Source of the DNA: a virus
Taxonomy: Duplodnaviria > Caudoviricetes
Virus record (IMG/VR): IMGVR_UViG_3300035182_002389
Coordinates: 96,001 to 160,000 of that record
Strand: one strand, 5' to 3'
Length of the DNA: 64,000 nt
Shown: one piece after another, positions 1-64,000 of the stretch
How positions within the stretch are numbered: the stretch's first letter is position 1
How the letters are laid out: each line of letters begins with the position of its first letter
Program-made: the position numbers and the translations under genes
Notes under the pieces: model-generated
What the model saw: the letters and a program-made list of their open reading frames with translations, nothing else
Told to the model about the DNA's origin: nothing
Databases searched by the model: none

Positions 1-33
1 GTTGATCGCGACGTCGATGGTCTGCATGGCGGC

Positions 34-363
34 CTACTTCGAGCGGCGAAGGCTGCTCTTGTGCGACATCGGAATCGAGAGCGACAGCGGAGCGTCGCCT
101 GCGCGAACATCGTACACGACAGTTCCCGGCGCGCCGACCTCGTCGTTCTTTCGCGACCAGCGAGCGAGCAACTGTCTCACCTTGCCGCGGACCTCTACGA
201 CGTCGATGCGCGTTGTGTCGTCGCCGATGTTCGACGGCTCTTGGACGTGCACGTCGAACTCTCGGTAGAGACGGGCGAGATCCGAATAGCCCGTAGCGCC
301 GGCGCCCAGATGACCGCGCGGAAAGTAGTAGAGCAGACCGTAGTTCGGAGCTTTGGGCGCCAT
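34..363 (-). CDS. hypothetical protein
   Basis: 109-aa ORF with plausible composition; no motif recognised. Confidence 0.55.
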   Translation of the reverse strand: MAPKAPNYGLLYYFPRGHLGAGATGYSDLARLYREFDVHVQEPSNIGDDTTRIDVVEVRGKVRQLLARWSRKNDEVGAPGTVVYDVRAGDAPLSLSIPMSHKSSLRRSK

Positions 364-432
364 GGGCGTCCGTCGTACGCGCTCAAGCGAGAAGCCTCAA
401 CGCCGTCCACCAACCCCCACGGTTCTCTTCCA

Positions 433-981
433 TCACGTCGCTGGAAGCGGCCGAAACCCGTACTTTCCGAGCGCGTAGAACATGAGCAACGCGCGGGCTG
501 AGAGGAACGGAATCGCTGTCCCTTCGGTGCGCAAGTACGCCTGCGCCACCGTGATCGCGGGCAGCGCAAAGACCGTCTTCGTGCGCAGCGCAAAGGCGCC
601 CGTGAGCGTCAGGTCGATCGCCCAATCAAGGTTTCCGCCCAGCTCCGAGGTCTGCCCCGTCGCCCGCGCGACTCGGCCGTCCGCTTCGTCCGCGGCGATG
701 GAAGCCAATGCCCACCACGGCGAGCCGCCCGTGAGATAGGCGAGCCCGGCCACGTAGCCCGCGACGCTGATCGCGTTCGGCAGATTGAAGGGGCTCGGGG
801 CAGGCTCGGCCGAGGATGCCGGCGGGCGCGCGGGACCGCCCACGCTCGATGTCACATCAGCGGTGGACGCGATGCCAGCGGTGGATGCGATGCCAACGCT
901 CGACGTGGGGCCTCGCGGACGCAGCCAGTCGAATCCATAGCACGCAGAAAGGTCGGGTCTCACCGGCGCCATGGCATCCAT
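433..981 (-). CDS. CDP-alcohol phosphatidyltransferase family protein
   Basis: DEADGRVARATGQTSELGGNLDWAID matches the D-x2-D-G-x2-A-R-x8-G-x3-D-x3-D signature; hydrophobic helices; start re-assigned to Met at 981 (or 972). Confidence 0.85.
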   Translation of the reverse strand: MDAMAPVRPDLSACYGFDWLRPRGPTSSVGIASTAGIASTADVTSSVGGPARPPASSAEPAPSPFNLPNAISVAGYVAGLAYLTGGSPWWALASIAADEADGRVARATGQTSELGGNLDWAIDLTLTGAFALRTKTVFALPAITVAQAYLRTEGTAIPFLSARALLMFYALGKYGFRPLPAT

Positions 982-998
982 TCTACCTGTGAAGATCC

Positions 999-1544
999 TC
1001 AGCGACCACGTCGGACTGACACGCTCTGCCACGAGCCCGCCATCGCGCGGCTCAACGGCATGCCGTGCAAGGATCCGCTCCACAAGCGCAACGGAGAGCG
1101 CTCGACGGACTCGATCGCCGAGAGGCGAAAGAGCGCGACGCTCCAGTGTCGATACCCCTCCGCACTGTCGTCGCAGATGACTGCGTCGACGCGGCGAGCG
1201 CGAAAGAACGGAGCGCCCTCGTACAAGTCGAGGTTCTCGTAGGTCGCGTGCTTCTCCCACTCCCACAGGGCCGCGCGCTCGCGCGTCGCGATGTGCTTCT
1301 GGAAGGCTCGAACCGAGGAGCGTTCGAGGTCGAGGATGTCGACGACGTTGCTGCTCGGTCGCAGCATGATCTTCCAGATCGTGCACGAGGGCTTCTGACC
1401 GTGGAACCTTGCGTACGCGTACGCGGCGATGGGGTTCGCCGTGAGCCAGAGGATGCCGTTGCCGTTGAGCGCGAGGCGGTCGTAGTCCTCGCACGTGCCG
1501 TGGTAGAGCGGTTGTCGCCAAACGCGGGAACGTGCGGAGGACAT
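999..1544 (-). CDS. ADP-ribosyltransferase-fold protein (ART-PolyVal-like)
   Basis: LYHGT ... GILWLTANPIAAYAYA pattern. Confidence 0.6.
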   Translation of the reverse strand: MSSARSRVWRQPLYHGTCEDYDRLALNGNGILWLTANPIAAYAYARFHGQKPSCTIWKIMLRPSSNVVDILDLERSSVRAFQKHIATRERAALWEWEKHATYENLDLYEGAPFFRARRVDAVICDDSAEGYRHWSVALFRLSAIESVERSPLRLWSGSLHGMPLSRAMAGSWQSVSVRRGR

Positions 1545-1575
1545 GGTCGTTCAATCTGCGTTCGAGGCCGATGAG

Positions 1576-1708
1576 CAAGACAGGAAGAGAGCGAGAACGC
1601 TCGGGGGCTGCGCGCCCCCGAACCCCGCGCCACCTGCGGTGGGGCTCCTGTTGGGGCTCTGCCCCAAACCCCGCTGAGGGGCGCTCACAGCGCGCCCCTC
1701 AGACTCCC
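1576..1708 (-). repeat. family-1 four-hairpin element, copy 1
   Basis: TCGGGGGCTGCGCGCCCCCGAACCCCGCGCCACCTGCGGTGGGGC...TTGGGGCTCTGCCCCAAACCCCGCTGAGGGGCGC...CCCCTCAGACTCC; abuts the TAG of the upstream minus-strand gene. Confidence 0.95.
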
Positions 1709-2718
1709 TACTGCTGAAGCTCTTGCAGGCGCTGGTCGGCCATCTGCGCCAGCTCGCTGCACCCATTCGCGGCAGCCGCGTCGCGCGTCTGCTGGATGGC
1801 GCCCTGATTCTGAGAGTTCATCACTTGGTCGAGGACGTTGCGGTACGCGTCCGCGACGTAACCGTTCGTGCAGCCGACCTGGCCGAACGGCGTGTTGATG
1901 AGCGAGGCCTGCATGCGCTGCTTCGCGTACGTGGCCAGCTCGCTGCAACCGTTTGCTTGGGCGACGTTGAGCGTGTCCTGGAGCTGCGTCTGGTCGGTTG
2001 CCCGACTGACCTGATCGAGCACGCCGCGATACGCGGACGCCACGAGTCCGGCCGAACAGACGACCGGGCCGAAGGGCGTGTTGAACGCGAGCGACTGAAG
2101 CCGCTGCGTCGCTGCATCCGTGAGCGCGGGGCAGTTGTGCGACTGCGCGATGTCGATGATCTGCTGGAGCGCGTCCGCGTCCTGCGAATCGTGAATCCGG
2201 TCGAGGACGTGATCCTGGTCGTCGTACGTCTCGTTGTTCGAGCAGACGATTCGGCCCATCGGCGTCTCGATGGTGAACGCGAGCATTCGGTTGTCGATGG
2301 CCTGCGTCAGATCATCGCAGCCGAGCGATTGGGAGACGTTGCGCGCGTAGTTGAGGTCTTGCATGTTCGACGACGATCGCGCCCCGTCAAGCACGCTGCG
2401 GTAGGCGTTGAGCACGCTCCCGCTCTCACACGCGACCGGCCCAAAGGGCGTGTCGGTCGTCGCCACCGGCGTGGCCGGCGTCGGTTCGGCCGGCTTGGGC
2501 GTGTTGTGGATGACGTCGGGCTGCACGACGGGCGGGACATACGCGGGCGGCGCGGGCGGCGCAGGGAGGACGGGCGTGCCCGGGAGCTTCTGCGAGGGCA
2601 CGATGGGCGGAGCGGCTGCGGGCGCCGCCGCCTTCGACGATTTCGCGATGAGGACGACCGCTGCGATGGCCGCGATGCCGCCGCCGACGAACAGAATCTT
2701 CTTGGTGTTCGGGTCCAT
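1708..2718 (-). CDS. signal-anchored protein with four ~61-aa two-Cys helical repeats
   Basis: N-terminal ILFVGGGIAAIAAVVLIAK anchor, Pro-rich linker, four TP(F/M)GxxxC...(G/N)CxxL repeats. Confidence 0.8.
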   Translation of the reverse strand: MDPNTKKILFVGGGIAAIAAVVLIAKSSKAAAPAAAPPIVPSQKLPGTPVLPAPPAPPAYVPPVVQPDVIHNTPKPAEPTPATPVATTDTPFGPVACESGSVLNAYRSVLDGARSSSNMQDLNYARNVSQSLGCDDLTQAIDNRMLAFTIETPMGRIVCSNNETYDDQDHVLDRIHDSQDADALQQIIDIAQSHNCPALTDAATQRLQSLAFNTPFGPVVCSAGLVASAYRGVLDQVSRATDQTQLQDTLNVAQANGCSELATYAKQRMQASLINTPFGQVGCTNGYVADAYRNVLDQVMNSQNQGAIQQTRDAAAANGCSELAQMADQRLQELQQ

Positions 2719-2750
2719 GTTCTTCCTCACCGCTCTCTGATGTGCGGACA

Positions 2751-2764
2751 GCTTATCACAAGCC
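2751..2764. promoter_or_regulatory. palindromic operator-like site
   Basis: GCTTATCACAAGCC, member of the G(G/A)CTT-N5-AAGYY family. Confidence 0.6.
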
Positions 2765-2766
2765 GG

Positions 2767-3390
2767 CTACCGACCAATGGACGCGTCGTAGTCCTTCTCT
2801 TCGCGCATCGGCGGCCTGTAGTGCACGTCGACCTTGATGCCGAACTTCGCGACCAGTGCTTCGACGGCCAACTGGTCGATGGACCGCGTGCGCCGATCGA
2901 TCTTCCCCCTGAGCTGACCGCCTTGCCCGAACCGGCCGAACATGAAATGCGGGTGATGTCTCGGCAGAAAATCCGGCACGATGTAACCGCGACAGAGAGA
3001 GCCGTCCTTCTCCCAGACGTACATGTGAATGTGGTCGGGATGGCTCATCGCCGTCGATGAGGAGTTCTTCGGGTACGGCCCGTGTGCGCGTCCTTGCGGC
3101 GGTCGAGGCGTCAACAAAGGCTTGCCGCCCACCTTCAACGCGCCGGCGCCGACGATGTACTGCCCGTCCTTGCGGCTCTCGACCATCATCTGATCGGTCG
3201 GTTTCGAGGATCGCATCTCCGCCGACGCGTACGGCTCGAACATGTTGATCTCGCCGAGCACCTTCACGCGCTCTTTGCCGCGGTAGGCGATGAAGGGGAA
3301 GCGTGCGCGCACGAGCGCCGCAAGCTCAGCGTCCCGCAGCTCCTTGAACCGAAGCTGCTCGGCCGCCGAGAGGTCGTCCCAATACTTCAT
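2767..3390 (-). CDS. hypothetical protein
   Basis: 207-aa ORF; TAATCT hexamer 6 nt before the ATG. Confidence 0.7.
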   Translation of the reverse strand: MKYWDDLSAAEQLRFKELRDAELAALVRARFPFIAYRGKERVKVLGEINMFEPYASAEMRSSKPTDQMMVESRKDGQYIVGAGALKVGGKPLLTPRPPQGRAHGPYPKNSSSTAMSHPDHIHMYVWEKDGSLCRGYIVPDFLPRHHPHFMFGRFGQGGQLRGKIDRRTRSIDQLAVEALVAKFGIKVDVHYRPPMREEKDYDASIGR

Positions 3391-3436
3391 GGCGCAAGAT
3401 TACTCACAAAGCCGCGTCGCGTATACGTGCCGGCGG

Positions 3437-3451
3437 GGCTTGTGACAAGCC
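3437..3451. promoter_or_regulatory. palindromic operator-like site
   Basis: GGCTTGTGACAAGCC between divergent genes. Confidence 0.65.
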
Positions 3452-3491
3452 AGCCTTGGCATGCGTCAGGGCGCGTGCGAAGCTCTCCGCC

Positions 3492-3854
3492 ATGGCCAAG
3501 ACCTCGCTGCAACCGTGGGAGCGCAAGCTGAGCCCCGAAATCCGATCCCGCATCGAGGCGGGTCGCACCCGCGACCTGAAGGACAGGCTTCGTGCGACGT
3601 CGAACGTCATGGCCTCCACCGCCTACGCGTTCTTGGAGACCGCGAAGGAAGACCGAAAGCTCTTCGAGCTTCTCGCGAACCATTTCCACGGCGACCCCTA
3701 CTACATGAGCAAAGAGCGCGCGTGGCACGCGGCCAGCCACGTGATGCAGGCGCTGCGCGCCGAAGCCAAGAAGCTCATGAAACACGCCACGTACGCCAGC
3801 TCGATGGCGCGAGGGGCCGAGCGCAAGCTCTCGAAGCTCGGCGCGCGCCAGTAG
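3492..3854 (+). CDS. hypothetical protein
   Basis: ORF starting MAKTSLQPWERK; helical, basic. Confidence 0.65.
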   Translation: MAKTSLQPWERKLSPEIRSRIEAGRTRDLKDRLRATSNVMASTAYAFLETAKEDRKLFELLANHFHGDPYYMSKERAWHAASHVMQALRAEAKKLMKHATYASSMARGAERKLSKLGARQ

Positions 3855-3916
3855 ACGTCGACGATCGCTCCCCCATTTCGCGCCCGACTTCCGACAAGCC
3901 GTGATAGAATCAGCGG

Positions 3917-4246
3917 ATGTCGAGCCTGTCGCCGCACACCTTCACCGATTCCGATCACCACGTCCTCGACCGCGCCTCGCGCGAGTGGTGGAAGCTCGGA
4001 TGGGACTGCCTCGATTTCACGCTCTCCCACATGCGATGGGTGCGCGGTCGAGAGGGCATCGAAGTGTGGTCGACCGCGCGCGGCATCGACGTCTTCCACG
4101 TGATCGACGGTTCGCGCACCACACTTCGACCTGGAGGGTTTCGCGCGGGCAAGGCCCACGAGATCCTCAAGGTGCTCGCGCCCGTCCTCCATGCGCCGAC
4201 CTCTTCCATCGCGCCGACTTCTTCGCGCCGCGGCTCGCTGCGCTGA
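3917..4246 (+). CDS. hypothetical protein
   Basis: 109-aa ORF; TAGAAT shortly upstream. Confidence 0.6.
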   Translation: MSSLSPHTFTDSDHHVLDRASREWWKLGWDCLDFTLSHMRWVRGREGIEVWSTARGIDVFHVIDGSRTTLRPGGFRAGKAHEILKVLAPVLHAPTSSIAPTSSRRGSLR

Positions 4247-4256
4247 CGCGGGCCTC

Positions 4257-4976
4257 TCACCCCTCGACGTTGCGGAGCACGGTGTTGACGACTCGCTTGC
4301 GGTCGCGCGGCGACCAGTAGGGCGAGTAGAGACGCCATGTCTCACTCTGCTTCAGCATCACGCTCAAGCCTTCGCTCTTGCCGAACAGCTTCACGAACCG
4401 CTCGTACGCGGGGAGGATGTTCGACAGCTCGTCGAGGATGTTGATCAGGTACGCGGACACCTCTTTGCGCTGCGCGTAGTGCGTGCGCGGATCGTGCTCG
4501 ACTCTCCCTCGGGCCGCAGCGAACGCAGCGTCCGCTCCAGGGCCTGCCGTGTACGTCGGTCGAATCCCAGGGTCCGAGGCGTGACCAAGCTCGTGGATGA
4601 GCGTCTTGTAGAACTGCGAGGCGATGAGATCGCTGCCCGCAGCGGAGCGGTGAAGCTCGCTTGCGGGCACGCTGCCGTTGAACAGCAGCACGACGACGGG
4701 TTTGCCGTCGGGGGCGTGGCCGTAGCCGCCCTCGTGGACGTAGGCGCGCTCGTTCATGCGCCTCGCCAAGAGGACGATGTAGACCGTCTTCGACCATCCT
4801 CGGGCGTCGAGGATCTCGTACGGCTTGCCGGCCAAGAGCGTCTGGTCGCCGAGCGCGCCCGAATGCCCCTTCGTCTTCTCTGCGACGACGTCCTGAAGCT
4901 CTTTCGCGAGCCGCCTCGCCGAAGGCTTGTGGACCGGCAGCGTGCGGGCAAACCGATCGGCGGAAGAGTTCATCAT
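4257..4976 (-). CDS. zincin-like metallopeptidase-domain protein
   Basis: LIHELGHASD HExxH motif and downstream E (KEVSAY). Confidence 0.6.
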   Translation of the reverse strand: MMNSSADRFARTLPVHKPSARRLAKELQDVVAEKTKGHSGALGDQTLLAGKPYEILDARGWSKTVYIVLLARRMNERAYVHEGGYGHAPDGKPVVVLLFNGSVPASELHRSAAGSDLIASQFYKTLIHELGHASDPGIRPTYTAGPGADAAFAAARGRVEHDPRTHYAQRKEVSAYLINILDELSNILPAYERFVKLFGKSEGLSVMLKQSETWRLYSPYWSPRDRKRVVNTVLRNVEG

Positions 4977-5000
4977 CTCGGACTCAAGCCTATCAGAGCC

Positions 5001-5137
5001 AAATCGAATCGAGAGCGAGACGCTCGGGGGCTGCGCGCCCCCGAACCCTGCGCCACCTGCGGTGGGGCTACTGTTGGGGGCTCTGCCCCCAAACCCCCGC
5101 TGAGGGCGCTTTCAGCGCGCCCTCAGACTCCCCGCCG
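5001..5137 (-). repeat. family-1 four-hairpin element, copy 2
   Basis: Near-identical to copy 1; AAATCGAATCGAGAGCGAGACG tail; overlaps the 3' end of CDS 5068-5709. Confidence 0.95.
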
Positions 5138-5709
5138 ACATACCCCCATTCGAGGATCGAGTCGCCGTTCGTGTAGAGCGTGCGCGCGGGGACGACCTTG
5201 CTCACGATGGCGTAGTGGCCGCGCATCGGGCCTTCGCCGTGTGAGGCGGCATACGCGCGGTCGAGCGCCACCCAATCGCCCGGGTTGATGGTCGCGCGCC
5301 GAACCTTCTCGGGCGGCGGCATGGCGCGCAGTTGCGCGAGCGAGGCCACGATCGAGTCGTAGAGAGCAGATTTGGAGTGCGCGCCGTAGACAGCCCTGCG
5401 CGACGGCGGGAGCTGTCCGCGACGAAGCAGAGACGCGCGGTCGGCCTCCATCTGACGGATCTGCGCATCGCGGTTCGCGGGCAGCTTGATCGTCGCGCGG
5501 TAGATGCGCACCGGGCGGTTCGGATGGCCCCGCATGCGGCGGACAATCCCCCACGTGACGAGGTCCGTGCCGTCGCCGACGCCGTAGTACCGAGGGCCAA
5601 GCGACGAGTAGACGTCCTCAGGGTAGACGCTGCCCGCCGTGAGGTCGTGCAGCGGTGCCGCCTCGCGGCCGGGCGCTCTGTGGTCGATCCGGTAGTCGTC
5701 GTTGCTCAT
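5068..5709 (-). CDS. phage protein with YRA...INPGDWV...YA..HG...EWGY motifs (ART-like fold suspected); last ~22 aa encoded by the repeat element
   Basis: Starts MSNDDYRIDH, overlapping the stop of the RHH gene; after EWGYV the frame reads through element copy 2. Confidence 0.65.
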   Translation of the reverse strand: MSNDDYRIDHRAPGREAAPLHDLTAGSVYPEDVYSSLGPRYYGVGDGTDLVTWGIVRRMRGHPNRPVRIYRATIKLPANRDAQIRQMEADRASLLRRGQLPPSRRAVYGAHSKSALYDSIVASLAQLRAMPPPEKVRRATINPGDWVALDRAYAASHGEGPMRGHYAIVSKVVPARTLYTNGDSILEWGYVGGESEGALKAPSAGVWGQSPQQ

Positions 5710-5960
5710 GACGTCTTTCGACGAAGGATCGCGAGAAAGTAGCGCACGACATAGAGCCGCGCGCTCTCGGAGAACGTTGCGACCGAGCGGCCTTGCGGAC
5801 TTTTCGGTCGGAGCATGTCGATCTCGTTCAGGACGACGTCGATGGAGACGAGCTTGTGGCGCGCGATGGTCTCGATCGCCTCCCAGAACTCGGGCTCCAG
5901 CGACACGCTGGTGCGCTTGCCGCGAAGACTCACGTTGCGGACGTTGGCAGAGCGAGGCAT
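5706..5960 (-). CDS. ribbon-helix-helix DNA-binding protein (RHH_4-like)
   Basis: RNVSLRGKRTSVSLEPEFWEAIETIA; ATGA coupling to the upstream gene. Confidence 0.8.
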   Translation of the reverse strand: MPRSANVRNVSLRGKRTSVSLEPEFWEAIETIARHKLVSIDVVLNEIDMLRPKSPQGRSVATFSESARLYVVRYFLAILRRKTS

Positions 5961-6274
5961 CAGCGACCGATCGATCTGGCCCAGAGGTAGGTGCCCTTGG
6001 AGATGGTGTAGAAGGTGTCCCCCTTCCACGCTCGGTACTCGGACTTTTCGGCCTTCTTCTTGAGGTTGGCCTCGTAGATGCGCTGCTCGTCGCCATCCAT
6101 CCGATTGAACTTCACGCGGTCGAAGAAGTCGCGCCAGTTCGGCTTGACCTCCTCCACACGATCCGCGTACTGGCCGACCCACTCCAGCTCCGTCATCACG
6201 CCTTCGGGGAAGCGAAGCAGGCGCGCCGACGTGCCGATCGAAGAGAGTGAGGAGGAGGTCTTTCTCGAAGCCAT
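5960..6274 (-). CDS. hypothetical protein
   Basis: Starts MASRKTSS after a GAGG SD-like sequence; TGA overlaps the RHH start. Confidence 0.65.
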   Translation of the reverse strand: MASRKTSSSLSSIGTSARLLRFPEGVMTELEWVGQYADRVEEVKPNWRDFFDRVKFNRMDGDEQRIYEANLKKKAEKSEYRAWKGDTFYTISKGTYLWARSIGR

Positions 6275-6286
6275 GGAAACCTCTTG

Positions 6287-6451
6287 CGAGCGAAACGAGA
6301 GCGAGACGAGACGAGAGCGAGACGAGAGCGAGACGAGAGTGGGGGCTGCGCACCCCCACACCCCGCGCCACCTGCGGTGGGGCTACTGTTGGGGGCTCTG
6401 CCCCCAAACCCCCGCTGAGGGCGCTTTCAGCGCGCCCTCAGACTCCCGCCG
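6287..6451 (-). repeat. family-1 four-hairpin element, copy 3
   Basis: Core plus a long (GAGAC/GAGAGC)n tail; supplies the stop codon of CDS 6427-6975. Confidence 0.95.
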
Positions 6452-6975
6452 TTGCGGGCCTTGAGCGTCGCGATCTTCGACACGAGCGTGTCGTAGCCGC
6501 GCGGCGTCGGGACGGCCTTCGGAGCGGTCGCCATCATCGGACCCGGCACGCTGCTGGAGGGCGCGGCGACGGGCGCGGGGGCCTGCATGAGCACCTTGAA
6601 CTCGTCGACGACGGCCTGGAGGTTCTGCACGGCCGTCATCAGGTCGGCGATGACCTTCGAGAAGTCGGGGTTGCTCTGCTTCAGGTCGGCGGCGGCCTGC
6701 ACGGAGGCCTGCAAGGCGTCGACGGCGCTGTTGACCGCGAGAACGCTCTCGTCGAACTTCGCCTGCGCGACGGCCTGCTTGTCGGCCGGGATGGCGGGCT
6801 TGATGCTGCCGAACACGACCTCGGCGATCGAGAGGATGGTGCTGATCGACTGGATCAGGCTCTCGGTCTGCGCGACCGGGTCCTTCTGGAAGTTCGACCA
6901 CCACGTCGAGCAACTGGTGAGCGAGAGCACGGGGACGATGAGCGCGATGGCGGTGAACTTGTAGAGCTTTCGCAT
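6427..6975 (-). CDS. putative lipoprotein
   Basis: MRKLYKFTAIALIVPVLSLTSC lipobox-like signal; amphipathic helices; C-terminal GGSLRAR-stop comes from element copy 3. Confidence 0.7.
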   Translation of the reverse strand: MRKLYKFTAIALIVPVLSLTSCSTWWSNFQKDPVAQTESLIQSISTILSIAEVVFGSIKPAIPADKQAVAQAKFDESVLAVNSAVDALQASVQAAADLKQSNPDFSKVIADLMTAVQNLQAVVDEFKVLMQAPAPVAAPSSSVPGPMMATAPKAVPTPRGYDTLVSKIATLKARNGGSLRAR

Positions 6976-7029
6976 GGTAGGGCAAGCCTATCCGCAAAGG
7001 CGGTGCGCATCTACGATCGCGCCGAAAAT

Positions 7030-7665
7030 CTACCTCGGCACGATCCAGAGCACGTCCGTGTACTTGACTCCGAGATCGGAGAGGACCGCAAGCCGGTGGA
7101 ACCCATCGAGGATAGCGCCCTGAACGTCCACCAGAACGGGCCAAGGCTTGCCGCCGCGCTTCAACTTGTCGGCGATGGCGTCGTATCGTTCGAGGTGGCT
7201 CATCTCGTCGGAGTCGCCGGAGTCATCAGCGCCTTCGCCGAACGCGTAGACGTTTCGAGAAGCTGGCGCAAAGAGCGCGATGGGCACGCCGCGCACGAGG
7301 TACACGCGACGCTTTGCGATCTCCTGGACGGCGCGCCATTGCACTGAACGTGCAAGTATCGCAGCGACCGATCTTGTCGCAGATGAGACCTCTCGCTTGG
7401 GCGAGTTTTGGATCCAACACAAACGAGGCCACTCCGAAGAAGCGGCGTACGCGGTCGCGCATTTGTTCGCGAGAGCGTGCGTTTTGCCCTCCCCCCGCAT
7501 GAAGGCGTACACGCCCGCATAGGCTCTCGACGGGCTCTGTGACATGCCTTCCACGCGCAGCCGACGGTACTCGGCCGAGAAATGTTCCAGCGTCACGTTC
7601 GACGCCCGGAAGAGCCCCGTCGACTTGACGAAGGCTCGGTACTCTTTGCGGATCTCGCTGAGCAT
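7030..7665 (-). CDS. ParB/Sulfiredoxin-like domain protein
   Basis: WPVLVDVQGAILDGFHRLAVL. Confidence 0.65.
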   Translation of the reverse strand: MLSEIRKEYRAFVKSTGLFRASNVTLEHFSAEYRRLRVEGMSQSPSRAYAGVYAFMRGEGKTHALANKCATAYAASSEWPRLCWIQNSPKREVSSATRSVAAILARSVQWRAVQEIAKRRVYLVRGVPIALFAPASRNVYAFGEGADDSGDSDEMSHLERYDAIADKLKRGGKPWPVLVDVQGAILDGFHRLAVLSDLGVKYTDVLWIVPR

Positions 7666-7733
7666 GAGGTCAGATTATCCGCGAAGGCGGCGCACATCCA
7701 TGGCGCGACGAGCTTGTGGTAAGTTCGAGCCCC

Positions 7734-8222
7734 ATGAACTCTGTGGTCCTCAGTTCAGGCAACAGCTTCATCGTTCACGGGCGCGGGGCGTTCCGTGAAA
7801 GGCGCTTCCACTCGGGGAGCGAAGCGGCCCTCTACGCGGCCAAGAAATCCATGGCGGGCCATGGCCTCGTCCTGATCGACGTTGTCGAGGCGCCGCGCGG
7901 CGCCGTTCAAGGATCGCTCTGGAAGACCTTCGGGCGAGGCGCGCATCGCGCCTTGCAGACCCTCAAAATCTTCGTCGAGCACCGCCCGAACGAACACCTG
8001 TCGAGCTTCCAAGGCTCCGTCGATCCTGCGGTCACGGGCTATCGCATCTCCTCGCGCAAGCTCGGATCGGGCCACCGGACCATGGTCAAGGACCTCGGCC
8101 GGGCGTTCAAGGAGGCCATCTGGGGCAGCTTGCGGACCGGCGAGGCCGCCGTCATCTGGGAGGTCAGTCGCGACGGCAACAACCGCTCCCCGTACACCGT
8201 CTCGGCCGAGCAGGTCCAATAG
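7734..8222 (+). CDS. hypothetical protein
   Basis: ORF starting MNSVVLSS; TAAGTT 8 nt upstream. Confidence 0.6.
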   Translation: MNSVVLSSGNSFIVHGRGAFRERRFHSGSEAALYAAKKSMAGHGLVLIDVVEAPRGAVQGSLWKTFGRGAHRALQTLKIFVEHRPNEHLSSFQGSVDPAVTGYRISSRKLGSGHRTMVKDLGRAFKEAIWGSLRTGEAAVIWEVSRDGNNRSPYTVSAEQVQ

Positions 8223-8231
8223 AGCTTCGCC

Positions 8232-8711
8232 TTACATTCGAGGCTCGCGGATCATGACGCCGGGAAGAAAATCCGGGGCCTTCTCCAGCTTGAAGCCGAA
8301 CCGCTCGTAGTAGGCCACGAGTCGAGCGCGCTGCTTGTGCTCTGGATAGAGCGCGATTCGATACCCTCGCTCGTCGGCGAAATCCGTGAGCGCCTGGACT
8401 GCGCGCGATCCGAGGCCTTGGCCGCGCATCTTCATCGGCACCTTGAGGTCGATGAGCATGACGATGGGCGGGCCAGCCTTGTACTCCACGAGCGCTGTCG
8501 CGAACTCGCCGCGAACACCGAGCGTTCGACGCACGGTTGCACTGAATCGAGCCAGCTCGTCGGCGCGTGCGCGAGAGGGTGAGCGGTGCACGGGAGTCAG
8601 CCTACCGGCAACGGTGATGCGCATCCACCCCCTCGCTCTCGCCCTCACAATCTGATGCCTCATCCGAGGCCGCTGCCGAGCCTGGGGCGGGCCCAGGCGG
8701 GGACGGGGCAT
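8232..8711 (-). CDS. GNAT-family acetyltransferase
   Basis: VPMKMRGQGLGSRAV acetyl-CoA motif A and LVAYYERFGF motif B; start uncertain. Confidence 0.75.
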   Translation of the reverse strand: MPRPRLGPPQARQRPRMRHQIVRARARGWMRITVAGRLTPVHRSPSRARADELARFSATVRRTLGVRGEFATALVEYKAGPPIVMLIDLKVPMKMRGQGLGSRAVQALTDFADERGYRIALYPEHKQRARLVAYYERFGFKLEKAPDFLPGVMIREPRM

Positions 8712-8733
8712 CAGATTCTACGATGAGCAGGTG
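8704..8733 (-). repeat. 30-bp direct repeat containing TAGAAT (copy 1)
   Basis: CGGGGCATCAGATTCTACGATGAGCAGGTG, identical at 9062-9091. Confidence 0.85.
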
Positions 8734-8754
8734 GTTGCGGCGGCGCGCCTCAGC

Positions 8755-9015
8755 TCACGTGAAGGTCTTGAGGTACTTCAAACCGGCGATCTCATCGGGC
8801 TCGTACTTCTCAGCTCCGAAGAGATCGAGCGTCGCATCGCGATAGTCGTGGATAGCGCCAGATGCGATTTGCTTCGCGTCGGACGCTGTTGCTACGAGAC
8901 CGTCTCGCGAGGGGGCCACCTTCGCCACCATGTCGAGGCGCTGAGCCCGCGAAAGAACGCTGCCCCACAGGATGCCGCAGAGCTTTTTCTCAATGGTCAC
9001 AGCGCGTCGGGCCAT
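8755..9015 (-). CDS. hypothetical protein
   Basis: 86-aa ORF between the two 30-bp repeats. Confidence 0.55.
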   Translation of the reverse strand: MARRAVTIEKKLCGILWGSVLSRAQRLDMVAKVAPSRDGLVATASDAKQIASGAIHDYRDATLDLFGAEKYEPDEIAGLKYLKTFT

Positions 9016-9061
9016 ACGAGCGAGGGTAGATCGTCAAAGCGGAAAGTTCAACGAAGCGGGC

Positions 9062-9091
9062 CGGGGCATCAGATTCTACGATGAGCAGGTG
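9062..9091 (-). repeat. 30-bp direct repeat containing TAGAAT (copy 2)
   Basis: Identical to 8704-8733. Confidence 0.85.
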
Positions 9092-9126
9092 AGTGCGGTG
9101 GCGCAGCTCATGGCAGATTTCTCGCC

Positions 9127-9390
9127 ATGTCCAAAGACAAGGCCAAGGCGCAGCTCGTTGACGAACTGATGCACCGTTACAAGCACATGACCGACCTCGA
9201 AGCCTACGATCTCGTCGAGCGCTTCGAGCGCGTCATCAAGCCGAACCTGCCCGCCGCCGCGAACTTCATCCGGCTCGAAGACGCGGCCCTCGCGGCGAGC
9301 TTGGATCTGGGGCTCGGCACTTCCTACGGAACGAGCTACCGACACCGCGGAACGCCGACGAGTCTCAGCGTCCCTCACCGGCGCCGCTGA
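9127..9390 (+). CDS. hypothetical protein
   Basis: 87-aa helical ORF. Confidence 0.55.
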   Translation: MSKDKAKAQLVDELMHRYKHMTDLEAYDLVERFERVIKPNLPAAANFIRLEDAALAASLDLGLGTSYGTSYRHRGTPTSLSVPHRRR

Positions 9391-9502
9391 CGTTCGACTT
9401 GCGGCAAGCCGCATGCGACGATGCGGGCCATGGCTGCCAAACGCCGCACGAAGGAGTGCGGCGGCGCAGTTCCGCCTCACGCCTCGTGATACGATCGCGA
9501 AC

Positions 9503-9865
9503 ATGGTCACGATCCGCGCCGTGCGCGCCCCTACGGACTACATCTTCTTCCATGCGACTCGGCACAAGTCGCCCAGGAAAAGCGGCCCTGTCTACCTGAC
9601 GCCAGATCGCGCGAGAGCCTCAACGTACGGCCCGAACATGTTCGTTGGCGCGCTCACGAAAAGCGTCAACCTGCTTTTCGCAACCTCCGGCGACGAGATC
9701 GTAGACGCGGTCGGCGGCGATTCCTCCGAACAGGTCGTCGGCGAGGTTGTCGACCTACTGCGCGATCGTGGGGACGTCGACGGCTTCTGGATCAAGCGCC
9801 CGAACGATCTCGAAGAGATCCTTCTGCTCGACGCGAGTCTCCTGAAGTGGAGGGCCGCCCGTTGA
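9503..9865 (+). CDS. ADP-ribosyltransferase-fold-like protein
   Basis: FFHAT...VYLTPDRARASTYG; GTGATACGAT extended -10 box 7 nt before the ATG. Confidence 0.5.
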   Translation: MVTIRAVRAPTDYIFFHATRHKSPRKSGPVYLTPDRARASTYGPNMFVGALTKSVNLLFATSGDEIVDAVGGDSSEQVVGEVVDLLRDRGDVDGFWIKRPNDLEEILLLDASLLKWRAAR

Positions 9866-10052
9866 GCGCGCAAACTCCCGACGCCCCCTTCGATTGGGAC
9901 TGCGCTGCCCGCGGACACGACATGTCCGGCGGCTGCGCGGCGTGCGGCGAAGACGCCTACGTGATTGTCGATGCCTTGCTCGCCGAAAACGCAGAGCTGC
10001 GCGCCAAGTTTGCCCGATACGAAACGCCCGAAGCATCGTAAGATTCGACATC

Positions 10053-10523
10053 ATGGCTGCCAAGCGCCGCGCGAAGTTCGGCAAAGAGGACATCGGAGCC
10101 ATCACCTACGTCAGCGCAGGGTCGCCCGCGGCGATGGAGTTCGGCCTGGTCGGCAACGTGCGGTGCACGGCGTGCGGCACGCGCATCTCACACGTCTACA
10201 TGACGGACGTCGGACCGCTCGGCGGCGATTGTCTCGCGACCATCACAGGGGACGAGACCACGCGCGCTGCCGTTCGCGGGCTCGTCACCAAACTGCGCAG
10301 TCTTCCTTGGATCGAGCTGTACAAGTTCGAGGTCGAGCAGACGGGGCCGCGCACCACATGCGTCCGCGCGTACTGGCAAGAGTCGGGACGCCTCTACGTC
10401 ATCTGGTGCGGGGCTCTTGTGCCCGACATCGCGGCGTCCATCATGCGCGACCGGATCGCCGCATGGGCCGAGGAGCGCGGCTTGATGGGACGCCCCGTCA
10501 GCATCGTCTCCGCGAAGCGGTGA
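10053..10523 (+). CDS. Zn-finger-containing hypothetical protein
   Basis: CTACGTRISHVY...LGGDCLATI; similar to 11778-12101. Confidence 0.65.
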   Translation: MAAKRRAKFGKEDIGAITYVSAGSPAAMEFGLVGNVRCTACGTRISHVYMTDVGPLGGDCLATITGDETTRAAVRGLVTKLRSLPWIELYKFEVEQTGPRTTCVRAYWQESGRLYVIWCGALVPDIAASIMRDRIAAWAEERGLMGRPVSIVSAKR

Positions 10524-10527
10524 GCCG

Positions 10528-10809
10528 TCAGCGGAACACGCGGTTTCGGCAACTGCGGATGGTCTCCTCGTAGGACGTCGCCTTCGCGGGCATGTACGCG
10601 CCGATGGACCCGTCCCAGGTCTTGCCGACGAACACGGCGTGCCACGGTTTCGCGATGCCTGCGCGGTTGTAGAGGATGACGAACGTCCCCTTCGGGCCCT
10701 TCCAGGCCTCGTAGACCGCCCACTGTTTGTCGTCGTACGCGATGCCGTGCCGACGCATGTCGGCGAGCGTGACGGTCGCGGGCTCTGCGAAGTCGGCGAT
10801 GACGGACAT
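10528..10809 (-). CDS. hypothetical protein
   Basis: 93-aa ORF; TAGGAT 6 nt before the ATG. Confidence 0.65.
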   Translation of the reverse strand: MSVIADFAEPATVTLADMRRHGIAYDDKQWAVYEAWKGPKGTFVILYNRAGIAKPWHAVFVGKTWDGSIGAYMPAKATSYEETIRSCRNRVFR

Positions 10810-10818
10810 GGGCCAATC

Positions 10819-11196
10819 CTATCGCCGAACAGAAGCGCGCGCGAGAAGCGCTTGCGCTTCGCGGATCTCGCTCGCCTTGTAGGCGTACAGCGGCTTGCTT
10901 GCGCCCATGTACTTGCGTCGCAACTTCGCCTCCGAATCGAAGTGCTCGATCGTGGGCTTCACGAGATCGAACCATCGGTCCTTGAGACTCGCGATCGTCT
11001 TGCGCCCTTCGACGTCGATGGCCTCGTTTGTCGCCGGGTCGAGGACGAACACGTGCGCGACGCTCGGCAACGAACGACTCCATCGCGAGCCTTCATCGAC
11101 CAGCGCGGCCAGCGGAAATCCTGTCCGACGATGAAGGGCAATCGCGAAGTACGCGCAGCCTTCGAGCATGTAGTAGTCAAGAACCGCGTTGCTCAT
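10819..11196 (-). CDS. papain/transglutaminase-like fold protein (Cys-His-Asp)
   Basis: GCAYFAIALH ... AHVFV ... IDVEG. Confidence 0.5.
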   Translation of the reverse strand: MSNAVLDYYMLEGCAYFAIALHRRTGFPLAALVDEGSRWSRSLPSVAHVFVLDPATNEAIDVEGRKTIASLKDRWFDLVKPTIEHFDSEAKLRRKYMGASKPLYAYKASEIREAQALLARASVRR

Positions 11197-11556
11197 TCAC
11201 CCCTCGCCGCGGCGACGCATGGACGCGTACCAGCGTGAGCCGTGCGCCGACCAATCACCACGCAGCTTGATCGAAGGGTCAATGCGCCGGGCCTCTCGAA
11301 AGAGGGCGGTCGCGACGCCGCGGCCCCGATAGGCGGGGTCGGCCTCGATGTGGGCGATGCCTCCTCCCGAGTACCACTGCAAGAGGCCGACGACCTTGCT
11401 CCCGCGCGTGATGCGTCCGAAGCCTTCGACGCCTTCGAGCGGCGTCTTCTCGGTGCCGGCCGAGCGATGCCCGGATACCGTCGCCGCGACGTGCGAATCG
11501 CTGCTCTCGTCGTACTCGTGCGAAAAGGCGACCTTCTTGCGAGCTTCCTTGGCCAT
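11197..11556 (-). CDS. GNAT-family acetyltransferase
   Basis: HIEADPAYRGRGVATALF motif A. Confidence 0.75.
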   Translation of the reverse strand: MAKEARKKVAFSHEYDESSDSHVAATVSGHRSAGTEKTPLEGVEGFGRITRGSKVVGLLQWYSGGGIAHIEADPAYRGRGVATALFREARRIDPSIKLRGDWSAHGSRWYASMRRRGEG

Positions 11557-11777
11557 GATTCGAGGTTATCTCACCCGAGCGACGAACCGTAGATGGACGT
11601 GACGAGGCGATCCGGGCTCTCGACGTCCTCTTTACGGGCGCCTCGAACGCGAGCTTCGAGCGCGCTGGCCTGCGCGGCGGCCATCGGCAAGCCCGCAGCG
11701 ACGCGCCCCGCATCCGTCAGGCGAATCCCTCGATCGATGGTCAAGAGACCTTTCTTTTCGAGCGCTTTGGCCGCTGT

Positions 11778-12101
11778 TCAGCCCGCGCCGGCGGGGTTCT
11801 GCATGCTGAAGATCAGGTCGCGACGCTCGACGAGCGCAAGATCCTCGATGACCTTCTTCTGCGCGGGCGGCAGACAGCCCTCCTTTTCGCGAAGGGCACG
11901 GCGCGCGGCGGCAAGCTCGGCGCGGAACGCTGCGAGCCCCTCGCCGCCTTCGAGCGTCGCTGCGCAGTCCATACCGACGATCATCTTGCGACCGTCCGAG
12001 TGCTCGACGTAGACGGGGACGTCGATGCGCTGGCCGCACCGCTCGCAGAACGTGCGGAACTTCTTTGCGCCGAGCGCGTGCCAGCGGCCCTTGGAGGACA
12101 T
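11778..12101 (-). CDS. Zn-finger-containing hypothetical protein
   Basis: CERCGQRI...IVGMDCAATL; TAGGAT 7 nt before the ATG. Confidence 0.65.
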   Translation of the reverse strand: MSSKGRWHALGAKKFRTFCERCGQRIDVPVYVEHSDGRKMIVGMDCAATLEGGEGLAAFRAELAAARRALREKEGCLPPAQKKVIEDLALVERRDLIFSMQNPAGAG

Positions 12102-12176
12102 GGGCGCAATCCTAGCGGCTTGTCAGAAGTCGGCGCGCTCTTTTTCGATCCAGGAGCGCGTGGCACGTTTGGCGTC

Positions 12177-12331
12177 ATGAATCGCTACAGCCGCCGAGGT
12201 GAGACGGACAAGGACGACATCATCGCGACCTCTCCTACGACGCTGCTCTTCGTCTCGCCGCCTACGAGGCGCTCTACGACCACCTCAAGCGCGATCCGGC
12301 CATGCTCGCGAAGGTGCCGAAGCGTCAGTAG
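12177..12331 (+). pseudogene. possible frameshifted small gene
   Basis: The frame with G/C-ending codons switches near 12222 (MNRYSRRGETDKDDII / RDLSYDAALRLAAYEALYDHLKRDPAMLAKVPKRQ*). Confidence 0.3.
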
Positions 12332-12514
12332 GGCGTCCCCTGGGAGCCCGAGGACGGGCCGATGGAGCCCGGCGATCGGCTCATCTACGAGCTGAAGGTC
12401 GACCCGGCGTGGCTGCATCGGGCCGCATCGAAGATCGCGAAGGGTCTCGGCGGCGTTCTCTGAGCGCAGGCAGCGCGTGGACTTGTGCCAAGTCCTCGTG
12501 ATAATCTGCTCTCC

Positions 12515-12910
12515 ATGGCCTCCAAGCATTCGATGCGCGGTTCGCTGACCTCCCTCGATCCCGTCGAACCGGCGCCGGAGGTCACGATCGAGCTGCTGCC
12601 GCAGTACAGCCGCGCGTCGAACGGCAAGAAGACGCTCTCGCGCGTCGTCTCGTCCGTTCGGGTGCACTGGCTCGGCACCGGGCAGTGGCCGTCCAAGCCG
12701 CGCGTCCAGGTACTTCGCGAGCGAAGCGTCGCCGAGCTGACGAACGTCGGTGGGACCTTCGTCGGAGACGCAACCAAGACGGAGATCAAGGCGGAGATCC
12801 TCCTGCGCGTCGAGCGCGAGCTTCGCCGCCTCCACATCGTGCCGTCTCGCGTGCGCGTGAGCTGGGTGAAGGCCATCTCCTCCATGCCGTCGAGCCTCTC
12901 GATCGGGTGA
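12515..12910 (+). CDS. hypothetical protein
   Basis: ORF starting MASKHSMRG; GTGATAATCT upstream. Confidence 0.65.
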   Translation: MASKHSMRGSLTSLDPVEPAPEVTIELLPQYSRASNGKKTLSRVVSSVRVHWLGTGQWPSKPRVQVLRERSVAELTNVGGTFVGDATKTEIKAEILLRVERELRRLHIVPSRVRVSWVKAISSMPSSLSIG

Positions 12911-13422
12911 TGGTCCACGCGCCGCGCTTCTCGTTCCGCGTCGACCCGAAGACGGGCGCTGTCCGCGGCCATCTTTCGAGCGTGCCGTCGATCAGCTCCA
13001 TCGGCTTCTACCCGGCGTCGTTCGGGCGAGACAGCTACGTGCGCGGCAAGGAGGCGCCCGAGTTCCTCCGCGTCGAGCTGGTGAAAGAAGGCGAGAAGGC
13101 GCCCGGGTTCGTCCTCGCACGCAAGCTCGACGCAAAGGACGTCAACAAGCACTGCCGGCAAGGGCTCGAAGAGCTGAGCCGCTCGCCGATCGTGTACCTC
13201 GTCTACGCTTCGGCCGTGCACCACCCGCATCGCGGCCAGGGGCTCGGCGCGCTACTCTACGCAACGGCGCTGGTCCTCGCGAGCGTGGAGGGCGCGCCCA
13301 TCGTTGCCGACGACTGCTTCGGTGGCATCACGAGCGAGCTTGCTTCACAGGTCTGGCGAAGCCGCGCGCTCGCCGAGGTCGCGCACGTGCGAGGCAACGT
13401 TGCCGTCTTGAAGCGTCAGTAG
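12910..13422 (+). CDS. GNAT-like protein, paralog family A
   Basis: SAVHHPHRGQGLGALLYATAL...ADDC...TSELASQVW; similar to 21382 and 24092. Confidence 0.7.
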   Translation: MVHAPRFSFRVDPKTGAVRGHLSSVPSISSIGFYPASFGRDSYVRGKEAPEFLRVELVKEGEKAPGFVLARKLDAKDVNKHCRQGLEELSRSPIVYLVYASAVHHPHRGQGLGALLYATALVLASVEGAPIVADDCFGGITSELASQVWRSRALAEVAHVRGNVAVLKRQ

Positions 13423-13907
13423 GTGACGCCCGCGACCTCGGCCGCGTCGACGTGCGAGCCCACGCTGTCGTGCCAGGCGATCGTGACCGTCACGGGCTTT
13501 GCGTCCATCACCGTGAAATCGGGCGCGTCGATCGGGGAGCGGTAGGCCAGCACGCCCGAGGGGCTCACGTCGATCTTGTCGACGACGGCGCCAGAGGCTG
13601 CCGGGATGAACTTCACCCCTGCGCCGATGGGCAACTGGTTCGGCGTCGCGATGCCGCCACTGAGGACCACGGGCAGGGTCGTCTCGGCATACGGGCCCGA
13701 GCCCGGCGAGGTCCCCTTGAGCGGAGGGAAGGTCGGGGGCGCGTTCTTCACCGCGCTCACGTTCGAGCCGCCGGCGGGCGCCGTGTTCGCGGTCCCGCGG
13801 TTCTTCAGGAGCAGATAGCCGACCGCGACGACGCCAGCGGCTCCGAGCAGGAGCAGCGTCGTGTTCGATCCGGGCGAGGTCTTCGGGCTGAGCGAGTCGC
13901 CGGACAT
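13416..13907 (-). CDS. signal-anchored membrane protein
   Basis: LLLLGAAGVVAVGYLLLKNR anchor; beta-rich C-terminal domain. Confidence 0.75.
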   Translation of the reverse strand: MSGDSLSPKTSPGSNTTLLLLGAAGVVAVGYLLLKNRGTANTAPAGGSNVSAVKNAPPTFPPLKGTSPGSGPYAETTLPVVLSGGIATPNQLPIGAGVKFIPAASGAVVDKIDVSPSGVLAYRSPIDAPDFTVMDAKPVTVTIAWHDSVGSHVDAAEVAGVTY

Positions 13908-13932
13908 CAGTTTGTCTTCCTTGCGACCCGCT

Positions 13933-14340
13933 TCAGGACGGCGTGTAGCCGAGCGCTGCCGCCAGATCGGCGATCTGCTTTGCGGCGGCCGTAAAACCGT
14001 TCGCGACGAGCTTGTTGTAGTACGACTCGTAGAGGAACTTGCCCGTCGATGCCGTCGCGGTCCCCGCCTTCTGCATGAGGACGGCCTTGTCGTAGTTGCC
14101 CTTCACCATGTCCCAATCGCTCGACAGATCGGCGATCGTCGTCGTCGATGGAGACGCTACGGGCGCGGCCGGCGTGGAAGGCGCGGCCGGCGTGGAAGGC
14201 GCGGCGGGCGCAGCAGGCGCAGCCGGTGTGGAAGGAGCAGCGGGCGCGATCAACGACTGCGCCGCGGTGCTCTTGCGAGTGAAGAGGTAGATCGCGGCGC
14301 CGGCAACGCCGACCCCCAACAGAAGGTGAATGGTCTTCAT
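13933..14340 (-). CDS. signal-anchored protein with APSTPAAP repeats
   Basis: N-terminal TM, tandem Pro/Ala repeats, C-terminal LVANGFTAAAKQI motif. Confidence 0.75.
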   Translation of the reverse strand: MKTIHLLLGVGVAGAAIYLFTRKSTAAQSLIAPAAPSTPAAPAAPAAPSTPAAPSTPAAPVASPSTTTIADLSSDWDMVKGNYDKAVLMQKAGTATASTGKFLYESYYNKLVANGFTAAAKQIADLAAALGYTPS

Positions 14341-14359
14341 TGGTCTGCGTTCGCCTTTC

Positions 14360-14617
14360 CTACAACCCGAGGGAGGTCTTCACGTGCTTCATTGCGGCGA
14401 GCGCGTCGTCGCGCTCTTCGCGCGGGCTCTCTTCGTCTTTCGCCGCTTCCTTGAGCCACCACCAGAAGGTCTGGAGCTGCTTTGCGTTCTTGAACGTCAC
14501 GTACGATCCGTTGCGATCGTACTCGTACTTCGCGTCCGACATGTCCACCGCGAGGGTGATGAAGTGCTTGATCGCCATCGGCGCAAAGCGGACCGTCGCC
14601 GGGAAGGTGAGGCTCAT
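14360..14617 (-). CDS. hypothetical protein
   Basis: 85-aa ORF. Confidence 0.6.
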   Translation of the reverse strand: MSLTFPATVRFAPMAIKHFITLAVDMSDAKYEYDRNGSYVTFKNAKQLQTFWWWLKEAAKDEESPREERDDALAAMKHVKTSLGL

Positions 14618-14663
14618 GGTTCGCCCAACGTATCACAGCTTGTCGCGAGCCACTCTCAAACGC

Positions 14664-15236
14664 TCAGCCCTGTGCGGTGTTGGAGGCCCAGAGGACTTCC
14701 TGCGACGGACCGTAGACGACGAGGTTGCCGTCGTCCTGCATCGCGAGGAGCGCGCCGGGATGGCCGTCTGTCCCGGTTGCCCAAAGGGCGGCTCCCGCGT
14801 CGTTGTAGACGACCGCATTGCCGTCCTCTTGCATGATGAGGAACGACTTTCCGTCGCTCCGCGTGTCCGAACTCCACAGCGCCGCGCTGCCTGCGTAGAG
14901 CACGAGGTTGCCGTCCGACTGCATCGTCAGGTGGTAGGCCCCGTTGCAGGAGGCCATGGTGCTGCCGTTGTTCACCCTTTGCATCGCCGAGATGTGCGCG
15001 CCGCCGCCCGTGCAGTACGGGTTCGTCGGCACGCCCGGCACGGGACCGGCCGGCGCAGGGGCCGGCGCAGGGGCCGGCGCAGGGGCCGGCGCGGGAGCCG
15101 GCGCAGGGGCGCTGAGCACAATCCTCTTCGTGATCGAGGGCATGGCCACGAGCGCGGGCTTCTTGTTCTTCGAGTGCAGGTAGTACCCGACGACCGCGAG
15201 CGCCACGCCACCGCCGACGAGGTAGGAGGTCTTCAT
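14664..15236 (-). CDS. membrane-anchored bulb-type (B/GNA) lectin
   Basis: Three QxDxNxVxY motifs (QSDGNLVLY, QEDGNAVVY, QDDGNLVVY), (AP)n stalk, N-terminal TM; alternative start 15245. Confidence 0.9.
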   Translation of the reverse strand: MKTSYLVGGGVALAVVGYYLHSKNKKPALVAMPSITKRIVLSAPAPAPAPAPAPAPAPAPAPAGPVPGVPTNPYCTGGGAHISAMQRVNNGSTMASCNGAYHLTMQSDGNLVLYAGSAALWSSDTRSDGKSFLIMQEDGNAVVYNDAGAALWATGTDGHPGALLAMQDDGNLVVYGPSQEVLWASNTAQG

Positions 15237-15268
15237 GGTCGCCATCGTACCACGGCGATCGCCCGCAT

Positions 15269-15283
15269 GACTTGTCGCAAGCC
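15269..15283. promoter_or_regulatory. palindromic operator-like site
   Basis: GACTTGTCGCAAGCC. Confidence 0.65.
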
Positions 15284-15311
15284 TGAGCGCGATTGAGCGT
15301 TTGACGTCATC

Positions 15312-15464
15312 CAAATCCGAATCCGAACCGCTGAACGAGACGAGCGAGAGAGCGGGGGCTGCGCACCCCCACACCCCGCGCCACCTGCGGTGGGGCCACT
15401 GTTGGGGGCTCTGCCCCCAAACCCCCGCTGAGGGCGCTCTCGGCGCGCCCTCAGACTCCTGCCG
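15312..15464 (-). repeat. family-1 four-hairpin element, copy 4
   Basis: Core plus CAAATCCGAATCCGAACC...GAGACGAGCGAGAG tail, between divergent genes. Confidence 0.95.
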
Positions 15465-15481
15465 TGATACCCTACCCTTCA

Positions 15482-16060
15482 ATGGCCAAGCGGGCGATCC
15501 TCCCCTACGTGCTCGGCGGAGCGGCGCTCCTCGGCGTCATCGTTCTTGCACGCCGAAGCAGCGCCCAGGCGCTCGCCCCAAGTCCGAGCGTGCGCACGTG
15601 GCCCGTGGTCCCCAACCGGGGCACCATCAGCGGGTTTGGGGCTCCGCGCCCTGCGGGAAAGTACCCCGCGCGCTACCACGCCGCCGTGGACGTCGGCGCG
15701 CAGGACGGGGACAAGGTCGTCGCGATCGACGACGGCGAAGTGCTCAAGCTCGTCACGGGCTACCAGATTGGCGCAGGCCTTCAAGCGGTCGCCATCCGTC
15801 ACCCCGACGCCGACTACATCTACGCCGAGATCCAGGTGACGGCGGTGCCCGGCCAGCGTGTCAAGGCGGGCGACGTCATCGGCGTCGTGCGCCAGAACGA
15901 CTCTGGTCCGGGGCACCAGATGCTTCACCTCGAAGCGTGGCAGACCGGGATGGTGCCGGACGCTTTCAAACCGTGGTACGTGGGCCAGGCCGCGCCGCCG
16001 GGCCTGCTCGACGTAGGCAAGATTCTCGCGCCCCTCGCGAACACGGGAGTGAAGCCGTGA
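15482..16060 (+). CDS. membrane-anchored M23 peptidase-like protein
   Basis: HAAVD (HxxxD), VxxGQRVKAGDVIG, MLHLE in place of HLHFE; N-terminal TM. Confidence 0.8.
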   Translation: MAKRAILPYVLGGAALLGVIVLARRSSAQALAPSPSVRTWPVVPNRGTISGFGAPRPAGKYPARYHAAVDVGAQDGDKVVAIDDGEVLKLVTGYQIGAGLQAVAIRHPDADYIYAEIQVTAVPGQRVKAGDVIGVVRQNDSGPGHQMLHLEAWQTGMVPDAFKPWYVGQAAPPGLLDVGKILAPLANTGVKP

Positions 16061-16221
16061 CCTTCATCCGAGCTGTTGAGAAGATCGCTCGGGGGGTTGC
16101 GCACCCCCCGAACCCCCGCGCCACCTGCGGTGGGACTTTTGTTGGGGCTCTGCCCCAAACCCTGCTGAGGGGCGCTTCCAGCGCGCCCCTCAGACTCCCT
16201 GCCGCGGGAGTGAAGCCGTGA
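16044..16221 (-). mobile_element. family-1 element, copy 5 (16061-16204), flanked by a 17-bp direct repeat
   Basis: CGGGAGTGAAGCCGTGA at 16044-16060 and 16205-16221. Confidence 0.85.
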
Positions 16222-16997
16222 GCCGCTCTCTTTCCGTCAAGGCCTCGCGCTGGTCAACCACGGAGATCGCCATGGCGGTCGGCGGAGGACTCCTTGCTGT
16301 CGCGGCTTTTGCGATCGCGAAGAAGACCTTCGAGCAACGCCCCCTCGCGGTCGGCAACTACTTCTTCCCGTTCCACGACGCCGAATACCTCAGCCCCGGG
16401 CAGAGTCTGGGTGGACAGGCCTTCGTCCCTCCCGGCGCGCGAGACAACGCCCGCCTCCTCGTCTACCTGCACGGCAACAACGACGGCGGCATGATGCACG
16501 GCGGGATGGGCGCGACCGACACGGCCTACGACCTTCGCAAGATCGTGCCTTCGGACACCATCGTCGCGGCGCCCAGCCAGACGCGAAACGCCTCGGGCGC
16601 GGGGCTCTGGGCGGGCTTCAACCTCGACGAGTTCGTTGCCGCGGTCGAGCGCGCGACAGGGGCCACGATCGACAAATCGCGCGTGATTCTCATGGGCCAC
16701 AGCGGCGCCGGATGCAGCTCGGTCGGCGGCCTCTTCGGCAAGCTCGGGGTCATCAAACCGCAGCTCGTCGCCGTCGTCGACGTCTGCGCGGGGCCCATGT
16801 ACGGAGAGGCATACGGCAGGCTCGCCGAACAAGTTCCCGTGCGCGTGTTCTACCAAACGCGCACGTGGTCGCGAGACTTCGCGGGCTTCCAAGCGGGCTT
16901 GAGGGGCCGCGCGACCTTCGAGGAGGTTCAGACCCCAGCCGGGCAGAGTCCCCACAGCGCCATCGTCCCCATCGTCGCGAAGATGGTGCTCACGTGA
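16218..16997 (+). CDS. membrane-anchored alpha/beta hydrolase
   Basis: YLHGN and GHSGAG nucleophile elbow; GTG start within the duplicated 17-mer. Confidence 0.7.
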   Translation: MSRSLSVKASRWSTTEIAMAVGGGLLAVAAFAIAKKTFEQRPLAVGNYFFPFHDAEYLSPGQSLGGQAFVPPGARDNARLLVYLHGNNDGGMMHGGMGATDTAYDLRKIVPSDTIVAAPSQTRNASGAGLWAGFNLDEFVAAVERATGATIDKSRVILMGHSGAGCSSVGGLFGKLGVIKPQLVAVVDVCAGPMYGEAYGRLAEQVPVRVFYQTRTWSRDFAGFQAGLRGRATFEEVQTPAGQSPHSAIVPIVAKMVLT

Positions 16998-17160
16998 GTC
17001 TCCCCCTTCCCGTTCCCGTTCCCGTTCCCAGCGTGCCGAAGGCGCGCGTTCCCCCTTCCCGAATCCCGCGCCGAAGGCGCGTCTCGGTCCTGCGAGCCCC
17101 CACAAGACGAGATCGGGAACGCTCGCTGCGCGAGCTGGCAACGGGAACGGGGACGGAAGC
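16998..17160. repeat. inverted pair of family-2 hairpin-(GGGAAC)n elements
   Basis: Minus-strand copy (TTCCCG)n...GCGTGCCGAAGGCGCGC and plus-strand copy CAAGACGAGATCGGGAAC-GCTCGCTGCGCGAGC-TGGCAACGGGAAC. Confidence 0.85.
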
Positions 17161-17511
17161 ATGAGAAAGCTCACCTTCTCGCACGACGACCCGTGGCCGG
17201 ACGGGCTCGTCGTGAAGTTCTACCTCGTGCCCTTTCCTTACCGCCGCAAGCCCGTCATCACCGTGCGCGAGGAGGCGGCAAGGCCGCAGCGCATCGCAGA
17301 CGTCCCCATGACTCTGCTCAACGCGTCACAGCGCGGCGTGACGGACACGGGGCTCGCCAAAGCCCACAAGGTGACCGCCCTTCCTCGCGCGTACGAGGAA
17401 GAGGACGGCCGCTACACCATTGCCGACGGCCACCACCGCGTCGTTGCCGCGTGGCTGCGCGGCGAAGATCAGGTCCGCATTCGCATCATCGGACTGCCTC
17501 GCAAGAAGTGA
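17161..17511 (+). CDS. ParB/Sulfiredoxin-like domain protein
   Basis: GRYTIADGHHRVVAAWLRG. Confidence 0.7.
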   Translation: MRKLTFSHDDPWPDGLVVKFYLVPFPYRRKPVITVREEAARPQRIADVPMTLLNASQRGVTDTGLAKAHKVTALPRAYEEEDGRYTIADGHHRVVAAWLRGEDQVRIRIIGLPRKK

Positions 17512-17657
17512 GACGAGATCGGGAACAGGAACGCGCCTTCGGCGCTGGGAACGGGAACGGGAACGGGCGAGACAAGACGAAAAGGACGGCCTGCGGCCGA
17601 GCACGGGCTTCGCCCGAGGACGCGCCTTCAGCGCGAGGACGGGCTTCGCCCGAGGGT
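17511..17657 (+). repeat. family-2 element followed by a family-3 tandem mini-hairpin array (4 units)
   Basis: GAGACGAGATCGGGAACAGGAAC-GCGCCTTCGGCGC-T(GGGAAC)3GGG, then AG(G/C)AC-hairpin-G units; between convergent genes. Confidence 0.9.
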
Positions 17658-18230
17658 TCAATGATAGTCGTACTCGATGCCCTGTGCGCGCATCGCGCGA
17701 CGCAGGTCTTCGATGCCCATGCGACCGGCCGCGGCGAGATTCTTCTGGAGCCACGCGTAAAAGCGCTCGGCGTCCTTCTTCTTGACGGCGTAGTAGAGGG
17801 TGTCCTGGTAGAGACTCGTGCCGCCTTGCAGAAGCGAGCTTCGATCGAGCGGCCAGCTTGACCGGATCGAGAAGCGGTGCGGGGTCGCGTCGATCGAGAT
17901 GCGGTCGCCGTTGTCGAGCTTGTGGCTCAGGTGAATCGCGGTCGACATCGGCTCGACGTCGATCGCACGAAGCTCGCGCTCCTCGACGTGGAACCCGTAG
18001 CGGTGCGCGAGAGCTTGGGCGTACGAGCGAGCGTGCGCGTACGTCGGCGCTTGCAGCAGGATGTCGCCGAGACGGTCGAGCGCCGACCCCTTCTCCGACG
18101 ACGCGGTGAGCTGCAAGATCCGCTTGCCGCGCTTGCCTGCGAGGGCCGTGTCGGTGACGACCAGCGAGTTCGCATAGCGATGGACACGCAGCGTGCCCAC
18201 GTGTGCGGTACGACCGATTTCGATGGGCAT
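17658..18230 (-). CDS. hypothetical protein
   Basis: 190-aa ORF; stop abuts the family-3 array. Confidence 0.7.
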   Translation of the reverse strand: MPIEIGRTAHVGTLRVHRYANSLVVTDTALAGKRGKRILQLTASSEKGSALDRLGDILLQAPTYAHARSYAQALAHRYGFHVEERELRAIDVEPMSTAIHLSHKLDNGDRISIDATPHRFSIRSSWPLDRSSLLQGGTSLYQDTLYYAVKKKDAERFYAWLQKNLAAAGRMGIEDLRRAMRAQGIEYDYH

Positions 18231-18239
18231 GGGGTCCTG

Positions 18240-19535
18240 TTAGATCCTGACCGGCACGAGAGCCTTGTCGGAGGGAAGCAGTGCGAGGCGCATGCCGGGC
18301 ATCTTCCCGGTCGCGACCACGTCACCATTCACGAACGTGAGGGTCTGCCCGACAACGGGAACGGGCTGCCCTGCTGCCACGGCCGCACGAAGGTCCTGGA
18401 GCAGCGCGTCCGAGATGGCCAGCGATCGGCCGCCGTCGAGCGCCGAGGCGATCTTCCCCGCGTTGAGCTGCGGGGTCTGCTGGATCAGAGGCGCGCTGCC
18501 CGTGAAGGCCCGTCCGCGCACACCGGCCGTCGCCGCGACCGGCAGGACGTTCACGCCGATGTCATAGGGAGCGCTCGGATCGACGCCCTGCACGTCGTGG
18601 AGATCGAGGAGCACGTTCAGGCTCACCAGCGCGTCGATGAGCGCCTTCTTCTCGGCGTCGGACAGCTCCGAAGCAAGAACGGTCATCGACACGGGGGGAG
18701 GCGTGTCGAGAGGAATGGGCGTCATGCCGCCGCCCGGCCCGACTCCACCCGGCCCGACAGGCGGCCTCCCAAGCCCCGGCGGCGCGGACGGCACCGGAGG
18801 CGGCGGGGGAGGCGTCGGGTTGAACGCGGGGCCCGCGCCCTTGAGCACGCTTGCGGCCTCGTTCGGGCGCAGAAAGAGCAGATCGGTCGGATCCGTCGAC
18901 GTCGGCGTCGAGGAGGTCCTGATCGTTTTCCCGTCCGCGCTCACGAACACGTACAGGCCGGGGAACGCGGGAACACTCGGCGAAGGCTTCGGGCACTGGT
19001 CAGGAGGCGTGCCCATCAGGCAGGGCGACGACGTGCTCGTCGGAATCTCTGCGCGCGGCGTGTTCGCGCTCTGGATCCAGACGAGAATCGAGTCGCTCGC
19101 ATCGGGCGCCTGCATCGCGTACGTCCGCGCCAGCGGCTGATAGCCGGGAGGAGGGGCCATCCCCATTCCCGGGGAGTAGACGGCCTTGGAAATCTGCACG
19201 GGAAGCAGCGCAAGCGGGACGCTGTTCGGCGTCTCGATGGCCCCTCTCCGGTTCGTCGCGAACGCGTTGTAGTCGCTGCCGACACCGGGAGGAGGCGGCA
19301 GGACGGGCGCGATCGAGGTCGCCTTCGAGAGCGCCTTCCACATGCCGACCTTCTCGTCGGCCGTCAGCTCGCCCGTCGCGGTCGAGGGACCGAGATTCGC
19401 GCCGCCCGGAGCCAGCACGTTGCGCATGCCTTGGGCGCCCGCTCCGCCCGACGAGGGCTGGCCCGCGTACCACTTGTAGAGCAGCACGCCGCCGACGGCA
19501 GCACCACCGAGCATCAGGAGCGAGCTTGCCTTCAT
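18240..19535 (-). CDS. signal-anchored Pro-rich protein with two LxxxEK-x-ALxxAL domains
   Basis: MKASSLLMLGGAAVGGVLLYKW anchor; ELTADEKVGMWKALS and ELSDAEKKALIDALV; related to 63285. Confidence 0.8.
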   Translation of the reverse strand: MKASSLLMLGGAAVGGVLLYKWYAGQPSSGGAGAQGMRNVLAPGGANLGPSTATGELTADEKVGMWKALSKATSIAPVLPPPPGVGSDYNAFATNRRGAIETPNSVPLALLPVQISKAVYSPGMGMAPPPGYQPLARTYAMQAPDASDSILVWIQSANTPRAEIPTSTSSPCLMGTPPDQCPKPSPSVPAFPGLYVFVSADGKTIRTSSTPTSTDPTDLLFLRPNEAASVLKGAGPAFNPTPPPPPPVPSAPPGLGRPPVGPGGVGPGGGMTPIPLDTPPPVSMTVLASELSDAEKKALIDALVSLNVLLDLHDVQGVDPSAPYDIGVNVLPVAATAGVRGRAFTGSAPLIQQTPQLNAGKIASALDGGRSLAISDALLQDLRAAVAAGQPVPVVGQTLTFVNGDVVATGKMPGMRLALLPSDKALVPVRI

Positions 19536-19559
19536 GGCGTCGAGCGTATTCTTCCGTTC

Positions 19560-19574
19560 GGCTTGCGACAAGTC
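19560..19574. promoter_or_regulatory. palindromic operator-like site
   Basis: GGCTTGCGACAAGTC between divergent genes. Confidence 0.65.
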
Positions 19575-19600
19575 GATAAGGCTCGTGATACGATCCCGGG

Positions 19601-20125
19601 ATGGCGAACACCGGGCTCATCGTCGGCGGCGTCGGCATCGCAGCGCTCGCTGCCTACGCGGCATTCGGCAAAGAGAAGCCGCGATTTGCCGACGAGCCGA
19701 TGCCGCGGCCGGGACCGCGATCTACGGGGCCGACCTCCATGCGCTTGGGCCCGTCCTCGATGCGCTCCAGCGTCGTCCAAGGCGCGCCGCGGCCTCAGCC
19801 GGCCCCCTCCGTCGAGACGCGCGAGCCGGCGTCGGGGAGGCCTACGACCCACAAGCGAGCGTTCCAGATCGGACCCTATCAGGTGTCGATTCAGGACGGC
19901 CCCTACCACTACGCTTCTCCGGGCGAAACCGTCGAGATCGGCATCTTCCTGCGAGGGTCGCTCATCAACCCGAAGCGCATCGGCCTGCACAAGTACGCGA
20001 AGTTCTGGGAGAAGGGCAACAACCCCGTGGGCGTCCACGTGCCCATCGCCGCCGCCAACCAGCTCCTTCGCGACATCGAGCGGCATGCCGGTTACAAGGC
20101 TCAGCCCCTGAAGAGGAAATCGTGA
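19601..20125 (+). CDS. signal-anchored membrane protein
   Basis: LIVGGVGIAALAAYAAFGKEK; GTGATACGAT 6 nt before the ATG. Confidence 0.75.
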   Translation: MANTGLIVGGVGIAALAAYAAFGKEKPRFADEPMPRPGPRSTGPTSMRLGPSSMRSSVVQGAPRPQPAPSVETREPASGRPTTHKRAFQIGPYQVSIQDGPYHYASPGETVEIGIFLRGSLINPKRIGLHKYAKFWEKGNNPVGVHVPIAAANQLLRDIERHAGYKAQPLKRKS

Positions 20126-20754
20126 CGCCTTCCGCGCTCTCGCTGTGGCCGTGGAAGGGGCAAGAGCGATACTGGCCCTCCGTCGCGGGGTTTCATCTCG
20201 AAGCGCGCGGGTACGGCAAGTACGGCGACGCGAGCGCCGTCGAGTACCGCTACGAGGGGCGCGGCAAGCAGTTCGCGAACCTCGTCGTCACGTTCAGCGC
20301 GCACCGCCACGAAGCGACGGACGGCAAGGCGCCGATCGCGTGGAAGGCAGAATCCTACGGGCCGAAGATCGACGGCACCGTCGCGACGCTCGAAGAGATC
20401 CCGAGGAAGCTCGCCGCGCTCGCGCGATGGGCGCTTCAACGCAAGCACGCCGCGAACGCGTACTTCGCCAAAGCTCTGCCGAGCAGCACGCACTGGAACG
20501 TGAACCACGACGTCGAGTTCTTCGGCGCGACGTACAAGAACCCGCACAGCGACGCGTACATGTCCGTCACCTTCGACGATCCCGCGAGCTTGCTCCTCGG
20601 GCAAAGGGACACGGCCCACATCCGATTCGCGCGCGGCAGCGACTATCAGGGGGCGTACGGGACGAGCCAACACATCGTCACCTACGGCACCCTCGACGAG
20701 ATGCGTGGCGTGCTGAAGATCGCCGAGACGCACTGGAAGGCGTGGAACCGATGA
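20122..20754 (+). CDS. hypothetical protein
   Basis: GTGA-coupled ORF, 210 aa. Confidence 0.7.
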   Translation: MTPSALSLWPWKGQERYWPSVAGFHLEARGYGKYGDASAVEYRYEGRGKQFANLVVTFSAHRHEATDGKAPIAWKAESYGPKIDGTVATLEEIPRKLAALARWALQRKHAANAYFAKALPSSTHWNVNHDVEFFGATYKNPHSDAYMSVTFDDPASLLLGQRDTAHIRFARGSDYQGAYGTSQHIVTYGTLDEMRGVLKIAETHWKAWNR

Positions 20755-21377
20755 CCAACCACAAAGAAGCGCTCGCCAACCTCGAATCTCGCGAGGCGAA
20801 GGTCGCGTACGCGATCAAACACAAGCTGCGCGTGTCGGTCCGTCCCACCCGAGATCGGCACAGGTTCGTCTTTCGCATCGTCACGCCCGATCGCCAGGTG
20901 CTCGACACGTTCGACTGCTCTCGGGCGAACTACGCGCGCATCTCCCGAGCCGGCGCGGACATGGACAAAATCAGCAACGAGCCCGTTCGTCGGTGGCGGC
21001 TCTACGAGACCGCCTCGGGCAACTCTCCCGTGCGCGACTACCTCCTCACGCTCACCGAAGACGAGCAGAGCCGCGTCCGCGCGAAGATGCACATCATCAA
21101 GACCCAGGGCCTCTCGAAAGCCATTCGCATGGCCGCAGAAAAGAGCGACCTCTACGAGATCCATGCCGACGCGAGCAATCGAGCCCTGCGGCTCATCTTC
21201 GCTCCCGAAGGCAAGCGGGGCCACGTTCTGCTCGGCCTCAACGCTTTTGAGAAGCGGTCGCAGAAGACGCCGCGCAGTGCCATCGACACCGCTCTCGCCC
21301 GCCTCGCCGACTGGCGCGAACGACACGAGAAGAGGCGCAGGACAAGCTCGCTCGGGCGCGTCTCTGCCCGGCGGTAG
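20751..21377 (+). CDS. RelE/ParE-superfamily (Gp49/DUF891-like) toxin with N-terminal extension
   Basis: WRLYETASGNSPVRDYL...LYEIHA...LRLIFA...LLGLNAFEKRSQKTPRSAIDTALARL. Confidence 0.8.
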   Translation: MTNHKEALANLESREAKVAYAIKHKLRVSVRPTRDRHRFVFRIVTPDRQVLDTFDCSRANYARISRAGADMDKISNEPVRRWRLYETASGNSPVRDYLLTLTEDEQSRVRAKMHIIKTQGLSKAIRMAAEKSDLYEIHADASNRALRLIFAPEGKRGHVLLGLNAFEKRSQKTPRSAIDTALARLADWRERHEKRRRTSSLGRVSARR

Positions 21378-21381
21378 GTCC

Positions 21382-21906
21382 ATGACCATTCGCTTCACCG
21401 TCGACAAGAAGAGGAAGATCGTCCGCGCTGTCTTCGCCAAAGAGAGCGAGCCGCCGACGTATGCACTCGCCTTCTTCTACAAGATCCGCCGCGCCGATCC
21501 CTACCTCGGCATGGGCGTGCGACTGCTCGTGAAGGGAGAGAGGGGTCGCATGGGGGCTATGATCCTTTCTCTCACCACGCCTGCGCCCGGGGAAATGTCC
21601 ACCGCGTGTGAGAAGGACTACCGCGCGCTGAGGCCCGCGCTCTTTCAGGCGCGCACTCCCCTCTACCGCGTTCGGTCCTCGGACGTGCGCTCGCCCTACC
21701 AAGGCTCCGGTTTTGGCGTCCTCATGTACGCCGCGGCCATCGTTCTCGCCGACCTCCAGGGCACCGGCATCGCCGCCGACGAATGCTACATGGAAAAGGG
21801 CTACGAGGGCATCACGAGCGAAGCCGCACGCCGCGTCTGGGACTCGCGACGGCTCGCGAAGATCGCCAACGTGCGCGGCAGCGTCGCGTTCCTTCGACGC
21901 TCCTAG
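21382..21906 (+). CDS. GNAT-like protein, paralog family A
   Basis: VRSSDVRSPYQGSGFGVLMYAAAI...ADEC. Confidence 0.7.
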   Translation: MTIRFTVDKKRKIVRAVFAKESEPPTYALAFFYKIRRADPYLGMGVRLLVKGERGRMGAMILSLTTPAPGEMSTACEKDYRALRPALFQARTPLYRVRSSDVRSPYQGSGFGVLMYAAAIVLADLQGTGIAADECYMEKGYEGITSEAARRVWDSRRLAKIANVRGSVAFLRRS

Positions 21907-22268
21907 CGCCTCGGCCGCTTGAGATCGACGATTTCGAGCACCTTGATGCGATTCGGATCGAACATGATCCAGTTGTCGTCGAGGTGCACGCTGTCGTAGC
22001 CGAGCTGCGTGAGCTGATCGAGCAGGTATCGATCGTACTCTTTCCAGCCCGCGGTCTTCTGCGCCCGGAGCACGACCTTCATCAGATAGTTGAGACTGCC
22101 TGCGCCGCTCTCGCCGCGCAGGATCACGTCCTTGTCCTCGCTGAACCAGAAGATCCCGCCCATCGCGGAGAAGCTCCGCTGAAAGCGTCGAATGGGGTGC
22201 GAGCCGCCATGATAGGCGATAACCGTTCGCTCGGGCGCGAGGCTCGTTCCGAGGGAGGCCTTGCTCAT
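21903..22268 (-). CDS. ADP-ribosyltransferase-fold protein (ART-PolyVal-like)
   Basis: AYHGG...GIFWFSED...LGYDSV...FDPNRIK. Confidence 0.65.
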   Translation of the reverse strand: MSKASLGTSLAPERTVIAYHGGSHPIRRFQRSFSAMGGIFWFSEDKDVILRGESGAGSLNYLMKVVLRAQKTAGWKEYDRYLLDQLTQLGYDSVHLDDNWIMFDPNRIKVLEIVDLKRPRR

Positions 22269-23350
22269 CGACCGGACCCCGGCAGAGGACGGCGCTTCCA
22301 ACCCTTCACGCGGGCGGCGTCTTCGGCGATCTCCTTCTGGATCGTCTCGATGCTGCGGTCGATCTTGCGCATCCGAGAGCCCCACTCGCCGTCGTAGCGC
22401 CGGTCCGAAGGTGTGATGACCTCCTTCTGGCCGCGGTAGTTCTCGATGGTCAGAGAGGGCTTCAGGCGCAGCTCGGCGCGGTTCTCTTGCATCCGCGCCT
22501 CGGTCGGCCGAAGGACCTTCGCGATGTACTCGATCGTGCCTTGCGGGCTCAGCTCAAAAGGCGGGCAGTGAAAACCGAAGCAGGGGCCCGTGTGCCACGA
22601 CATTCCCTGCGCGCCCTTGTAGCGCGTGCCGCTCACGCTCCACCCGTGGCGCATCATCATGCGCTCGTGGAGCTTCACGTTGCTGAAGCACGCGGGGCAA
22701 GTGCCGGTGTCTTCGAGCGAGCGCGCGCTCACGGGACGAAGGGCCGCAGCGACCGACTCTGCCCCAAGCTTCGTGATGGCTTCCGCAGCCTTTGCCTTCA
22801 ACCCGCTCTTGTACGCGAAGGTCCAGAACCTATCGGAGCCCGTTTCGGTGAGCGGCTCGACGCGGCCCGTGTAACTCAGCTTCGGCGTGAAGACGACGTC
22901 TCCCGATTCGGTGCGCACTCGATACCCGGGCATCCCGCGCCACACCTCGCGCAGCTCGACGCCGTGCCTGCCGCCCACGTACGGCCCGATACCTCGCGTC
23001 GCCATCTGCCCCGCGCCGAGCGCGATGGGAGGGCCCTTGCTGCTCCACGAGAGGAGGGTCTGCCGAAGGATCGTGACGAGGGTCGCGGCCTGCTCGCGCG
23101 TGCCGACCAGCGCGATGATCGGGTCCTTGCCGCCGAGGCCGACGAAATCCGCGGCAATGCCCGCGTGCGCGGCGACGGGTTTGAGGAACGCGCCCGCCTT
23201 CTCCCCGTCGAGCGACGCGGGCACGACCTCTTGCCCGATCGCCCAGCCGAGCAAGGGAAGCGCCTCGGCCAAGGCGGCGGGATCGAACCCGCCCTTGATC
23301 CCTTTGGCCGCTTTCGTGAGAAAAGCGAGCGCGTTCTTCGAGAGCGTCAT
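22265..23350 (-). CDS. hypothetical protein with CxxC...H...C zinc site
   Basis: GTCPACF...MRHGW...HTGPCFG. Confidence 0.7.
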   Translation of the reverse strand: MTLSKNALAFLTKAAKGIKGGFDPAALAEALPLLGWAIGQEVVPASLDGEKAGAFLKPVAAHAGIAADFVGLGGKDPIIALVGTREQAATLVTILRQTLLSWSSKGPPIALGAGQMATRGIGPYVGGRHGVELREVWRGMPGYRVRTESGDVVFTPKLSYTGRVEPLTETGSDRFWTFAYKSGLKAKAAEAITKLGAESVAAALRPVSARSLEDTGTCPACFSNVKLHERMMMRHGWSVSGTRYKGAQGMSWHTGPCFGFHCPPFELSPQGTIEYIAKVLRPTEARMQENRAELRLKPSLTIENYRGQKEVITPSDRRYDGEWGSRMRKIDRSIETIQKEIAEDAARVKGWKRRPLPGSGR

Positions 23351-23360
23351 GGCGGGTCTT

Positions 23361-24008
23361 TCAGAGGAAGGCGGCGACGGGGTAGCTGCCGAGATAGTCG
23401 CTCTGCACGGCGTCGTAGTCGATGTTGATCCCCGCCGCGATCGTTCGGTTGCCGGGGTAGAGCTGGAGCATCTGGTAGCCGCGCACGTCGACGTCGGGCG
23501 CGCGGCCGGCCGTCTTCCAGTAGCGCGAGACCGAGAGCGAGTGGTAGAGCTGGCTGCTCGTCAGCGGCACGCCGGGCTCGCAGTAGATGCCGAGGGCCGC
23601 GCCGAACATCCCGCCCGCGACTGCCCCCTTGTACCAGGCGTTCGCGTAGGCGATGCACGCCTCCGCCGTCCCTGCATTGGCCAAATCCAACCAGAGACAA
23701 CCTCCCGCGGGATAGCCCATCGAGATGGCGTACGAAGCTGCGGCTTGGCCGTCCGCGAACCCGATCGACTCGCTCCAGCCGCTCGTGCGCCCGAACTGCA
23801 CGAGCATCACGCCGAGCCCCGCTTGGGTGAGCGCGGCCAGCTCCGTTTTTCCGATCGCGAACGGCGACGACTGCCCCGCGAGCGGGACGTACCGCACGCC
23901 GAACTTCATGCCGGCCTTCACGAGCGTTGCGGCCTGGGCCGCGCTGAGCGCCTCGATCGTGTCGAACCCGAGCATGCCCACGGAGAGAGGCTTCAGGGAA
24001 AGGGTCAT
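23361..24008 (-). CDS. DUF1906-like glycoside hydrolase (GH25-related TIM barrel)
   Basis: GFDT...GMKFGVRYV...GFADGQAA...GYP..LWLDL; GGAGG SD. Confidence 0.75.
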   Translation of the reverse strand: MTLSLKPLSVGMLGFDTIEALSAAQAATLVKAGMKFGVRYVPLAGQSSPFAIGKTELAALTQAGLGVMLVQFGRTSGWSESIGFADGQAAASYAISMGYPAGGCLWLDLANAGTAEACIAYANAWYKGAVAGGMFGAALGIYCEPGVPLTSSQLYHSLSVSRYWKTAGRAPDVDVRGYQMLQLYPGNRTIAAGINIDYDAVQSDYLGSYPVAAFL

Positions 24009-24048
24009 CGTCGTTCCTCCTTCAATCCACCGCGGCCGATCGTACCAC

Positions 24049-24063
24049 GGCTTATCGCAAGCC
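24049..24063. promoter_or_regulatory. palindromic operator-like site
   Basis: GGCTTATCGCAAGCC between divergent genes. Confidence 0.65.
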
Positions 24064-24091
24064 GAGGCGATTCGTGCGACCATTGCGATCG

Positions 24092-24598
24092 ATGAACGCG
24101 TTTCGCTACACCCTCGACAAGACGAGGCGCATCGCGCGCGTACAGCTCTCGGGCGACGACCAGGCCGTCGCCCTCGCGTCGTTCGAGAAGTCGGAGGAGT
24201 TCCCGTTCGGCAAGATGTGCGTTCGGCTTCTTCGGCGCGGCAGCGCGATGTACGTCGGCGAGATGCAGCTCAACCCTCGTAGGCCTCACGTCCGCGACAT
24301 GGACCCTACCTGTCTCAACCACTACGAGCGGCTCCGGCCGGCCCTCTACCGCGCCAACGTCGCCCTCTACCGCGTGAGGTCTTCGGACATCTACCTCACC
24401 CATCTCTGGCGCCACGGCTACGGCGTGCTCATGTACGCGGCGGCGCTTCTGCTCGCCGACATGCAAGGGACCGGCATCGGATCGGATGAGTGCTTCTACG
24501 GCTCGACGAGTCGGCGCGCCGGGCGCGTCTGGGAATCGCGGCGCCTCGCTTCGATCGCCGACGTGATGGGCGACATCGCGTTTCTCAAGCGGCGCTGA
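24092..24598 (+). CDS. GNAT-like protein, paralog family A
   Basis: LRPALY...YRVRSSDI...WRHGYGVLMYAAAL..ADMQGTGIGSDEC; close paralog of 21382. Confidence 0.7.
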   Translation: MNAFRYTLDKTRRIARVQLSGDDQAVALASFEKSEEFPFGKMCVRLLRRGSAMYVGEMQLNPRRPHVRDMDPTCLNHYERLRPALYRANVALYRVRSSDIYLTHLWRHGYGVLMYAAALLLADMQGTGIGSDECFYGSTSRRAGRVWESRRLASIADVMGDIAFLKRR

Positions 24599-24616
24599 GG
24601 TGATACGGTGACCGCC

Positions 24617-24952
24617 ATGGGCAAGAGCCTCCAGAAGTACGCGTCGAGCTTGCGGCGCCCGCGGTTCGTGCACGACTGCAACCGCTGCATCTTCCTCGGA
24701 GGCTCCACGATCGAGGGCGGTCGGCCGGCCGACTTCTACTGGTGCCCCGATCGGCGCAACGAGACCATGAGCAGCATGATCGCGCGCTACGGCGACGACG
24801 GGCCCGAGTATCTCTCGTCCTCGCCGCCCGAGGCCTTCGCCGACCCGCTGTACCTGCTCCAGAAGCGGAAATGGTACAGGACTCTTCTGCGTCGCGCGCA
24901 TCGCGCGGGGCTCTACGCGAACAAGCACAACTACAACCTCTCGGAGCCTTGA
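24617..24952 (+). CDS. hypothetical protein
   Basis: HDCNRCIFLG motif; GTGATACGGT 7 nt before the ATG. Confidence 0.65.
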   Translation: MGKSLQKYASSLRRPRFVHDCNRCIFLGGSTIEGGRPADFYWCPDRRNETMSSMIARYGDDGPEYLSSSPPEAFADPLYLLQKRKWYRTLLRRAHRAGLYANKHNYNLSEP

Positions 24953-25494
24953 TGAGCGACCTCAAGCAAATCCAAGAGGCCATCTGGGGGGATCGCGAGA
25001 CCCTCTCACACCTCGAAGGCGCCTACCGAAACTTCTTTCAGACGCGCGACGTCGGCGTCTTGCGACCGTCCAAGACCCTCGTGTACGCGCTCGCGAAGAA
25101 GTACGGCGCCAGCTTCGACGTCGTCCAGGCCGCCATCGGCAAGCTCGTCGCCAACGTCCAGTACGAGATGATGGTCGACTACGTCGCGCGTCTGCCCCAC
25201 ATCCGAGGCCATCTTCGCGAACTCGCCCTTCTCACCTACTCGCCCGATGGCGCGCTCGGGTCGATGAAGAAGCTCACGCCCGAGGTCGAAGAGAGCCTCC
25301 GCTCTTTCTACGCGCCCCTTCGCTGGAAGAGCCCCATGGGCTTGGAGCTGCTCAGCGGCGCGGTCTCGAAGGAGAAGCGCAAGCTCCAAGGCCTTTCGAG
25401 CATGGGCCGAACCGCTCCTTCACCGTTCTCGGAGCCCGCGTCTCTCGGTCCCGTCACCTACCCCGCGCGCCGCAAACCTTCCAGCTCAAACTGA
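24952..25494 (+). CDS. hypothetical protein
   Basis: TGATG-coupled ORF. Confidence 0.65.
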   Translation: MSDLKQIQEAIWGDRETLSHLEGAYRNFFQTRDVGVLRPSKTLVYALAKKYGASFDVVQAAIGKLVANVQYEMMVDYVARLPHIRGHLRELALLTYSPDGALGSMKKLTPEVEESLRSFYAPLRWKSPMGLELLSGAVSKEKRKLQGLSSMGRTAPSPFSEPASLGPVTYPARRKPSSSN

Positions 25495-25505
25495 ATCGGA
25501 GTCAC

Positions 25506-25727
25506 ATGGACAAGCTCACTCTTCTCGGTCTTGGCCTCATGGGCGCAGGCGTCGCGACCAAGCTCATCGAGCCGCCCAAGATGGGACAGTCCGCAGAAGT
25601 CATGCGCGGATACGGCGCGCTCGAAATCGTTCTCATCGGCGGCGGCGCGTCGCTCGCCTTCTACGGCGCGTTCGTGAAGGGCAAGACGCCCATGCTCACG
25701 AGCGGACCGCCGTCGTCCTACCGCTGA
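25506..25727 (+). CDS. small two-TM membrane protein
   Basis: Two hydrophobic Gly-rich helices. Confidence 0.65.
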   Translation: MDKLTLLGLGLMGAGVATKLIEPPKMGQSAEVMRGYGALEIVLIGGGASLAFYGAFVKGKTPMLTSGPPSSYR

Positions 25728-25731
25728 ACCG

Positions 25732-26076
25732 TCAGTAGTTGTCGATGTAGCGCTTCGCTTCGCGCAACGTCGCCAGGTACTTGCCGCCGCCCGAGTCGGG
25801 GTAGTGAACGCACCAGCCGTGCTTGTCGTGCTCGATCTCCCACCCCTTGTAGATGGTGATCTTCCCACGCTCAGGCACAAACGTGTAGCTCGGGAGCCGT
25901 GCTGTGAGAGACGCCTTTCGGGCGGCCTCCTCACGCTCCGCGGCTTCGCGCGCAGGGCGCTCTGCCTCCCAGCGGAGGTCGGCGAGTCGATCGGCCTCAT
26001 CGGCCGCGGCCAGCTCCGCGGGCGTGTAGCGTGCCGAAGAGACGGAGCGGCTCACAGGACGCTTTCGGATCGTCAT
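25732..26076 (-). CDS. hypothetical protein
   Basis: Charged helix plus a WEIEH...WCVH...EAKRYID C-terminal domain. Confidence 0.6.
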   Translation of the reverse strand: MTIRKRPVSRSVSSARYTPAELAAADEADRLADLRWEAERPAREAAEREEAARKASLTARLPSYTFVPERGKITIYKGWEIEHDKHGWCVHYPDSGGGKYLATLREAKRYIDNY

Positions 26077-26080
26077 CGAG

Positions 26081-26440
26081 TCATCTCCCCGAGGAGTGAA
26101 CATTGAGCGTCACCATCACGACCTTCTCGCCGCCGTAGTCGTACGTGTCGACGCTCGGCGCATACTTCGCGACGGCCCCTCGCGCGTCCGTGTGGACCTT
26201 GCGCACGCCGGCGGCCCTCAGCGTTTTTGCGATCCAGTTGGCCGCGCGCAGCTCCAACTTCGCGTCGCCCGAGTCGACGCGGATGCCGCCCGCGTCGTAC
26301 CCTTCGACGTGCAGGGTCTCGGCCGAGAGTGCGACGAGGCGCACGCGGCTGCGAGGCTTCATGTAGCCGGCCTTCACCATCGCAGCGTCGAGCCTGCGTT
26401 GAAGTTCCATGCGGGCGAGGATGGTTTCGGCGCGACTCAT
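26081..26440 (-). CDS. hypothetical protein
   Basis: 119-aa ORF; TACGCT 6 nt before the ATG. Confidence 0.65.
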   Translation of the reverse strand: MSRAETILARMELQRRLDAAMVKAGYMKPRSRVRLVALSAETLHVEGYDAGGIRVDSGDAKLELRAANWIAKTLRAAGVRKVHTDARGAVAKYAPSVDTYDYGGEKVVMVTLNVHSSGR

Positions 26441-26466
26441 CCTCGAAGCGTAGACGATCCCGATCC

Positions 26467-26480
26467 GCTTGTCGCAAGCC
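26467..26480. promoter_or_regulatory. palindromic operator-like site
   Basis: GCTTGTCGCAAGCC. Confidence 0.65.
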
Positions 26481-26490
26481 GCACAGCACG

Positions 26491-26615
26491 GAGAACGAGA
26501 ATCGCTCGGGGGCTACGCGCCCCCGAACCCCGCGCCACCTGCGGCGGGGCTATTGTCGGGGCTCTGTCCCGAACCCCGCTGAGGACGCTCACGGCGCGCC
26601 CTCAGACTCCCGCCG
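26491..26615 (-). repeat. family-1 four-hairpin element, copy 6
   Basis: Most diverged copy, with compensatory stem changes (TCGGGG..TCCCGA) and a TAC loop. Confidence 0.9.
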
Positions 26616-26627
26616 TCATAACAACTC

Positions 26628-27197
26628 CTACGCGTGCGATGCGACAGCGTAAGCCGCGTCGAAGGTCGGCTGATCCCAGCCCACGTAGATCGCGCCGTTG
26701 AGGTCGATGACCGGGATCGCGGTCGCTCCGCTCGGGGGGTTGCCGAGCTTCTTGAACAGCTCGTACGACGTCGTCGGATCCGCGAGGTCGCCGAATGCGT
26801 ACGGCAGACCGCGGCCCTCGAAGTACGCCCTCGCGCGTTTGGTGCGCGGGCAGCTCGTCGTGCCGTAGATGGTCAGCGGGACGACGACCTGCGGAAGAAC
26901 GGGCGACGGAGGCGGAGGCGGAGCGGGCGCCTGAACGGGCACCGGCACGACCGCAGGGGTCAGAGAGCACGACGGCACCTTGTCGGTCGGGCCTCCCGAA
27001 GACGGCACGCCGTCCAAACCCGTGAAGGTCCAAGACCCGTCCGAGTGCACCTCGATCGAACCTCCGTCCGTGGTTGCGAGGGTCGCGACGACCCAAGGCA
27101 TCGGCGCCGGCTCGGCCCGAGGAACGAACCTTTCGTAGCTGTAGCCATACGCCCCGACGGACGCGTGGGTCTTTCCGCAAGAGGCGCAGGAGGGCAT
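26628..27197 (-). CDS. glutaredoxin/NrdH-like domain protein (monothiol C-P-R-T)
   Basis: LTIYGTTSCPRTKRARAYF...TAIPVIDLNG..YVGWD; alternative start 27209. Confidence 0.8.
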   Translation of the reverse strand: MPSCASCGKTHASVGAYGYSYERFVPRAEPAPMPWVVATLATTDGGSIEVHSDGSWTFTGLDGVPSSGGPTDKVPSCSLTPAVVPVPVQAPAPPPPPSPVLPQVVVPLTIYGTTSCPRTKRARAYFEGRGLPYAFGDLADPTTSYELFKKLGNPPSGATAIPVIDLNGAIYVGWDQPTFDAAYAVASHA

Positions 27198-27223
27198 GCG
27201 CGAGAGCATAGACGATCTTCGCA

Positions 27224-27238
27224 GACTTGTCGCAAGCC
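27224..27238. promoter_or_regulatory. palindromic operator-like site
   Basis: GACTTGTCGCAAGCC between divergent genes. Confidence 0.65.
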
Positions 27239-27293
27239 GTGTAGAAGGCGCCGCGAAGCATTCCTCGCGCCCGCGCCATGATAGGATCCGCCC

Positions 27294-27635
27294 ATGGCCG
27301 ACCCGACTGCCGATCCGACGCCCGCACCTGCCGACCCGACGCCCTCGCCCTCCGACCCTATTCCGGCCCCACTGCCCACGGTCGATCCGGCGAAGATCCT
27401 CCCCTTCGTCAACGCGCTGCGAGCGCTCGCGACGGGGCGCAAGGGCGTTATCGTGCTCGGGGCCATCGCCTTCTGCATCGTCGTCTACTTCAAGGACCCG
27501 ACCAAGCTCACGCAACTCCTCGCGTTCCTCGGCGTGCTGCTCCCTTCGTTCTTCGGCGCGCAGGCGTACGAAGACGGCAAGAAGCAAGAGGCGCTCGCCA
27601 CTGCGAAGCGGTTCGCCACACCGGGCCAAGGGTGA
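27294..27635 (+). CDS. two-TM membrane protein (holin-like)
   Basis: Two TM helices, charged C-terminus; TAGGAT 6 nt before the ATG. Confidence 0.6.
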   Translation: MADPTADPTPAPADPTPSPSDPIPAPLPTVDPAKILPFVNALRALATGRKGVIVLGAIAFCIVVYFKDPTKLTQLLAFLGVLLPSFFGAQAYEDGKKQEALATAKRFATPGQG

Positions 27636-27636
27636 G

Positions 27637-28104
27637 ATGGCTTCGCGCATGTCTGACGCCGACGCGGCTCGCGTCGTCGACGCCATCCGACGAGCCCCCT
27701 ACCGGGCCCGCATGGGAGGGTACTGCTACCCGTGGGCGATCGCGATTCGACGTGCTCTATTGCCCCAGGGCCGTCTTTGCATCGCCGTCAACGACCCCAT
27801 CTTCGTCGCGAGCCGAAACAAACGCCTCGTCGGACATGCCGCGGTTCGATTCAAAGACCGATGGTTCGACGGTGAAGGGGAGACGTCCCTCGGCGCTCTG
27901 AAGGATTGGGCCATGCTCGACGAGCATGACCCGGCCTACGCTCTCGCCGCGGGCGTCGACCTCACACGGTGGGCCTTGCTCGCGGACAAGGTCGGCGTCT
28001 ACGAGGTCACGGAGAAGGAGCTGATCGCGCTCGTTCCCAGCGCCCGAATCGACGCTGCTGACATCGAGAAGGCGATCAAGCGCGTCCGCCCTGAGATGCG
28101 CTGA
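27637..28104 (+). CDS. papain/transglutaminase-like fold protein (Cys-His-Asp)
   Basis: GYCYPWAIAI...GHAAVRF...WFDGEG. Confidence 0.5.
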   Translation: MASRMSDADAARVVDAIRRAPYRARMGGYCYPWAIAIRRALLPQGRLCIAVNDPIFVASRNKRLVGHAAVRFKDRWFDGEGETSLGALKDWAMLDEHDPAYALAAGVDLTRWALLADKVGVYEVTEKELIALVPSARIDAADIEKAIKRVRPEMR

Positions 28105-28155
28105 AGAACGAGCGAAGATGATGTAGAGTCCCACCTCGGGGAAGGCTCGGGAGAC

Positions 28156-29124
28156 ATGGCCGAACATCTCATTTTCGACGGGCACAACCTTGCCGTGCGG
28201 TGCGCGCACGCCATCGAGGCGGCAGGGCTCACGAACGCGGACGGCGTGCCGACCGGCGAAGCGTTCGCCTTCCTCAAGGCCCTCGGCGGCTTCAAGACGC
28301 GCTTCCCACTCGCGAAGGTCACCGTCGTGTGGGACGGGTCGAGCCACAAGCGCAAGGCCGTCTTCGACGGGTACAAGGCCAGCCGCGGGATGCTCCGCAA
28401 GACCTTCCCCGTCGAGTACCTGAAGGGTCTTCTGCCCTTCCTTTCCGTTCGTCAGGCCATGAGCCCGACCGACGAGGCGGACGACGTCATCGGCGTCCTC
28501 GTGCGCGTTCGCTCCAGCGCAGAGCGAGATCGGGAACGCTCGCCTTCGGCGAGCTGGGAACGGGAACGGGAACGGGAAGAAGACCGCTTCACCATCGTCA
28601 CGACCGACTGCGATCTCCTTCAAACCGTCACGCCGAAGGTCCGCGTCCTCATGCCGCCAGCGGGCGCTGCAAAAGATCGCCGCGAGACCTTGTACGGCGA
28701 GATCGAGGTGCTTGCCGAGTACGGCGTGCCTGTCGGCCAGCTCCTCGACCTTCGCGCGCTCGCGGGAGACGTCTCCGACGAGATCCCCGGCGTGCCCGAG
28801 CTGGGGCCCAAGCGCGCCGCAAAACTCCTCACCTTCCACGGATCACTCGACGCCGTCTTCGAGGAGGCGCTGCGTGACAAGGCTCGCAAGCGCAAAGGCA
28901 TCCTCGCCTCGCCGATGACGGACCTTCAGCGCAAGAACCTGCGCGAGCACGAAGGAATCGTTCGACGCAATCTTGCGATCATGCGCCTCTCGGACGTCGA
29001 CGAGATCACGTACACCGAAGGCGCTTTCAAGGCTCTTCAAGCGGCCGTGCTTCTCCAGAAGCTCGACATCAAGGTCGACCCCATCCTCGACTTGTTCTTC
29101 CCGAAGCAGACCGCGTTCGCGTAG
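28156..29124 (+). CDS. 5'-3' exonuclease / flap endonuclease (Pol I N-terminal-like)
   Basis: IFDGHNL, VVWDG...RK...YKASR, EADDVIG, IVTTDCDLLQ, LAGDVSDEIPGVPELGPKRAAKLL (H3TH). Confidence 0.95.
   Translation: MAEHLIFDGHNLAVRCAHAIEAAGLTNADGVPTGEAFAFLKALGGFKTRFPLAKVTVVWDGSSHKRKAVFDGYKASRGMLRKTFPVEYLKGLLPFLSVRQAMSPTDEADDVIGVLVRVRSSAERDRERSPSASWEREREREEDRFTIVTTDCDLLQTVTPKVRVLMPPAGAAKDRRETLYGEIEVLAEYGVPVGQLLDLRALAGDVSDEIPGVPELGPKRAAKLLTFHGSLDAVFEEALRDKARKRKGILASPMTDLQRKNLREHEGIVRRNLAIMRLSDVDEITYTEGAFKALQAAVLLQKLDIKVDPILDLFFPKQTAFA
28522..28578 (+). repeat. family-2 element inserted in frame in the exonuclease
   Basis: GAGCGAGATCGGGAAC-GCTCGCCTTCGGCGAGC-T(GGGAAC)3GGGAA; encodes ERDRERSPSASWERERERE. 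Confidence 0.9.
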
Positions 29125-29351
29125 CGGTGCTTCAGGGCGTACGCTTCCTTTCGAGGTAAGCATGCCCAACAGTCGAACGCGCATTTGCTCACTCACGTGT
29201 CCCGAGCGCGTCGATTGCGAGGTGTGCGGCAAAAAGCTCTGCCACGCGCACGAGCCTCACCACGCAGATGGCTCCGTCGCAAGTTTTTCCGACGGCCACT
29301 ACCTTACGCCGACAGGCGTCGTCTGCGTCGCGCGTCACGCGCGAGGATGAG

Positions 29352-29633
29352 TCAGTCGTCTTCATCGACGGAAATCCACCATCCCTCGGCGTGCTTGAAG
29401 CCCGCAGGGACGTGCCAGACGTAGAGCGGGTCGCCTTTGCGCGATCGCCCCGTCGTCAAAGAGGGGCGAACCGAGACGACGTAGTACGTGCGCGTCGGAT
29501 CTTTGCCGGCGACGCTCTTCGCGAGCGCTGCGAGCAGGCGCTCTTCGTTGCCTGCGCCAACCTCATGCGGACCGTCCACGATGGTCGAGTTCTTTACGCC
29601 GTGGACGACGACCGCGAGGGCTCTTTTCGACAT
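29352..29633 (-). CDS. hypothetical protein
   Basis: 93-aa ORF; TAAAAT 6 nt before the ATG. Confidence 0.7.
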   Translation of the reverse strand: MSKRALAVVVHGVKNSTIVDGPHEVGAGNEERLLAALAKSVAGKDPTRTYYVVSVRPSLTTGRSRKGDPLYVWHVPAGFKHAEGWWISVDEDD

Positions 29634-29650
29634 GGGCGTATTTTACTTTG

Positions 29651-29756
29651 AGACGAGACAAGAGCGAGACTCAGACGAAAAGAACGACCTTCGGTCGAGC
29701 ACGGGCTTCGCCCGAGGACGCGCCTGCGGCACGAGGACGCGCCTTCGGCGCGAGGA
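29651..29756 (+). repeat. family-3 tandem mini-hairpin array (4 units) with purine-rich leader
   Basis: AGAAC-GACCTTCGGTC-G, AGCAC-GGGCTTCGCCC-G, AGGAC-GCGCCTGCGGCAC-G, AGGAC-GCGCCTTCGGCGC-G; abuts the TAA of 29757-30485. Confidence 0.9.
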
Positions 29757-30485
29757 TTAGCTTAGCCAGTTCTGCACGGCCTGAAAGAGCCGAGGGGCCT
29801 TCCTCTGCATCGCGGAAGGGTCGAGCGCCCACCACGCGGCGGCATCCATCGCGCCCTCGAAGTTGCCCGCGAGCGCGTGGTAGGCCGTGATGGGCCGGTT
29901 CATCGACCCAAGGACTGCAATGACCTCTCGACCCGCCTCGGGGTTCAACGAGAAGGCGGCGTGGGCAGCTTCGTGCGCTGCGACCTTGCTGCCGCCGTGC
30001 ATCCGCGAGCCTGCGATCTCCGTCATCACGGGCAGGTGCGCGTTGATGACCGTCGCGCGGCCCGCGTGACACTCGCCAGAAGAGGTCGAAGAGCCCTCGA
30101 TGACGAGGAACTTGATGCGGATGCCGCGAAAGACGCGCCGCGCCACGATCATCGCTTCGCGTAGCAGCTCGCCGCCGCCGTCCATCGGGCGCCAGAGCCT
30201 CGCTTTTCCGAGCACTGGAGCCCACTTCTTCCAGCGCTCGACGTCGAGCGTCCACTTCGCGAGCGCGCGCGGCGGTCCGAGCACGGCGCCCACCGACCCG
30301 TTGCGACCTTGGTAGACGAGGTAGCCGTCCTTCAGGTCGTAGCCTGCGATGGCCGGCGCGAACGTGTCTTCGGTGTCGAAGGACTCCGCGTAGACCTTGC
30401 CGACGCCTTCGACGCGCACCCATCCCGCGGAGCCTTCCAGGCTCTTCTTCGCTCGCTTGCGAAGGGTGTCAGGGGTGAGCGGCAT
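29757..30485 (-). CDS. zincin-like metallopeptidase-domain protein
   Basis: AAHEAAHAAF HExxH and downstream FEG. Confidence 0.6.
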   Translation of the reverse strand: MPLTPDTLRKRAKKSLEGSAGWVRVEGVGKVYAESFDTEDTFAPAIAGYDLKDGYLVYQGRNGSVGAVLGPPRALAKWTLDVERWKKWAPVLGKARLWRPMDGGGELLREAMIVARRVFRGIRIKFLVIEGSSTSSGECHAGRATVINAHLPVMTEIAGSRMHGGSKVAAHEAAHAAFSLNPEAGREVIAVLGSMNRPITAYHALAGNFEGAMDAAAWWALDPSAMQRKAPRLFQAVQNWLS

Positions 30486-30550
30486 CTTCTGCTCATTCTG
30501 CGTACGTCAGGGCTCGCTGTCGATGACTTTCAGTAAGCCAGCCGCCCGAA

Positions 30551-30614
30551 ACAAGATCGGGAAACGCTCGCTGCGCTCGCTGGGAACGGGAACGGGAACG
30601 GGAACGGGAGCGGG
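30551..30614 (+). repeat. family-2 element (hairpin degenerate)
   Basis: ACAAGATCGGGAAAC-GCTCGCTGCGCTCGC-T(GGGAAC)4GGGAGCGGG. Confidence 0.85.
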
Positions 30615-30657
30615 CAAGGCTTTGCCTCGCCCGCGTCGATCGGCGTAGACTCACGCC

Positions 30658-31758
30658 ATGCCGTACATCAAAGGCGCCTCCGAAGAGTCCGTCGCACAAA
30701 ATGTGGATTTTGCCCTTCGCGAAGGAAAAAGCCACGATCAGGCGATGGCCATCGCGCGCTCCTACGCGAACCGCGTGCTCAAGGCACGCCGCCACGTCTG
30801 GACCCAAGAGCGCGAGCGCATCTTCCAGGTCGGCGTTCGGATGGGCGTCGCGAAGTACCACGGCAAACGAGCGCGCCGCGACGCTCCGCCGAAGCATGTC
30901 CGCAAAGCTCGCGTCTTCGTTCGCCTCTCCTACCCCCTCGGCGACGGGACGCAGAAGCAGCAAGAGGCCGTCGCGCGAAAAGCCGACATGCGCATCTACG
31001 AAGCTGCCGGGGGCCGTCTCACGACCAAATCGGGCGGCGCGTATGGCCGCCTCGGGCATCGCTCGCACTCGTTCGAGTACGCGACCCCCGACAGCGCCCA
31101 GCGCGTGCTCCACGCCATCGAGAAGCTCAAGATCAAGGGCCTGAAGATCGGCATCGTCTCGATCGTATGGGACGAATCGGGCCGCGCGCAGTCGACCTCG
31201 CTGACCTCCTTGCCGGCCGCGAAGCCAGCCAAGAAGCCGGCCAAGAAGCCGGCGAAGGCCGCGAAGAAGCCGGCCAAGAAGAAGCCGGCGAAAGCCGCGA
31301 AGAAGAGGCCCGCGAAGGCCGCGAAGAAGCCTGCGAAGGCCGCGAAGAAGAAGCCCGCGAAGGCCGCGAAGAGGCCGGCGAAGGCTGCGAAGAAGCCGGT
31401 CAAGACCTCGACCAAGACCTCGACCAAGAGGACCTCCGCCAAGAAGGTCGTCCCGACCTTCGAGGTGTGGGGCTGGAAGGGCAACAAGGGTCACAAGCTC
31501 TCGACCCACACCCGCGAGACCAACGCCATCGAAGCGGCGAAAAAGATCAAGGGCTACGACAAGGTCCGAGTGCAAGTTCACATGGGGCGCGAAACCAAGA
31601 GCTTCACCGTGCAGGGGCCGCGCGGCGGCGTCGGCCGCGTCGGCGGCACGATGCCGAAGTCGCGCGGACCTGCGAAGAAGACGACCAAGAAGACGGCCAA
31701 GAAAGCGGCAAAGAAGTCTGCCAAGACCACGCGCCGGCAGAGCGTGCCGCCGTTCTGA
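30658..31758 (+). CDS. histone H1-like Lys/Ala/Pro-rich DNA-condensing protein
   Basis: About ten PAKAAKK/PAKK repeats and a basic C-terminal tail; TAGACT 6 nt before the ATG. Confidence 0.8.
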   Translation: MPYIKGASEESVAQNVDFALREGKSHDQAMAIARSYANRVLKARRHVWTQERERIFQVGVRMGVAKYHGKRARRDAPPKHVRKARVFVRLSYPLGDGTQKQQEAVARKADMRIYEAAGGRLTTKSGGAYGRLGHRSHSFEYATPDSAQRVLHAIEKLKIKGLKIGIVSIVWDESGRAQSTSLTSLPAAKPAKKPAKKPAKAAKKPAKKKPAKAAKKRPAKAAKKPAKAAKKKPAKAAKRPAKAAKKPVKTSTKTSTKRTSAKKVVPTFEVWGWKGNKGHKLSTHTRETNAIEAAKKIKGYDKVRVQVHMGRETKSFTVQGPRGGVGRVGGTMPKSRGPAKKTTKKTAKKAAKKSAKTTRRQSVPPF

Positions 31759-31761
31759 GCT

Positions 31762-32016
31762 TCACCCTCCCGCGCCCACGCGAAGCGTGAGGAACAAGTG
31801 AGCGCCTTCGGCAAAACCGTAGGCGCTCACGAGTTTTGTGGTGCACGCAATCGTCACTCCATTTTCGTGGCGCAGCTCCCAATCCTCGCGCGGGCGCGAG
31901 GCATTCTGGCTCATGGAAAGCGCCTCTTCGATGAGGCTGTCGAGCGGCACGGCCTCGTGAAATCCAAGCGCAACTTCCTGCCCGTTCACGACGAAGGTGA
32001 GCCTCATGCGGACCAT
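31762..32016 (-). CDS. ubiquitin-like (beta-grasp) protein, DUF2604-like, ending in di-glycine
   Basis: LTFVVNGQEV...PLDSLIEEALSMSQN..RP.EDWELR.ENG...K....GF..GAHLFLTLRVGAGG*; alternative start 32007. Confidence 0.75.
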   Translation of the reverse strand: MVRMRLTFVVNGQEVALGFHEAVPLDSLIEEALSMSQNASRPREDWELRHENGVTIACTTKLVSAYGFAEGAHLFLTLRVGAGG

Positions 32017-32205
32017 TTCTACCACGAAGGGGCCTCTGACTTCTGGCAAGCCACCGAGGCGGCTTTGCACAAGTACCGGCTTTTTCTCAGCAGAAAAACG
32101 CGATGTCGATTTTGGTTTCGAGCTTGTTGACGAACGAATCGTCGTGCGTCTCAATGGACTCCTGACCGGACACGTTCGTCCGAAACCATCAGGGAGTTCC
32201 TCTTC

Positions 32206-32721
32206 ATGGCCTTCGACCTGAGCTTCGGCTCTCTCGGCTCGGCTCGCGACAAGCTGGCGAGCTGGCACGACGAAAACAAGCTCGCCATCAGCCGCGCGAC
32301 CGCCACCGCCGAGATCGGCGCTTCCGCCTTCGGCTTCGGCTGGCTCCACGGCCGCTACCCGAAGATGGACGTGTTCGGCGTCGACCTCTCGCTGCTCGCC
32401 GGCGTCGGTCTCATCGGGCTCTCCTTCCTCGACAAGAAGGAAGAGGGGGAAGGCGGCGCGTACGGCCACCACCTCGCTTCGCTCGGCCAGGGCGCCCTCG
32501 CGGTGTACCTCGCCAAGCTCGGCGCGGATTGGGGCGACAGCATGAACCCCGACTCGCCGCACTACTGCGGGATGTACACGCCGAGCGCCACGGCGCCCGC
32601 GCAGTTCCAGCCCAAGGTCCCGCCGCCCGCCGCGGTCAAGGGCTACGACTACGCCCACACGGGCTTCAACGTCTCGACGGCCGACATCGGCCAGATGGCC
32701 CAGCGCCGTAACTGGGGCTGA
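32206..32721 (+). CDS. membrane protein (putative virion membrane/assembly protein)
   Basis: GGGAG SD; several Gly/Ala-rich hydrophobic helices; directly precedes the capsid candidate. Confidence 0.7.
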   Translation: MAFDLSFGSLGSARDKLASWHDENKLAISRATATAEIGASAFGFGWLHGRYPKMDVFGVDLSLLAGVGLIGLSFLDKKEEGEGGAYGHHLASLGQGALAVYLAKLGADWGDSMNPDSPHYCGMYTPSATAPAQFQPKVPPPAAVKGYDYAHTGFNVSTADIGQMAQRRNWG

Positions 32722-32821
32722 GACCGCTTCGAGGTCGCTCTCGGGCGACCAGTGATCGATGGGACGTCGGTGGTGGTGGGGAAGCTCGCCTCGTCCAAGG
32801 CAACGTGACAGGAGAATCCAA

Positions 32822-33385
32822 ATGAACGGTCTCATCCAGAAGTTCGGCGCGCAGAAGGCTTCGGCGGCGACGGGCGCGCCCGGCGAAGGCTGCAACGTCC
32901 CCGCGCAGATGCAGCAGGCGAATGCCGCCGCGATGTACCAGCTCCGCGTCAACGGGCTGACCTCGCCGGGCCTCGCCCCCAACACGACGGGCTGCTGCCC
33001 GCCCCCGGTCGTCCTCGACGCTTCGAGCCGCGACAGCAGCGGCGCGCAGCTCACGGTCGGCGCGAACGACGTGTTCAGCGTCACCGTGCAGCTCCAGGAG
33101 CCCTTCAAGGGCAACGACTTCGTCGTGGCTGCGCAGATCGCGCAGTACTTCGAGATCATGTCGATCAAGGTCGGCCGCGACGAGCAGCTCATCTCGGAAG
33201 CCGCGATCCCCGCCGAGGTCTTCTCGTCGGCCTCGCAGCGCCAGGTCGGCCTCGACATGCTCCCCTGCCCGACGTCGAAGCAAATCTTCGTCCAGGTGCG
33301 CAACGTCGACACGCAGGCCCGCTACTTCAAGGCCGCGTTCTTCGGCTCGTGCTTCGACTGCAACACGCCGCAGATCGGCGGCTGA
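32822..33385 (+). CDS. putative single jelly-roll capsid protein
   Basis: AGGAG SD; alternating beta-strand pattern (FSVTVQ, DFVV, YFEIMSIKVG, IPAEVF, QIFVQVRN, YFKAAFFG); strongly C/G-ending codons; fold is inferred. Confidence 0.5.
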   Translation: MNGLIQKFGAQKASAATGAPGEGCNVPAQMQQANAAAMYQLRVNGLTSPGLAPNTTGCCPPPVVLDASSRDSSGAQLTVGANDVFSVTVQLQEPFKGNDFVVAAQIAQYFEIMSIKVGRDEQLISEAAIPAEVFSSASQRQVGLDMLPCPTSKQIFVQVRNVDTQARYFKAAFFGSCFDCNTPQIGG

Positions 33386-33535
33386 GCAACCGCCTCGTGC
33401 GTGAGTGGGTCGCAAGGCCCGCTCCGCTGAGATGATGCGTAGACCCTGGTTGCGCTCGACGCTCGCGAGAGTTCGAGCGTACCCGGGGCCTTCGTGTATT
33501 TGCTGCGCGCATCGACCTTTTCGCAGGAGACTTCC

Positions 33536-34462
33536 ATGACCGAAGGCTACAATCCTTTCCCCGGCTTCTTCGTCGCCGACACGATCTGCTCGCTCCAGAA
33601 CGCCGACACGAGCGGCCTCGAAGACGGCTGCCTCGCGTACGTTCGCGCGAACCAGTCCTACTACGCGTACGGCGCGTCCTTCGCGCACGCGCCCGCACCG
33701 AACGGCACGACCGTGCTCTCGACCTTCAACGGCCCGGCGGCCGTTCAGGCCGATGGCAGCCCGTGCACCGGCGAGCAGTCGCACGCACACACGGCCGGCG
33801 GCCCCGGCCGCTGGATCCTGACGACCCTCGGATACGGCGGGTTCCAGGCGCCCTTCAAGGCACGCGCCGTGCAGTCCCTCGCCGTCGCCCACCTCAACGC
33901 CGCGAGCACGAGCGCCGATGGCGTAACGCTCCTCGAAGGTGACGTCGTCCTGCTCACCGCCCAGACCCCCGGGACCGATAACGGCCCCTACGTGGTCGGT
34001 CCGGTCGTCGGCCCCGCCGCTCCGCTCACCCGCCCGTTCTGGTGGAGCCCCGACACGGTCATCCCGTCCGGGACCGTCATCGAAGTCGGCGGCGAAGGCA
34101 CGCTCTTCAAGAACAGCTCGTGGAAGGTCACGGGCGCCTCGTTCGTCGTCGAGACGGGCGGCCCCGGCCTGTTCCCGCAGAACCAGCGCTACACGGGCGC
34201 TCTCGGAGCCGGCGATCTGTTCCTCGACGGAAGCGGAGCCTCGGGCCACCACGACATCGGCCTCTACATGACCGCGGACGCCTCCGTCCAGGTCACGCGC
34301 AGGGCGTTCTCGGGCGCTCTGCTGACGGTCGAGTACGAGGTCCTCGTTCAGATGCCGGGTCAGCGCGGCGCCGCGGCGCTCCGCATCCAGGCCCAGCAGG
34401 CGGACGGGTCGCTCAGCAACTACGACGTCAGCACCCTCTCCGTCCTCGTCAACAACTGGTGA
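33536..34462 (+). CDS. EGYNPFPG paralog 1 (with long beta-rich C-terminal extension)
   Basis: MTEGYNPFPG...TICSLQNADTSGLEDGCLAYV...GGPGRWI. Confidence 0.85.
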   Translation: MTEGYNPFPGFFVADTICSLQNADTSGLEDGCLAYVRANQSYYAYGASFAHAPAPNGTTVLSTFNGPAAVQADGSPCTGEQSHAHTAGGPGRWILTTLGYGGFQAPFKARAVQSLAVAHLNAASTSADGVTLLEGDVVLLTAQTPGTDNGPYVVGPVVGPAAPLTRPFWWSPDTVIPSGTVIEVGGEGTLFKNSSWKVTGASFVVETGGPGLFPQNQRYTGALGAGDLFLDGSGASGHHDIGLYMTADASVQVTRRAFSGALLTVEYEVLVQMPGQRGAAALRIQAQQADGSLSNYDVSTLSVLVNNW

Positions 34463-34544
34463 TCGACGGAGGCGATTGCCGAAGGTGATCGCCTACGCGG
34501 CGGAGAACAAGGGTTCGTGTTCGGACCCTCGTTTTCCCCGCTGC

Positions 34545-34559
34545 GACTTGTCGCAAGCC
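34545..34559. promoter_or_regulatory. palindromic operator-like site
   Basis: GACTTGTCGCAAGCC with TAGAAT downstream. Confidence 0.65.
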
Positions 34560-34635
34560 GTGCTTCTTCATTTGCCCCAAGCGGAGTAGAATCTGCTCTA
34601 CTGAGGGCGCAACCCTTTCGACGGAGATCAGCACC

Positions 34636-34983
34636 ATGCCCAACGAAGGCTTCAATCCGTTTCCCGGCTTCGTGCACGCAGACAGCACCTGCGCGCTCCA
34701 GAACGTCAACACCGACGGCCTCGACATCGGCTGCCTCGCGAAGACGCCCCAGATCCAGCAGCGCGCTCCCGGCACGCTGGACGGCTGCACCTACTGGCGC
34801 CTCGACGAGACAGACCCGCCGCTCAGCGTCGACGGCAACGACGTGCTCGCGACCTACAACAGCGGCATGCCGCTCGACGGCGCGGCCCACCCGTGCACCG
34901 TCGTCGAGCCGAGCGCGCACAGCCTCCGCGGCACGCAGCGCTGGATTCGCCTCAACATCTACGACGTCGCGTCCGACCTCTAG
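34636..34983 (+). CDS. EGFNPFPG paralog 2
   Basis: MPNEGFNPFPG...TCALQNVNTDGLDIGCLA...TQRWI. Confidence 0.85.
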   Translation: MPNEGFNPFPGFVHADSTCALQNVNTDGLDIGCLAKTPQIQQRAPGTLDGCTYWRLDETDPPLSVDGNDVLATYNSGMPLDGAAHPCTVVEPSAHSLRGTQRWIRLNIYDVASDL

Positions 34984-35075
34984 TCCACATCCGTCAGCGC
35001 CGACGGACCCGTCGCGTCGGCGCTGGCGGACACGCTCTGCAACATCTTCATCCGGTCTTCCTCTCGGAGCGCGCC

Positions 35076-35441
35076 ATGAACGAAGGTTACAATCCGTTTC
35101 CGGGGCTCGTGTACGCGCCGGACGTTTGCACGCTCCAGAACTTCAACACCGACGGGATGATCAGCGGCTGCCTCGCGTCCACCCCCGATCCCCGAAAGAG
35201 GCTCGGGCCTTTCGGGCCGACCCTCCACAGTTGGTTCTACCGCTTCTGGTACCCGACGACCGAAGATGCGTTCATCATGCCCGAGGTAAACGGGTGGAAC
35301 GTTTTTTCGACGTACAACGGACCGGAAGGCCAGAACGACGGCGACCCGTGCCCGGTGCTGCCGAAAGGCATCAACGCGCACACGGCCTCGGGACCTGCGC
35401 GGTTCATCCGACTCAACATCTGGGACGTCTTCGGCTACTGA
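35076..35441 (+). CDS. EGYNPFPG paralog 3
   Basis: MNEGYNPFPG...VCTLQNFNTDGMISGCLA...GPARFI. Confidence 0.85.
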   Translation: MNEGYNPFPGLVYAPDVCTLQNFNTDGMISGCLASTPDPRKRLGPFGPTLHSWFYRFWYPTTEDAFIMPEVNGWNVFSTYNGPEGQNDGDPCPVLPKGINAHTASGPARFIRLNIWDVFGY

Positions 35442-35474
35442 TCGTTCAGAGCCTGCGCAGCCGAAGAAAGCACC

Positions 35475-36254
35475 ATGAGCGAAGGATACAACCCGAATCC
35501 CGGCTTCTTGTCCGTCGACACGACGTGCGAGTTGCAGGCAAAAAGCATCGACGGGCTCGATGAGGGCAGCGTCGCGTTTGTGCGCGAAGACGTCTTCGTC
35601 CCTTGGATCGACGCAAGCCCTGACAGCGGCCCCTACCACTACTACCGCCTCGCGTTCTTCACGTTCCCCGAGTTCCCGTTCTTCAAGGTCGGGCCCATCC
35701 CAAGGTCGTTCAGTCCGAAGGCGGCCGGCGCGAAGACGGCCGGCGCGAAGACCGCTCCTGCGGCTCCTTTCGTTCGGTATTCCGACTACCAGCGAGCCAT
35801 GGAGAAGGCAGCCTTCGACGTCTACAGCGCCGCTGTCGACGCCTTCGAGAAGGTCAACCCGGAAGCCGCAACCAAGATCCGTGCAAAGATGACGGCCAGC
35901 GCTGCTCTCGCTGCGACCAAGCCTTCCGCGAAGACTCCGAAGAACCCGCTGACCGCAAAGCGCGCCGCGGCCCAAGCGCCTGTCACCCCGCCCCTCGGCG
36001 CGACGGGTCCGAAGCAGCTTCTCACCAACCCCAAGCAGAGTCTCATCGATCCGCCTGCGGACCCGAGCCTCTGGACCTATGCGCCGTGGCCGGACGGATC
36101 CAGCATCCTCGCAACCTGTGCGAGCGGGCCCGCGCTTCAGCAAGACGGCGAAACCCTCTGCGGAAACGGCGTCGGCGAAGCTTCGCTGCAACGCTACGCC
36201 GGCACGAGTCGCTGGCTTCTGATCAGCGTCCAAGACGCCATCCTGTTCGACTAG
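35475..36254 (+). CDS. EGYNPNPG paralog 4 (with basic Ala/Lys/Pro insertion)
   Basis: MSEGYNPNPG...TCELQAKSIDGLDEGSVAFV...GTSRWL. Confidence 0.85.
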   Translation: MSEGYNPNPGFLSVDTTCELQAKSIDGLDEGSVAFVREDVFVPWIDASPDSGPYHYYRLAFFTFPEFPFFKVGPIPRSFSPKAAGAKTAGAKTAPAAPFVRYSDYQRAMEKAAFDVYSAAVDAFEKVNPEAATKIRAKMTASAALAATKPSAKTPKNPLTAKRAAAQAPVTPPLGATGPKQLLTNPKQSLIDPPADPSLWTYAPWPDGSSILATCASGPALQQDGETLCGNGVGEASLQRYAGTSRWLLISVQDAILFD

Positions 36255-36309
36255 GACCGCGTCGTTCGACGACGCTCACGATTCACGTTCAACCATCGGA
36301 GAAGAGAAC

Positions 36310-36705
36310 ATGCCGAACGAAGGCTTCAACCCGTTTCCCGGGTTCATCAACGCTGAGACGACCTGCGACCTCCAGGCGGCCAACACCGACGGTCTGCAAG
36401 AGGGCTGCCTCGCCTTCGTGCGCACGCCGATCATCTTCGAGAACGACCCGAACCTCGGACCGTTCCACTACTACCGCTACACCACCATCGACACCGTGCT
36501 GACCCCCGCGCTGCCCGTCGACGGCGTGCTCGTGCTCGCGGCCTACAACAGTCAGCCGGCTCGCCAGCAGCCCTCGCTGAGCCCCTACGTCCCGGGCAGC
36601 GTCGGCGCTCTCTGCGCCCCCATCCCCGATCAGGTCGACGCGCACCAGCCCGGCCCGGCCCGCTGGATCCTGGTCGACATCAGCGACTTCACCGTCGCGC
36701 CCTGA
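36310..36705 (+). CDS. EGFNPFPG paralog 5
   Basis: MPNEGFNPFPG...TCDLQAANTDGLQEGCLAFV...GPARWI. Confidence 0.85.
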   Translation: MPNEGFNPFPGFINAETTCDLQAANTDGLQEGCLAFVRTPIIFENDPNLGPFHYYRYTTIDTVLTPALPVDGVLVLAAYNSQPARQQPSLSPYVPGSVGALCAPIPDQVDAHQPGPARWILVDISDFTVAP

Positions 36706-36758
36706 TCGCCTTCGGCGACCCGCCCCTTCCACGACTCACCCGTCACGGAGAAGAAGAC

Positions 36759-37109
36759 ATGACCGAAGGCTACAATCCGTTTCCCGGCATCATCGTCGTG
36801 GAAACCACCTGCGAGCTTCAGAACACCGACACGAGCGGTCTCGATGACGGCTGCCTCGCGTACGTGAAGACCAAGGGCGCCGGCCTCGCCGTCGACTTCC
36901 ACTACTTCCGCCTCTACGACTACCGCGTCGGCGCACCGCCCCCGAACGGCACGACGATCCTGTCGACCTACAACGGTCCGCCGTCCGTTCAGCAGGGGAT
37001 CAACTGGAACACCGCCGGCGCCGTCTGCGCGCAGCAGGGCGACGCGCACCACGCGGGCGGCACGGTCCGCTGGATCCTGACCGACATCATCGACAACGCC
37101 AACGCCTGA
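36759..37109 (+). CDS. EGYNPFPG paralog 6
   Basis: MTEGYNPFPG...TCELQNTDTSGLDDGCLAYV...GTVRWI. Confidence 0.85.
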   Translation: MTEGYNPFPGIIVVETTCELQNTDTSGLDDGCLAYVKTKGAGLAVDFHYFRLYDYRVGAPPPNGTTILSTYNGPPSVQQGINWNTAGAVCAQQGDAHHAGGTVRWILTDIIDNANA

Positions 37110-37160
37110 CGTTCGGCAACGCGCTGCCTGCTTGATACCGACGCGCCTTCGGAGAAGAAC

Positions 37161-37514
37161 ATGAGCGAAGGGTACAATCCGTTTCCCGGTATCATCCAGG
37201 CAGCGAGCCGTTGCGAGCTTCAGAACACGGTCACCGACGGACTCGACGAAGGATGCCTCGCGCGCATCACGCCTGACGACGACGATCGGAACGGCTGGTT
37301 CTACTACCGCTACTACGCCCTTCGGGACGGAGAGGCTTCTCCGCAAATCGACGGGTATTTCGTGCTGTCGACGTACAACGGGCCCGAAGCCAAGTTCCGA
37401 GAGAACGGCGATTTCGCCTGGCGCACCGTTTCGTGCCCCGACCAAGGCCCCGCACACAGCGACCTCGGGCCGGGCCGCTGGATCCTGACGAACATTCAGG
37501 ATTTGGACTGGTGA
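37161..37514 (+). CDS. EGYNPFPG paralog 7
   Basis: MSEGYNPFPG...RCELQNTVTDGLDEGCLARI...GPGRWI. Confidence 0.85.
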   Translation: MSEGYNPFPGIIQAASRCELQNTVTDGLDEGCLARITPDDDDRNGWFYYRYYALRDGEASPQIDGYFVLSTYNGPEAKFRENGDFAWRTVSCPDQGPAHSDLGPGRWILTNIQDLDW

Positions 37515-37517
37515 ACG

Positions 37518-37538
37518 CGGGCGGTCTCGGGCCGCCCG
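37518..37538 (+). terminator. GC-rich hairpin after the paralog array
   Basis: CGGGCGG-TCTCGGG-CCGCCCG; no U-tract. Confidence 0.35.
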
Positions 37539-37544
37539 TCCACT

Positions 37545-37700
37545 GACGAGGGATTCTTCAAGGGGCGTCCGAGGGGTGTTTCTCCCGTCCACCCCCATCA
37601 CCCGAGACGCTCCGCGTTCGGGCAAATCGGCGGGCCTTCCGGTCCCCCGCTCTCTTGCCCGCGCGCGAAACCTCGGCCGTCCCTTGAAGGACCCCTCGCC
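37545..37700. ncRNA. candidate structured non-coding element
   Basis: 23-bp imperfect outer stem (37545-37567 / 37678-37700), continued by CCGAGG/CCTCGG and TTTC/GAAA, enclosing two hairpins. Confidence 0.45.
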
Positions 37701-37733
37701 GATCTTCCACCGCATCCGCAGGACCCCCACTCG

Positions 37734-38144
37734 ATGTTCTTCCCGCGCGTGATCCTGACGCTCTTCAACGGCGAGTACGATCGGGACCTCGGCGAGCGCG
37801 CCGTCTTGCACCTGCTCGACGCGCTCGTCGCCATCGACGAGGACTACCTCCGTCGCCACCCCGAGATCCCGAAGCTATACGCCTCGGGCGTGCGCTACGA
37901 ACGGCAGAAAGGCGACCAGGAAGACTGGCACGACATCCCGACCACCATCTCCATCGGCAAGAGCGACTGCAAGGTCCTCGCCGCGTGGAGGTGCGCCGAG
38001 CTGCGTCTGCAAGGCATCGCCGCCGTGCCGACGCTCTTGCGTCAGCCGACCAAGACCGGCCTGTACCTCTACCACATCCAGGTCCGCTACCCGAACGGGT
38101 ACATCGAAGACCCGAGCGTCATCCTCGGCATGGCGCCTCCCTGA
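37734..38144 (+). CDS. transglutaminase-like cysteine protein
   Basis: SDCKVLAAWRCAELR...YHIQV...IEDPS: Cys-His-Asp triad order. Confidence 0.7.
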   Translation: MFFPRVILTLFNGEYDRDLGERAVLHLLDALVAIDEDYLRRHPEIPKLYASGVRYERQKGDQEDWHDIPTTISIGKSDCKVLAAWRCAELRLQGIAAVPTLLRQPTKTGLYLYHIQVRYPNGYIEDPSVILGMAPP

Positions 38145-38161
38145 ACTCCCACACCGGCGCC

Positions 38162-38176
38162 GACTTACGGTAAGCT
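38162..38176. promoter_or_regulatory. palindromic operator/-10 site
   Basis: GACTTACGGTAAGCT; near-identical at 41135 and 56230. Confidence 0.6.
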
Positions 38177-38186
38177 GAGGACCGCC

Positions 38187-39848
38187 ATGAATCCCCTCCT
38201 GCTCCTGCTCGTCGCCGGTGGTGCTGCCGCGGTCTACGCCTTCACGAAGAAGAAGGCCACGCCCACGAGTCTGCCCGTCGACACGACGCCCATCGATCTC
38301 ACGTTGGGCAAGCAGGGTACGGCTCTCACGATCGATTCCCACCGGCCACCTCCGCCTCCGCCTCCGCCTCCGCCTCCGCCTCCGCCTCCGCCTCCGCCTC
38401 CGCCTCCGCCTCCGCCTCCGCCGGCCATCCTCGCGCCGCAGGCGCTCGACGACGCGCAGAAGCAGAGCCTCTTCAAGCGTCTGCCGGACATGGTCATGGT
38501 CACCGACCCTGCGAGCGGACCGCTGGCGCACAGGGTCAGCCTGCGCGACAACGCCAACAAGAGCCGAATGGGTGGCGAGCTGTTTCCGGCCGTCTTCAGT
38601 GACACGCTCGCGACCATCGTCACGCGCACGGACGATCCCGGCGGCATGGAGGTCGAGTTCGTCGATATGCCGACCGCGGCCGTGCTTGTCGCGCCCGGCA
38701 GCCGATGGTTCCTCTTCCTCAAGCCGGGCGAGGCCAAGACGCTGACCGCGCTGCCGGGCATGCCTTCGCTCGCGAAGCCTCCGACCCCGGAAGAGATCGC
38801 AGCCGCCAAAGCAGCGGCCGACAAGGAGGCCTCGGACAAGGCCGCGGCCGACAAGATCCTTGCGGACAAGGCTGCCGAGGACGCCGCTCAAGCCGCTCTG
38901 CTCGCTGCCGAGGCCGACAAGATGGCCGCCGAGAAGGCCGCCGCCGACGCCGCTGCTGCCGCCAAGGACGCCGCTGGCAAAGCAGCCGCTGCCGAGGCCG
39001 CCAAGCGCGCGTCCATGAGCTACGCGGACGCGACGCAGGACCTTCACATCAGCTCCTTCATCGTCGATGGGCTGCCCGCCGTGCCGTGGAGCGATTGGAC
39101 GAAACAGATCGCCGATCAGCTCCAGGCCGCCGGCTACACGACGGCCGCCAACGTGCTGTACGCAAAGTCTCCCGAGGCGGCTCAGAAAATCGCAGACGAG
39201 ATTGCCGCGAAAGCTGCCATGGGCGTCGGCGAAGCGGGCGACGCGCTCGGCTACCCCATCACCATCATCTTCGATCTGCTCTCCGGCAAGGACCCGGCGC
39301 AAGCCCTCGAAATCTCCAACAAGATGCGGGATGCAGGCTACACGGCCGCGGCCGACACGCTGTACGCGACGACGCCCGAATACGCCACGGCGCAGCGCGC
39401 CAAGATGTACATCATCGACGTGGGCGCCAACGAATATGCGGTCTTCCGAGGCACGAACATCGGCGCCATGCTCGCTCTCGCCGATCAGCTCGCGACCAAG
39501 GGATACGTCGAAGCTTCGGAGCAGCTTTTCGCACGGGCCGACAGTCTCGGATGGTTCCCGAAGAGCAACGACCATCCCCTGCGCATGACGGTCGACGACA
39601 TGACGGGCCGGAGCGCGCCGGCAGGACTCTTCGACGGGTCCTACGCGAGCAAGCAGCTCTCGATTGCAGGCGTCAACCTGCTCAGCCTCATCGACATCGT
39701 TGGCGCCCTGCGCAACCATCAGGACGCGGCCATCTCTTCCGGGAACAAGTACGCCGGGATGTTCGAGAACGCTGGGTATCACGTCGCGGCAAGGCAGCTT
39801 CTCGACCTGACCGCATCGCTCGTGCATCTGTTCGCTGCCGGCGCGTAG
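38187..39848 (+). CDS. signal-anchored virion membrane protein with poly-Pro stalk and LxxxGYxxAAxxL repeats
   Basis: MNPLLLLLVAGGAAAVYAFTKKK; 26 consecutive Pro; AAAK coiled coil; four GY helical motifs. Confidence 0.85.
   Translation: MNPLLLLLVAGGAAAVYAFTKKKATPTSLPVDTTPIDLTLGKQGTALTIDSHRPPPPPPPPPPPPPPPPPPPPPPPPPPAILAPQALDDAQKQSLFKRLPDMVMVTDPASGPLAHRVSLRDNANKSRMGGELFPAVFSDTLATIVTRTDDPGGMEVEFVDMPTAAVLVAPGSRWFLFLKPGEAKTLTALPGMPSLAKPPTPEEIAAAKAAADKEASDKAAADKILADKAAEDAAQAALLAAEADKMAAEKAAADAAAAAKDAAGKAAAAEAAKRASMSYADATQDLHISSFIVDGLPAVPWSDWTKQIADQLQAAGYTTAANVLYAKSPEAAQKIADEIAAKAAMGVGEAGDALGYPITIIFDLLSGKDPAQALEISNKMRDAGYTAAADTLYATTPEYATAQRAKMYIIDVGANEYAVFRGTNIGAMLALADQLATKGYVEASEQLFARADSLGWFPKSNDHPLRMTVDDMTGRSAPAGLFDGSYASKQLSIAGVNLLSLIDIVGALRNHQDAAISSGNKYAGMFENAGYHVAARQLLDLTASLVHLFAAGA
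38349..38420 (+). repeat. (CCTCCG)12 microsatellite encoding poly-proline
   Basis: Perfect hexamer repeat. Confidence 0.95.
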
Positions 39849-39884
39849 CCATCTGCGCCAGCCTTACGGTACACTGGAGACACC

Positions 39885-41042
39885 ATGAACCCCCTGCTCC
39901 TCGTTCTGATCGCTGGCGGCGCTGCTGCGGCCTACTTCCTCACGAAGAAGTCGACGCCCGTCGCCGACACGACCGGGCAGCCGGCGCAGCCCGATCAGCC
40001 TGTCACGCCCCCGGGGCCTGCTGTCAAGCCGAAGCCGGTCGCCGTGCTTCCGCAGGCGCTCGACGCGGGGCAGCGCAGCGCGCTCTACAAGTCCCTTCCG
40101 ACGATGGATCTCGTGGACGGTCCGACCAAGACGCCGTCGAACGCGTCCGGGACCATCGCCGTCTCGAAGATCAGCCTCAAGAAGAACGCCATCTCCAGCG
40201 AGGTGCGCACCGACGCGTTCCCCATCATCGCTTCGGCGAACCTCGGCGGCCCCGACGGCAAGGCGCACAAGACGACCATCCTCGCGACCATGACCAACGA
40301 ACCTGGCGGGATGGAGATCGCCGCAGTCGACGGCGCCGACCTCGCGCGCTCGATGCTGCTGCCGGGCAGCCGCTGGTTCCTCTTCATGGAACCGGGGCAG
40401 GCCACGACGCTCTCGAAGGAAGCGGGCGCGCCTGCCATCCCCGCGAACCTTCCGCCCATCGTCATGCCCGACACCGGCGCCCCGAAGCAGGCGCTCACAA
40501 ATCCGCTCACGAGCAGCAGTCACATCTCGAAGGACAACATCGTCTTCAAACCGATCTTCCTCATCCACGGACTGATCGGCGACAAGGCCAACACTCCGCT
40601 CGCTGACATCCCGGGCCCCACGGGCATCAACGCGCGCGCTGCCGCGACCCGCTCCGACTCGGCCTCGATGGTCACGTGGGCCGACCAGCTCATCTCCGAG
40701 GGCTACACCAAGGCCGCCCAGGCGCTCTTCGATCAAGCCTACGCGATCGGATGGCGGGCATCGCCGACCGATCACAAGGAGCGAATGATTCTCGGCGACA
40801 TGCTCGACGCGAGTGCGCCGAACTACGACGCGGCCTACATCGCAGACGGCGTCGTCTTCAGCAATGCGGGCGACGGATCGTTCAACCTCGACGATCTTCG
40901 CGCGCTCGTCTACGCGGCGAAGACCGTGCCTCTGCCGACGCAGGTCGGCCCGCTCAACGACGCTGCGGCGAGCTTCCTCGCTGCTGGCTACACGGGCCTC
41001 GCGGGCGAGCTGAGCAACCTCGCCAAGAGCATCGTGGGCTGA
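39885..41042 (+). CDS. signal-anchored membrane protein, paralog of 38187
   Basis: MNPLLLVLIAGGAAAAYFLTKK; PQALD...PGGME...PGSRWFLF shared with 38187. Confidence 0.85.
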   Translation: MNPLLLVLIAGGAAAAYFLTKKSTPVADTTGQPAQPDQPVTPPGPAVKPKPVAVLPQALDAGQRSALYKSLPTMDLVDGPTKTPSNASGTIAVSKISLKKNAISSEVRTDAFPIIASANLGGPDGKAHKTTILATMTNEPGGMEIAAVDGADLARSMLLPGSRWFLFMEPGQATTLSKEAGAPAIPANLPPIVMPDTGAPKQALTNPLTSSSHISKDNIVFKPIFLIHGLIGDKANTPLADIPGPTGINARAAATRSDSASMVTWADQLISEGYTKAAQALFDQAYAIGWRASPTDHKERMILGDMLDASAPNYDAAYIADGVVFSNAGDGSFNLDDLRALVYAAKTVPLPTQVGPLNDAAASFLAAGYTGLAGELSNLAKSIVG

Positions 41043-41244
41043 TTCCAACCTCTTCTGCTTGTTGGCCGCGACCGTGCTTCATAGCGCGCCGCGGCCGACT
41101 TGCATTTCGGACCGCGAGCTGGCGGATCAAGACCGACTTACGCTAAGCTCGAACCCATGGAACCGCTTCTGCTCTCGGCCGCGGACGACTGATCGTTTCG
41201 AGTCCACGATCCAAAACGATCAACCATCGAGGCGCGCCCGCACC

Positions 41245-42168
41245 ATGCCCCCCATCCTCATCGTCCTGATCGCCGGCGGCATCTTCGCCTACCTCATGTC
41301 GCGCGCTCCCAAAGGCGCGACGCCCATGGCGGGATCTACGCAAGGCTCCGCGCTCAGACGGTCCCCCGACACCGTTCGCATCGCTCCGGTGACGTACAGC
41401 GCGGCGTTCCCGCAGACGCTCACGAAGTCCGAGCAGATCCAGTTCCTCAAAGCCCTGCTCACCTACCGCATCATCGATCAGATGGGCGAGGTCACTCCCG
41501 CGCTGCCAATGGGCGTCACGGTCCCGAAGGATGGCGGGTCCGACGCTGCAACACTCTTGCCAGCAGCCTCTTCCGATGGCGTTGCGGCGCTGCCTATCGT
41601 CGCTGCCGCCAACCGCCTCGGTCACATCATCCTCGCGACCACGCCGCTCGACGGCGGCAAACGCGGACTCATCTCGCTCGGGCCGAAGGTCGACTACAAG
41701 CCCTTCGTGGCGCCCGGCTCGAACTGGTTTCTCTTCCTTCTACCAGGCGCCATCGAGCGCCTCGCAGACGAAGCCAAGATCACGCTGCCCGCGCCTTTTG
41801 GCCGCGGCGAAATCCTCGACGCATCCTTCGTTCAAGAGGCTCCGTCCTACGTCGCTCCCACCAGCACGCCCGCGTACGCGATGATGAAGGTCGAGCCTGC
41901 ACCGGCTCCGAAGACCGAAGACGACGTCGCGCAGATCGAGATCAAGGCGACCACGGCCGCCGACGATCTATCCGGGGCCGAGTTCAAGAACGAAGCCCAG
42001 GTTTGGGCTCGCGCGAAGGGGGCCTCCACCGATGAGGAGAAGGCCGCAGTCATCCCCGATCTCGTAGCCGACTCCGCGGTGCTCAAAGCCAAGGGATACG
42101 ATCTCGCGTCGAGCCAGTTCCTCACCCAAGCGACGACCTACGGGTACGTCACAACGCCGAAGGCCTGA
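41245..42168 (+). CDS. signal-anchored membrane protein, same family
   Basis: MPPILIVLIAGGIFAYLM; PGSNWFLF; LKAKGYDLASSQF. Confidence 0.8.
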   Translation: MPPILIVLIAGGIFAYLMSRAPKGATPMAGSTQGSALRRSPDTVRIAPVTYSAAFPQTLTKSEQIQFLKALLTYRIIDQMGEVTPALPMGVTVPKDGGSDAATLLPAASSDGVAALPIVAAANRLGHIILATTPLDGGKRGLISLGPKVDYKPFVAPGSNWFLFLLPGAIERLADEAKITLPAPFGRGEILDASFVQEAPSYVAPTSTPAYAMMKVEPAPAPKTEDDVAQIEIKATTAADDLSGAEFKNEAQVWARAKGASTDEEKAAVIPDLVADSAVLKAKGYDLASSQFLTQATTYGYVTTPKA

Positions 42169-42170
42169 CC

Positions 42171-42674
42171 ATGAAGGCTCTACACCTCGTCGCTGCGGGA
42201 GGCGCTGCTCTCCTTCTTTTCGGCCTCCTGAAGAAAAAGGCTTCTGCCGCTGCCGGCACGACGCTCAACCAGCCCGTCCAGACCTTCGCCACGAAGAACC
42301 AAGTCGGCTGCCTCCAGTACACGCTCAACCAACGCTACGGGCTCAAGCTCCCCGAGACCGGCATCTACGACGAGGCGACCAGGGTCGCCGTCCAGCAAGC
42401 CCAGAGCGAACTTGGCCTGCCCACGACCGGAGAGATCGATCTTCCGTTGCTCACGAAAATCGGCGGATGCGGATCGATGGAGACCTTCTACCGCTGCGTA
42501 CAGAAGGCCTTGAATGCAACCAAGCGCCCCGACGGCACAACCTACGAAAAGGTCGACGAAGACGGCCTGCTCTCTTCGCCCCTCGTGCGCGCTTTGCGTC
42601 AGTTCCAGGCGGATTACAACCTGCCCGTGACCGGCCGACTCGATCTTTTGACGCTCAACGCGGTACAATGCTGA
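42171..42674 (+). CDS. signal-anchored protein with two peptidoglycan-binding (PG_binding_1-like) domains
   Basis: LQ..LN....TGIYD..TR.AV...Q...GLP.TG..D repeated twice. Confidence 0.85.
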   Translation: MKALHLVAAGGAALLLFGLLKKKASAAAGTTLNQPVQTFATKNQVGCLQYTLNQRYGLKLPETGIYDEATRVAVQQAQSELGLPTTGEIDLPLLTKIGGCGSMETFYRCVQKALNATKRPDGTTYEKVDEDGLLSSPLVRALRQFQADYNLPVTGRLDLLTLNAVQC

Positions 42675-42720
42675 GCGCTGCGGCGACGAGCCGAAACGCA
42701 CCCTGATCTGGAGCTACACC

Positions 42721-43710
42721 ATGGGCCCTCTTCCTATCATTCTCGGCGGCGGCGCTGTGCTCCTTGCGCTCGCGTTCGGCAAGAAGTCCTCGGTTGCGTC
42801 GCTGACCAGCAACCCTCAGCCGACCCCCTACACGCCGCCGAACATCCTCCCGCCGGGGCCCACGCCGCCGAAGCCAGTCCCTCCCCAGGATTTGCCCATG
42901 GGCACTTCCGGCGGCGCGAGCAAGGCCGAGATCACCTGCTTGCAGACGCAGCTCAGCATGCTCCGGTCGCCCGACGGCGCCGGATACAACACGGGCGGCA
43001 TCGACGGCGTCTGGACGAGCGGAACGTCCTCCGCGCTCGCGAAGTTCCAGAAAGATGCCGGCCTGCCGGTCACCGGAAGCATCGACGCGGCGACCCGATC
43101 GGCCGAAGCCTTCGCCATGTGCTTCTCGGCCAGCGCGCCGCAGCCTTCGAGCGGCCCCGACATGACCGGCGGCGCCACCGCGTACCAAATCCGCTGCCTC
43201 CAAAGCGCTCTGAACAACCGCTACAACGATCAGAACGTCAAGGAAGACGGTCTCTGGTCAAGCGCGCTCGGCACCGTCGTCTCTCGCGCGCAAACCGACG
43301 CGGGGCAGGCCGTCACCGGCCGCATCACCCCCGAGCTGCTCGCGCAAGCCGGATGCTCTGCTGCCGCGCCGACCGTGTATCCGTCGACCTTCGGCGACAC
43401 CATCGCGTGCGACGTCAACGGCAACATGCCTGACGCGAAGAAGACGGCGGACCTCAAGGCCGCCATCAACGCGTCGACCAGCGAAGCCGACCTCAACGAG
43501 TTCGCGAACTTCTGCCTCTCGCTCGACAAGCCCTGCACGGGTCTGCACGACTACGCGCTCGCCCGCATCGTCGGGATGCGCGAGAACAAGACCACCGAGC
43601 AAGTCCTGCAAGAGCAGCACGACGCCGCCGTCGCTGCCGCGCAACAAGCGGGAGGCGTCGTCAAGGACGCTGCTGGCAACGTCATCGACACCTTCAAGAA
43701 CATGTTCTGA
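42721..43710 (+). CDS. signal-anchored protein with peptidoglycan-binding domains
   Basis: IDGVWTSGTSSALAKFQKDAGLPVTGSID and EDGLW...AQTDAGQAVTGRI. Confidence 0.85.
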   Translation: MGPLPIILGGGAVLLALAFGKKSSVASLTSNPQPTPYTPPNILPPGPTPPKPVPPQDLPMGTSGGASKAEITCLQTQLSMLRSPDGAGYNTGGIDGVWTSGTSSALAKFQKDAGLPVTGSIDAATRSAEAFAMCFSASAPQPSSGPDMTGGATAYQIRCLQSALNNRYNDQNVKEDGLWSSALGTVVSRAQTDAGQAVTGRITPELLAQAGCSAAAPTVYPSTFGDTIACDVNGNMPDAKKTADLKAAINASTSEADLNEFANFCLSLDKPCTGLHDYALARIVGMRENKTTEQVLQEQHDAAVAAAQQAGGVVKDAAGNVIDTFKNMF

Positions 43711-43723
43711 TCGGGAGAGTGAA

Positions 43724-43951
43724 ATGCGAGTCTCGATCGGAAATCGTGTCGCCCTCGACGTGCAGACCGGCAAGGAGGGCGAGACCCTCCTGCTCCTGCT
43801 CACGGTTCAAACCCCGTGGGGCCCCATCTCCAACGCGACGAGCGTGAGCGCGCAGACGCTTCGCGCCATGCTTGTGTGGCTCCGCTCGAACTACGGCACG
43901 CTCGCGTACGATTTCGTTGCCGCGCGCAGCGGCCTGCTCCGTCGCCGCTGA
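43724..43951 (+). CDS. hypothetical protein
   Basis: GGAG SD; 75 aa. Confidence 0.6.
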   Translation: MRVSIGNRVALDVQTGKEGETLLLLLTVQTPWGPISNATSVSAQTLRAMLVWLRSNYGTLAYDFVAARSGLLRRR

Positions 43952-43963
43952 ACCAACATTCCC

Positions 43964-43978
43964 GGCTTACCGCAAGCC
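43964..43978. promoter_or_regulatory. palindromic operator-like site
   Basis: GGCTTACCGCAAGCC. Confidence 0.6.
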
Positions 43979-43999
43979 TTCATCCAAGAAAGCACGATC

Positions 44000-44644
44000 A
44001 TGTCGCACACCCGTGAAGAAGTTCTGACCCGCGCGATGGACGTCAACGCGCAGATGCAGGAAGTCGGCAAACTCGCCTTCTCGCTCTGCTTCGACCTTCA
44101 AGGGGCGGTCGCTACGGGCATGGCAGCCATCGCCAACATGAGCCCGACGCTCACCGAGGTCGCCGCCGTTCAGGCCTCGTTGCTCGGCGACATGATCCCG
44201 CAAATCGCCGTCAGCGTTCGGCGATGCAAGTCGCTGAACACGGTTCAGGCCGGCGGCGACGCCGCTTTCGTCTCGAAGTTCACGTCGCTGCTCGCGCGCT
44301 GGAAGCTCTTCACCCGCCGCATCCAGGTGTTCAACCTCTTCGGCCAAGGTCCCGACAGCGCGTGGGACACCGTCGGCGTCTACGAGAACATCCTCGCGAA
44401 GTATCGCCAGGAAGTGCAGCTCCTCGCGCCGACGACCGTGGCCAACATCGTCGAGCAGGAGGCGACGCCTCCGAACGTCCTGCCCGAGCCCGTCGACGCG
44501 AGCGCGGCTCCTTCGACCCAGATCGTCGCAGGCGCCGCAGGCGCAAGTGTGCCGGTCGCCGGCACGCCGTGGGCTCTCATCGGCGGCGCGGCCATCGGCG
44601 GCGCAGCGCTCACCTATCTGCTGACGAAGCGTTCGTCCCGATAG
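44000..44644 (+). CDS. C-terminally anchored helical protein, trio member 1
   Basis: HTREEV...RWKLFTRRIQ.F.LFG.GPDSAW; C-terminal TM. Confidence 0.8.
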   Translation: MSHTREEVLTRAMDVNAQMQEVGKLAFSLCFDLQGAVATGMAAIANMSPTLTEVAAVQASLLGDMIPQIAVSVRRCKSLNTVQAGGDAAFVSKFTSLLARWKLFTRRIQVFNLFGQGPDSAWDTVGVYENILAKYRQEVQLLAPTTVANIVEQEATPPNVLPEPVDASAAPSTQIVAGAAGASVPVAGTPWALIGGAAIGGAALTYLLTKRSSR

Positions 44645-44684
44645 GCGACCGAAACCTCGACCCTTCACGCGAAAGAACAAGACC

Positions 44685-45401
44685 ATGCCTTTGCTCGACA
44701 CCCACTCGCGTGAAGAGGTCCGCGCCAAAGCGGCGAACGTCGACGCCTCGATGAAGGAGTTCGAGAAGATCGTCCTCTCGCGGATGGCCTTCGACCCGAG
44801 CGCCATCGGTTCGGCGGTCAATGCCGCGCTCGCTCCCGACGCTCCCAACGCCGGCGAGTCCGCCAGCATCCTCGCTGCCAACCTCTCCGATACGGCGCCG
44901 TACATCGGCCCCTCCGTTCAACGCCGCGCCACCATCAGCGCTGCCCAGGCGACCAAGGAGACCGACTTCGCCACGAAGTTCATGGCCTTCTACGCGCGAT
45001 GGAGCCTCTTCTACAAGCGCATCCAAGGGTTCGATCTCTTCGGGCCGTCCCCCGACGCCGCGTGGAAGATCGTGACCGACTACGAGACGAACCTCGGCAC
45101 CTACAAGCAGGAAGCCGCGCAGATCATGGCCGCGTCGGCCGCTACGCCCGGCCCTGTGTTCGGGCCGCCCATCAACCCGACTCCGGTCGTTCCCGGCCAA
45201 CCTGCACTGCCGGGGCAGCCTGCGACGCCCGCGCTCCCCGGGGCAGGGCCCGCCCTGTCCTCGGGCATCCCGTCGTGGCTCCTCATCGGCGGCGTGGCTG
45301 TCGGCGGCGTCCTGCTCGCCCACTACCTGACCAAGTCGAAGGGGCCGACCAGCGGCCAGTCCCTGCCTTCCGCGAGCTTCGCGAGCTACCGAGGCCGGTA
45401 G
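44685..45401 (+). CDS. C-terminally anchored helical protein, trio member 2
   Basis: HSREEV...RWSLFYKRIQGFDLFGPSPDAAW; C-terminal TM. Confidence 0.8.
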   Translation: MPLLDTHSREEVRAKAANVDASMKEFEKIVLSRMAFDPSAIGSAVNAALAPDAPNAGESASILAANLSDTAPYIGPSVQRRATISAAQATKETDFATKFMAFYARWSLFYKRIQGFDLFGPSPDAAWKIVTDYETNLGTYKQEAAQIMAASAATPGPVFGPPINPTPVVPGQPALPGQPATPALPGAGPALSSGIPSWLLIGGVAVGGVLLAHYLTKSKGPTSGQSLPSASFASYRGR

Positions 45402-45445
45402 CCCGAACTTCGCCACCGAACCTTTCGAGCCCTTCGAGGAGACCC

Positions 45446-46180
45446 ATGGCCGACTATCAGAACGCGCTCTTCAACACCCACGAACGCGGAGAGGTGAGGG
45501 CGCGAGCGTCGACCGTCGATGCGGCGATCTCGACCTACAATCGAGACCTGCTCGCGCAGATCGCGTTCGATGCGGCCGACGTCGGAACGAACCTCTCAAA
45601 GTACCTCACGAACGATCTCGGCGCGTCCGACGGCGAAGCTTCGCTCATCGTGGAAGAGAGCGTCGCCGTCGCCGCTCCCTTCCTCGTGCACGCAGGACAG
45701 CGCGTCGCCATCGTCCCGGTCGACACCGCACAGAGCGAGAAGACCTTCTACCAGGGATGGTCGAAGTTCTACGGCAAGTGGAAGCTCTTCTTCACGCGCA
45801 TCCAAAGCTTCAGCCTGCTCGGCCCGTCCCCCGACGACGCCTGGAACATGCTCATGCAGTTCGAGACCGATTTTGCCGCGTGGAAGAAGCAGGGCGAGAC
45901 CCTGCTCCACGTCAAATCGACGGCCCCCGACGTTCCCGCTCTCCCGCAGCCGGATCCGGGCGCCGTCGAGAAGTTCGGCTCCTCCGTCGAGTCGGTCGCG
46001 AAGACGGTCCTGCTCTACGGCGCGCTCGCGGGCGGCGGGTTCCTTCTCTACAAGTACCTCTCCTCGCGTGTCGAGGAGCGCAACATCGGCCTTGGCGAAC
46101 GACGCGCTGGCGGCTCCATGGGCGGCTCGATGATCGGGTCTGCCGAGCCCTACGGCTACCTTCCTTCAGGCCGGCGCTGA
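45446..46180 (+). CDS. C-terminally anchored helical protein, trio member 3
   Basis: HERGEV...KWKLFFTRIQSFSLLGPSPDDAW; TM near the C-terminus. Confidence 0.8.
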   Translation: MADYQNALFNTHERGEVRARASTVDAAISTYNRDLLAQIAFDAADVGTNLSKYLTNDLGASDGEASLIVEESVAVAAPFLVHAGQRVAIVPVDTAQSEKTFYQGWSKFYGKWKLFFTRIQSFSLLGPSPDDAWNMLMQFETDFAAWKKQGETLLHVKSTAPDVPALPQPDPGAVEKFGSSVESVAKTVLLYGALAGGGFLLYKYLSSRVEERNIGLGERRAGGSMGGSMIGSAEPYGYLPSGRR

Positions 46181-46181
46181 G

Positions 46182-46252
46182 GCAAGACGAGATCGGGAAC
46201 GCGCCTTCGGCGCTGGGAACGGGAACGGGAACGGGAACGGGAACGGGAACGG
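46182..46252 (+). repeat. family-2 element with (GGGAAC)6
   Basis: GCAAGACGAGATCGGGAAC-GCGCCTTCGGCGC-T(GGGAAC)6GG; fills almost the whole intergenic gap. Confidence 0.95.
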
Positions 46253-46257
46253 ACAAG

Positions 46258-47079
46258 ATGCTGCCAATCCTTGCCGCTGTTGGAGCTTGGGAAGGGGCCT
46301 GGTGGCTCCGTCGCCGCAACGCGCGCACGTCGATGTACGCGGAGGCCGCTGCCAAAGCGCGCCAGCTCGGCAAACCGTTGCTCGTCATCGGCGCGCCCGA
46401 CGGGGGCGTCACGGCGGGCTACGGATGCGGAGACGTCACCATCGACCTGCAAGAGTCCTCGTGCCCCGTCAGCATCAAGGCCGACATCACGAAGACGCTC
46501 CCGTTCGACGACAACTCCGCGGTCGTGTTCGTGTCCTGCGTCCTCGAATACGTGAACGACGCCGAAGCGGCCATGCGCGAGCTTCGCCGTGTCGCAGGGC
46601 CGAACCTCTACATGGTTCGTGTCGAGCCGTGGACGCTCACGGCCTACCTCTACCCAGGCGCTCAGCGCACCTTCCCACGAAACGTCACCCCCGAGTCTGA
46701 GGCCGCCGTGCTCAAGCTCCGACCTTCCGGCCACGCTCTTCTCCGCCGCCACAACGAAACACTCGCGCCCTCGCGCGAAGGCCCGACTGCCATCGTGCGC
46801 ACGGGCGCCGTCGCCGACCCTTCCGCGCCCGCCCCCGGGTTCAACTGGATGCTCGCGCTCGGCGCCCTCGGAGCCATCGGCGTCGCGCTCTACATCGTGA
46901 AGAAGAGCGGCGAGAAGGTCGAGGTCACGCACCGCCAGGCTTCGTACGAAGACCTTTGGAGCGATGCGACGCGTGCGACGCGCGACCCGCAGCGCGCCAA
47001 GAAACAGAAATCTCGCCTCGAAGCGTGGGAAGCGCGCAAGGCGATGAGCGCCATCGCGCGCCGAGAGAACGAGTGGTGA
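46258..47079 (+). CDS. membrane-associated class I SAM-methyltransferase-like protein
   Basis: LLVIGAPDGG...TIDL...ADITKTLPFDDNS...VLEYVNDAEAAMRELRRV; two hydrophobic segments. Confidence 0.65.
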   Translation: MLPILAAVGAWEGAWWLRRRNARTSMYAEAAAKARQLGKPLLVIGAPDGGVTAGYGCGDVTIDLQESSCPVSIKADITKTLPFDDNSAVVFVSCVLEYVNDAEAAMRELRRVAGPNLYMVRVEPWTLTAYLYPGAQRTFPRNVTPESEAAVLKLRPSGHALLRRHNETLAPSREGPTAIVRTGAVADPSAPAPGFNWMLALGALGAIGVALYIVKKSGEKVEVTHRQASYEDLWSDATRATRDPQRAKKQKSRLEAWEARKAMSAIARRENEW

Positions 47080-47294
47080 TGTACGCTCGGCCCATCCTCG
47101 CGCGACGGAAGACGTCTGCCGCTGTTGGCGCCGCCGCCGACGACGGCGACAAGCTGTCGACGAACACGATCGCGGTTCTCGCCGTCGTATGTCCTCTCGC
47201 GGGCTACCTTGCCTATCGGGCCTTCGGCGAGCCGCCTACAGAATCCGCGCGATCCACATCCACGCCCGCCCACCGATTGAGCTGGAACTCATGA
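47079..47294 (+). CDS. small TM protein with RPxL...VGA N-terminal motif
   Basis: MYARPILARRKTSAAVGA; one TM. Confidence 0.65.
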   Translation: MYARPILARRKTSAAVGAAADDGDKLSTNTIAVLAVVCPLAGYLAYRAFGEPPTESARSTSTPAHRLSWNS

Positions 47295-47533
47295 GCTTTC
47301 TTCGACCCTGCGGACGTTCTCTGTTGAGCGCGCCTACGTGGCCCACCGCACAAGCCCAGGTCGGCGGCACCGCCGAAACCGTCGCCGCCACCGCAACAGG
47401 TCTGCTCGTCGCAGGGTTCACCATCGCCCTTGGCGCCATGGCCGTCTACGATCGGGGTTTCACCAAGGGCTGCAACGACTGCCGAAACCAAGACCGAAAG
47501 TGGGCCCTCGAAGGCAAGTCGAAGTTCATCTGA
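47291..47533 (+). CDS. small TM protein with RP...VGG N-terminal motif
   Basis: MSFLRPCGRSLL...AQVGG; one TM; CxxC near the C-terminus. Confidence 0.65.
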   Translation: MSFLRPCGRSLLSAPTWPTAQAQVGGTAETVAATATGLLVAGFTIALGAMAVYDRGFTKGCNDCRNQDRKWALEGKSKFI

Positions 47534-47565
47534 CAAGACACATAACGAGCTGCTACTATCTTCCC

Positions 47566-47766
47566 ATGCCCCGACCGAACATCGTCCTCGAACCCGGCCA
47601 CGTTTTTCTCTACAAAGCCCTCGGCAAGACGAACGAGACCATCAAGGTCTCCGCCGAAGACGCGAAGAAGGCGAACTTCATCAAGCTCTTCGACGTGCAC
47701 GGGCGAACCTTCGCCGCGTTCTCCATCAAAGGGACGCTCTACGCGCAGCCCTACCGGCACGGATAG
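47566..47766 (+). CDS. hypothetical protein
   Basis: TACTAT 6 nt before the ATG. Confidence 0.6.
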   Translation: MPRPNIVLEPGHVFLYKALGKTNETIKVSAEDAKKANFIKLFDVHGRTFAAFSIKGTLYAQPYRHG

Positions 47767-47774
47767 GAGACGTC

Positions 47775-48617
47775 GTGGCCGAAACCCTCGCCGACACGCT
47801 TCGCCAGCTCGGCGCCCGCATGCTTCGGATTCTCACCGAAGAGAAGCATCGAAACCGATCGCCGCTCGAAGTCATTCGCGAAGAGCTGGCTCGGCAGGGG
47901 ATCGACCCGAGCGGGGAGAAGCAGAACGCGATCACGCTCTTGTTCGCTGCTTTCTGGGCGATGAGCGGGTTCGCCTACGTCGCGGTCGGCCACACGCTCT
48001 CGGCCTCGCTCATGGCCACCGATCCGCCCGAGGACGTCGAAGACCTCGACGTCCCATGGCCCGCGTTCATCGTCGGCGTGCCCAACGGCCTCATCCCGGG
48101 CGATCCTGCCGAGTTCATCGGCATCGCTCGAAGATCCGATTCCAGCGACGCCATGGTTCTGATCGGATGGCGCGCCGGCAACCGCTACTCCGCATGGTTC
48201 GGAAGCATTCGCGAACTCTCAGAGAACGCCAGGCACGCGGGCGCCGACGTCATCCTGCTCTACCGTTTGCTCATCGGCGTCATTCTGGAGCTGGACGCCC
48301 CCAAGGCCTCGGGGACCTTGCAGTCGCCACCGAAGCAGCCGAAGACTCGTCGGCAAGGGGAGCTGCCTCGCGTGTGGGTCTACCGCCTCGTGCGCGACGT
48401 CAAGGTCGACTGCCGCCCGTGGGTGCAGGCGTTCGTGCAGAGCGGAGGCAAGTCGCCGTCCGTGCAGCGCCTCACGCGAGGGCACCAACGACGCGTCGCA
48501 GTCGGACCTGGGCGCGCAGGACGGCGTTGGCAGCGCATCGAGCCCTATTGGAAGGGAAGCGTCGACGCTCCGATTGCGACGAGTCGACACGTCCTTGCGA
48601 CCAAGCGGCGTCCGTGA
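47775..48617 (+). CDS. hypothetical protein
   Basis: AGGAG SD, GTG start; C-terminal RGHQRRV..G.GR..R....I.PYWKG motif. Confidence 0.7.
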   Translation: MAETLADTLRQLGARMLRILTEEKHRNRSPLEVIREELARQGIDPSGEKQNAITLLFAAFWAMSGFAYVAVGHTLSASLMATDPPEDVEDLDVPWPAFIVGVPNGLIPGDPAEFIGIARRSDSSDAMVLIGWRAGNRYSAWFGSIRELSENARHAGADVILLYRLLIGVILELDAPKASGTLQSPPKQPKTRRQGELPRVWVYRLVRDVKVDCRPWVQAFVQSGGKSPSVQRLTRGHQRRVAVGPGRAGRRWQRIEPYWKGSVDAPIATSRHVLATKRRP

Positions 48618-48630
48618 CTTGTCGAAAGTC
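48616..48630. promoter_or_regulatory. palindromic operator-like site
   Basis: GACTTGTCGAAAGTC followed by TAGGAT. Confidence 0.6.
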
Positions 48631-48651
48631 CAAGCGTAGGATGGTGGCACC

Positions 48652-49239
48652 ATGAGTTCCAAGCTCCCGTACATCCTCGGCGGCGCCGCGGTCCTCGGCA
48701 TCGGCTACTTCCTCTACAAGAAGAGCCAGACGCCTACCGCAACCGGAGCAAAGAGCACCGCGGGAACGCCGCAGGGATCTGCTGGCACGCCGCAGGGAGC
48801 CGCCGGAACACCGCAAGGGCCTGCCGCTCCAGAGCCGACAAGACCGATTCTCGTGAGGAGCCCGGGGCCGCTCAACACGAACGCCATTCGTCTTCGCCCG
48901 GAACTCTTCGCGACGCAGCCCGAGCCGGCGCCTCAGCCGGAGCCCCAGCCCAAGCCAGAGCCGGAGCCACAGCCCAAGCCAGAGCCGGAGCCTCAGCCCC
49001 AAGAGCCGGTCGACACCGCCGATCTGGACGCGTGCTCTCAGGCCGTGGAAGACATCTCCAACAGCACCCTGCGGATGGCGGTCAAAGCCGGAATTTCTCA
49101 GGCTGCCAAACTTGGCGGTCCCAAGGGAGCTTCGGAGCTTCAGACGGCGATCTCCGCGCTTCGGATGGCCGCGTTCCTCGACGACTCCATGACCGACATC
49201 GCAGACTGCTTGCAAGCGGCGGCCGACAAGATGAAGTAA
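48652..49239 (+). CDS. signal-anchored protein with AGTPQG and EPQP repeats
   Basis: YILGGAAVLGIGYFLYKK; C-terminal two-Cys helical domain. Confidence 0.8.
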   Translation: MSSKLPYILGGAAVLGIGYFLYKKSQTPTATGAKSTAGTPQGSAGTPQGAAGTPQGPAAPEPTRPILVRSPGPLNTNAIRLRPELFATQPEPAPQPEPQPKPEPEPQPKPEPEPQPQEPVDTADLDACSQAVEDISNSTLRMAVKAGISQAAKLGGPKGASELQTAISALRMAAFLDDSMTDIADCLQAAADKMK

Positions 49240-49311
49240 GACGTCCGAACGAATGTTTCAGGCTCACGTCCACGGACCATTCGGACGCTTTTTCACCCGA
49301 GGCGCAAAAGC

Positions 49312-49833
49312 ATGAGCGCAAAAGTCCAGCTTCTTCAGCTCGGCGTGCCAGAGCGACTCGTCGAGAAGACGGGGGCGCTCATCGGCAAGGGCACCGAAGG
49401 CGTCATCTACGCGCTCTCGGAGCACCGCATCCTCAAGGTCAACCTCACCGCTCCGCGCACGCAATCCATCGCCGCCGTCGCCAAACGTGCGAACAAGAGC
49501 AAGTGGTCCGCGCACATCTACGAGTACGGCCGGTGCGAACCACGAGGGTTCTGGTACACGAGCGAGCGACTCTACAAGGTGCCTGAGAGAGCGCGCGTGC
49601 TGCTCAACGTCATCGGCCTGTCCTACGTCGCGTGGAAGCGCGGGCGGATGACCAAAGCGGAGCACGACGAGCGCGTGAAGGGGGCCATCGAACGGATGCC
49701 TCCGCAGCTTCAGAGCATCGTGAAGAGCGCTCGCAAGGCGGGGTACGTCGACGTGCACGGCGCGAACGTCATGATCACAAAAGACGGCATCTACAAGTTC
49801 ATCGACCCGGAATCGATCTCACGCGTCGTCTGA
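49312..49833 (+). CDS. protein-kinase-like (atypical) protein
   Basis: IGKGTEGVIY, ILKV, DVHGANVM, FIDP. Confidence 0.75.
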   Translation: MSAKVQLLQLGVPERLVEKTGALIGKGTEGVIYALSEHRILKVNLTAPRTQSIAAVAKRANKSKWSAHIYEYGRCEPRGFWYTSERLYKVPERARVLLNVIGLSYVAWKRGRMTKAEHDERVKGAIERMPPQLQSIVKSARKAGYVDVHGANVMITKDGIYKFIDPESISRVV

Positions 49834-49864
49834 CCGACCTTCAAACCGCACAATCGGTTCCTGC

Positions 49865-49936
49865 TGGGACGTAGCCAAGTTGGTAAGGCAGGGGATTTTG
49901 ATTCCCCCACCGCGGGTTCAAGTCCCGCCGTCTCTA
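49865..49936 (+). tRNA. trnQ: tRNA-Gln (anticodon UUG)
   Basis: Cloverleaf: TGGGACG acceptor, AGCCAAGTTGGTAAGGC D-arm, GGGGA-TTTTGAT-TCCCC anticodon arm, GCGGG-TTCAAGT-CCCGC T-arm; no encoded CCA. Confidence 0.9.
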
Positions 49937-49987
49937 CTGCCGCCGAGGCGGCTTTCCACAAGCCAACGAGAAGGGTACTCTTCCACC

Positions 49988-50245
49988 ATGTCGCCCCGCC
50001 CCATCCTTTCTCGCCGCGCCATCACCGGCGCCGTCACCACCGACGTCGCGGCTGCCGCCGCCGCAGCCGCGCCGCCCGTCGCGCCCGCGCCCATCGTCAC
50101 CACCGAGCCGTCCACCGGGCAGAAGATCGTCGGCACCGCAGGCGCGGCCGTCGGCCTCGCGGGCATCGGCGCCATGCTGCTCATCCCCGTCGCCGTGCTC
50201 GCGCTCATCGGCACCGGCGCCTACTACCTCTACAAGAAGGCCTGA
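49988..50245 (+). CDS. small TM protein with RPxL...TGA motif
   Basis: MSPRPILSRRAITGA; C-terminal hydrophobic helices ending YYLYKKA. Confidence 0.7.
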   Translation: MSPRPILSRRAITGAVTTDVAAAAAAAAPPVAPAPIVTTEPSTGQKIVGTAGAAVGLAGIGAMLLIPVAVLALIGTGAYYLYKKA

Positions 50246-50248
50246 ACC

Positions 50249-50449
50249 GTGATCGGGCGAGCGCTGCTTTCAAGGCGCGCTACGGTCGGCGCTGAATCTG
50301 CCACGCCCGCCACGCCGCAGGCTGCGAGCAGCGCGGTCTTGTGGACGTCGGCCATTACGCCCATCGCCGTTCTCGCGATCGCGGGCGGCATCGCCTACTA
50401 CATCGTCAAGAGCGAGCCGGATCGTCGCGCGGGACACACGCTCTTCTAG
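50249..50449 (+). CDS. small TM protein with RALL...VGA motif
   Basis: MIGRALLSRRATVGA; one TM. Confidence 0.7.
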   Translation: MIGRALLSRRATVGAESATPATPQAASSAVLWTSAITPIAVLAIAGGIAYYIVKSEPDRRAGHTLF

Positions 50450-50461
50450 TCGAGGCCCGTC

Positions 50462-51616
50462 ATGAATCTCGACCAAAAGCTTCGCGTCCTCGTTGCTGGG
50501 GATTCCATCGTCGCGGGCTATCCGACGACCTCCGGGTTTCGCAAGAAGCTGCGCGAGTCGCTGCCGGAGAGCGTCGTCGAGTTCGTGGGGCCGAACGTCG
50601 ACGCGGCCGGGCTCAGGCACGGCGGCTATCATGGGCACCCATCAAAGAGCCTCGTCAAAAAGCTCCCAGAGCTGCTCGCTGATCGCCCCGACATCGCCAT
50701 CATCATGGTGGGGGGCAACGGCATCCCCGATACGACCCCCGAGGACGTGGGCCAAGAGGTTTCAGCCCTCGCCAAAGGTCTCGTCGACGGAGGCGTGCGC
50801 GTCGTCTACGTCTCGAAGATTGCCGACGTCTCCCTCTTCAGCGAGCACGTGCGCGCCTACAACGAGCAGATCGCGCTTCAGTGCCTGCTGCCGAACGTGC
50901 ACGTCATCGACATTGGCGGCGCAGTCGGTCCTGCCGATCGTGGATCGCCGTACTACGCTGACGACTGCCATCCGAACGAACTCGGATACGATCGCATGGC
51001 CGACGTTCCGCTCGCTCAGGTTTTCGGGCAAACCCCGCAGCCCATCACACGCGTTGGCGCGAGCGGTGAAAGCCCGACCTCACTCCTTCAGAGAGCCGAC
51101 CAAGAACTGAAGTCTGCGTACCCCGAGATGACCTCGGAGATGCGCGCCGTCTTCATCAAGTCGTGCCACGAAATCACAGGCCTCGGCCAGTCGGGCGATT
51201 GGGCTCCGTTCGGTGTCGCGTCCAACAACGTCGGCGCCATCGTCTATCGCCCAGGCCACGACGCGACCTACTTCATGGGCCGCGACGGCGTGAAGTACGC
51301 GAAATACCCGACGCTCAAGGAAGGCCTTATCGCCGCTGTCGAAGCTTACGAGCACATCATCTCGCCCGACGTGCCCGAGCGACCGTCCTTTCGCCGTCCG
51401 GTGCTCACGCGCCCCTACCCGGAAGCGACGGCGAACTTCAACCTGCACGGCGGCAAGCCCATCCTCCGCATCAGCGTTCGAGGTTCCTCGGACGCAGAGC
51501 CCACCGGCAACCCCTTCTCCTACGCCAACCTCGGCGTTCTCGTCATCGCAGGCGCCCTGTTCGCGGGCACGCTCGCGCTTCGACCCGGGCACAACGCGCC
51601 TCCGAGCCACCGATGA
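50462..51616 (+). CDS. SGNH/GDSL esterase fused to a second domain and C-terminal TM
   Basis: GDSI (block I), HGGYHG (II), GGNG (III), DCHPN (V). Confidence 0.8.
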   Translation: MNLDQKLRVLVAGDSIVAGYPTTSGFRKKLRESLPESVVEFVGPNVDAAGLRHGGYHGHPSKSLVKKLPELLADRPDIAIIMVGGNGIPDTTPEDVGQEVSALAKGLVDGGVRVVYVSKIADVSLFSEHVRAYNEQIALQCLLPNVHVIDIGGAVGPADRGSPYYADDCHPNELGYDRMADVPLAQVFGQTPQPITRVGASGESPTSLLQRADQELKSAYPEMTSEMRAVFIKSCHEITGLGQSGDWAPFGVASNNVGAIVYRPGHDATYFMGRDGVKYAKYPTLKEGLIAAVEAYEHIISPDVPERPSFRRPVLTRPYPEATANFNLHGGKPILRISVRGSSDAEPTGNPFSYANLGVLVIAGALFAGTLALRPGHNAPPSHR

Positions 51617-51933
51617 GCACTGAGAGCTTGCGCGAGGTCTTCGCACGCGTGAAGCGCGAGAAAGCCGAACGCGAAGCGATCGTTCAAGCGTTCATCGCTC
51701 AGATCGGCGAGAGGCCCTTCTCCGTCGTCGTTCCTGCCCACGGCATATTTACGGACGACGTCACCTTCTACGTTCACCGGGACACACACGAGAAGTATCT
51801 CGGGCAGTGGCGCGTCACTCGCTTCATCAACGGCGAGCCTTGGGGCCACTACACCCACGCATCCTACGCCGACGTGCTCCGTCAGGTTGTCGGCGAGTAT
51901 CACGCCGATCTGCACAAAGCCAAACTGCGCTGA
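51613..51933 (+). CDS. hypothetical protein
   Basis: ATGA-coupled ORF. Confidence 0.65.
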   Translation: MSTESLREVFARVKREKAEREAIVQAFIAQIGERPFSVVVPAHGIFTDDVTFYVHRDTHEKYLGQWRVTRFINGEPWGHYTHASYADVLRQVVGEYHADLHKAKLR

Positions 51934-52019
51934 CATCTCCAACGAGCATGGAGATTTGACGGAGGCGTCTCTACGATGACCTCCGCCACGAGATTTCAAC
52001 CAAGAACGAGAGAAACACC

Positions 52020-52799
52020 ATGCACGACCCGAAGTCCCTTCTGCACGACCCGAGCCTCCTCCGACTCGGCAAGAAGGCCGTCCGCCACGACGACCGCACC
52101 CTGCAACTCGTCAAGTATCTCGGCGCGGCCCTTCCGCCGGCTCCCGCGAGCCTCGTCTGGTCGACGAAGACCGACAACAAGTGGCCGATGTTCCTCAACG
52201 ACTCGCTCGGCGACTGCACGTGCGCCGCGGCCGGCCACATGGAGCAGCTCTGGAGCGCCGCCGGGATCAAGAACGAGATCACTGTCGCCGACGCCGACGT
52301 GCTCGCGATGTACGAAGGCGCTGCCGGGTACAACCCGAAGGATCCGTCGACCGATCAGGGAGCCGTCGAGCTGGACGTCCTGAAGTTCTGGCAGAAGACC
52401 GGCCTCGCGGGGCGCAAGATCGGCCCGTACGCCTCGGTTTCGGTGCAGAGCAAGACCATCACGAAGGACGGCATCTACCTCTTCGGCGGCATCTACACCG
52501 GGTTCGCGCTGCCCGTCAGCGCGCAGTCGCAGGCCGTGTGGGACGTTCCCGCCCGCGGCGCCGTCGGACGCGGCGCGCCCGGGAGCTGGGGCGGCCACGC
52601 CGTGCCCGTCATCGACTACGACACGCGCGGCCTCACGTGCGTGACCTGGGGTACGCTGAAGCGCATGACCTGGGCCTTCTACCAGACCTACTGCGACGAG
52701 GCGTACGCCATCCTCAGCCCGGACTTCCTGTCCGCCGGCAAGTCCCCCGCCGGGTTCGACGCGGCGACGCTCGCGGCCGACCTCGCGAAGCTTCACTGA
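52020..52799 (+). CDS. papain-like (clan CA) cysteine peptidase
   Basis: NDSLGDCTCAA (Cys), GGHAVPVIDYD (His), VTWG. Confidence 0.8.
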   Translation: MHDPKSLLHDPSLLRLGKKAVRHDDRTLQLVKYLGAALPPAPASLVWSTKTDNKWPMFLNDSLGDCTCAAAGHMEQLWSAAGIKNEITVADADVLAMYEGAAGYNPKDPSTDQGAVELDVLKFWQKTGLAGRKIGPYASVSVQSKTITKDGIYLFGGIYTGFALPVSAQSQAVWDVPARGAVGRGAPGSWGGHAVPVIDYDTRGLTCVTWGTLKRMTWAFYQTYCDEAYAILSPDFLSAGKSPAGFDAATLAADLAKLH

Positions 52800-52868
52800 T
52801 CTCGCGAAGCTCCAACGATTCCTAGAGCGGAGGGACTCGCTATCCCTCCGTTCGCCTTTTGTGCTCTT

Positions 52869-52883
52869 GGCTTTTCACAAGCC
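52869..52883. promoter_or_regulatory. palindromic operator-like site
   Basis: GGCTTTTCACAAGCC followed by TACGAT and an ATG 6 nt later. Confidence 0.65.
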
Positions 52884-52906
52884 AGTGTCCGGGGTACGAT
52901 CTCTTC

Positions 52907-53419
52907 ATGGCCCGACGCAAGATGACGATCGAAGAGTTCTCCACCGAAGAGCGTCGCCGGCGCGACGCGAAGATCATGAGCCTTCGCGCGCAGCACGAAG
53001 CCCACGAGCGCGCGCACGAGAGCGTCCTCGGATCGCCTCGCTACCAGAAGCTTCGCGCGAAGGGCGGGAGCATCTCTGCCGAAGAGAGCGCGCGCATCTC
53101 CTCGATCGCACCCATGAGCAACGAGCAGCGCGGGGAGCTGGAGCTGGAGGAGATCCTCCGCGATCTGCCGAGCATGTTCGTCGCCTATGCAAAGGTCCAC
53201 GGGCCGTCCAAGCACGAGTCGCGGCCCCAATCGGTCACGCTGACCACCTGGCCGGGTCAGGTCATCGCCGAAGGCGTCGCTGGGAGCATCTACAAGTCGC
53301 CGGGGTTCGGCGGTCCCATCCGCCGACGTCAGGTCGTGGCCAAGATCCGCGGCGTCACCTACGTCGGCATCTGGTCGTTCGACAGCGCCGACGCGGTGCG
53401 GATGCGGCGGAGGGGCTGA
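52907..53419 (+). CDS. hypothetical protein
   Basis: ORF starting MARRKMTIEE. Confidence 0.7.
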   Translation: MARRKMTIEEFSTEERRRRDAKIMSLRAQHEAHERAHESVLGSPRYQKLRAKGGSISAEESARISSIAPMSNEQRGELELEEILRDLPSMFVAYAKVHGPSKHESRPQSVTLTTWPGQVIAEGVAGSIYKSPGFGGPIRRRQVVAKIRGVTYVGIWSFDSADAVRMRRRG

Positions 53420-53742
53420 TGGTCGGCATCCTCGCGCTCTTGCCCGCGAGCAAGCGGTACTACAGGGCTGGCGCGAGCCCCGGGTTCGCGCAGTCTTCTG
53501 CAACCACAGGGTTCTGCGCGCCGTGCATGCTCGCGCTCATTGCGGGCACCGACGCCGCCGTGCCTGCCGCGCCCGCTCCATCTGCGCCCGCGTCAGGGCC
53601 AAGCGCGCTCACCATCGTCGGCATCGCTGGCGCCGTCGGCCTCGTCGGGTTTCTTGCCTACGGCGCGCTCAACCCGCCGAGGAGCAACGAGTTCGATCGG
53701 CCGGGCCACGTTCGCGCCATGCGCAACTCCTTCGATCGCTAA
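53419..53742 (+). CDS. small TM protein
   Basis: TGATG-coupled; CxxC; one TM. Confidence 0.6.
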   Translation: MVGILALLPASKRYYRAGASPGFAQSSATTGFCAPCMLALIAGTDAAVPAAPAPSAPASGPSALTIVGIAGAVGLVGFLAYGALNPPRSNEFDRPGHVRAMRNSFDR

Positions 53743-53753
53743 CACGAGGACCC

Positions 53754-54092
53754 ATGCCCCACGACGACGACTTCATTCCTTCTTGGGCCGGCCGCACGAG
53801 CTACCGAGACATCGGCAACGCGGAACGGCAATCAGCCAGGCTTCACGAGACGACGGACGCTCTCGTGAGACTCGATCCGTCGCTGACGCCGCGCATGGCC
53901 TACGTTCTATGCAGGGCCTACGCGGGCAGCATCAGCGGTGAAGATGCCGCAGACGATGCAAAGAGCGTCCTTGGCGCCGCGCGACGGAACAAGGCTCGCA
54001 CCGAGAAGCTCCTCGACCAAGTCCGGCGCGAACCCATGTCCCTCGGTGGGCGGACGCCGAAGTCCAGCGTCGTTCGCCGCAAGAAGGCCTGA
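53754..54092 (+). CDS. hypothetical protein
   Basis: GAGGA SD. Confidence 0.6.
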   Translation: MPHDDDFIPSWAGRTSYRDIGNAERQSARLHETTDALVRLDPSLTPRMAYVLCRAYAGSISGEDAADDAKSVLGAARRNKARTEKLLDQVRREPMSLGGRTPKSSVVRRKKA

Positions 54093-54094
54093 CC

Positions 54095-54283
54095 ATGCTC
54101 ACCGTGCAGGGGCTCCTCGACGAGACCAAGCGCTATCGTGCAACCACGGCCACGGGCGCGACCATCGAAGAGGAGACCGCCAAGACGGCCATCTCCTCCG
54201 CTCTGCCGCTCATCGCTCTCGGAGGCCTGCTGCTCGTCGGTCTCTACGCGGCCAGCGCGCCGTCTGCGACCCGCCCACGCTGA
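54095..54283 (+). CDS. small TM protein
   Basis: One C-terminal TM. Confidence 0.6.
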   Translation: MLTVQGLLDETKRYRATTATGATIEEETAKTAISSALPLIALGGLLLVGLYAASAPSATRPR

Positions 54284-54286
54284 TCG

Positions 54287-54865
54287 TCAAGGCGCATTGC
54301 GACGCGCCTCGAACGTAATCAGGAGCTTGTCGAGCAGATCCTTCATGCGCTTGCGAAGGGCCCCTTCCTTGACGCCGAAGATGACCGCGATCTCCTTGTA
54401 TTCGAGGCCATCGTCGAGACGTAGGGTCAAGAGGTTGCGAGCGTCGTCGCTCAGCTCGCTCGCGATCTCACGGAGAAGCGCCACGTCGCGATGATGTTGA
54501 AGTCCCGTCCCCGGGCCTGCGAGGCTTCCGATCCAACGCTCGCTCGCGACGCCGGAGGTCGGCAAGGTGCGCCGACGCGCTCTCTTCGCCGACTCCGCCG
54601 AGTCGAGCGCCTTGTGACGAGCGATGCCGCACAGCCACGAGTGCATCGTGCTCTGCCCCGCAAAACCGCCGATCTTTTCGGACGCCGCCGCGAACGTCAC
54701 TTGCGCCACATCTCGGGCGCGCTGGTCGTCGCGCACGTAGCGCATCGCGAAGCGGACGATGCTCTTGTAGTAATGGCGGGCGGCAAGGTTCAACGCGCGA
54801 TGTCGATCGCCCGCCTGAAGCGCCTGCCGAATCTGAGCCTCGACGGCCGCGATGTCTTCCGCCAT
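54287..54865 (-). CDS. ECF-type sigma-70 factor
   Basis: Region 2 (ARDVAQVTF...F.GQST.HSWLCGIARHKALD) and region 4 (LSDDARNLLTLR..DGLEYKEIA..FGV.EGALRKR). Confidence 0.9.
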   Translation of the reverse strand: MAEDIAAVEAQIRQALQAGDRHRALNLAARHYYKSIVRFAMRYVRDDQRARDVAQVTFAAASEKIGGFAGQSTMHSWLCGIARHKALDSAESAKRARRRTLPTSGVASERWIGSLAGPGTGLQHHRDVALLREIASELSDDARNLLTLRLDDGLEYKEIAVIFGVKEGALRKRMKDLLDKLLITFEARRNAP

Positions 54866-54927
54866 GGCGTCAGCCTACTCCATCGACGATTGCGGAAGAA
54901 GAGAGAGGGCGTGCTACGATTGCCGCC

Positions 54928-55179
54928 ATGGCCTACCAGCGCCCCGCGCTCGCCGCTGCGTCTCGACACGTCGCCCCGCGCGCAGCCGTAGGAGGCATCG
55001 CCGATGCGGCGCCGCTCGGCGTTCCCGTTCCCATGTGGCTCATCGTCGCTGGCGGCGCCATCGGCGCCATCGGTGCAATCGAGCCTACCGCTGCGCCCTA
55101 TCGAACGCCCGTTCTTCTCGCCGGTCTGCTCACTGCGTGCGCCGGCGCTGGCCTGACCGTCCTCAAGGGGTTCCAATGA
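54928..55179 (+). CDS. small two-TM protein with YQRPAL...VGG motif
   Basis: MAYQRPALAA...AAVGG; GTGCTACGAT 7 nt before the ATG. Confidence 0.7.
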   Translation: MAYQRPALAAASRHVAPRAAVGGIADAAPLGVPVPMWLIVAGGAIGAIGAIEPTAAPYRTPVLLAGLLTACAGAGLTVLKGFQ

Positions 55180-55403
55180 ACTGCCGGCGTCCCGTGCTTG
55201 CCCGCATTTCTGGCGCTCCCGTCGTTCACACGGGCGGAACCTCGTCCGGCGTTCCTGCTACGGGACTCGCCGTCGCGGCAATGTTCGGAGGCATCAGCGT
55301 CCTCAGCGCTGCCAGCCTTCACGATCGGGCTACCGCCAACAGCCTCCTCTACCCGGTCGGCGGCGTTCTCGCTGTGGTCGGGGCCTTGAACCTGCTCTTC
55401 TGA
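55176..55403 (+). CDS. small two-TM protein with RRPVL...TGG motif
   Basis: MNCRRPVLARISGAPVVHTGG. Confidence 0.7.
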   Translation: MNCRRPVLARISGAPVVHTGGTSSGVPATGLAVAAMFGGISVLSAASLHDRATANSLLYPVGGVLAVVGALNLLF

Positions 55404-55412
55404 GAGGCTTCC

Positions 55413-55652
55413 ATGAGCTACCAGCGACCCTCCCTCTGTTCTTCGCCTTCTCGGCCCGCCCTTGCGAGCGTTGGAGGTTCGGACACCTCTTCCGGCGCAA
55501 GCGAATGGATCCTCCCCGTACTGCTCGTCGGAGGGGGCGCTGCACTCTACATGGAGATGCGTCGAGAACGCGCAAAGGAAGAGGCGTCTGTTGTCCAGGG
55601 CAGGGCCTTCTACGCGAGTCGCCACCCTGAGAGGTCGCGCGCCGCGCGATAG
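55413..55652 (+). CDS. small TM protein with YQRPSL...VGG motif
   Basis: MSYQRPSLC...ASVGG; WILPVLLVGGGAALYMEM. Confidence 0.7.
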   Translation: MSYQRPSLCSSPSRPALASVGGSDTSSGASEWILPVLLVGGGAALYMEMRRERAKEEASVVQGRAFYASRHPERSRAAR

Positions 55653-55655
55653 ATC

Positions 55656-56204
55656 ATGGACTACCGTCGCCCCGCCCTCTGCTCTCGGCCCGATCTCGGG
55701 CCTGCGGCTACGCATGTCGGCGCAGACGTTCCTGCGACCTCAAGCCCGACGGGGTGGATACTGCCGGTCTTGATTCTTGGCGGAGGCGCCGCGCTCTACT
55801 TCGAGATGAAGAAGGAGCGCGCGAAAGAGGATTCGCAGACGGCGCAAGGGCGCGCCTTCTACGAGAAGCGTCGCTCTGAGAAAGAGCGCGAACGCGCCCT
55901 CCGAGAAGAGCGTTTTGGCCCCACCACTCCAAGGACCGGAGCTGCCTTTCACGGACCGAAGGCGCCATCCATCGCCGATCGTCCGATGACAACTGAGGAG
56001 GCCGCCAGGGTTCAGCGCGTGCTCCACCCTGTTCCGCCGCTTCGCCCGGACGCCTTGCCCGAGGTTCAACACGTACCCCGTGAGGCTCGGGAACGGGCCG
56101 GGTTCAAACCCCTGCACATCGAGAAGATGCGCAAAGAGCTGGAGGCCCTCCGGCGCGAGTTCGGCCCTTCCACGGAAGGTCCGAAAACCGAGCGCAGGCC
56201 GTGA
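55656..56204 (+). CDS. TM protein, paralog of 55413
   Basis: MDYRRPALC...THVGA; WILPVLILGGGAALYFEM..ERAKE....QGRAFY shared. Confidence 0.75.
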   Translation: MDYRRPALCSRPDLGPAATHVGADVPATSSPTGWILPVLILGGGAALYFEMKKERAKEDSQTAQGRAFYEKRRSEKERERALREERFGPTTPRTGAAFHGPKAPSIADRPMTTEEAARVQRVLHPVPPLRPDALPEVQHVPREARERAGFKPLHIEKMRKELEALRREFGPSTEGPKTERRP

Positions 56205-56251
56205 TTGTTTGCGCGTAGGAGCAGGGCCCGACTTACGCTAAGCTGACTCGC

Positions 56252-56833
56252 ATGGCGTCTGTCCGCGGCCTGCTCGCACACAAGCCCCAAGCCCACGTTC
56301 CGCCGGCCAACGTCGGCGCACCTCTCCCGGCCGGACCTGCCCCCGCATCGAGCGGACCGAACCTGACGACTCTCCTCGTCATCGGCGTCGTCGGCGCAGG
56401 CGCGTACGTCTACTGGAAGAAAAAGAAGGAAGGCGAGAAGGCGGAAGCTAGCTATCGCAACCGCCAACCCGTCCAATACGACGCCTCCGTCGTTCGGACT
56501 CCGCACAGGCAGATGTCCGCCGTCGCCGGAACGAGCAAGAGCCCGGTTGGGTTCTTGGCACCGCCCTCGTCTGTCTCCGGGTCGACAGAGAGGGCCTCTC
56601 CGCGCCATACGGAGGGAGGCGTCATCTCTCGCGAGGCGTACTCCTACCCCGACGTGCCGCGTTTCCCCGACGCCCAAGCTTCGTCGTTCCGTTGGCGCCC
56701 ACCCGTCGACCAGCCGCCCTCTACGGTTCCGGGAACTGAGCGAGACATGCCGCCCTTCACCGTCGTCTCGGGGGACGCTCCCTTCGCACCCGAGTCCATG
56801 AGCGAGTCTCTCTCCAACCGCCGCAGCTTCTGA
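56252..56833 (+). CDS. TM protein with ...NVGA motif
   Basis: LLVIGVVGAGAYVYWKKKK; TAAGCT 7 nt before the ATG. Confidence 0.75.
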   Translation: MASVRGLLAHKPQAHVPPANVGAPLPAGPAPASSGPNLTTLLVIGVVGAGAYVYWKKKKEGEKAEASYRNRQPVQYDASVVRTPHRQMSAVAGTSKSPVGFLAPPSSVSGSTERASPRHTEGGVISREAYSYPDVPRFPDAQASSFRWRPPVDQPPSTVPGTERDMPPFTVVSGDAPFAPESMSESLSNRRSF

Positions 56834-56850
56834 GAGAACGGGGCTCGACG

Positions 56851-57573
56851 ATGGCGCAGAAGCAGTGGATCAATCTGCCGACCGGGCAGGTGCTCGTCGA
56901 CGGCGTCGCCGTCACGCCCACCGATCCGCTACGCATCAAGCAGATTCAAAACGACGTCATCGAAAAGTGGGGCGTCGTATTCGCAAAGGCGGCAATCAAG
57001 ACTGGCGTGCCGTGGTGCTGGCTCATCGGGTTCTGCGCGTCGGAGAGCTATCCTGTCGGCGATCCGAACAGCCTCTCTGGCATGGGCGCCATCGGGCTCA
57101 TGCAGCTTTTGCCGAGCAACTTTGCAAAATTCATGGGGCGCCCCGTGAGCCGCGCGGAGATGTTCAGCCCCGAGATCAACGCGTTCGTCGGCGCCTCCTT
57201 CATCGCGGACCTTCGCAAGCACAACGGCAACGATCTGGTCGCGACCGCCTCGATGTACAACGCGTGGATCGATCACAGCGACAAGTCGGGCCTCTACTAC
57301 CCGAAGACGTGTGCCAACCATCCGTGTTCAGACACGAGCTGGGGCCCCACGCCGAACGAGGCGATGTACGCGGAAGACAGCTACATCGAGAAGGTCGTGA
57401 CCGCGACCAACTTCGCCTACCCGCAGACGGCGCGGTTCATCGCCCAAGCTCAGACCGAAATCCAAACGTCCTCCACGGGACGCACACTCGCCATCGGCGC
57501 AGGATCGCTCCTGATCTGCGCCGGCGGCTATTTCGCCTACAAGCAATACGCCGCGAGGAAGAAGAACGCATGA
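56851..57573 (+). CDS. lytic transglycosylase (SLT-like) with C-terminal TM
   Basis: ASES catalytic Glu, AIGLMQLLP, ASMYNA. Confidence 0.9.
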   Translation: MAQKQWINLPTGQVLVDGVAVTPTDPLRIKQIQNDVIEKWGVVFAKAAIKTGVPWCWLIGFCASESYPVGDPNSLSGMGAIGLMQLLPSNFAKFMGRPVSRAEMFSPEINAFVGASFIADLRKHNGNDLVATASMYNAWIDHSDKSGLYYPKTCANHPCSDTSWGPTPNEAMYAEDSYIEKVVTATNFAYPQTARFIAQAQTEIQTSSTGRTLAIGAGSLLICAGGYFAYKQYAARKKNA

Positions 57574-57980
57574 ACCTCCTCATCCTCGACGACGAGCCTG
57601 CACGCCACACATTCTACGAGACGCGTTACGGCAGGATGCACCACATCCGCCACGCAACTCGCTACCTCGATTTCGCAAAAGCGCTCGGGGAGCGCCGCTG
57701 GGACTACATCTTCCTCGACCGCGATCTCGACAACCCCGAGTTCGCCCCGCGCCCCGATCGGTATCGCGGGCTTGACGGCGAAGTGCGCACGTACAACGGC
57801 GTCGACGCGGCCGTGCTCGTCGGCAAGCTGCCACGCCGTCTTCGCCCGCGCGGCGTGGTCGTCCAGTCCATCAACGAGGTCGGCTCGCACGACATCGCCG
57901 CCGTGCTCCAATCCTTCGGCGTTCGCTTCATTCGCGAGCCGTTCAACGAACTCGTCGAGCGCGTCGCCAAGACAGGGTGA
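57570..57980 (+). CDS. divergent receiver domain (cyclic-phosphate-processing REC-like)
   Basis: MNLLILDDE...YIFLDRDL...NGVDAA...VVQSINEVGSHDI. Confidence 0.7.
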   Translation: MNLLILDDEPARHTFYETRYGRMHHIRHATRYLDFAKALGERRWDYIFLDRDLDNPEFAPRPDRYRGLDGEVRTYNGVDAAVLVGKLPRRLRPRGVVVQSINEVGSHDIAAVLQSFGVRFIREPFNELVERVAKTG

Positions 57981-57985
57981 AGATC

Positions 57986-58597
57986 ATGAACAAGGAACTC
58001 CTGCTCGGAATCGGCGTCGGGAGCCTCATTGCTCTCTGCATCGTCGCAAAACGAAGCAGCGCAGCATCCTCGCTCACGCCTTTCAGCCCGCTCGCGAAGG
58101 GCTCCAAGATCCTCCTCGTCGGCGACTCGCTCGCTGTCGGTCTTCAGACTCGCCTCGGCGTCAACGCCAAGGACAACGGATACGCATTCGCTGCGGACGC
58201 CGTCGGTGGAACCAAGGCCGACCAATGGGCCCAGCGCATCGGCAGCGTTCTCGCGCGCGAGAGGCCTCAGCTCGTACTCGTCTCGCTCGGAACCAACGAC
58301 GCGCTCAACGCTCCGGTCGAGAAGGAGGCGCCCGACGTCGCAAGCCTCGTCAAGCAGATCCGTGATGCGGGCGCCGTCCCCGTCTGGATCTTCCCCATCA
58401 CGATGCCCTCGAACTTCACGAACGGCCTCACCACGTTCCGGTCTCTCGTACGCTCCCAAGGCGTCGAGGCCCTCGACTCCTCCGTCGTGCTCATTCCGAG
58501 GCCAGCCGCCGATCCCATCCATCCTGGAGGCGGCGGCTACGCCACCTGGGCCGACTGGATTTGGGGTACGCTGCAATCGCGCAACATCGTCTACTAG
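57986..58597 (+). CDS. signal-anchored SGNH/GDSL esterase
   Basis: GDSL, GGT, GTND, DPIHP. Confidence 0.9.
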   Translation: MNKELLLGIGVGSLIALCIVAKRSSAASSLTPFSPLAKGSKILLVGDSLAVGLQTRLGVNAKDNGYAFAADAVGGTKADQWAQRIGSVLARERPQLVLVSLGTNDALNAPVEKEAPDVASLVKQIRDAGAVPVWIFPITMPSNFTNGLTTFRSLVRSQGVEALDSSVVLIPRPAADPIHPGGGGYATWADWIWGTLQSRNIVY

Positions 58598-58615
58598 ACC
58601 CGCGGGAGTTCGCTC

Positions 58616-59224
58616 ATGTCGCACAGCCCCGTCCGCAACCAAATCTCCGCTGCCGATCCTGCTGCCCTCACCGCGTACGTGGGCAAGTTCCAAGCAGGCG
58701 ATACGGCCTATGTCGCGTCTCCGTCCGCCGAGTTCATCTTCAGCGCTACCAACCCATACCCTGCCGGCGCTCTCAACCTCGCCTACGTCCTCGCCAGCGG
58801 CGGCGGCTTCTGGCTCCGAAACATGCCGAACGCTGCCACGTTCCTGTGCGACGCGATCTTGCCAGCGTCTCTCGCCGTGCCGGCATTGACGTACCTGACG
58901 CCCGGATATGGAGCGACCACGGTCGATCCGCTTCCGTCTTCTGTTTCCCTCTTCGGCGTGATGCAGGCAACCAAGAGGACCGTCACGTCTCTCAGGGTTA
59001 GTCACGACTCCACCGCGGCAGAAGTCCCCACTATCCAGTACACCATCACGCTCAATGGCGCTCCCATCGTCACAACGGCGCTGTCTCTCGACGCCGGGAT
59101 GGATGCTGGCGAAATCTACTTCGGACCGCTTCCCGTCGTTCCTGGCGACGTCATCGGCGTTACGGCGCTTCCGACCGGCGTCGTCGTCAACACTCCGAGG
59201 TCCATCGTTGCCACGGTGAACTGA
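58616..59224 (+). CDS. beta-rich structural protein; N-terminus distantly resembles the EGYNPFPG domain
   Basis: AGDTAYV...YVLASGGGFWLR followed by a jelly-roll-like strand pattern. Confidence 0.6.
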   Translation: MSHSPVRNQISAADPAALTAYVGKFQAGDTAYVASPSAEFIFSATNPYPAGALNLAYVLASGGGFWLRNMPNAATFLCDAILPASLAVPALTYLTPGYGATTVDPLPSSVSLFGVMQATKRTVTSLRVSHDSTAAEVPTIQYTITLNGAPIVTTALSLDAGMDAGEIYFGPLPVVPGDVIGVTALPTGVVVNTPRSIVATVN

Positions 59225-59226
59225 AC

Positions 59227-59625
59227 ATGCACTGCAAAACCGCCGACGCTCAGCGCCTGTACATGCAGATCGCCATGACGCAAGCGGACGTGCGCGTGCT
59301 TAGTCGCATCGCGTACGAGACCAACGGCGAAGCGGGCCCCGTCGAGGCCTTCGCGCAGAAGCTCGTCGCCACGCGGTACGCCGGACTCCTTGCCCAGCGT
59401 GGAGAAGACGTCGCGCTCGATTTCTACGTCACGCCTTCGGAGCGCCAGGCGGTCGCGAAAGATGTCCGGGACATGGCCATCCAGAGCTACAAGGACGCCA
59501 CGGGACTCAGTTCCATCGCTCGCGAGAGCGTGCGGAGCGGGCAAGAGCGCCTCGCCCGAGAGAAGCTCCGCCAGAACCCGCCCAAGCTGTCGCTGATCCT
59601 CGGCGGGAAGCCGAAAACGCGATAG
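59227..59625 (+). CDS. hypothetical protein
   Basis: 132-aa helical ORF. Confidence 0.65.
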   Translation: MHCKTADAQRLYMQIAMTQADVRVLSRIAYETNGEAGPVEAFAQKLVATRYAGLLAQRGEDVALDFYVTPSERQAVAKDVRDMAIQSYKDATGLSSIARESVRSGQERLAREKLRQNPPKLSLILGGKPKTR

Positions 59626-59640
59626 GCTTCTGCTTGCACC

Positions 59641-59655
59641 GGCTTGTCGCAAGCC
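59641..59655. promoter_or_regulatory. palindromic operator-like site
   Basis: GGCTTGTCGCAAGCC, perfect consensus. Confidence 0.7.
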
Positions 59656-59677
59656 AACCAGTAAAGGAAACCACACC

Positions 59678-60148
59678 ATGAACAAGGCTCTCCCGCTCCT
59701 CGTTGGCGGCGGCATCATCCTCGCCGCCGTCCTGTTGTCCTCGAAGAAGGCCAGCGCCGCCACGACTGCGGGCGGTGGCGGCGGAGGGGGCGGCGCGCCT
59801 CCGCCCCCGAACAACGGCGGAGGCGGGGCCACGCCCTACAACGTCCCGCCGCAGCCCCAGCCGCAGCCGCAGCCTGCTCCGACGCCCGCCCCGAGGCCTA
59901 CCAACGTGGCCAACACCCCGGGCAGCGCCAGCGGCATGTACTCCGCGACGCAGATCAAGTGCGTTCAGGCCTACCTGCTCGCCAACGGGTTCTACGCCGG
60001 CAAGACCATCGACGACACGAACACCATCGTCGACGCTGCGGTTGGTCCGCAGACGGAAGCTGCCATCAAGGCCTTCCAGCTCGCGAACGGTCTCACGCCG
60101 ACCGGCTTCATCAACGCCGACGTCATGAGCGCCACGGGCTGCCCGTAG
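59678..60148 (+). CDS. signal-anchored peptidoglycan-binding protein
   Basis: LPLLVGGGIILAAVLL; VQAYL..NGFY...VGPQTEAAIKAFQLANGLTPTGFIN. Confidence 0.85.
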   Translation: MNKALPLLVGGGIILAAVLLSSKKASAATTAGGGGGGGGAPPPPNNGGGGATPYNVPPQPQPQPQPAPTPAPRPTNVANTPGSASGMYSATQIKCVQAYLLANGFYAGKTIDDTNTIVDAAVGPQTEAAIKAFQLANGLTPTGFINADVMSATGCP

Positions 60149-60403
60149 TCTCCGATGGGGTCAGGGCCAAAAGACGATCGTGAGGAGGTGCCGGATACTT
60201 TGCCGGCACCGCCGCCCGATCGCGCCCATGGTCCGGCCCCAAAGCCTTCTCGCGGAGCCAATACGAGGCCGTCCAGCCCCCACGCGATTCGCATCTCCGA
60301 CCTCTTGCGCGAAGCTCGCCAAGAGGCCGGCCTTGCGGACCTGCCGCACGAGCCGCCCCGAGCGCCCGGCGGCCCTGAACGCGACATCAGGAGGCGCCTG
60401 CAT

Positions 60404-61153
60404 ATGCCCTACATCCTCCCCACCATCGTGAAGGACAACATTCGAGGCGTCGACGTCTCGAAGTGGAACGGGCGCATCGACTGGAAGCGCCTCTATCAAG
60501 AGGCGGGGCCTTCCACCGAATCGCGCATCTGCATGGTGTCCATCCGGTGCGGAGAAGCGGCGTGGGGCACGCCCGATGACGAATGGGAGAACAACTGGAA
60601 GGGCGCGCATGACGCGGGCTTCCAGTTCATCGACGCCTACCACGCGTTTCATCCGAGCGCGGACCCCATCGTCCAGGCCGATCTCTTCGCAGAGCGCCTC
60701 GATAAAATGGGAGGCGTCACGCAGTTCGACTCCATCTCGAACGACTTCGAGGTCTTCGACATCCCTCGCCAGCAACATGCGCCTGCCGACGTCCACGACC
60801 GCGCGTGCCGATTCGCCGATCGCGTCGAAGCGAACACGAAGCGCGTCTGCAAGACGTACACGGGGACCTACTTCTGGATCGACGTCGGAAATCCCGACGA
60901 TGCCTCCCCGCTCGCTCGACGCCCGCTGTGGCTCGCGGCCTATCCCAACGCTGCAACGCAAGCCGCGGCCGACGCTGTGCAAGCCCCCATCGTGCCTCGC
61001 GCGTGGCTCGCACAAGGATGGATGTTCTGGCAGTGCATCGGCACCGACGCTGGCACACTTCCCGGGATTCCCGGCAAGGACGTCGACCGCGACGTCTTTC
61101 GGTCTTCTTCCATGACCGAGCTGGTCGACTGCTTCGCGTCCGCGAAGCTCTAG
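60404..61153 (+). CDS. GH25 muramidase (endolysin)
   Basis: GVDVSKWNGRIDW, DAYHAF, NDFE (DxE), LWLAAY, MFWQ; AGGAGG SD supports the start at 60404 (the open frame extends up to 60155). Confidence 0.9.
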   Translation: MPYILPTIVKDNIRGVDVSKWNGRIDWKRLYQEAGPSTESRICMVSIRCGEAAWGTPDDEWENNWKGAHDAGFQFIDAYHAFHPSADPIVQADLFAERLDKMGGVTQFDSISNDFEVFDIPRQQHAPADVHDRACRFADRVEANTKRVCKTYTGTYFWIDVGNPDDASPLARRPLWLAAYPNAATQAAADAVQAPIVPRAWLAQGWMFWQCIGTDAGTLPGIPGKDVDRDVFRSSSMTELVDCFASAKL

Positions 61154-61160
61154 GAGCTGC

Positions 61161-61529
61161 ATGCCCTCGTCGAGCCCGTGGATGAAGGTCTTTCTCAGGC
61201 GCCTTGCCGATCGCGACGCAAGAGCCTCGTCCATCCACAGCGTCACCGGCGCGGACATGCACCGATGGTCCTTCGCTTCGTCGACCAAACGAGCCGACTT
61301 GCGGCAAGCCTGGGCCACGTCCGAAGGCCGCGCTTTCATCCGAGAAGTCGAAGGTCCGCTGCGCGAGTACCTTGCGTGGCGCTATGAGAGACGCCGGTTG
61401 CGGCCCACGCAGGGAGACGTCAAGAGGCTCGTTGAAGACGTTCTGCTCGAACAGCTCGACGCGTTCAAGGACCCCACACTCAACTTCCATCGCCTCGCCC
61501 GACTCATCGTCGACATCTACGGAGAATGA
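61161..61529 (+). CDS. hypothetical protein
   Basis: AGGAG SD. Confidence 0.6.
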   Translation: MPSSSPWMKVFLRRLADRDARASSIHSVTGADMHRWSFASSTKRADLRQAWATSEGRAFIREVEGPLREYLAWRYERRRLRPTQGDVKRLVEDVLLEQLDAFKDPTLNFHRLARLIVDIYGE

Positions 61530-61774
61530 TCATGCGCGGCCCGTTCAAGATGTTCATGAAGCCGAAAGAGACCGCCGACGATCTCAAGGTCGGGCAGGTT
61601 CGCATCGTCACCGACGGCGCCCACTACGGCATGCCGTTCGTGATCAAAATGATCCGATCGGGCAGCAACGGAAAAAAGCAAGCGCTCATGAAGTCGTACT
61701 TCGACGGCGGCCCCACGGGATTCGTCGATCTCGAAGAGGTGCTTCGCTCCACGCGTCCGAGACACGATCACTGA
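61526..61774 (+). CDS. hypothetical protein (small SH3-like beta domain possible)
   Basis: ATGA-coupled; LKVGQVRIV. Confidence 0.55.
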   Translation: MIMRGPFKMFMKPKETADDLKVGQVRIVTDGAHYGMPFVIKMIRSGSNGKKQALMKSYFDGGPTGFVDLEEVLRSTRPRHDH

Positions 61775-61860
61775 TTTGGCACAAGAGAGTGAAGACTCTT
61801 TCATTTTCCACGTTCTGACCGCACCATGAAGAAGGGGCAGAAAGGTCTGCGGAATCGCCC

Positions 61861-62349
61861 ATGAACATCCTCGCCTTTGCTGCCGATGGGGCTCCGTCCG
61901 TTGAAGCGGCGGCTGCCGAGCTGATCAAAACAGGCGTGCTTGGAGCCGTCCTCGTTCTCGTCGGCGCGTACGCGTTCTGGGTCACTCGACAGTCGAACCA
62001 AGCGCAGGCCGACCGAGTCGCCGATCAGCAGAAGGTCACCGACACGCTCCTCAAGTTCTCCACGTCCATGGGAGACGTCATGCGCGACCTCAAGGGCGCC
62101 ATCGACAGCCTCAAGAACGCCACAGACGAAGAGCGCAAGGCCATCGGGATCATCGACGCGGGCCTCACCGAGATCGGCCGAAACGTCGACAAGGCCGTCG
62201 ATACTGCGGGCAAGGTCGCCGATCAGGTCAAGAACCTCGTCGACGATACGAAGAGGGCTCACGACGTGCATGCGGATGATAGTCGCCGCGCACACTCACA
62301 AATCCAAACCACCGTCGACGATGTCCTTCGACGGCTGCCAAAAAGCTGA
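61861..62349 (+). CDS. single-TM coiled-coil protein (holin-like)
   Basis: TGVLGAVLVLVGAYAFWV then a long coiled coil. Confidence 0.65.
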   Translation: MNILAFAADGAPSVEAAAAELIKTGVLGAVLVLVGAYAFWVTRQSNQAQADRVADQQKVTDTLLKFSTSMGDVMRDLKGAIDSLKNATDEERKAIGIIDAGLTEIGRNVDKAVDTAGKVADQVKNLVDDTKRAHDVHADDSRRAHSQIQTTVDDVLRRLPKS

Positions 62350-62370
62350 TCTCGCGCGAGGGAGGCCATC

Positions 62371-62721
62371 ATGCGCTGGTTGCGTCTCATCCCTCTGCAT
62401 CGACAGCAGCAGTCTGCTGACGATCTCGACGCTGCTCTCAAGAGCGTCGACTCCACGCAAGAGGTTTTCAACGAGCTGCGAGCCAAGCTCCAAGAAATCC
62501 AGCGAGATGTGCACGACGCTGCGCAGAGGGCGACGCCCACGCCAGAACCCTCCAAGGTTTCTGTTGCTCTCAAGACTCCCGCCCCGACCTACGTGAAGCC
62601 GACGATTCCAGGAGAGAAGACCGATGAGCGTGCCCAACGACCCGATGTCGCTCAAAATCGAGGAGACCCCGGCCGAGGAACGCCCGTCCCAGACCTCCGC
62701 CGAAAGGCAGGAGCGGCATAA
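62371..62721 (+). CDS. hypothetical coiled-coil protein
   Basis: GGAGG SD; 3' part overlaps the next ORF. Confidence 0.55.
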   Translation: MRWLRLIPLHRQQQSADDLDAALKSVDSTQEVFNELRAKLQEIQRDVHDAAQRATPTPEPSKVSVALKTPAPTYVKPTIPGEKTDERAQRPDVAQNRGDPGRGTPVPDLRRKAGAA

Positions 62722-63169
62722 AGACCTCGTCGACAGCTTCGACAGGCTCGTCAAGCCGCTCGATCAGATCCTCGCACTCATGCAGGGGCACGCGACGGCC
62801 CAACGAAGGCTTTTTGCCATCACCGCGAGCATCGCTCTGCTCGTCATCGTTGCGGCCGTCTATCAATTTCGCACCGCCCTGCGCATCAGCGCTCTCGAAC
62901 AGCAGCTCGCCTCGCTCAGCAAAACCGGCGAAGAGACCAAGACTAAGGTCGCCGAAACCGAAAAAAAGCTCGACGAGGACAAACTGCGGGCCTTGCTCGC
63001 TCCCGAAGTCCGCGTTCGCCCGGGGTCCAACGGATCTCCGAACCAAGCCGTTCTCATCGTCAAGTCGGCCCCGAGCGCTCAGGCGTCCGCACAACCATCG
63101 TCTTCCTGGACGCCCGCCTCGCACGTCCCGCACGAATACGCCTTCGAGATCGGACAAGTCGAGCCCTGA
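62624..63169 (+). CDS. TM plus coiled-coil protein (inner-spanin-like topology)
   Basis: LFAITASIALLVIVAAVYQF followed by a coiled coil. Confidence 0.55.
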   Translation: MSVPNDPMSLKIEETPAEERPSQTSAERQERHKDLVDSFDRLVKPLDQILALMQGHATAQRRLFAITASIALLVIVAAVYQFRTALRISALEQQLASLSKTGEETKTKVAETEKKLDEDKLRALLAPEVRVRPGSNGSPNQAVLIVKSAPSAQASAQPSSSWTPASHVPHEYAFEIGQVEP

Positions 63170-63179
63170 CCGTTCGACC

Positions 63180-63194
63180 GGCTTTTCATAAGCC
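63180..63194. promoter_or_regulatory. palindromic operator-like site
   Basis: GGCTTTTCATAAGCC. Confidence 0.6.
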
Positions 63195-63284
63195 GGCGCC
63201 GCTTTGATCGCCTCGAAGGTCGGAAGCGGGTAGGATGGTCGCCATCCCGCTCTTCGCGGACAACCCAAAGCAGGAAACTTCACC

Positions 63285-63854
63285 ATGAAGAACTCGACCC
63301 TCCTTCTGCTCGGCGGTACGGCCGCGATCGGCGGCTACCTCCTCTACACCAAGGTGTACAAGGCGACTCCGCCGGCAGCCGGTGCGCTCCCCGCAGGCGG
63401 CGCTCCCGTTTCCCTGGTCACCACCCCGCCCGCAAAGCCGCTGATGGCAACGGATCAGGCCGCGAAGTCGCGCACGATCTCGGGCGACGAGAAGACCGCG
63501 TGGTACGCCGCGCTCAACAAGTATTATGCGATCTCGGGCGCCGACCTGGAGAAGCAGGCTGGCACCGTGAACGGTCCGATGACGGCCGTCAGCAACGTGG
63601 ACCAGTCGCCCGCCGTCCTCATGACTGCGCCCGACGCGATCCCGGACAACATGACCCAGAACGTCGCCGGCAACGCCCTGAAGGCGCTCGTTCGCCAGGG
63701 CTTCACCGTCATGGTTCCCCTGGAGACGCAGGCCAAGTTCCTCGCCGGCACCTCCCTCAACGGCGCGCCCCTCTGGGTCGGCCGCAACAGCGGCATCTCC
63801 AACGGCATCAACGCCGGCATGGCGATCCTTCTCACGCCGGAGCTGGACGCGTGA
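63285..63854 (+). CDS. signal-anchored membrane protein related to 18240-19535
   Basis: LLLLGGTAAIGGYLLYTK; ISGDEKTAWYAALN. Confidence 0.8.
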   Translation: MKNSTLLLLGGTAAIGGYLLYTKVYKATPPAAGALPAGGAPVSLVTTPPAKPLMATDQAAKSRTISGDEKTAWYAALNKYYAISGADLEKQAGTVNGPMTAVSNVDQSPAVLMTAPDAIPDNMTQNVAGNALKALVRQGFTVMVPLETQAKFLAGTSLNGAPLWVGRNSGISNGINAGMAILLTPELDA

Positions 63855-64000
63855 ACCCCGTCCTCCTGCTCGCCCTCGGGATCGCGACCGCCGCGGCCGT
63901 CGTCGGCCTTGCAGGGGGAAAGAAGGCGAACTCTCAACCCGTCCCCGCGCCGCCGCCTCCCGCGCCCCCGACCGGCCCTCGAACCCTCACGGATTCGACA
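63851..64000 (+). CDS. signal-anchored Pro-rich protein (truncated by the window end)
   Basis: GTGA-coupled; (M)NPVLLLALGIATAAAVVGLAGGKK. Confidence 0.7.
   Translation, partial: MNPVLLLALGIATAAAVVGLAGGKKANSQPVPAPPPPAPPTGPRTLTDST

What the first reader, a model, noticed from the sequence alone, without database searches (positions are those of the whole stretch)
1576..26615. Family-1: six copies of a ~110-bp four-hairpin DNA element with GNA triloops and a simple-repeat tail
Seen: copies at 1576, 5001, 6287, 15312, 16061 and 26491, all in the same orientation regardless of flanking genes. Each has four stems with compensatory changes (TCGGGGG/CCCCCGA versus GTGGGGG/CCCCCAC; TTGGGG/CCCCAA versus TCGGGG/TCCCGA). 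Loops 1 and 2 read TGC or TAC on the plus strand, which is GCA or GTA on the minus strand, so only the middle base varies. One end is sharp (minus strand CGGC-GGGAG-T-CTGAGGG). The other is a variable-length microsatellite tail ((GAGAC/GAGAGC)n, AATCG). No transposase is present in the window. Known: C(GNA)G triloops are exceptionally stable in single-stranded DNA (N4 vRNAP promoters, ssDNA origins, REP elements mobilised by HUH/RAYT enzymes). Inferred: a non-autonomous mobile element or ssDNA signal that works on the bottom strand.
Basis: partly seen in the sequence, partly recalled or inferred. Interest (0 to 1): 0.85.

Follow-up and report, generated by a model that had tools for sequence, protein, structure and literature searches.

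The report
Modular hairpin repeats in giant virus
A gene-less stretch of about 115-165 bases made of four GC-rich hairpins is scattered a dozen times through a 202-kb uncultured bacterial virus, sits inside genes as well as between them, lies at joints where related viruses differ in gene content, and shares its last two hairpins with repeats in distant bacteria; it looks like a selfish REP/RPE-type repeat of an uncatalogued family rather than a proven single-strand signal.

Summary
All six copies are real, lie on the + strand and fold into four hairpins whose arms change together. The whole 202-kb virus record holds 12 copies: 7 full (+), 3 full variants with other first two hairpins (-), one cut by the contig end, and one partial copy in frame inside a gene.

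I read it as modular, non-autonomous, REP/BIME/RPE-like selfish DNA.
- One copy is a 32-residue insert in a vWA protein that no homologue has.
- Two copies are flanked by 17-bp and 55-bp duplications.
- A 52%-identical relative has none in 22 syntenic kb.
- A 93-96% identical strain keeps three sites. It lacks the element at one site and has only leader+H1, joined to a different gene cassette, at another.
- Hairpins 3-4 carry an invariant foot, GCTGAGGG...CCCTCAGACTCC. The foot recurs in Cyanobacteria (271 copies in one MAG), Clostridia, Rokubacteria and phage contigs, including a microvirus.
- Foot-bearing hairpins in bacterial genomes show no orientation bias to neighbouring genes.

The HUH/RAYT idea is not supported. 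The virus has no Y1, Y2, RT, GIY-YIG, HNH, integrase, DDE or TnpB gene, and 3 of 5 repeat-bearing bacterial genomes lack Y1.

A strong strand polarity is real and unexplained. The way the element spreads is inferred, not shown. Earlier notes of this scan had already listed these repeats on this same genome.

The parts
1576..1713 (+). Copy 1: leader, H1 1601-1621, H2 1627-1645, H3 1651-1667, H4 1674-1702, 3' tag. It lies between two - strand genes. The stop codon of gene 1708-2718 lies in the tag.
   Evidence: A 93-96% identical strain (L147) has an 87-aa ORF here and no element.
5001..5137 (+). Copy 2: leader, H1 5024-5044, H2 5050-5068, H3 5074-5092, H4 5100-5126, tag.
   Evidence: The related strain (L146; also a contig of run X5) keeps leader+H1 up to 5047 and then continues into a different 954-nt cassette.
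5068..5137 (-). The last 22 codons and the stop of - strand gene 5068-5709 are encoded by the element.
   Evidence: my own gene call
6287..6451 (+). Copy 3 (reference copy): microsatellite leader 6286-6338, H1 6339-6359, H2 6365-6383, H3 6389-6407, H4 6415-6441, tag 6437-6451.
   Evidence: The orthologous copy in L146 has a much shorter leader.
6427..6451 (-). The last 7 codons and the stop of - strand gene 6427-6975 lie inside H4 and the tag.
15312..15464 (+). Copy 4: leader with ATCCGA repeats, H1 15352-15372, H2 15378-15396, H3 15402-15420, H4 15428-15454, tag. It lies between divergent genes.
   Evidence: An orthologous copy is present in the related strain (L145).
16062..16204 (+). Copy 5: leader, H1 16089-16111, H2 16118-16136, H3 16142-16158, H4 16165-16193, tag. 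It lies between two + strand genes.
   Evidence: In L145 the same left flank and element are joined to a homologue of the right flank of the copy at record position 58859.
16044..16060 (+). Left copy of a 17-bp direct repeat flanking copy 5. It holds the stop of the M23-peptidase gene.
   Evidence: Local alignment score 34 against a shuffle maximum of 23.
16205..16221 (+). Right copy of the 17-bp direct repeat. It holds a Shine-Dalgarno-like GGGAG and the GTG start of the next ORF.
26491..26615 (+). Copy 6, the most diverged: leader, H1 26506-26526, H2 26532-26550, H3 26556-26572, H4 26579-26605, tag. It lies between - strand genes.

Best explanation
Family 1 is a composite, gene-less, GC-rich hairpin repeat. 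It behaves as selfish or neutral DNA of the REP/BIME/RPE kind and has no enzyme of its own.

Anatomy. A purine-rich, slippage-prone leader is followed by four independent hairpin modules and a fixed 3' tag (ACTCC + 0-2 nt + GCCG).

Shown:
1. The units entered this virus lineage by insertion, both between genes and in frame within genes.
2. The hairpins are exchangeable modules. Five combinations exist.
3. The H3-H4 pair is nearly identical between otherwise different elements on opposite strands.
4. The H4 hairpin, often together with an H3-like hairpin, has an invariant foot and tag. It belongs to a repeat family spread across bacterial phyla and phage contigs, with no orientation preference to neighbouring genes.
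5. In related strains, differences in gene content begin exactly at the elements.

Inferred:
1. Copies arise while DNA is single-stranded during replication or repair, when the hairpins extrude.
2. New copies or modules are laid down in one of two ways. One is template switching between hairpin loci, which would give variable or absent flanking duplications, joints at hairpin borders and microsatellite leaders. The other is a host-supplied hairpin-specific enzyme that reads the invariant foot and tag.
3. The one-strand polarity reflects that replication-linked step.
4. Once dispersed, the copies act as portable homology at which gene cassettes are exchanged.
For: Insertion.
- The copy at record 9291-9403 is a 32-aa in-frame insert in a vWA protein. 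It is absent from the eight homologues aligned, of 41-60% identity.
- The copy at 3987-4106 lies in frame in a CxxC ORF.
- Two - strand genes end inside copies.
- A 17-bp perfect duplication and a 55-bp duplication (5 mismatches) flank two copies. Eight of the other nine show none; the partial copy at 9291 went untested when the script stopped.

Not inherited in place.
- None occurs in 22 kb of a syntenic 52%-identical relative.
- The element is absent at the 1576 locus of a 93-96% identical strain.
- Only leader+H1 remains at the 5001 locus of that strain.

Modularity.
- H4 x10, H3 x10, H2 x9, H1 x8, H1' x4, H2' x3, in five combinations.
- H3-H4 of a - strand variant copy is 97% identical to that of a + strand copy. 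Two + strand copies share only 85%.

Spread beyond the virus.
- The foot and tag pattern hits more than 120 bacterial loci and 6 IMG/VR contigs.
- Copy numbers are 271, 19, 19, 12 and 1 in five genomes, against 0 for the reversed control.
- Over 50 distinct variants, the variable upper stem extends 3.3 bp against 0.7 bp in shuffles.
- Flanking-gene orientation is unbiased and neighbours are housekeeping genes.

No enzyme in cis. Y1, Y2, RVT_1, GIY-YIG, HNH, Phage_integrase, rve, DDE_Tnp_1 and TnpB all give no hit in six-frame searches of the record.
Against: - No clean empty site, with flanks joined seamlessly, was found. At the one site where the element is absent, another small gene stands in its place.
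- No excision or insertion joint appears in four metagenome runs, although these are contigs that break at the repeats.
- Three of five sites compared with the near strain are conserved, so there is no sign of current activity.
- In the cyanobacterial MAG, the high copy number is explained by a TIR-MITE that merely carries the hairpin pair. The hairpin itself need not be what moves.
- An invariant foot across phyla argues for a sequence-specific reader that I could not identify.
- The perfect strand polarity could equally mean a selected function.
Confidence: 0.55

Rival explanations
1. A selected DNA-level signal read on one strand. It could be a single-strand initiation (priming) site, or a polar sequence that tells a replication, recombination or packaging motor which way it is travelling. 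Hairpins would form on the exposed strand and recruit a viral or host protein.
For: - All 7 full copies are on + (two-sided binomial p about 0.016).
- Families 1, 2 and 3 share a purine leader. All 24 leader-bearing units lie on +, and 8 of them sit between - strand genes. The leader grouping was made after seeing the data.
- The four leaderless variants at the left 12 kb point the other way.
- The H4 foot hairpin also occurs in a Microviridae (ssDNA phage) contig.
- GC skew changes sign near 115-125 kb of the record.
Against: - Copies lie in frame inside ORFs and supply C-termini.
- A 52%-identical relative lacks them over 22 syntenic kb, and a near strain lacks or truncates them.
- The 143-202 kb part of the record has none.
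- Both strands fold equally well.
- The flip in orientation does not coincide with the skew switch.
- In bacteria the hairpin rides inside MITEs.
Confidence: 0.17
2. An RNA element: a transcript-end stabiliser, terminator or processing site for viral mRNAs, comparable to REP stabilisers or T7 RNase III sites.
For: - Most copies sit just after a stop codon.
- The hairpins are very stable.
- In 8 of 12 copies the strand that starts with the tag complement is the mRNA sense strand.
- Some Rokubacteria copies are conserved at orthologous gene ends and are followed by a T-run.
Against: - Orientation follows the genome strand, not the gene.
- In bacteria orientation to flanking genes is random: 14/12 co-directional, 15/11 convergent/divergent.
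- There is no U-tract in the virus copies.
- There is no Rfam match at gathering or at relaxed thresholds.
- No RNA run holds the virus.
Confidence: 0.1
3. A REP- or PATE-type derivative of an HUH system (RAYT or IS200/IS605 TnpA). The enzyme would bind the H4 foot and cut in the tag on single-stranded DNA, supplied in trans by the host.
For: - The hairpin has an invariant foot, a conserved tail of about 8-14 nt, and a sharp element end there. This is the geometry known for HUH ends (established for IS608 and relaxases; my own knowledge).
- There is strand polarity.
- Y1 genes are present in the two cyanobacterial genomes that carry it.
Against: - No Y1 or Y2 gene occurs in the virus.
- No Y1 occurs in both Oscillospiraceae MAGs or in the Rokubacteria MAG that carry the hairpin (incomplete genomes).
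- There is no GTAG or CGTC tag (sequence, against PMC3733652).
- No recurring gene lies next to copies.
- Duplication lengths are variable, which peel-and-paste transposition does not make.
Confidence: 0.1
4. A SINE-like retro-copy made by target-primed reverse transcription. On this reading the tag end is the fixed 5' end, the microsatellite is the 3' tail, and truncated copies have lost the 5' part.
For: - One end is sharp and the other is a simple-repeat tail.
- Flanking duplications vary in length: 0, 17 and 55 bp.
- The two truncated copies keep the tail side.
Against: - There is no RT in the virus.
- The tail length changes at a fixed locus between strains, which indicates slippage after insertion.
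- Variant copies have no tail.
- The modules shuffle internally.
Confidence: 0.03

Closest known systems
REP / BIME elements of Proteobacteria and other phyla (GTAG- and CGTC-tagged palindromes; PMC3733652)
   Same: - Short GC-rich hairpins in many intergenic copies.
- Hairpins combine into mosaics.
- One end of the unit carries a fixed tag.
- They often lie just after genes.
   Different: - The tag is ACTCC(C)..GCCG after the hairpin, not GTAG or CGTC.
- No RAYT was found.
- There are four different hairpins in a fixed order plus a microsatellite leader.
- The carrier is a virus.
- In the virus all full copies are on one strand.
Rickettsia palindromic elements (RPEs; cited in PMC3733652, otherwise my own knowledge)
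   Same: Palindromic elements of about 100-150 bp with no gene, inserted in frame into protein-coding genes that stay open, as well as between genes.
   Different: - No sequence relation.
- Here only 2 of 12 copies lie within ORFs and 2 more supply C-termini.
- The carrier is a virus.
- The build is modular, from several hairpins.
PeSL cassettes of T4-type phages (PMC2839356, PMC4122927)
   Same: Repeated stem-loop motifs in the plastic regions of a large phage genome. Insertions, deletions and replacements of small genes between near-identical phages begin and end at them.
   Different: - PeSLs are promoter plus terminator motifs co-oriented with the genes. These units ignore gene orientation and contain no recognisable promoter.
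- PeSLs are not found inside ORFs or in bacterial genomes.
MITEs (for example Nezha in cyanobacteria)
   Same: Non-autonomous and high copy. In the cyanobacterial MAG the H3-H4-like pair sits in the centre of a unit of about 240 bp with terminal inverted repeats.
   Different: The virus copies have no terminal inverted repeats and no fixed-length target duplication.
Single-strand initiation signals and primosome assembly sites of ssDNA phages and plasmids (G4 and phiX174 type; my own knowledge)
   Same: Clusters of about 100 nt of several hairpins that act on one DNA strand only, hence strictly polar.
   Different: - No sequence similarity.
- Not tested functionally.
- Such signals are not expected inside ORFs or to vary between near-identical strains.

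Membership tests
REP (GTAG/CGTC super-families) with RAYT | A GTAG or CGTC tetranucleotide directly at one foot of the hairpin | tested here: not met
   The feet read GCTGAGGG / CCCTCAGAC (H4), TTGGGG (H3), CCACC (H2) and TCGGGGG (H1). The only GTAG is a stop codon at copy 1.
REP (GTAG/CGTC super-families) with RAYT | A RAYT (Y1 HUH, PF01797) gene in the same genome | tested here: not met
   No hit in the virus at E <= 1. Absent from 3 of 5 carrier bacterial MAGs. The host genome is unknown.
IS200/IS605 gene-less derivatives (PATE) | Similar subterminal hairpins at both ends, and TnpA or TnpB in the genome | tested here: not met
   The two ends are unlike: a leader against H4 plus tag. PF01797 and PF07282 give no hit.
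MITE | Terminal inverted repeats and a fixed-length target-site duplication | tested here: not met
   No TIR in the virus copies. Duplications are absent in 8 of the 11 copies (one more untested), and are 17 bp and 55 bp in the other two. The feature is met only by the cyanobacterial carrier unit.
RPE-like in-frame palindromic elements | The element lies in frame in an ORF that stays open, and homologues lack the insert | tested here: met
   A 32-aa insert in the vWA protein is absent from the eight homologues aligned. A second in-frame copy lies in ORF 3855-4319 of the record; homologues of that ORF were not found.
Rho-independent terminator | A GC hairpin directly followed by a T/U run | tested here: not met
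   No T-run follows any of the four hairpins on either strand in the virus copies.
Any Rfam RNA family | A covariance-model score at or above the gathering threshold | tested here: not met
   There is no match at the elements. The best relaxed hit is 18 bits against a threshold of 90. There is none in 18 foreign loci.
Integron attC | One long imperfect hairpin with R''/R' core sites (GTT crossover), and an IntI gene | tested here: not met
   The unit has four separate hairpins and no GTTRRRY core. PF00589 gives no hit.
PeSL-type recombination cassettes | Strain-specific gene insertions or replacements bounded by the repeat | tested here: met
   The joint with a different cassette lies exactly after H1 at the 5001 locus. 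The right flank is swapped at the 16061 locus. An element or an ORF alternates at the 1576 locus.
PeSL-type recombination cassettes | The motif contains an early promoter and is co-oriented with the genes | tested here: not met
   Four of seven full copies are antisense to both neighbouring genes. No promoter test was made.

The most novel reading that the evidence does not exclude
The H3-H4 double hairpin, with its invariant foot GCTGAGGG/CCCTCAGAC and tag ACTCC, is an undescribed mobile DNA module. It is shared by bacteria of several phyla, by dsDNA phages and by a microvirus. A still unknown strand-specific, hairpin-reading enzyme or replication step recognises it. In this giant tailless virus, this module and two other leader-plus-hairpin families are laid down only on one strand, so they record or serve the direction of replication or packaging.
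Probability: 0.22. Interest if true: 0.8.

Novelty: new variant of a known kind. Interest (0 to 1): 0.6.

Why it matters
Selfish palindromic repeats are well known in bacteria but hardly described in viruses. In-frame palindromic inserts are a curiosity known mainly from Rickettsia.

This 202-kb virus carries three hairpin families. The one examined here shows four things:
- It has inserted into coding sequence.
- Its hairpins behave as interchangeable modules.
- It lies at the joints of gene-cassette differences between strains, so it may be an engine of viral mosaicism.
- It shares a module, identical at the hairpin foot, with repeats in Cyanobacteria, Clostridia, Rokubacteria and a microvirus.

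If a specific enzyme reads that foot, this would be a new and very widespread mobile-DNA system with phages as carriers between phyla. If the strand polarity is functional, it gives a handle on how a giant tailless virus replicates or packages its DNA.

Tried and rejected
- Rfam at gathering and relaxed thresholds on the window, one copy and 18 foreign loci: nothing.
- blastn of a copy against 50,697 GenBank phages: no match.
- Full-text search for the 12-mer foot and tag and its complement: only unrelated PCR primers.
- Earlier-findings look-up by sequence: nothing.
- Six-frame searches of the virus for Y1_Tnp, Y2_Tnp, RVT_1, GIY-YIG, HNH, Phage_integrase, rve, DDE_Tnp_1 and the TnpB zinc ribbon: all negative.
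- Search for a gene recurring next to the bacterial copies, by clustering 724 nearby ORFs: only ordinary genes.
- RNAalifold on the seven full copies gave a long-range structure caused by MAFFT misplacing indels. I set it aside in favour of per-copy folds.
- Flanking-duplication search: significant in only 2 of the 10 copies scored. The script stopped at the 3689 copy, whose duplication I read by eye.
- Pattern scan of metagenomes for H2+H3: 5 of 7 hits were unrelated terminator-like hairpins.
- Relatives of the virus could not be drawn. The 160-kb relative's record is not held. DNA of two closer relatives was unavailable.
- Reads: only Logan contigs were available. They break at the repeats and show cross-joins between copies, which are assembly effects. 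No clean deletion of an element was seen.
- GC skew does not line up with the orientation flip.
- Homologues of the small CxxC ORF were not found in the relatives' loci.
- Chi-like or KOPS-like readings of GCTGAGGG and GGGAAC were considered. They were left as speculation for lack of any test.

Full report
WHAT IS THERE

The window is bases 96,001-160,000 of a 202,518-bp IMG/VR virus record with 65% G+C. CheckV puts it at 94% complete, and no end repeats were found. Earlier notes of this scan call it a giant tailless virus of Myxococcota. I did not test that.

A profile built from them scores each at nhmmer E = 1e-33 to 1e-47. It also finds six further copies in the rest of the record:
- a seventh full copy at record position 58,859 (+);
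- three full-length variants at 3,689, 3,987 and 11,256 (-);
- one copy cut by the left contig end, where the assembly breaks in a poly-G run inside hairpin 3;
- a partial copy at 9,291-9,403 (+).

ANATOMY

Each full copy has four parts.
- A purine-rich leader. It consists of repeats of GAGAC, GAGAGC, ATCCGA or AATCG (TRF period 11 x4 at 6296-6339).
- Four separate hairpins. H1 is a G-run, a loop beginning CTGCGC, and a C-run. H2 is CCACC-TGC-GGTGG. H3 is TTGGGG(G), a CTCTG loop, and (C)CCCCAA. H4 has the foot CTGAGGG/CCCTCAG with a GC-rich top.
- C-rich linkers between the hairpins.
- A fixed tag, ACTCC plus 0-2 nt plus GCCG, after which similarity stops abruptly.

As single-stranded DNA the copies fold with z = -2.6 to -5.4 against dinucleotide shuffles. 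This holds about equally for both strands, so folding energy does not say which strand matters.

The arms co-vary. The foot pairs of H1 and H3 change on both sides. The G- and C-runs of H1 (4/5/6) and H3 (4/5) change length in step in every copy, and those of H4 (3/4) do so in all but the 26491 copy, whose H4 left arm carries a mismatch.

IT IS MODULAR

An inventory by module gives H4 x10, H3 x10, H2 x9, H1 x8, H1' x4 and H2' x3. Five combinations occur:
- H1-H2-H3-H4: seven copies, all +;
- H1'-H2'-H3-H4: three copies, all -;
- H1'-H2-H3...: the copy at the contig end;
- H1-H2-H3*: the copy inside a gene;
- leader+H1 alone: in a related strain.

The H3-H4 pair of a - strand variant is 97% identical to that of the + strand copy at 16061. 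Two + strand copies share only 85%. So H3-H4 is exchanged independently of H1-H2.

IT WAS INSERTED

The partial copy lies in frame in an 800-aa vWA-type protein. The eight homologues aligned, including the closest at 52-60% identity, lack exactly these 32 residues.

The copy at 3,987-4,106 lies in frame in a small CxxC protein. Two - strand genes of the window take their last 22 and 7 codons from the element.

The copy at 16061 is flanked by a perfect 17-bp duplication. The left copy carries the stop of the upstream gene. The right copy carries the ribosome site and GTG start of the downstream one.

The copy at 3,689 is flanked by a 55-bp duplication of a gene start with 5 mismatches. The stop of the fused upstream frame overlaps the GTG start of the intact gene.

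Eight of the other nine copies show no duplication, and the partial copy at 9291 was not scored because the script stopped. The length is therefore variable, unlike a transposase footprint.

COMPARISON WITH RELATIVES

A relative with 52% protein identity has no copy in 22 kb that is syntenic with the left end of the record, where this virus has five.

Fragments of a 93-96% identical strain from another metagenome (L145, L146, L147) cover five sites.
- Three sites are filled in the same way.
- At the 6287 site the leader is far shorter, which indicates slippage after insertion.
- At the 5001 site only leader+H1 is present. Immediately after H1, the strain continues into an unrelated 954-nt cassette with a ParB-like ORF. 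A contig of run X5 shows the same break.
- At the 16061 site the element joins the same left flank to a homologue of the right flank of the copy at 58,859.
- At the 1576 site there is no element. An 87-aa ORF stands in its place.

So the copies are not fixed landmarks, and differences in gene content start at them. However, I found no seamless empty site and no excision joint.

BEYOND THE VIRUS

An exact-pattern scan for the H4 foot and tag with a free top found 6 IMG/VR contigs (38-71% G+C; one has a Microviridae capsid gene).

Whole-genome counts are 271 in one cyanobacterial MAG, 12 in a related one, 19 and 19 in two Oscillospiraceae MAGs, and 1 in a Rokubacteria MAG. The reversed control pattern gives 0.

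Among 50 distinct variants the free top still pairs: 3.3 extra base pairs against 0.7 in shuffles, and 84% have at least 2. In several Clostridia, in cyanobacteria and in the virus, an H3-like hairpin and the same C-rich linker precede H4.

Orientation relative to flanking genes is random. Neighbours are ordinary genes.

In the cyanobacterium the pair sits in the middle of a unit of about 240 bp with terminal inverted repeats. Another element has inserted into the H4 foot in some copies. There, the carrier MITE explains the copy number.

I found no description of this hairpin in Rfam, in the searchable literature or in earlier notes.

ENZYMES

Six-frame searches of the whole virus record find no Y1 or Y2 HUH transposase, reverse transcriptase, GIY-YIG, HNH, tyrosine recombinase, rve or DDE transposase, or TnpB. 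Y1 is present in the two cyanobacterial carriers. It is absent from both Oscillospiraceae MAGs and the Rokubacteria MAG, all of which are incomplete genomes. The HUH/RAYT proposal therefore has geometry in its favour (foot, tail and a sharp end) but no gene.

POLARITY

The seven full copies are all on +, although four lie between - strand genes, one lies between divergent genes and two lie between + genes.

The virus's two other hairpin families begin with the same purine leader, (A/G)AGACGAGA(T/A)CG. All 24 leader-bearing units of the three families are on +, and 8 of them sit between - strand genes. The leaderless partners of family 2 and the leaderless family-1 variants are on -.

I made this grouping after seeing the data, so its p-value should not be taken at face value. 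The bias is nevertheless far beyond chance. It does not match the GC-skew switch near 115-125 kb. I cannot explain it. Replication-coupled insertion and a selected polar signal both remain open.

VERDICT

The best reading, at about 0.55, is a modular, non-autonomous, REP/BIME/RPE-like selfish hairpin repeat of an uncatalogued family. It entered this virus by insertion and now lies at recombination joints.

The rivals are:
- a one-strand DNA signal (0.17);
- an RNA end or processing element (0.10);
- an HUH-dependent REP or PATE (0.10);
- a retro-copy (0.03).

How it spreads is inferred, not shown.

Noticed in passing
whole record; in the window e.g. 17102-17165, 17508-17569, 17575-17658, 28520-28583, 29673-29767, 30547-30609, 46182-46238: The three hairpin-repeat families share a purine leader, (A/G)AGACGAGA(T/A)CG. 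All 24 leader-bearing units lie on the + strand, and 8 of them sit between - strand genes. Family 2 often occurs as an inverted pair, with a leaderless - copy followed by a leader-bearing + copy.
   Followed up: partly
L127:3644-3910 (record 3,644-3,910): A 55-bp duplication of a gene start brackets a variant copy. The upstream duplicate is fused in frame to the element. Its stop overlaps the GTG of the intact gene (GTGA), which looks like translational coupling that rescues the interrupted gene.
   Followed up: partly
Its sequence is unrelated to family 1. I only folded it (-40 kcal/mol).
   Followed up: partly
L003:3804-3832 (IMG/VR contig of 4,456 bp, 43% G+C): A Microviridae-like contig (Phage_F capsid, E = 3e-46) carries the GC-rich H4 foot and tag hairpin in the spacer upstream of the capsid gene. 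The tag-complement strand is the coding (packaged) strand.
   Followed up: partly
G001 (cyanobacterial MAG JBCDEB01), e.g. L010, L072, L095: A MITE of about 240 bp with terminal inverted repeats carries the hairpin pair in its centre (271 hairpin hits in 7.3 Mb against 12 in a related MAG). In some copies a second element with its own inverted ends has inserted into the H4 foot, with GCTGAGGG on both sides.
   Followed up: partly
window 30-1020 compared with L147:2559-2585: The 93-96% identical strain lacks about 990 nt that hold two small - strand genes here. This is another cassette-sized difference in this region, and its joints were not examined.
   Followed up: no
record 1-80 (L127): The contig starts with a 20-nt homopolymer run inside hairpin 3 of an element. 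The record's left end is therefore an assembly break at a repeat, not a genome end.
   Followed up: no
whole record: GC skew is near zero or slightly positive over 0-115 kb and strongly negative (-0.05 to -0.13) over 120-202 kb. Genes are on the + strand in both the first 35 kb and the last 70 kb, so the switch is not explained by transcription direction.
   Followed up: no
L022/L053 and L027/L033 (Rokubacteria MAGs): Single H4-type hairpins sit at orthologous gene ends in different Rokubacteria genomes. One pair is followed by a T-run, which suggests that some copies have been co-opted as terminators.
   Followed up: no
window 49865-49936: A tRNA gene (Rfam 59 bits) is the only Rfam match in the window.
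   Followed up: no

What the first reader, a model, noticed from the sequence alone, without database searches (positions are those of the whole stretch)
16044..16221. 17-bp duplication around family-1 copy 5 preserves the RBS and start of the downstream gene
Seen: CGGGAGTGAAGCCGTGA occurs exactly on both sides of a 144-bp insert. The 17-mer contains the GGGAG SD, the M23 gene's TGA and the overlapping GTG start of the hydrolase, so removing the insert and one repeat restores a GTGA-coupled gene pair. The element end ACTCCC can also pair with the duplicated GGGAGT. Known: HUH (IS200/REP) insertion leaves no target duplication, DDE transposases give 2-13 bp, and long variable duplications with a simple-repeat tail are typical of target-primed reverse transcription. 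Inferred: direct footprint of a recent insertion by an unusual mechanism. The other copies show no such duplication.
Basis: partly seen in the sequence, partly recalled or inferred. Interest (0 to 1): 0.75.

Follow-up and report, generated by a model that had tools for sequence, protein, structure and literature searches.

The report
Hairpin repeat inserted between coupled genes
A 144-base gene-less hairpin repeat has landed exactly on the overlapping stop/start of two coupled genes of a 202-kb uncultured bacterial virus and copied the ribosome-binding site, stop and start to both sides. A sister strain carries a 31-base copy instead of 17, so this is not the fixed-length footprint of a special transposition enzyme.

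Summary
The 17-mer is exact at 16044-16060 and 16205-16221, and it flanks a 144-bp copy of a four-hairpin repeat that has 12 copies in this 202.5-kb virus.

It is a true insertion. Eight contigs of relatives (62-94% protein identity) keep the M23 peptidase and hydrolase genes overlapping by 4 nt, and five of them have DNA showing the GTGA. Independent assemblies cover both junctions, so it is not an assembly artefact.

New points:
- A roughly 94%-identical strain (L089) has 15 extra bases at the right junction, making a 30-31-nt duplication. The 17 nt are therefore the trimmed, functionally needed remnant (ribosome-binding site plus start) of a longer duplication.
- A 54-codon frame runs from the old GTG through the whole insert to the new TGA. 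The 15-nt difference keeps that frame, so a translational relay may be preserved.
- The virus encodes none of eight mobility-enzyme families searched, including reverse transcriptase and HUH nuclease.
- No other copy has flanking repeats.
- A neighbouring family-2 element replaced an intergenic spacer with no duplication.

A replicative or recombinational join with overlapping breakpoints, filtered by selection, is the most likely origin, but this is unproven.

The parts
15354..15464 (+). Family-1 copy 4, in the divergent gap between the lectin gene (start near 15245, minus strand) and the M23 gene.
   Evidence: It is 100% identical in strain L052. The closest relative with the empty copy-5 site has only 54 nt between these two genes, so it cannot hold this copy.
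15482..16060 (+). M23 peptidase gene (192 aa from ATG 15482; stop TGA 16058-16060).
   Evidence: Pfam PF01551, E 5.7e-11. The length matches the 192-aa product of the 94% relative.
16044..16060 (+). Left copy of the duplicated 17-mer. It holds the last five M23 codons (T G V K P), the stop, the former ribosome-binding site and the former GTG start.
   Evidence: It is homologous to the GTGA junction of L001-L005.
16057..16221 (+). Bridging open frame of 54 codons. It starts at the old GTG (overlapping the M23 TGA), runs through the whole insert and stops at the TGA that overlaps the hydrolase GTG.
   Evidence: It is the only one of three frames open across the insert. The 15-nt longer allele keeps the frame. 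That it is translated is inferred, not shown.
16061..16088 (+). Left leader of the insert: 17 bases unique in the genome (CCTTCATCCGAGCTGTT), then a short degenerate GA-rich stretch that corresponds to the (GAGAC)n tails of other copies.
   Evidence: It is not derived from the hydrolase 5' end.
16089..16204 (+). Four-hairpin core of family-1 copy 5. Hairpins lie at 16089-16111, 16113-16134, 16142-16158 and 16165-16193. The sharp right end ACTCCCTGCCG is at 16194-16204.
   Evidence: DNA fold -41.7 kcal/mol, z -4.9. Family alignment and consensus structure. The right end is shared by all full copies.
16121..16143 (+). Hairpin 2 followed by GACTTTTGTT, a terminator-like site. It is created by substitutions specific to this strain.
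   Evidence: L052 and the other copies read GGCTCCTGTT or similar at this place.
16205..16221 (+). Right copy of the 17-mer. It now serves as ribosome-binding site (GGGAG 16206-10) and GTG start (16218) of the hydrolase, and as the stop of the bridging frame.
   Evidence: In L089 it is preceded by 15 more bases, 14 of which repeat the M23 3' end.
16218..16997 (+). Hydrolase-like gene, 259 aa, with an N-terminal membrane anchor. It has no Pfam hit; some sources name relatives poly(3-hydroxybutyrate) depolymerase.
   Evidence: The N-terminal extension upstream of the internal Met is conserved in relatives, so the coupled start is the real one.

Best explanation
One copy of a non-autonomous, four-hairpin, GC-rich repeat (family 1, 12 copies in this virus) was inserted into the 4-nt stop/start overlap (GTGA) of the M23 peptidase and hydrolase genes.

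The event duplicated at least 30-31 nt of the M23 3' end. That length survives in a sister strain. In this genome a later 15-nt in-frame deletion trimmed the right-hand copy to the 17 nt that still matter: ribosome-binding site, spacer and GTG.

Shown: the insertion, its polarity (empty is ancestral), the variable length of the duplication, and the absence of a virus-encoded mobilising enzyme.

Inferred:
- The duplication was made by a replicative or recombinational join with overlapping breakpoints. One route is a polymerase that leaves the template after the TGA, copies an element from another locus or a co-infecting genome together with 17-28 nt of that donor's flank, and resumes about 31 nt behind where it left. 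An equivalent route is an illegitimate two-ended join. A dedicated enzyme cutting a fixed stagger is not needed.
- Selection let only a product survive that keeps both the M23 stop and the hydrolase ribosome-binding site and start. This explains why only this copy of the family shows a duplication.
- The 54-codon frame from the old GTG to the new TGA keeps a ribosome relay running across the hairpins.
For: - Empty site: 4-nt overlap in contigs of P0004 (94% identity), P0005, P0006, P0007, P0009, P0011 and P0014. DNA of L001-L005 shows G-rich site + GTGA.
- Both junctions appear in independent assemblies (records 4, 5, 11 and 20; L052; L089).
- L089 reads element end - T - ACCCCTCGCGAACA - 17-mer - hydrolase. 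Its 31-mer is identical to the M23 end in L052 from the same sample, including a strain-specific A.
- Other copies have no flanking repeat of 7 nt or more.
- The family-2 element just downstream (window 16998-17160) replaces a 19-nt spacer of L089 without any duplication and supplies its own purine-rich ribosome-binding site. Hairpin elements in this virus therefore usually arrive without a staggered-cut footprint.
- The left 17 nt of the insert are unique in the genome, which suggests a co-copied donor flank.
- No RVT_1, Y1_Tnp, TnpB, HNH, phage integrase, rve, Cas1 or DDE_Tnp_1 was found in the virus.
- Bridging frame.
Against: - No donor locus carrying the 17 unique bases was found, so copying from a template is not shown.
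- There is no clear microhomology at either junction.
- The host genome is unknown and could supply a transposase in trans.
- L052 and L089 are separate short contigs, so the 31-nt duplication is assembled from two contigs of one sample rather than read on one molecule.
- The chance that the bridging frame is open and ends at the TGA is about 1 in 9, or about 1 in 27 with the in-frame 15-nt difference. This was reckoned after the fact.
- The element copies are more conserved between strains than the genes, which hints at a function or mobility that this account does not explain.
Confidence: 0.5

Rival explanations
1. A trans-acting transposase from the host or a co-infecting element mobilises family 1 and makes long, variable staggered cuts, as the DDE elements IS1549 and IS1634 do. 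The 17-nt and 31-nt duplications are then true target-site duplications, the shorter one trimmed later or made independently.
For: The flanking duplication is long and differs between strains. IS1549/IS1634 give direct repeats of 8-514 bp by an unexplained mechanism (PMC2266710). The family is polymorphic between close strains. The right end of the element is sharply defined in all copies.
Against: The element has no terminal inverted repeats. No other copy has any duplication. No DDE_Tnp_1 or rve gene is in the virus. The left end is ill-defined, with variable simple repeats and, in this copy, 17 unique bases.
Confidence: 0.17
2. The inserted unit was a larger cassette bounded by two family-1 copies: element - gene X' - ... 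- element. L052 shows its left part and L089 its right end. Recombination between the two elements later left the single hybrid copy seen in this window.
For: In L052 the same left junction and left half of the element are followed by the right half and right flank typical of genome copy G000:58890 and by a homologue of its downstream gene. That part is 87% identical, whereas the M23 side is 95%. Copy 5 is a mosaic of hairpin types.
Against: L052 may be a chimeric assembly through the repeat. No second contig carries gene X'. In G000 no family-1 copy lies on the far side of the gene X region. This account still needs an unexplained 31-nt duplication.
Confidence: 0.13
3. Two steps: a neutral tandem duplication of about 31 nt at the gene junction arose first by slippage. 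A duplication-free insertion, as with HUH/REP-type elements, then landed between the two copies.
For: Other copies show no duplication. A pre-existing tandem duplication would make the otherwise harmful site permissive. All copies between 58 and 122 kb lie on one strand and those at 0-11 kb on the other, as expected of single-strand transposition.
Against: It needs two rare events and an insertion exactly at the joint of the two copies, about 1 of 15 neutral positions. No relative shows the intermediate. No Y1 HUH gene is present. GC skew gives no origin between 11 and 58 kb.
Confidence: 0.1
4. One reading: target-primed reverse transcription of an element RNA with a simple-repeat tail.
For: The duplication is long and variable. 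Most copies carry a simple (GAGAC)n tail at one end and have one sharp end.
Against: The virus has no reverse transcriptase. In this copy the tail is degenerate and separated from the duplication by 17 unique bases. No other copy has a duplication. Hairpin modules are swapped between copies as in mosaic DNA repeats. This mode of spread with target duplications is not known in bacteria or their viruses (my own knowledge).
Confidence: 0.05

Closest known systems
REP / BIME mosaic repeats and pneumococcal BOX/SPRITE-type small repeats (reviewed in PMC3184786)
   Same: They are gene-less, GC-rich and about 110-145 bp, and are built of hairpin modules that are swapped between copies. They lie between genes and usually carry no target duplication.
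   Different: This family sits in a virus genome with no RAYT/HUH gene. This copy does carry a long flanking duplication and lies on a stop/start overlap.
Rickettsia palindromic elements (RPE; Ogata et al. 2000, as listed in PMC3184786)
   Same: They are similar in size (105-146 bp), palindromic, have no known enzyme, and are tolerated because an open frame runs through them.
   Different: RPEs sit in frame inside genes. Here the open frame is a separate mini-cistron between two genes, bounded by two copies of the GTGA overlap.
IS1549 / IS1634 (PMC2266710)
   Same: Their flanking direct repeats are long and of variable length (8-514 bp), and the mechanism is unexplained.
   Different: Those are 1.5-2-kb elements with a DDE transposase and terminal inverted repeats. 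This element has neither.
Templated insertions by template switching (MMBIR/FoSTeS; PMC8421209, PMC3678771)
   Same: A short stretch copied from elsewhere is inserted, with re-entry behind the exit point, which duplicates the flank.
   Different: These were described in yeast and human cells. Here neither a donor nor junction microhomology was found.
Family-2 (GGGAAC)n hairpin repeats of the same virus (earlier scan notes e1-5321702 and e1-5323167)
   Same: Same genome, also gene-less hairpin repeats, and also present or absent between close strains.
   Different: The family-2 copy next door replaced the spacer and brings its own ribosome-binding site, with no duplication.

Membership tests
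Classical MITE | Terminal inverted repeats | tested here: not met
   The left end (CCTTCATCC...) and the right end (...ACTCCCTGCCG) are not inverted copies of each other. The palindromes are internal.
Classical MITE | Target-site duplication of fixed length at every copy | tested here: not met
   17 nt here, 30-31 nt in L089, and none of 7 nt or more at the other copies.
Classical MITE | Parent insertion sequence with matching ends and a transposase | tested here: not met
   No DDE_Tnp_1, rve, Y1_Tnp or TnpB in the virus. The host is not testable.
REP/REPIN with RAYT | Y1 HUH (RAYT) gene in the genome | tested here: not met
   PF01797 gave no match in the virus, while the controls matched. The host is unknown.
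REP/REPIN with RAYT | Insertion without target duplication | tested here: inconclusive
   This holds for 10 other copies by flank comparison but not for this copy. No empty sites with DNA were available for the others.
Retroelement spread by target-primed reverse transcription | Reverse transcriptase available | tested here: not met
   PF00078 gave no match in the 94%-complete virus. The host is not testable with these tools.
Retroelement spread by target-primed reverse transcription | 3' tail directly abutting one copy of a variable duplication, at most copies | tested here: not met
   17 unique bases separate the tail remnant from the duplication. Other copies have tails but no duplication.
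IS1549/IS1634-like DDE element | Long, variable direct repeats | tested here: met
   17 versus 30-31 nt.
IS1549/IS1634-like DDE element | Transposase gene and terminal inverted repeats | tested here: not met
Site-specific integration (att core repeat) | Recombinase present, and the same core carried by the element elsewhere | tested here: not met
   No phage integrase. The 17-mer occurs nowhere else in the genome.
Casposon / Cas1-mediated integration (14-15-bp or repeat-length duplications) | Cas1 integrase | tested here: not met
   PF01867 gave no match.

The most novel reading that the evidence does not exclude
Family-1 hairpin elements are actively mobilised in this giant, probably tailless virus by an undescribed mechanism that produces long, variable flanking duplications. 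Candidates are a single-strand or replication-fork insertion of a hairpin-rich DNA, or an unknown enzyme. Their 3' double-hairpin module, which also occurs in Clostridia, Acetobacteraceae, Streptomyces and in an animal-like interspersed repeat, would be the recognition part of a very widely spread mini-element.
Probability: 0.12. Interest if true: 0.8.

Novelty: new variant of a known kind. Interest (0 to 1): 0.45.

Why it matters
This is a clean natural case, with empty, 31-nt and 17-nt alleles, showing that the small hairpin repeats filling the intergenic space of this unusual 202-kb virus really do move.

It also shows how a compact, translationally coupled genome can absorb such an insert. 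The stop, ribosome-binding site and start are duplicated, the surplus is trimmed away, and an open frame is kept across the hairpins.

There is a caution for repeat annotation. A flanking duplication seen in one genome can be the selected remnant of a longer one, so its length should not be used to infer the enzyme.

If the relay frame is translated, it would be a simple natural way to keep coupling across a structured insert.

Tried and rejected
- GenBank phages (blastn) and IMG/VR (M23 and hydrolase peptides; two element patterns) gave no relatives.
- The hairpin 2-3 pattern gave nothing in species genomes.
- Exact look-ups of the window's own M23 and hydrolase proteins found nothing on record. 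Gene X' of L052 is on that contig only.
- The contigs of P0004, P0006, P0007 and P0009 have no retrievable DNA, so the closest empty allele is known only from gene coordinates.
- Rfam gave only a sub-threshold chance hit near the site and nothing on loci carrying the module.
- The idea that the insert's left 29 nt derive from the hydrolase 5' end was rejected: local alignment was no better than 16% of shuffles.
- The idea that they are the start of a gene lying between M23 and the hydrolase, as in L006, was rejected: the L006 lipase starts differently.
- An internal ATG as a compensatory new start was rejected: the empty-allele relative P0004 has it too.
- GC skew gives no replication origin that would explain the strand switch of the family.
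- Run X5 has no cover over 16056-16163, and a contig starts 14 nt before 16205. This fits either the empty or the 31-nt allele and is not counted as evidence.
- The 18-nt flank repeat at G000:3696 comes from a tandem paralogue pair, not a target duplication.
- A full-text search for the hairpin-3 sequence found no paper.

Full report
**What is there**

The window is bases 96001-160000 of a 202,518-bp IMG/VR virus record, 65% G+C and estimated 94% complete. The 17-mer CGGGAGTGAAGCCGTGA is exact at 16044-16060 and 16205-16221. It occurs nowhere else even with two mismatches, and 0 of 100 shuffles reached two matches.

The left copy is the end of an M23 peptidase gene (PF01551, E 5.7e-11; ATG 15482, TGA 16058-60). 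The right copy supplies GGGAG, a 7-nt spacer and the GTG (16218) of a 259-aa hydrolase-like gene. The N-terminal stretch ahead of the internal Met is conserved in relatives, so this coupled start is the real one.

The 144 bp in between are one of 12 copies of a repeat. Each full copy is built of four GC-rich hairpins, has a sharp right end (...CTCAGACTCC(C)YGCCG) and a variable GA-rich simple-repeat leader on the left. In this copy the leader is degenerate and is preceded by 17 bases found nowhere else in the genome.

**It is a true insertion**

The hydrolase has many relatives in metagenomes. In the contigs of P0004 (94% identity), P0005, P0006, P0007, P0009, P0011 and P0014, the M23 and hydrolase genes overlap by exactly 4 nt. 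The DNA of L001-L005 shows a G-rich site followed by GTGA at the homologous place.

All outgroups are empty, so the filled state is derived.

Logan contigs of the source run cover both junctions: record 4 spans 15409-16193 and record 5 spans 16170-16787, both without differences. A diverged strain in run X3 covers the left junction, and run X4 covers the right one. An assembly artefact is therefore excluded.

**The duplication is not 17 nt everywhere**

Two JGI contigs come from one sample (3300032397) and are both about 94% identical to the window.

- L052 carries copy 4, M23, the 17-mer and the same left junction. The first 84 nt of its insert are identical to the window.
- L089 begins inside the element. 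It reads element end - T - ACCCCTCGCGAACA - 17-mer - hydrolase.

The 14 extra bases repeat the M23 sequence just upstream of the left 17-mer, including an A that is specific to L052. In that strain the duplication is therefore 30-31 nt.

The simplest history is one insertion with a duplication of at least 31 nt. In the lineage of this window, a later 15-nt deletion (bounded by CG on both sides) removed the part of the right copy that has no function. The 17 nt that remain are the ribosome-binding site, spacer and start.

One caveat applies. The left and right junctions of that strain lie on two contigs, not one molecule.

**A frame through the insert**

From the old GTG (16057), 54 codons are open through the entire insert. 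They end at the TGA (16219-21) that overlaps the hydrolase GTG. The other two frames are closed. The 15-nt longer allele keeps this frame and ends it with the last ten M23 residues.

By chance this arrangement would be expected about once in 9, or about once in 27 if the in-frame indel is counted. That was reckoned after the fact, so it is only suggestive.

In the RNA fold, the GGGAGU of the left copy pairs with the ACUCCC end of the element, and the right junction is also partly paired. A translating ribosome could open these pairings. I therefore propose, as inference, a relay M23 -> mini-frame -> hydrolase.

**Mechanism**

The virus has no match to any of these families: RVT_1, Y1_Tnp, TnpB, HNH, phage integrase, rve, Cas1 or DDE_Tnp_1. 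The control genomes gave matches in each search.

No other copy has a flanking repeat of 7 nt or more.

Just downstream, a family-2 hairpin element (about 16998-17160) stands where L089 has a 19-nt spacer. It shows no duplication and brings its own purine-rich ribosome-binding site. Hairpin elements in this virus therefore normally arrive without a staggered-cut footprint.

Family-1 ends in an anti-Shine-Dalgarno-like ACTCCC. Placed in front of the hydrolase, it can only be tolerated if the native site is kept.

Taken together with the co-inserted unique 17 bases, I favour a replicative or recombinational join with overlapping breakpoints, filtered by selection (confidence about 0.5). The rivals are:

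- a trans-acting enzyme with long variable cuts, as for IS1549/IS1634 with repeats of 8-514 bp (PMC2266710);
- a larger cassette bounded by two elements and later reduced, which holds only if L052 is not chimeric;
- a tandem duplication followed by a duplication-free insertion;
- target-primed reverse transcription, which has nothing in its favour beyond the tail and the long repeat.

**Comparison with known elements and verdict**

The element resembles REP/BIME, BOX and RPE repeats (PMC3184786). It fails the defining tests of MITEs: it has no terminal inverted repeats and no fixed duplication. It also fails those of REPIN/RAYT systems, att-site integration, casposons and retroelements.

The finding is real and instructive, but it is not evidence for a new transposition chemistry. 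I score it 0.45 as a new variant of a known kind.

Earlier scan notes on this genome (e1-5321696, e1-5321702, e1-5321679, e1-5321713) described the repeat families and the virus.

Noticed in passing
window 16142-16199; loci L007-L088: The two 3' hairpins of family 1 (GGGGCTCTGCCCC - AAACCCC - CTGAGGG..CCCTCAG - ACTCCC) recur as a module of about 55 nt in 72 metagenome contigs and 10 species genomes. These include Clostridia/Oscillospiraceae MAGs (in tandem 150-bp units upstream of an nrdG-like gene), Acetobacteraceae and a Streptomyces. About 60 contigs of 39-50% G+C carry it inside a longer interspersed repeat with GGGAAG-rich tails; the five longest of these (8-12 kb) that I checked have no ORF over 191 codons, so they are probably animal DNA. 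There was no Rfam match. Whether this is common descent or convergence is unexplained.
   Followed up: partly
L052:800-1456 versus G000:58890-59518: Contig L052 joins M23 and the left half of copy 5 to the right half and right flank of the copy at 58.9 kb and a homologue of its downstream gene. That side is 87% identical, against 95% on the M23 side. It is either a real recombinant at the repeat or a chimeric assembly.
   Followed up: partly
window 16998-17160 versus L089:840-860: A family-2 palindromic (GTTCCC)n...(GGGAAC)n element occupies the hydrolase-to-next-gene gap here. Strain L089 has only a 19-nt spacer with its own GAGGAG at that place. There is no duplication, and the element's GGGAAC tail takes the place of the ribosome-binding site.
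   Followed up: partly
window 15290-15480 versus L052:1-200: Copy 4 and its GA-rich leader are 99-100% identical between two strains whose adjacent M23 gene is 91-96% identical. The first 84 nt of copy 5 are likewise identical. The repeats are thus better conserved than the coding sequence, by selection, conversion or recent exchange.
   Followed up: no
G000:3696-4110 (outside the window): Two minus-strand family-1 copies of a second subtype (different hairpins 1 and 2) each precede one of two tandem paralogous genes that begin M/V-T-S-K/R-E-V-L-K-K-V-C-K-T-C-K. The element and the gene start were duplicated together.
   Followed up: no
window 6427-6451 and 1708-1710: By my crude GC3-based ORF map, the minus-strand ORF 6427-6975 runs 25 nt into the right end of a family-1 copy and stops at the TGA of its GTCTGAG. 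The ORF 1708-2730 stops at a TAG that overlaps another copy's end. The elements therefore abut or replace gene 3' ends.
   Followed up: no
G000:1-80 (outside the window): The record starts with a truncated family-1-like copy next to a run of about 18 G, so the contig end lies in a repeat or a sequencing artefact.
   Followed up: no

What the first reader, a model, noticed from the sequence alone, without database searches (positions are those of the whole stretch)
16998..46252. Family-2: GNA hairpin plus a (GGGAAC)n tail that keeps at least four GGG tracts (G-quadruplex module)
Seen: six copies (about 16998 on the minus strand; 17102, 17511, 28522, 30551 and 46182 on the plus strand) with consensus CAAGACGAGATCGGGAAC-[5-7-bp stem, loop TTC/TGC = GAA/GCA on the other strand]-T(GGGAAC)3-6. 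Stem sequences differ but stay paired (GCGCC/GGCGC, GCTCGCC/GGCGAGC, GCTCGC/GCGAGC). Five of the six copies keep at least four G3 tracts with 3-nt loops, the minimum for a three-tier intramolecular G4, including the copy inside a gene. The hexamer number varies like a telomeric or slippage-extended tail. Inferred: a bifunctional element with a G4 on one strand and an ultrastable hairpin on the other, possibly a priming, recombination or packaging signal or a selfish mini-element.
Basis: partly seen in the sequence, partly recalled or inferred. Interest (0 to 1): 0.8.

Follow-up and report, generated by a model that had tools for sequence, protein, structure and literature searches.

The report
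Mobile hairpin repeat with hexamer tails
The hairpin-plus-(GGGAAC)n repeat is real, but it is best read as a small selfish repeat that comes and goes between strains of an uncultured 202-kb bacterial virus and even sits in frame inside two enzyme genes, not as a conserved G-quadruplex device.

Summary
All six window copies exist at the stated places. The first two are the two arms of one ~160-bp branched palindrome.

Genome-wide the family has about 20 units at 13 loci of a 202,518-bp, 65% GC virus contig that encodes a protein-primed DNA polymerase. A unit is a GA-rich leader (GAGACGAGATCGGG), a 5-7-bp GC stem with a TTC or TGC loop, and a (GGGAAC)n tail.

- **Insertions in genes:** two loci lie in frame inside enzyme genes, adding 52 residues to a metallophosphoesterase and 19 to a flap endonuclease. 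All homologues lack these residues.
- **Strain differences:** a 94%-identical flap-endonuclease orthologue has the empty site. One full copy is present in a sister strain where this genome is empty, and the reverse holds at another site. Hexamer number differs between strains (9 versus 4).
- **G-quadruplex claim:** tails carry 0-9 G3 tracts, and only 10 of 20 units have four or more.
- **Mobility:** no target duplication and no transposase were found, so the mechanism is unknown.
- **Unexplained polarity:** the leader (13:1) and the triloop hairpins keep one genome strand whatever the direction of the neighbouring genes.

Other windows of this same genome were noted earlier in the scan for the same family. 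Nothing was found on other DNA.

The parts
16998..17160 (.). Composite copy. It is a ~163-bp branched palindrome that fills the spacer between a stop codon (16995-16997) and the ATG at 17161.
   Evidence: Sequence. DNA fold -49.9 kcal/mol, z = -4.97. A sister-strain contig, L050, has a 19-nt spacer here instead.
17003..17069 (-). Left arm of the composite, read on the minus strand: the (GGGAAC)3 tail lies at 17012-17029 and the 7-bp stem (one mismatch, GAA loop on the + strand) at 17031-17047.
17068..17080 (+). Inner small hairpin of the composite (5-bp stem, GAA loop on the + strand).
   Evidence: Sequence and fold. It is partly deleted (11 nt) in the sister-strain copy on L049.
17103..17160 (+). 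Right arm of the composite: leader/core 17103-17120, 6-bp stem with TGC loop 17121-17135, degenerate tail 17137-17160 (2 G3 tracts) ending at the start codon.
17509..17568 (+). Solo unit. Its leader overlaps the stop codon of the gene at 17161-17511. Hairpin at 17533-17545 and (GGGAAC)3 tail at 17547-17567, with 4 G3 tracts.
   Evidence: It is present with small changes in sister-strain contig L050.
28520..28578 (+). Solo unit inserted in frame in the 5'-3' exonuclease gene (28156-29124). It adds about 19 residues between two conserved motifs. Hairpin at 28538-28554, tail at 28556-28578.
   Evidence: Pfam, translation, gap against Taq polymerase, empty site in the 94%-identical orthologue P0122. 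Sister strain L046 has one more hexamer and stays in frame.
30551..30614 (+). Solo unit between divergent genes, with a shortened leader, a broken stem at 30566-30580 and a tail at 30582-30614 carrying 6 G3 tracts.
   Evidence: The matching intergenic gap in the P0122 contig is 67 nt shorter, which is only indirect evidence of absence there.
46183..46252 (+). Solo unit that fills the spacer between a stop codon (46178-46180) and an ATG at 46259. Core 46183-46200, hairpin 46201-46213, (GGGAAC)6 tail 46215-46252.
   Evidence: The sequence is identical in a contig from another sample, L143.

Best explanation
Family-2 is a lineage-specific, non-coding, non-autonomous repeat of an uncultured ~200-kb virus. 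It behaves as selfish DNA of the MITE / Rickettsia-palindromic-element kind.

The basic unit is about 57-75 nt: a GA-rich leader, one GC-rich triloop hairpin and a (GGGAAC)n microsatellite tail. Two diverged units in inverted orientation form ~160-200-bp branched palindromes.

Shown:
- Copies are gained, lost or relocated between closely related strains.
- They persist only where they do little harm, namely short intergenic spacers and, in frame and without stop codons, a disordered surface loop of two enzymes.
- The tails change length in 6-nt steps.

Inferred:
- Spread uses a single-strand, hairpin-dependent copy or cut-and-paste step, or template switching during strand-displacement replication. 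This would explain the missing target duplication, the missing terminal repeats in solo units and the fixed strand polarity.
- The enzyme acting in trans is not identified.
- The G-quadruplex potential of long tails is a by-product of the repeat, not a maintained property.
For: 1. Multi-copy family: about 20 units at 13 loci, none past 142 kb.
2. In-frame insertions: 52 residues in a metallophosphoesterase are missing from all nine aligned homologues, while the catalytic residues are kept. The inserted segment has pLDDT below 50 while much of the rest of the model exceeds 90. About 19 residues are inserted in the flap endonuclease relative to Taq.
3. Filled and empty sites between close relatives:
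   - Orthologue P0122 is 94% identical, syntenic and lacks the 19 residues.
   - Sister-strain contig L049 carries a full composite at genome 40816/40820, where this genome is empty. That copy is closest (87%) to this genome's 113.0-kb copy.
   - Contig L050 lacks the 113.0-kb composite.
4. Tail length differs between strains: 9 versus 4 hexamers (L047), one extra hexamer in frame (L046) and 3 versus 5 (L049).
5. Decay: some copies have broken stems and some tails are degenerate.
6. Distant relatives (43-52% protein identity) lack the family at the matching loci.
7. Rfam finds nothing here, and promoter-like and terminator-like sites are not enriched.
Against: - No target-site duplication appears at the two site pairs available as DNA, and the flanks next to the junctions are unusually diverged. 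At 113.0 kb the element replaces a 19-nt spacer rather than simply interrupting it. This fits recombination or replacement as well as transposition.
- No Y1 or Y2 transposase, HNH, GIY-YIG, reverse transcriptase, TnpB or tyrosine recombinase was found in the virus.
- The same two hairpin types, with TTC and TGC loops and a G-rich hexamer tail of different sequence, occur in a relative whose phosphoesterase is only ~49% identical. That hints at selection or long persistence.
- The leader (13 on + against 1 on -) and the triloop hairpins (13:0 between minus-strand genes) keep one strand. A purely neutral repeat does not predict this.
- Some tails abut start codons and may supply ribosome-binding sequence.
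Confidence: 0.62

Rival explanations
1. Regulatory cassette. The units would be gene-boundary signals (terminator, RNase III-type processing stem, or leader that supplies the ribosome-binding site) that also promote modular recombination, like the promoter/stem-loop cassettes (PeSLs) of T4-type phages.
For: - Most copies sit exactly between a stop codon and the next start. Several tails end 0-15 nt before a start codon.
- At 113.0 kb the element replaces a spacer that held a GAGGAG ribosome-binding site.
- Composite copies fold into long stems.
- Indels between strains coincide with the elements, as described for PeSLs (PMC2839356).
Against: - Two loci lie inside enzyme genes.
- At 81.3 kb and 81.98 kb the units point against the local minus-strand genes.
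- There is no U-tract after the hairpins and no enrichment of promoter-like or terminator-like sites.
- Close relatives do without the element at the same gene boundaries.
Confidence: 0.15
2. Polar DNA-level signal. The leader-hairpin units would be read on one DNA strand by the replication or packaging machinery of a protein-primed linear genome, for example hairpins on the displaced strand or guide sequences for a translocase. Their spread would then be selected.
For: - The leader motif is 13:1 on the + strand and always intergenic.
- Intergenic GC-rich triloop hairpins show T(T/G)C on the + strand 35:9. Between minus-strand genes the ratio is 13:0.
- The virus has a DNA_pol_B_2 (protein-primed type) polymerase.
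- The same hairpin types occur in a distant relative.
Against: - Copies are dispensable at individual sites in close strains.
- Copies cluster unevenly, with none beyond 142 kb.
- Orientation does not flip where the GC skew turns near 115 kb.
- Composites carry the hexamer array on both strands.
- No binding protein or assay is available.
Confidence: 0.12
3. Functional G-quadruplex module. The tail would be kept at four or more G3 tracts so that a three-tier G4 forms on the + strand opposite a stable GNA hairpin.
For: - Ten units have 4-9 G3 tracts with 3-nt loops. Folding with G4 energies places a quadruplex in most of them.
- G-rich repeats of similar design form G4s in vitro in Xanthomonas and Nostoc (PMC4692102).
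- A relative has a (GGGGCA)3 tail ending in GGGG next to the same hairpin.
Against: - Ten of 20 units have 0-3 tracts, and the distribution is flat with no preference for four.
- In composites the G arm pairs with a complementary C arm.
- Tail length drifts between strains.
- In-gene tails are simply read as Glu-Arg or Gly-Thr repeats.
Confidence: 0.05

Closest known systems
Rickettsia palindromic elements (RPEs)
   Same: Short palindromic repeats that spread within one lineage. They are often inserted in frame in unrelated enzyme genes and are tolerated as an extra surface segment (review PMC10969869). Here there are two such insertions, and one is modelled as a disordered loop.
   Different: The host is a bacterial virus, not a bacterium. 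There is no sequence relation. These units carry a microsatellite tail of variable length, occur as half units as well as palindromes, and show a fixed strand polarity.
Prokaryotic MITEs (Correia/NEMIS, ERIC, RUP and others)
   Same: Small, non-coding, multi-copy and mostly intergenic. They show presence/absence between strains, have inverted arms in the full copies and are able to fold.
   Different: No target-site duplication, no defined terminal inverted repeats in solo units, and no parent insertion sequence or transposase found.
IS200/IS605-derived palindrome-associated elements and REP/BIME with RAYT
   Same: Hairpin-based, with no terminal inverted repeats and no target duplication, and with an orientation bias tied to a DNA strand rather than to genes. 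BIME-like clusters of alternating hairpins are also a shared feature.
   Different: No Y1 (HUH) transposase is detectable in the virus. There is no conserved tetranucleotide guide. Copies occur inside genes. The hexamer tails have no counterpart.
PeSL cassettes of T4-type phages (PMC2839356, PMC4122927)
   Same: Repeated stem-loop cassettes at gene boundaries of a large phage genome that coincide with insertion, deletion and replacement differences between close strains.
   Different: PeSLs contain a sigma-70 promoter and a working terminator and follow gene direction. Family-2 shows neither, ignores gene direction and also enters coding sequence.
GGGNATC G4-forming simple sequence repeats of Xanthomonas and Nostoc (PMC4692102)
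   Same: G3-tract repeats with variable unit number, mostly non-coding, able in principle to form quadruplexes.
   Different: [quoted passage not shown] Here the array is the tail of a hairpin element, not a free-standing repeat.

Membership tests
MITE | Small, non-coding, multi-copy element | tested here: met
   About 20 units of 57-75 nt, or 160-200 nt as composites, at 13 loci.
MITE | Terminal inverted repeats | tested here: inconclusive
   Composites have inverted (GTTCCC)n/(GGGAAC)n arms. Solo units have none.
MITE | Target-site duplication at insertions | tested here: not met
   Filled-versus-empty alignments at genome 40.8 kb and 113.0 kb show no duplication. One is a replacement of 19 nt.
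MITE | Related autonomous element or transposase acting in trans | tested here: not met
   Y1_Tnp, Y2_Tnp, TnpB, RVT_1, HNH, GIY-YIG and Phage_integrase are all absent from the virus in six-frame searches. A host-encoded enzyme could not be tested.
Rickettsia palindromic elements | In-frame, stop-free insertion into functional genes at tolerated positions | tested here: met
   Metallophosphoesterase +52 residues and flap endonuclease +19 residues. Homologues lack them, the catalytic residues are kept, and the insert has pLDDT below 50.
Rickettsia palindromic elements | Sequence homology to an RPE family or occurrence in Rickettsia | not tested
   No RPE sequences were compared here. The host differs (a virus of a GC-rich bacterium). 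This is treated as an analogy only.
REP/BIME (RAYT-mobilised) | RAYT/Y1 transposase gene present and strictly extragenic location | tested here: not met
   No Y1_Tnp match. Two loci are intragenic.
G4-forming SSR (Rehm et al. type) | Unit number biased to the four tracts needed for a quadruplex | tested here: not met
   Tract counts run from 0 to 9 and are flat. Ten of 20 units fall below four.
G4-forming SSR (Rehm et al. type) | Quadruplex formation in vitro | not testable with these tools
   Only in-silico folding with RNA G4 energies was possible.
PeSL-type regulatory cassette | Sigma-70-like promoter plus terminator hairpin, oriented with the gene | tested here: not met
   No promoter-like or terminator-like enrichment. 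Orientation is independent of gene strand.
N4-type hairpin promoter | 5-7-bp stem with a 3-nt loop, read by a giant virion RNA polymerase | tested here: inconclusive
   The hairpin geometry fits. The largest gene called by my own heuristic gene caller is 905 residues, so an N4-size polymerase looks unlikely. No RNA polymerase search was run.

The most novel reading that the evidence does not exclude
The family, together with the other triloop-hairpin families that share its GA-rich leader, could be a new kind of single-strand, hairpin-dependent mobile or signal element specific to protein-primed linear viruses. Its orientation would be locked to the genome's replication or packaging polarity. 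It would be moved without any known transposase, for example by template switching of the strand-displacing polymerase. The gene-carrying version seen in a relative, a PF05635 four-helix-bundle gene flanked by the same two hairpins with outward G-hexamer tails, could be its parent form.
Probability: 0.15. Interest if true: 0.8.

Novelty: new variant of a known kind. Interest (0 to 1): 0.5.

Why it matters
Selfish palindromic repeats that insert in frame into enzyme genes are well known from Rickettsia. I found no report of them in bacterial viruses in the papers I searched.

Here one is caught in the act, with filled and empty sites in strains that are 94-98% identical, in a large and poorly understood virus lineage. 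This gives a natural system for asking how hairpin repeats spread without a recognisable transposase, how much extra peptide an enzyme loop tolerates, and why hairpins in this genome keep one strand regardless of transcription.

It also warns against reading a G-quadruplex function from a handful of copies. The wider census removes the apparent 'at least four tracts' rule.

Tried and rejected
- **Searches of public collections:**
  - IMG/VR scans for T(GGGAAC)3, for hexamer-hairpin-hexamer and for the two hairpin types followed by G tracts gave only unrelated or coding hits.
  - The scan of one genome per prokaryote species gave one coding repeat in an actinobacterial MAG with no hairpin.
  - The flap endonuclease found no relative in IMG/VR.
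  - Relatives cannot be drawn for a virus record.
  - The megablast of 20 kb of the window against the phage collection found no match.
- **Sequencing runs:**
  - No RNA holder is listed, so nothing can be said about expression.
  - The laid contigs show 6-nt and 5-nt indels at 17522 and 17051. These are best explained by cross-mapping of paralogous copies, so they give no evidence of within-population tail heterogeneity.
  - One independent sample has the identical (GGGAAC)6 tail.
- **RNA and regulatory readings:**
  - Rfam finds only a tRNA in the window.
  - ECF-sigma promoter reading (GGAAC as a -35 box): no CGT-type -10 box at the right spacing in any unit, judged by eye.
  - N4-type hairpin promoter: no giant polymerase-size gene.
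- **Telomere link:** no hexamer arrays and no inverted repeats at the contig ends.
- **Target-site duplication:** none. The partial resemblance of some 3' flanks to the leader (GACGAGAT) was not pursued statistically, because that string is also the favoured Asp-Glu-Ile codon run.
- **HUH Rep families PF02407 and PF01446:** no match, but the controls did not ring either, so these two searches are uninformative.
- **Other:** DNA for the empty-site contig of P0122 is not held.
Full report
**Context**

The window is bases 96001-160000 of a single 202,518-bp contig. It is an IMG/VR virus record rated 94% complete, with no end repeats. GC content is 65%. About 340 genes were called with my own codon-bias heuristic, and most lie on the + strand.

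Recognisable genes include a 5'-3' exonuclease, lysins and a GDSL hydrolase. There is also a protein with sigma-70 region 4 and a DNA_pol_B_2 polymerase of the protein-primed type. Megablast of 20 kb against the phage collection found nothing. The nearest metallophosphoesterase homologues (43-52% identity) sit on viral-looking contigs next to the same kind of polymerase. Minicystis (Myxococcota) proteins are among the cellular hits.

**Observation**

The repeat is real and far beyond chance. A profile built from 18 units finds about 20 units at 13 loci between 19.9 and 142.3 kb, and none elsewhere. The six window copies are at the stated places.

A unit has three parts. The first is a GA-rich leader ending in GATCGGG. 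The second is a 5-7-bp GC stem with a TTC or TGC loop. The third is a T followed by GGGAAC hexamers.

The copies at 16998(-) and 17102(+) are not separate. They are the arms of one branched palindrome that folds far better than shuffles (z = -5.0). The same composite design occurs at 19.9, 27.9, 54.5 and 81.2 kb (z = -5.8 for the 54.5-kb copy). Solo units do not fold better than shuffles (z = -1.6 to +0.7).

The hairpin is paired in 93.8% of cells. Its variation is between two or three stem types, and three copies have broken stems, including the window copy at 30551.

**What the copies do to genes**

Two loci lie inside genes and are in frame.

- The 54.5-kb composite adds 52 residues to a metallophosphoesterase. 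All nine aligned homologues lack these residues, and the catalytic residues are intact. In an AlphaFold model the insert (residues 112-152) has pLDDT below 50 with no secondary structure, between two confidently modelled strands.
- The window copy at 28520-28578 adds about 19 residues to the flap endonuclease, between two conserved motifs.

**Mobility**

An orthologue from another sample, P0122, is 94% identical outside the gap. It has the same neighbouring genes and lacks exactly those 19 residues. In that contig the next intergenic gap is 67 nt shorter than here. This is about the size of the window copy at 30551, but no DNA is held, so the point is only indirect.

A pattern scan of JGI metagenomes returned four contigs of a sister strain, 94-98% identical to this genome.

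- L049 carries a full composite just downstream of the polymerase gene, at genome 40816/40820, where this genome has none. That copy is most like this genome's 113.0-kb copy (87%).
- L050 has a 19-nt spacer with a GAGGAG box where this genome has the 113.0-kb composite, which is the window copy at 16998-17160.
- Hexamer numbers differ: 9 here against 4 in L047, one extra in-frame hexamer in the L046 endonuclease copy, and 3 against 5 in the composite.

Neither junction pair shows a target duplication. The flanks next to the junctions are more diverged than the surrounding DNA.

Six-frame searches of the virus found no Y1 or Y2 transposase, TnpB, reverse transcriptase, HNH, GIY-YIG or tyrosine recombinase. 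Two Rep families gave uninformative blanks.

**The G-quadruplex claim**

Within the window, five of six tails do have four or more G3 tracts. Across all 20 units the counts run 0, 1, 1, 1, 2, 2, 2, 3, 3, 3, 4, 4, 4, 5, 5, 6, 6, 6, 8 and 9. Half are below four and there is no mode at four.

In composites the G arm is complementary to the C arm. [quoted passage not shown] This family does not. Quadruplex formation by the longer solo tails is still chemically plausible and remains untested.

**Things that a plain selfish-repeat reading does not explain**

- The leader motif GAGACGAGA occurs 13 times on the + strand, always intergenic, and once on the - strand. It also heads other hairpin families of this genome.
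- GC-rich triloop hairpins are about threefold enriched in intergenic DNA. There they show T(T/G)C on the + strand 35 times against 9 for G(A/C)A. Between two minus-strand genes the ratio is 13 to 0. The polarity therefore follows the genome, not transcription.
- The polarity does not flip where the cumulative GC skew turns near 115 kb.
- A relative whose phosphoesterase is only ~49% identical (L040) has the same two hairpin types. They have TTC and TGC loops and longer stems that contain this family's stems, and each is followed by a (GGGGCA)n tail. They stand in inverted orientation around a small PF05635 gene directly after the polymerase gene.
- Another relative (L041) has a hairpin with a (GGGAGC)n arm in the gap that splits its polymerase gene.

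The architecture is therefore older than this strain cluster. That points either to a long-lived element lineage or to some selected role.

**Reading**

I put about 0.6 on a non-autonomous selfish repeat of the MITE/RPE kind. Its tails change by slippage, and its spread uses a single-strand, hairpin-dependent step or template switching. That mechanistic part is inference.

- A regulatory cassette gets 0.15. It is undermined by the intragenic copies, by units pointing against local genes, and by the lack of promoter or terminator features.
- A selected polar DNA signal for replication or packaging gets about 0.12.
- A maintained G4 device gets about 0.05.

**Relation to earlier notes of this scan**

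Other first-stage readers described the same family in neighbouring windows of this same genome, including half and full copies, the in-frame insertion in an enzyme, and the common orientation. I reached the in-frame insertion and the half/full architecture independently before seeing those notes. I tested the orientation claim myself. A look-up by sequence found nothing in other genomes.

Noticed in passing
whole genome; in the window e.g. 1635, 5058, 6373, 6426, 29690, 29707, 29744: GC-rich triloop hairpins in intergenic DNA keep T(T/G)C on the + strand (35 against 9). Between two minus-strand genes the ratio is 13 to 0, so hairpin polarity follows the genome rather than transcription.
   Followed up: partly
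window 6286-6339: Tandem array (period 11, about 4 copies) of the same GA-rich leader motif (CGAGACGAGAG). It lies directly upstream of a different multi-hairpin repeat with GGGGG/CCCCC stems, so the leader is shared between hairpin families.
   Followed up: partly
window 17583-17655: Array of four small TTC/TGC-loop hairpins spaced by GAGGAC hexamers, immediately after the solo unit at 17509-17568. It looks like another member of the hairpin-repeat theme.
   Followed up: no
L040 11525-12050: In a distant relative, a 95-residue PF05635 (23S rRNA intervening-sequence protein family) gene directly after the polymerase gene is flanked by the same two hairpin types in inverted orientation, each with an outward (GGGGCA)n tail. 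It may be a cargo-carrying form of the element.
   Followed up: partly
L049 1105-1894 (genome site about 40343): The sister strain has about 790 extra bases inside the region of the C-terminal half of the DNA polymerase gene. The open frame spanning it gave no Pfam match. It could be an intein or another insert.
   Followed up: partly
L027 1-30 (genome start): The contig begins with a run of 22 C after CGG. No inverted terminal repeat is found between the two contig ends, so the true termini are probably missing.
   Followed up: partly
window 30536-31000 in laid metagenome contigs: Summed contig depth over the (GGGAAC)n tail is 700-1800x in three runs where the virus itself is at about 5-50x (78x in the fourth), with many different loose ends. 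Hexamer arrays of this kind therefore occur in other, more abundant organisms of the same samples.
   Followed up: no
window 17161-17511: A 116-residue gene bracketed by family-2 units on both sides carries a DGHHR-type motif that recalls ParB-like N-terminal domains. Only weak family hits were obtained (DUF1015, E = 0.008).
   Followed up: no
L039, L041, L044 intergenic regions: The 15-bp palindrome GACTT-N5-AAGTC, noted by other readers as frequent upstream of genes in this genome, also occurs in intergenic DNA of distant relatives. It is a better candidate for a conserved regulatory site than family-2.
   Followed up: no
window 49865-49936: A single tRNA gene (Rfam 59.4 bits).
   Followed up: no
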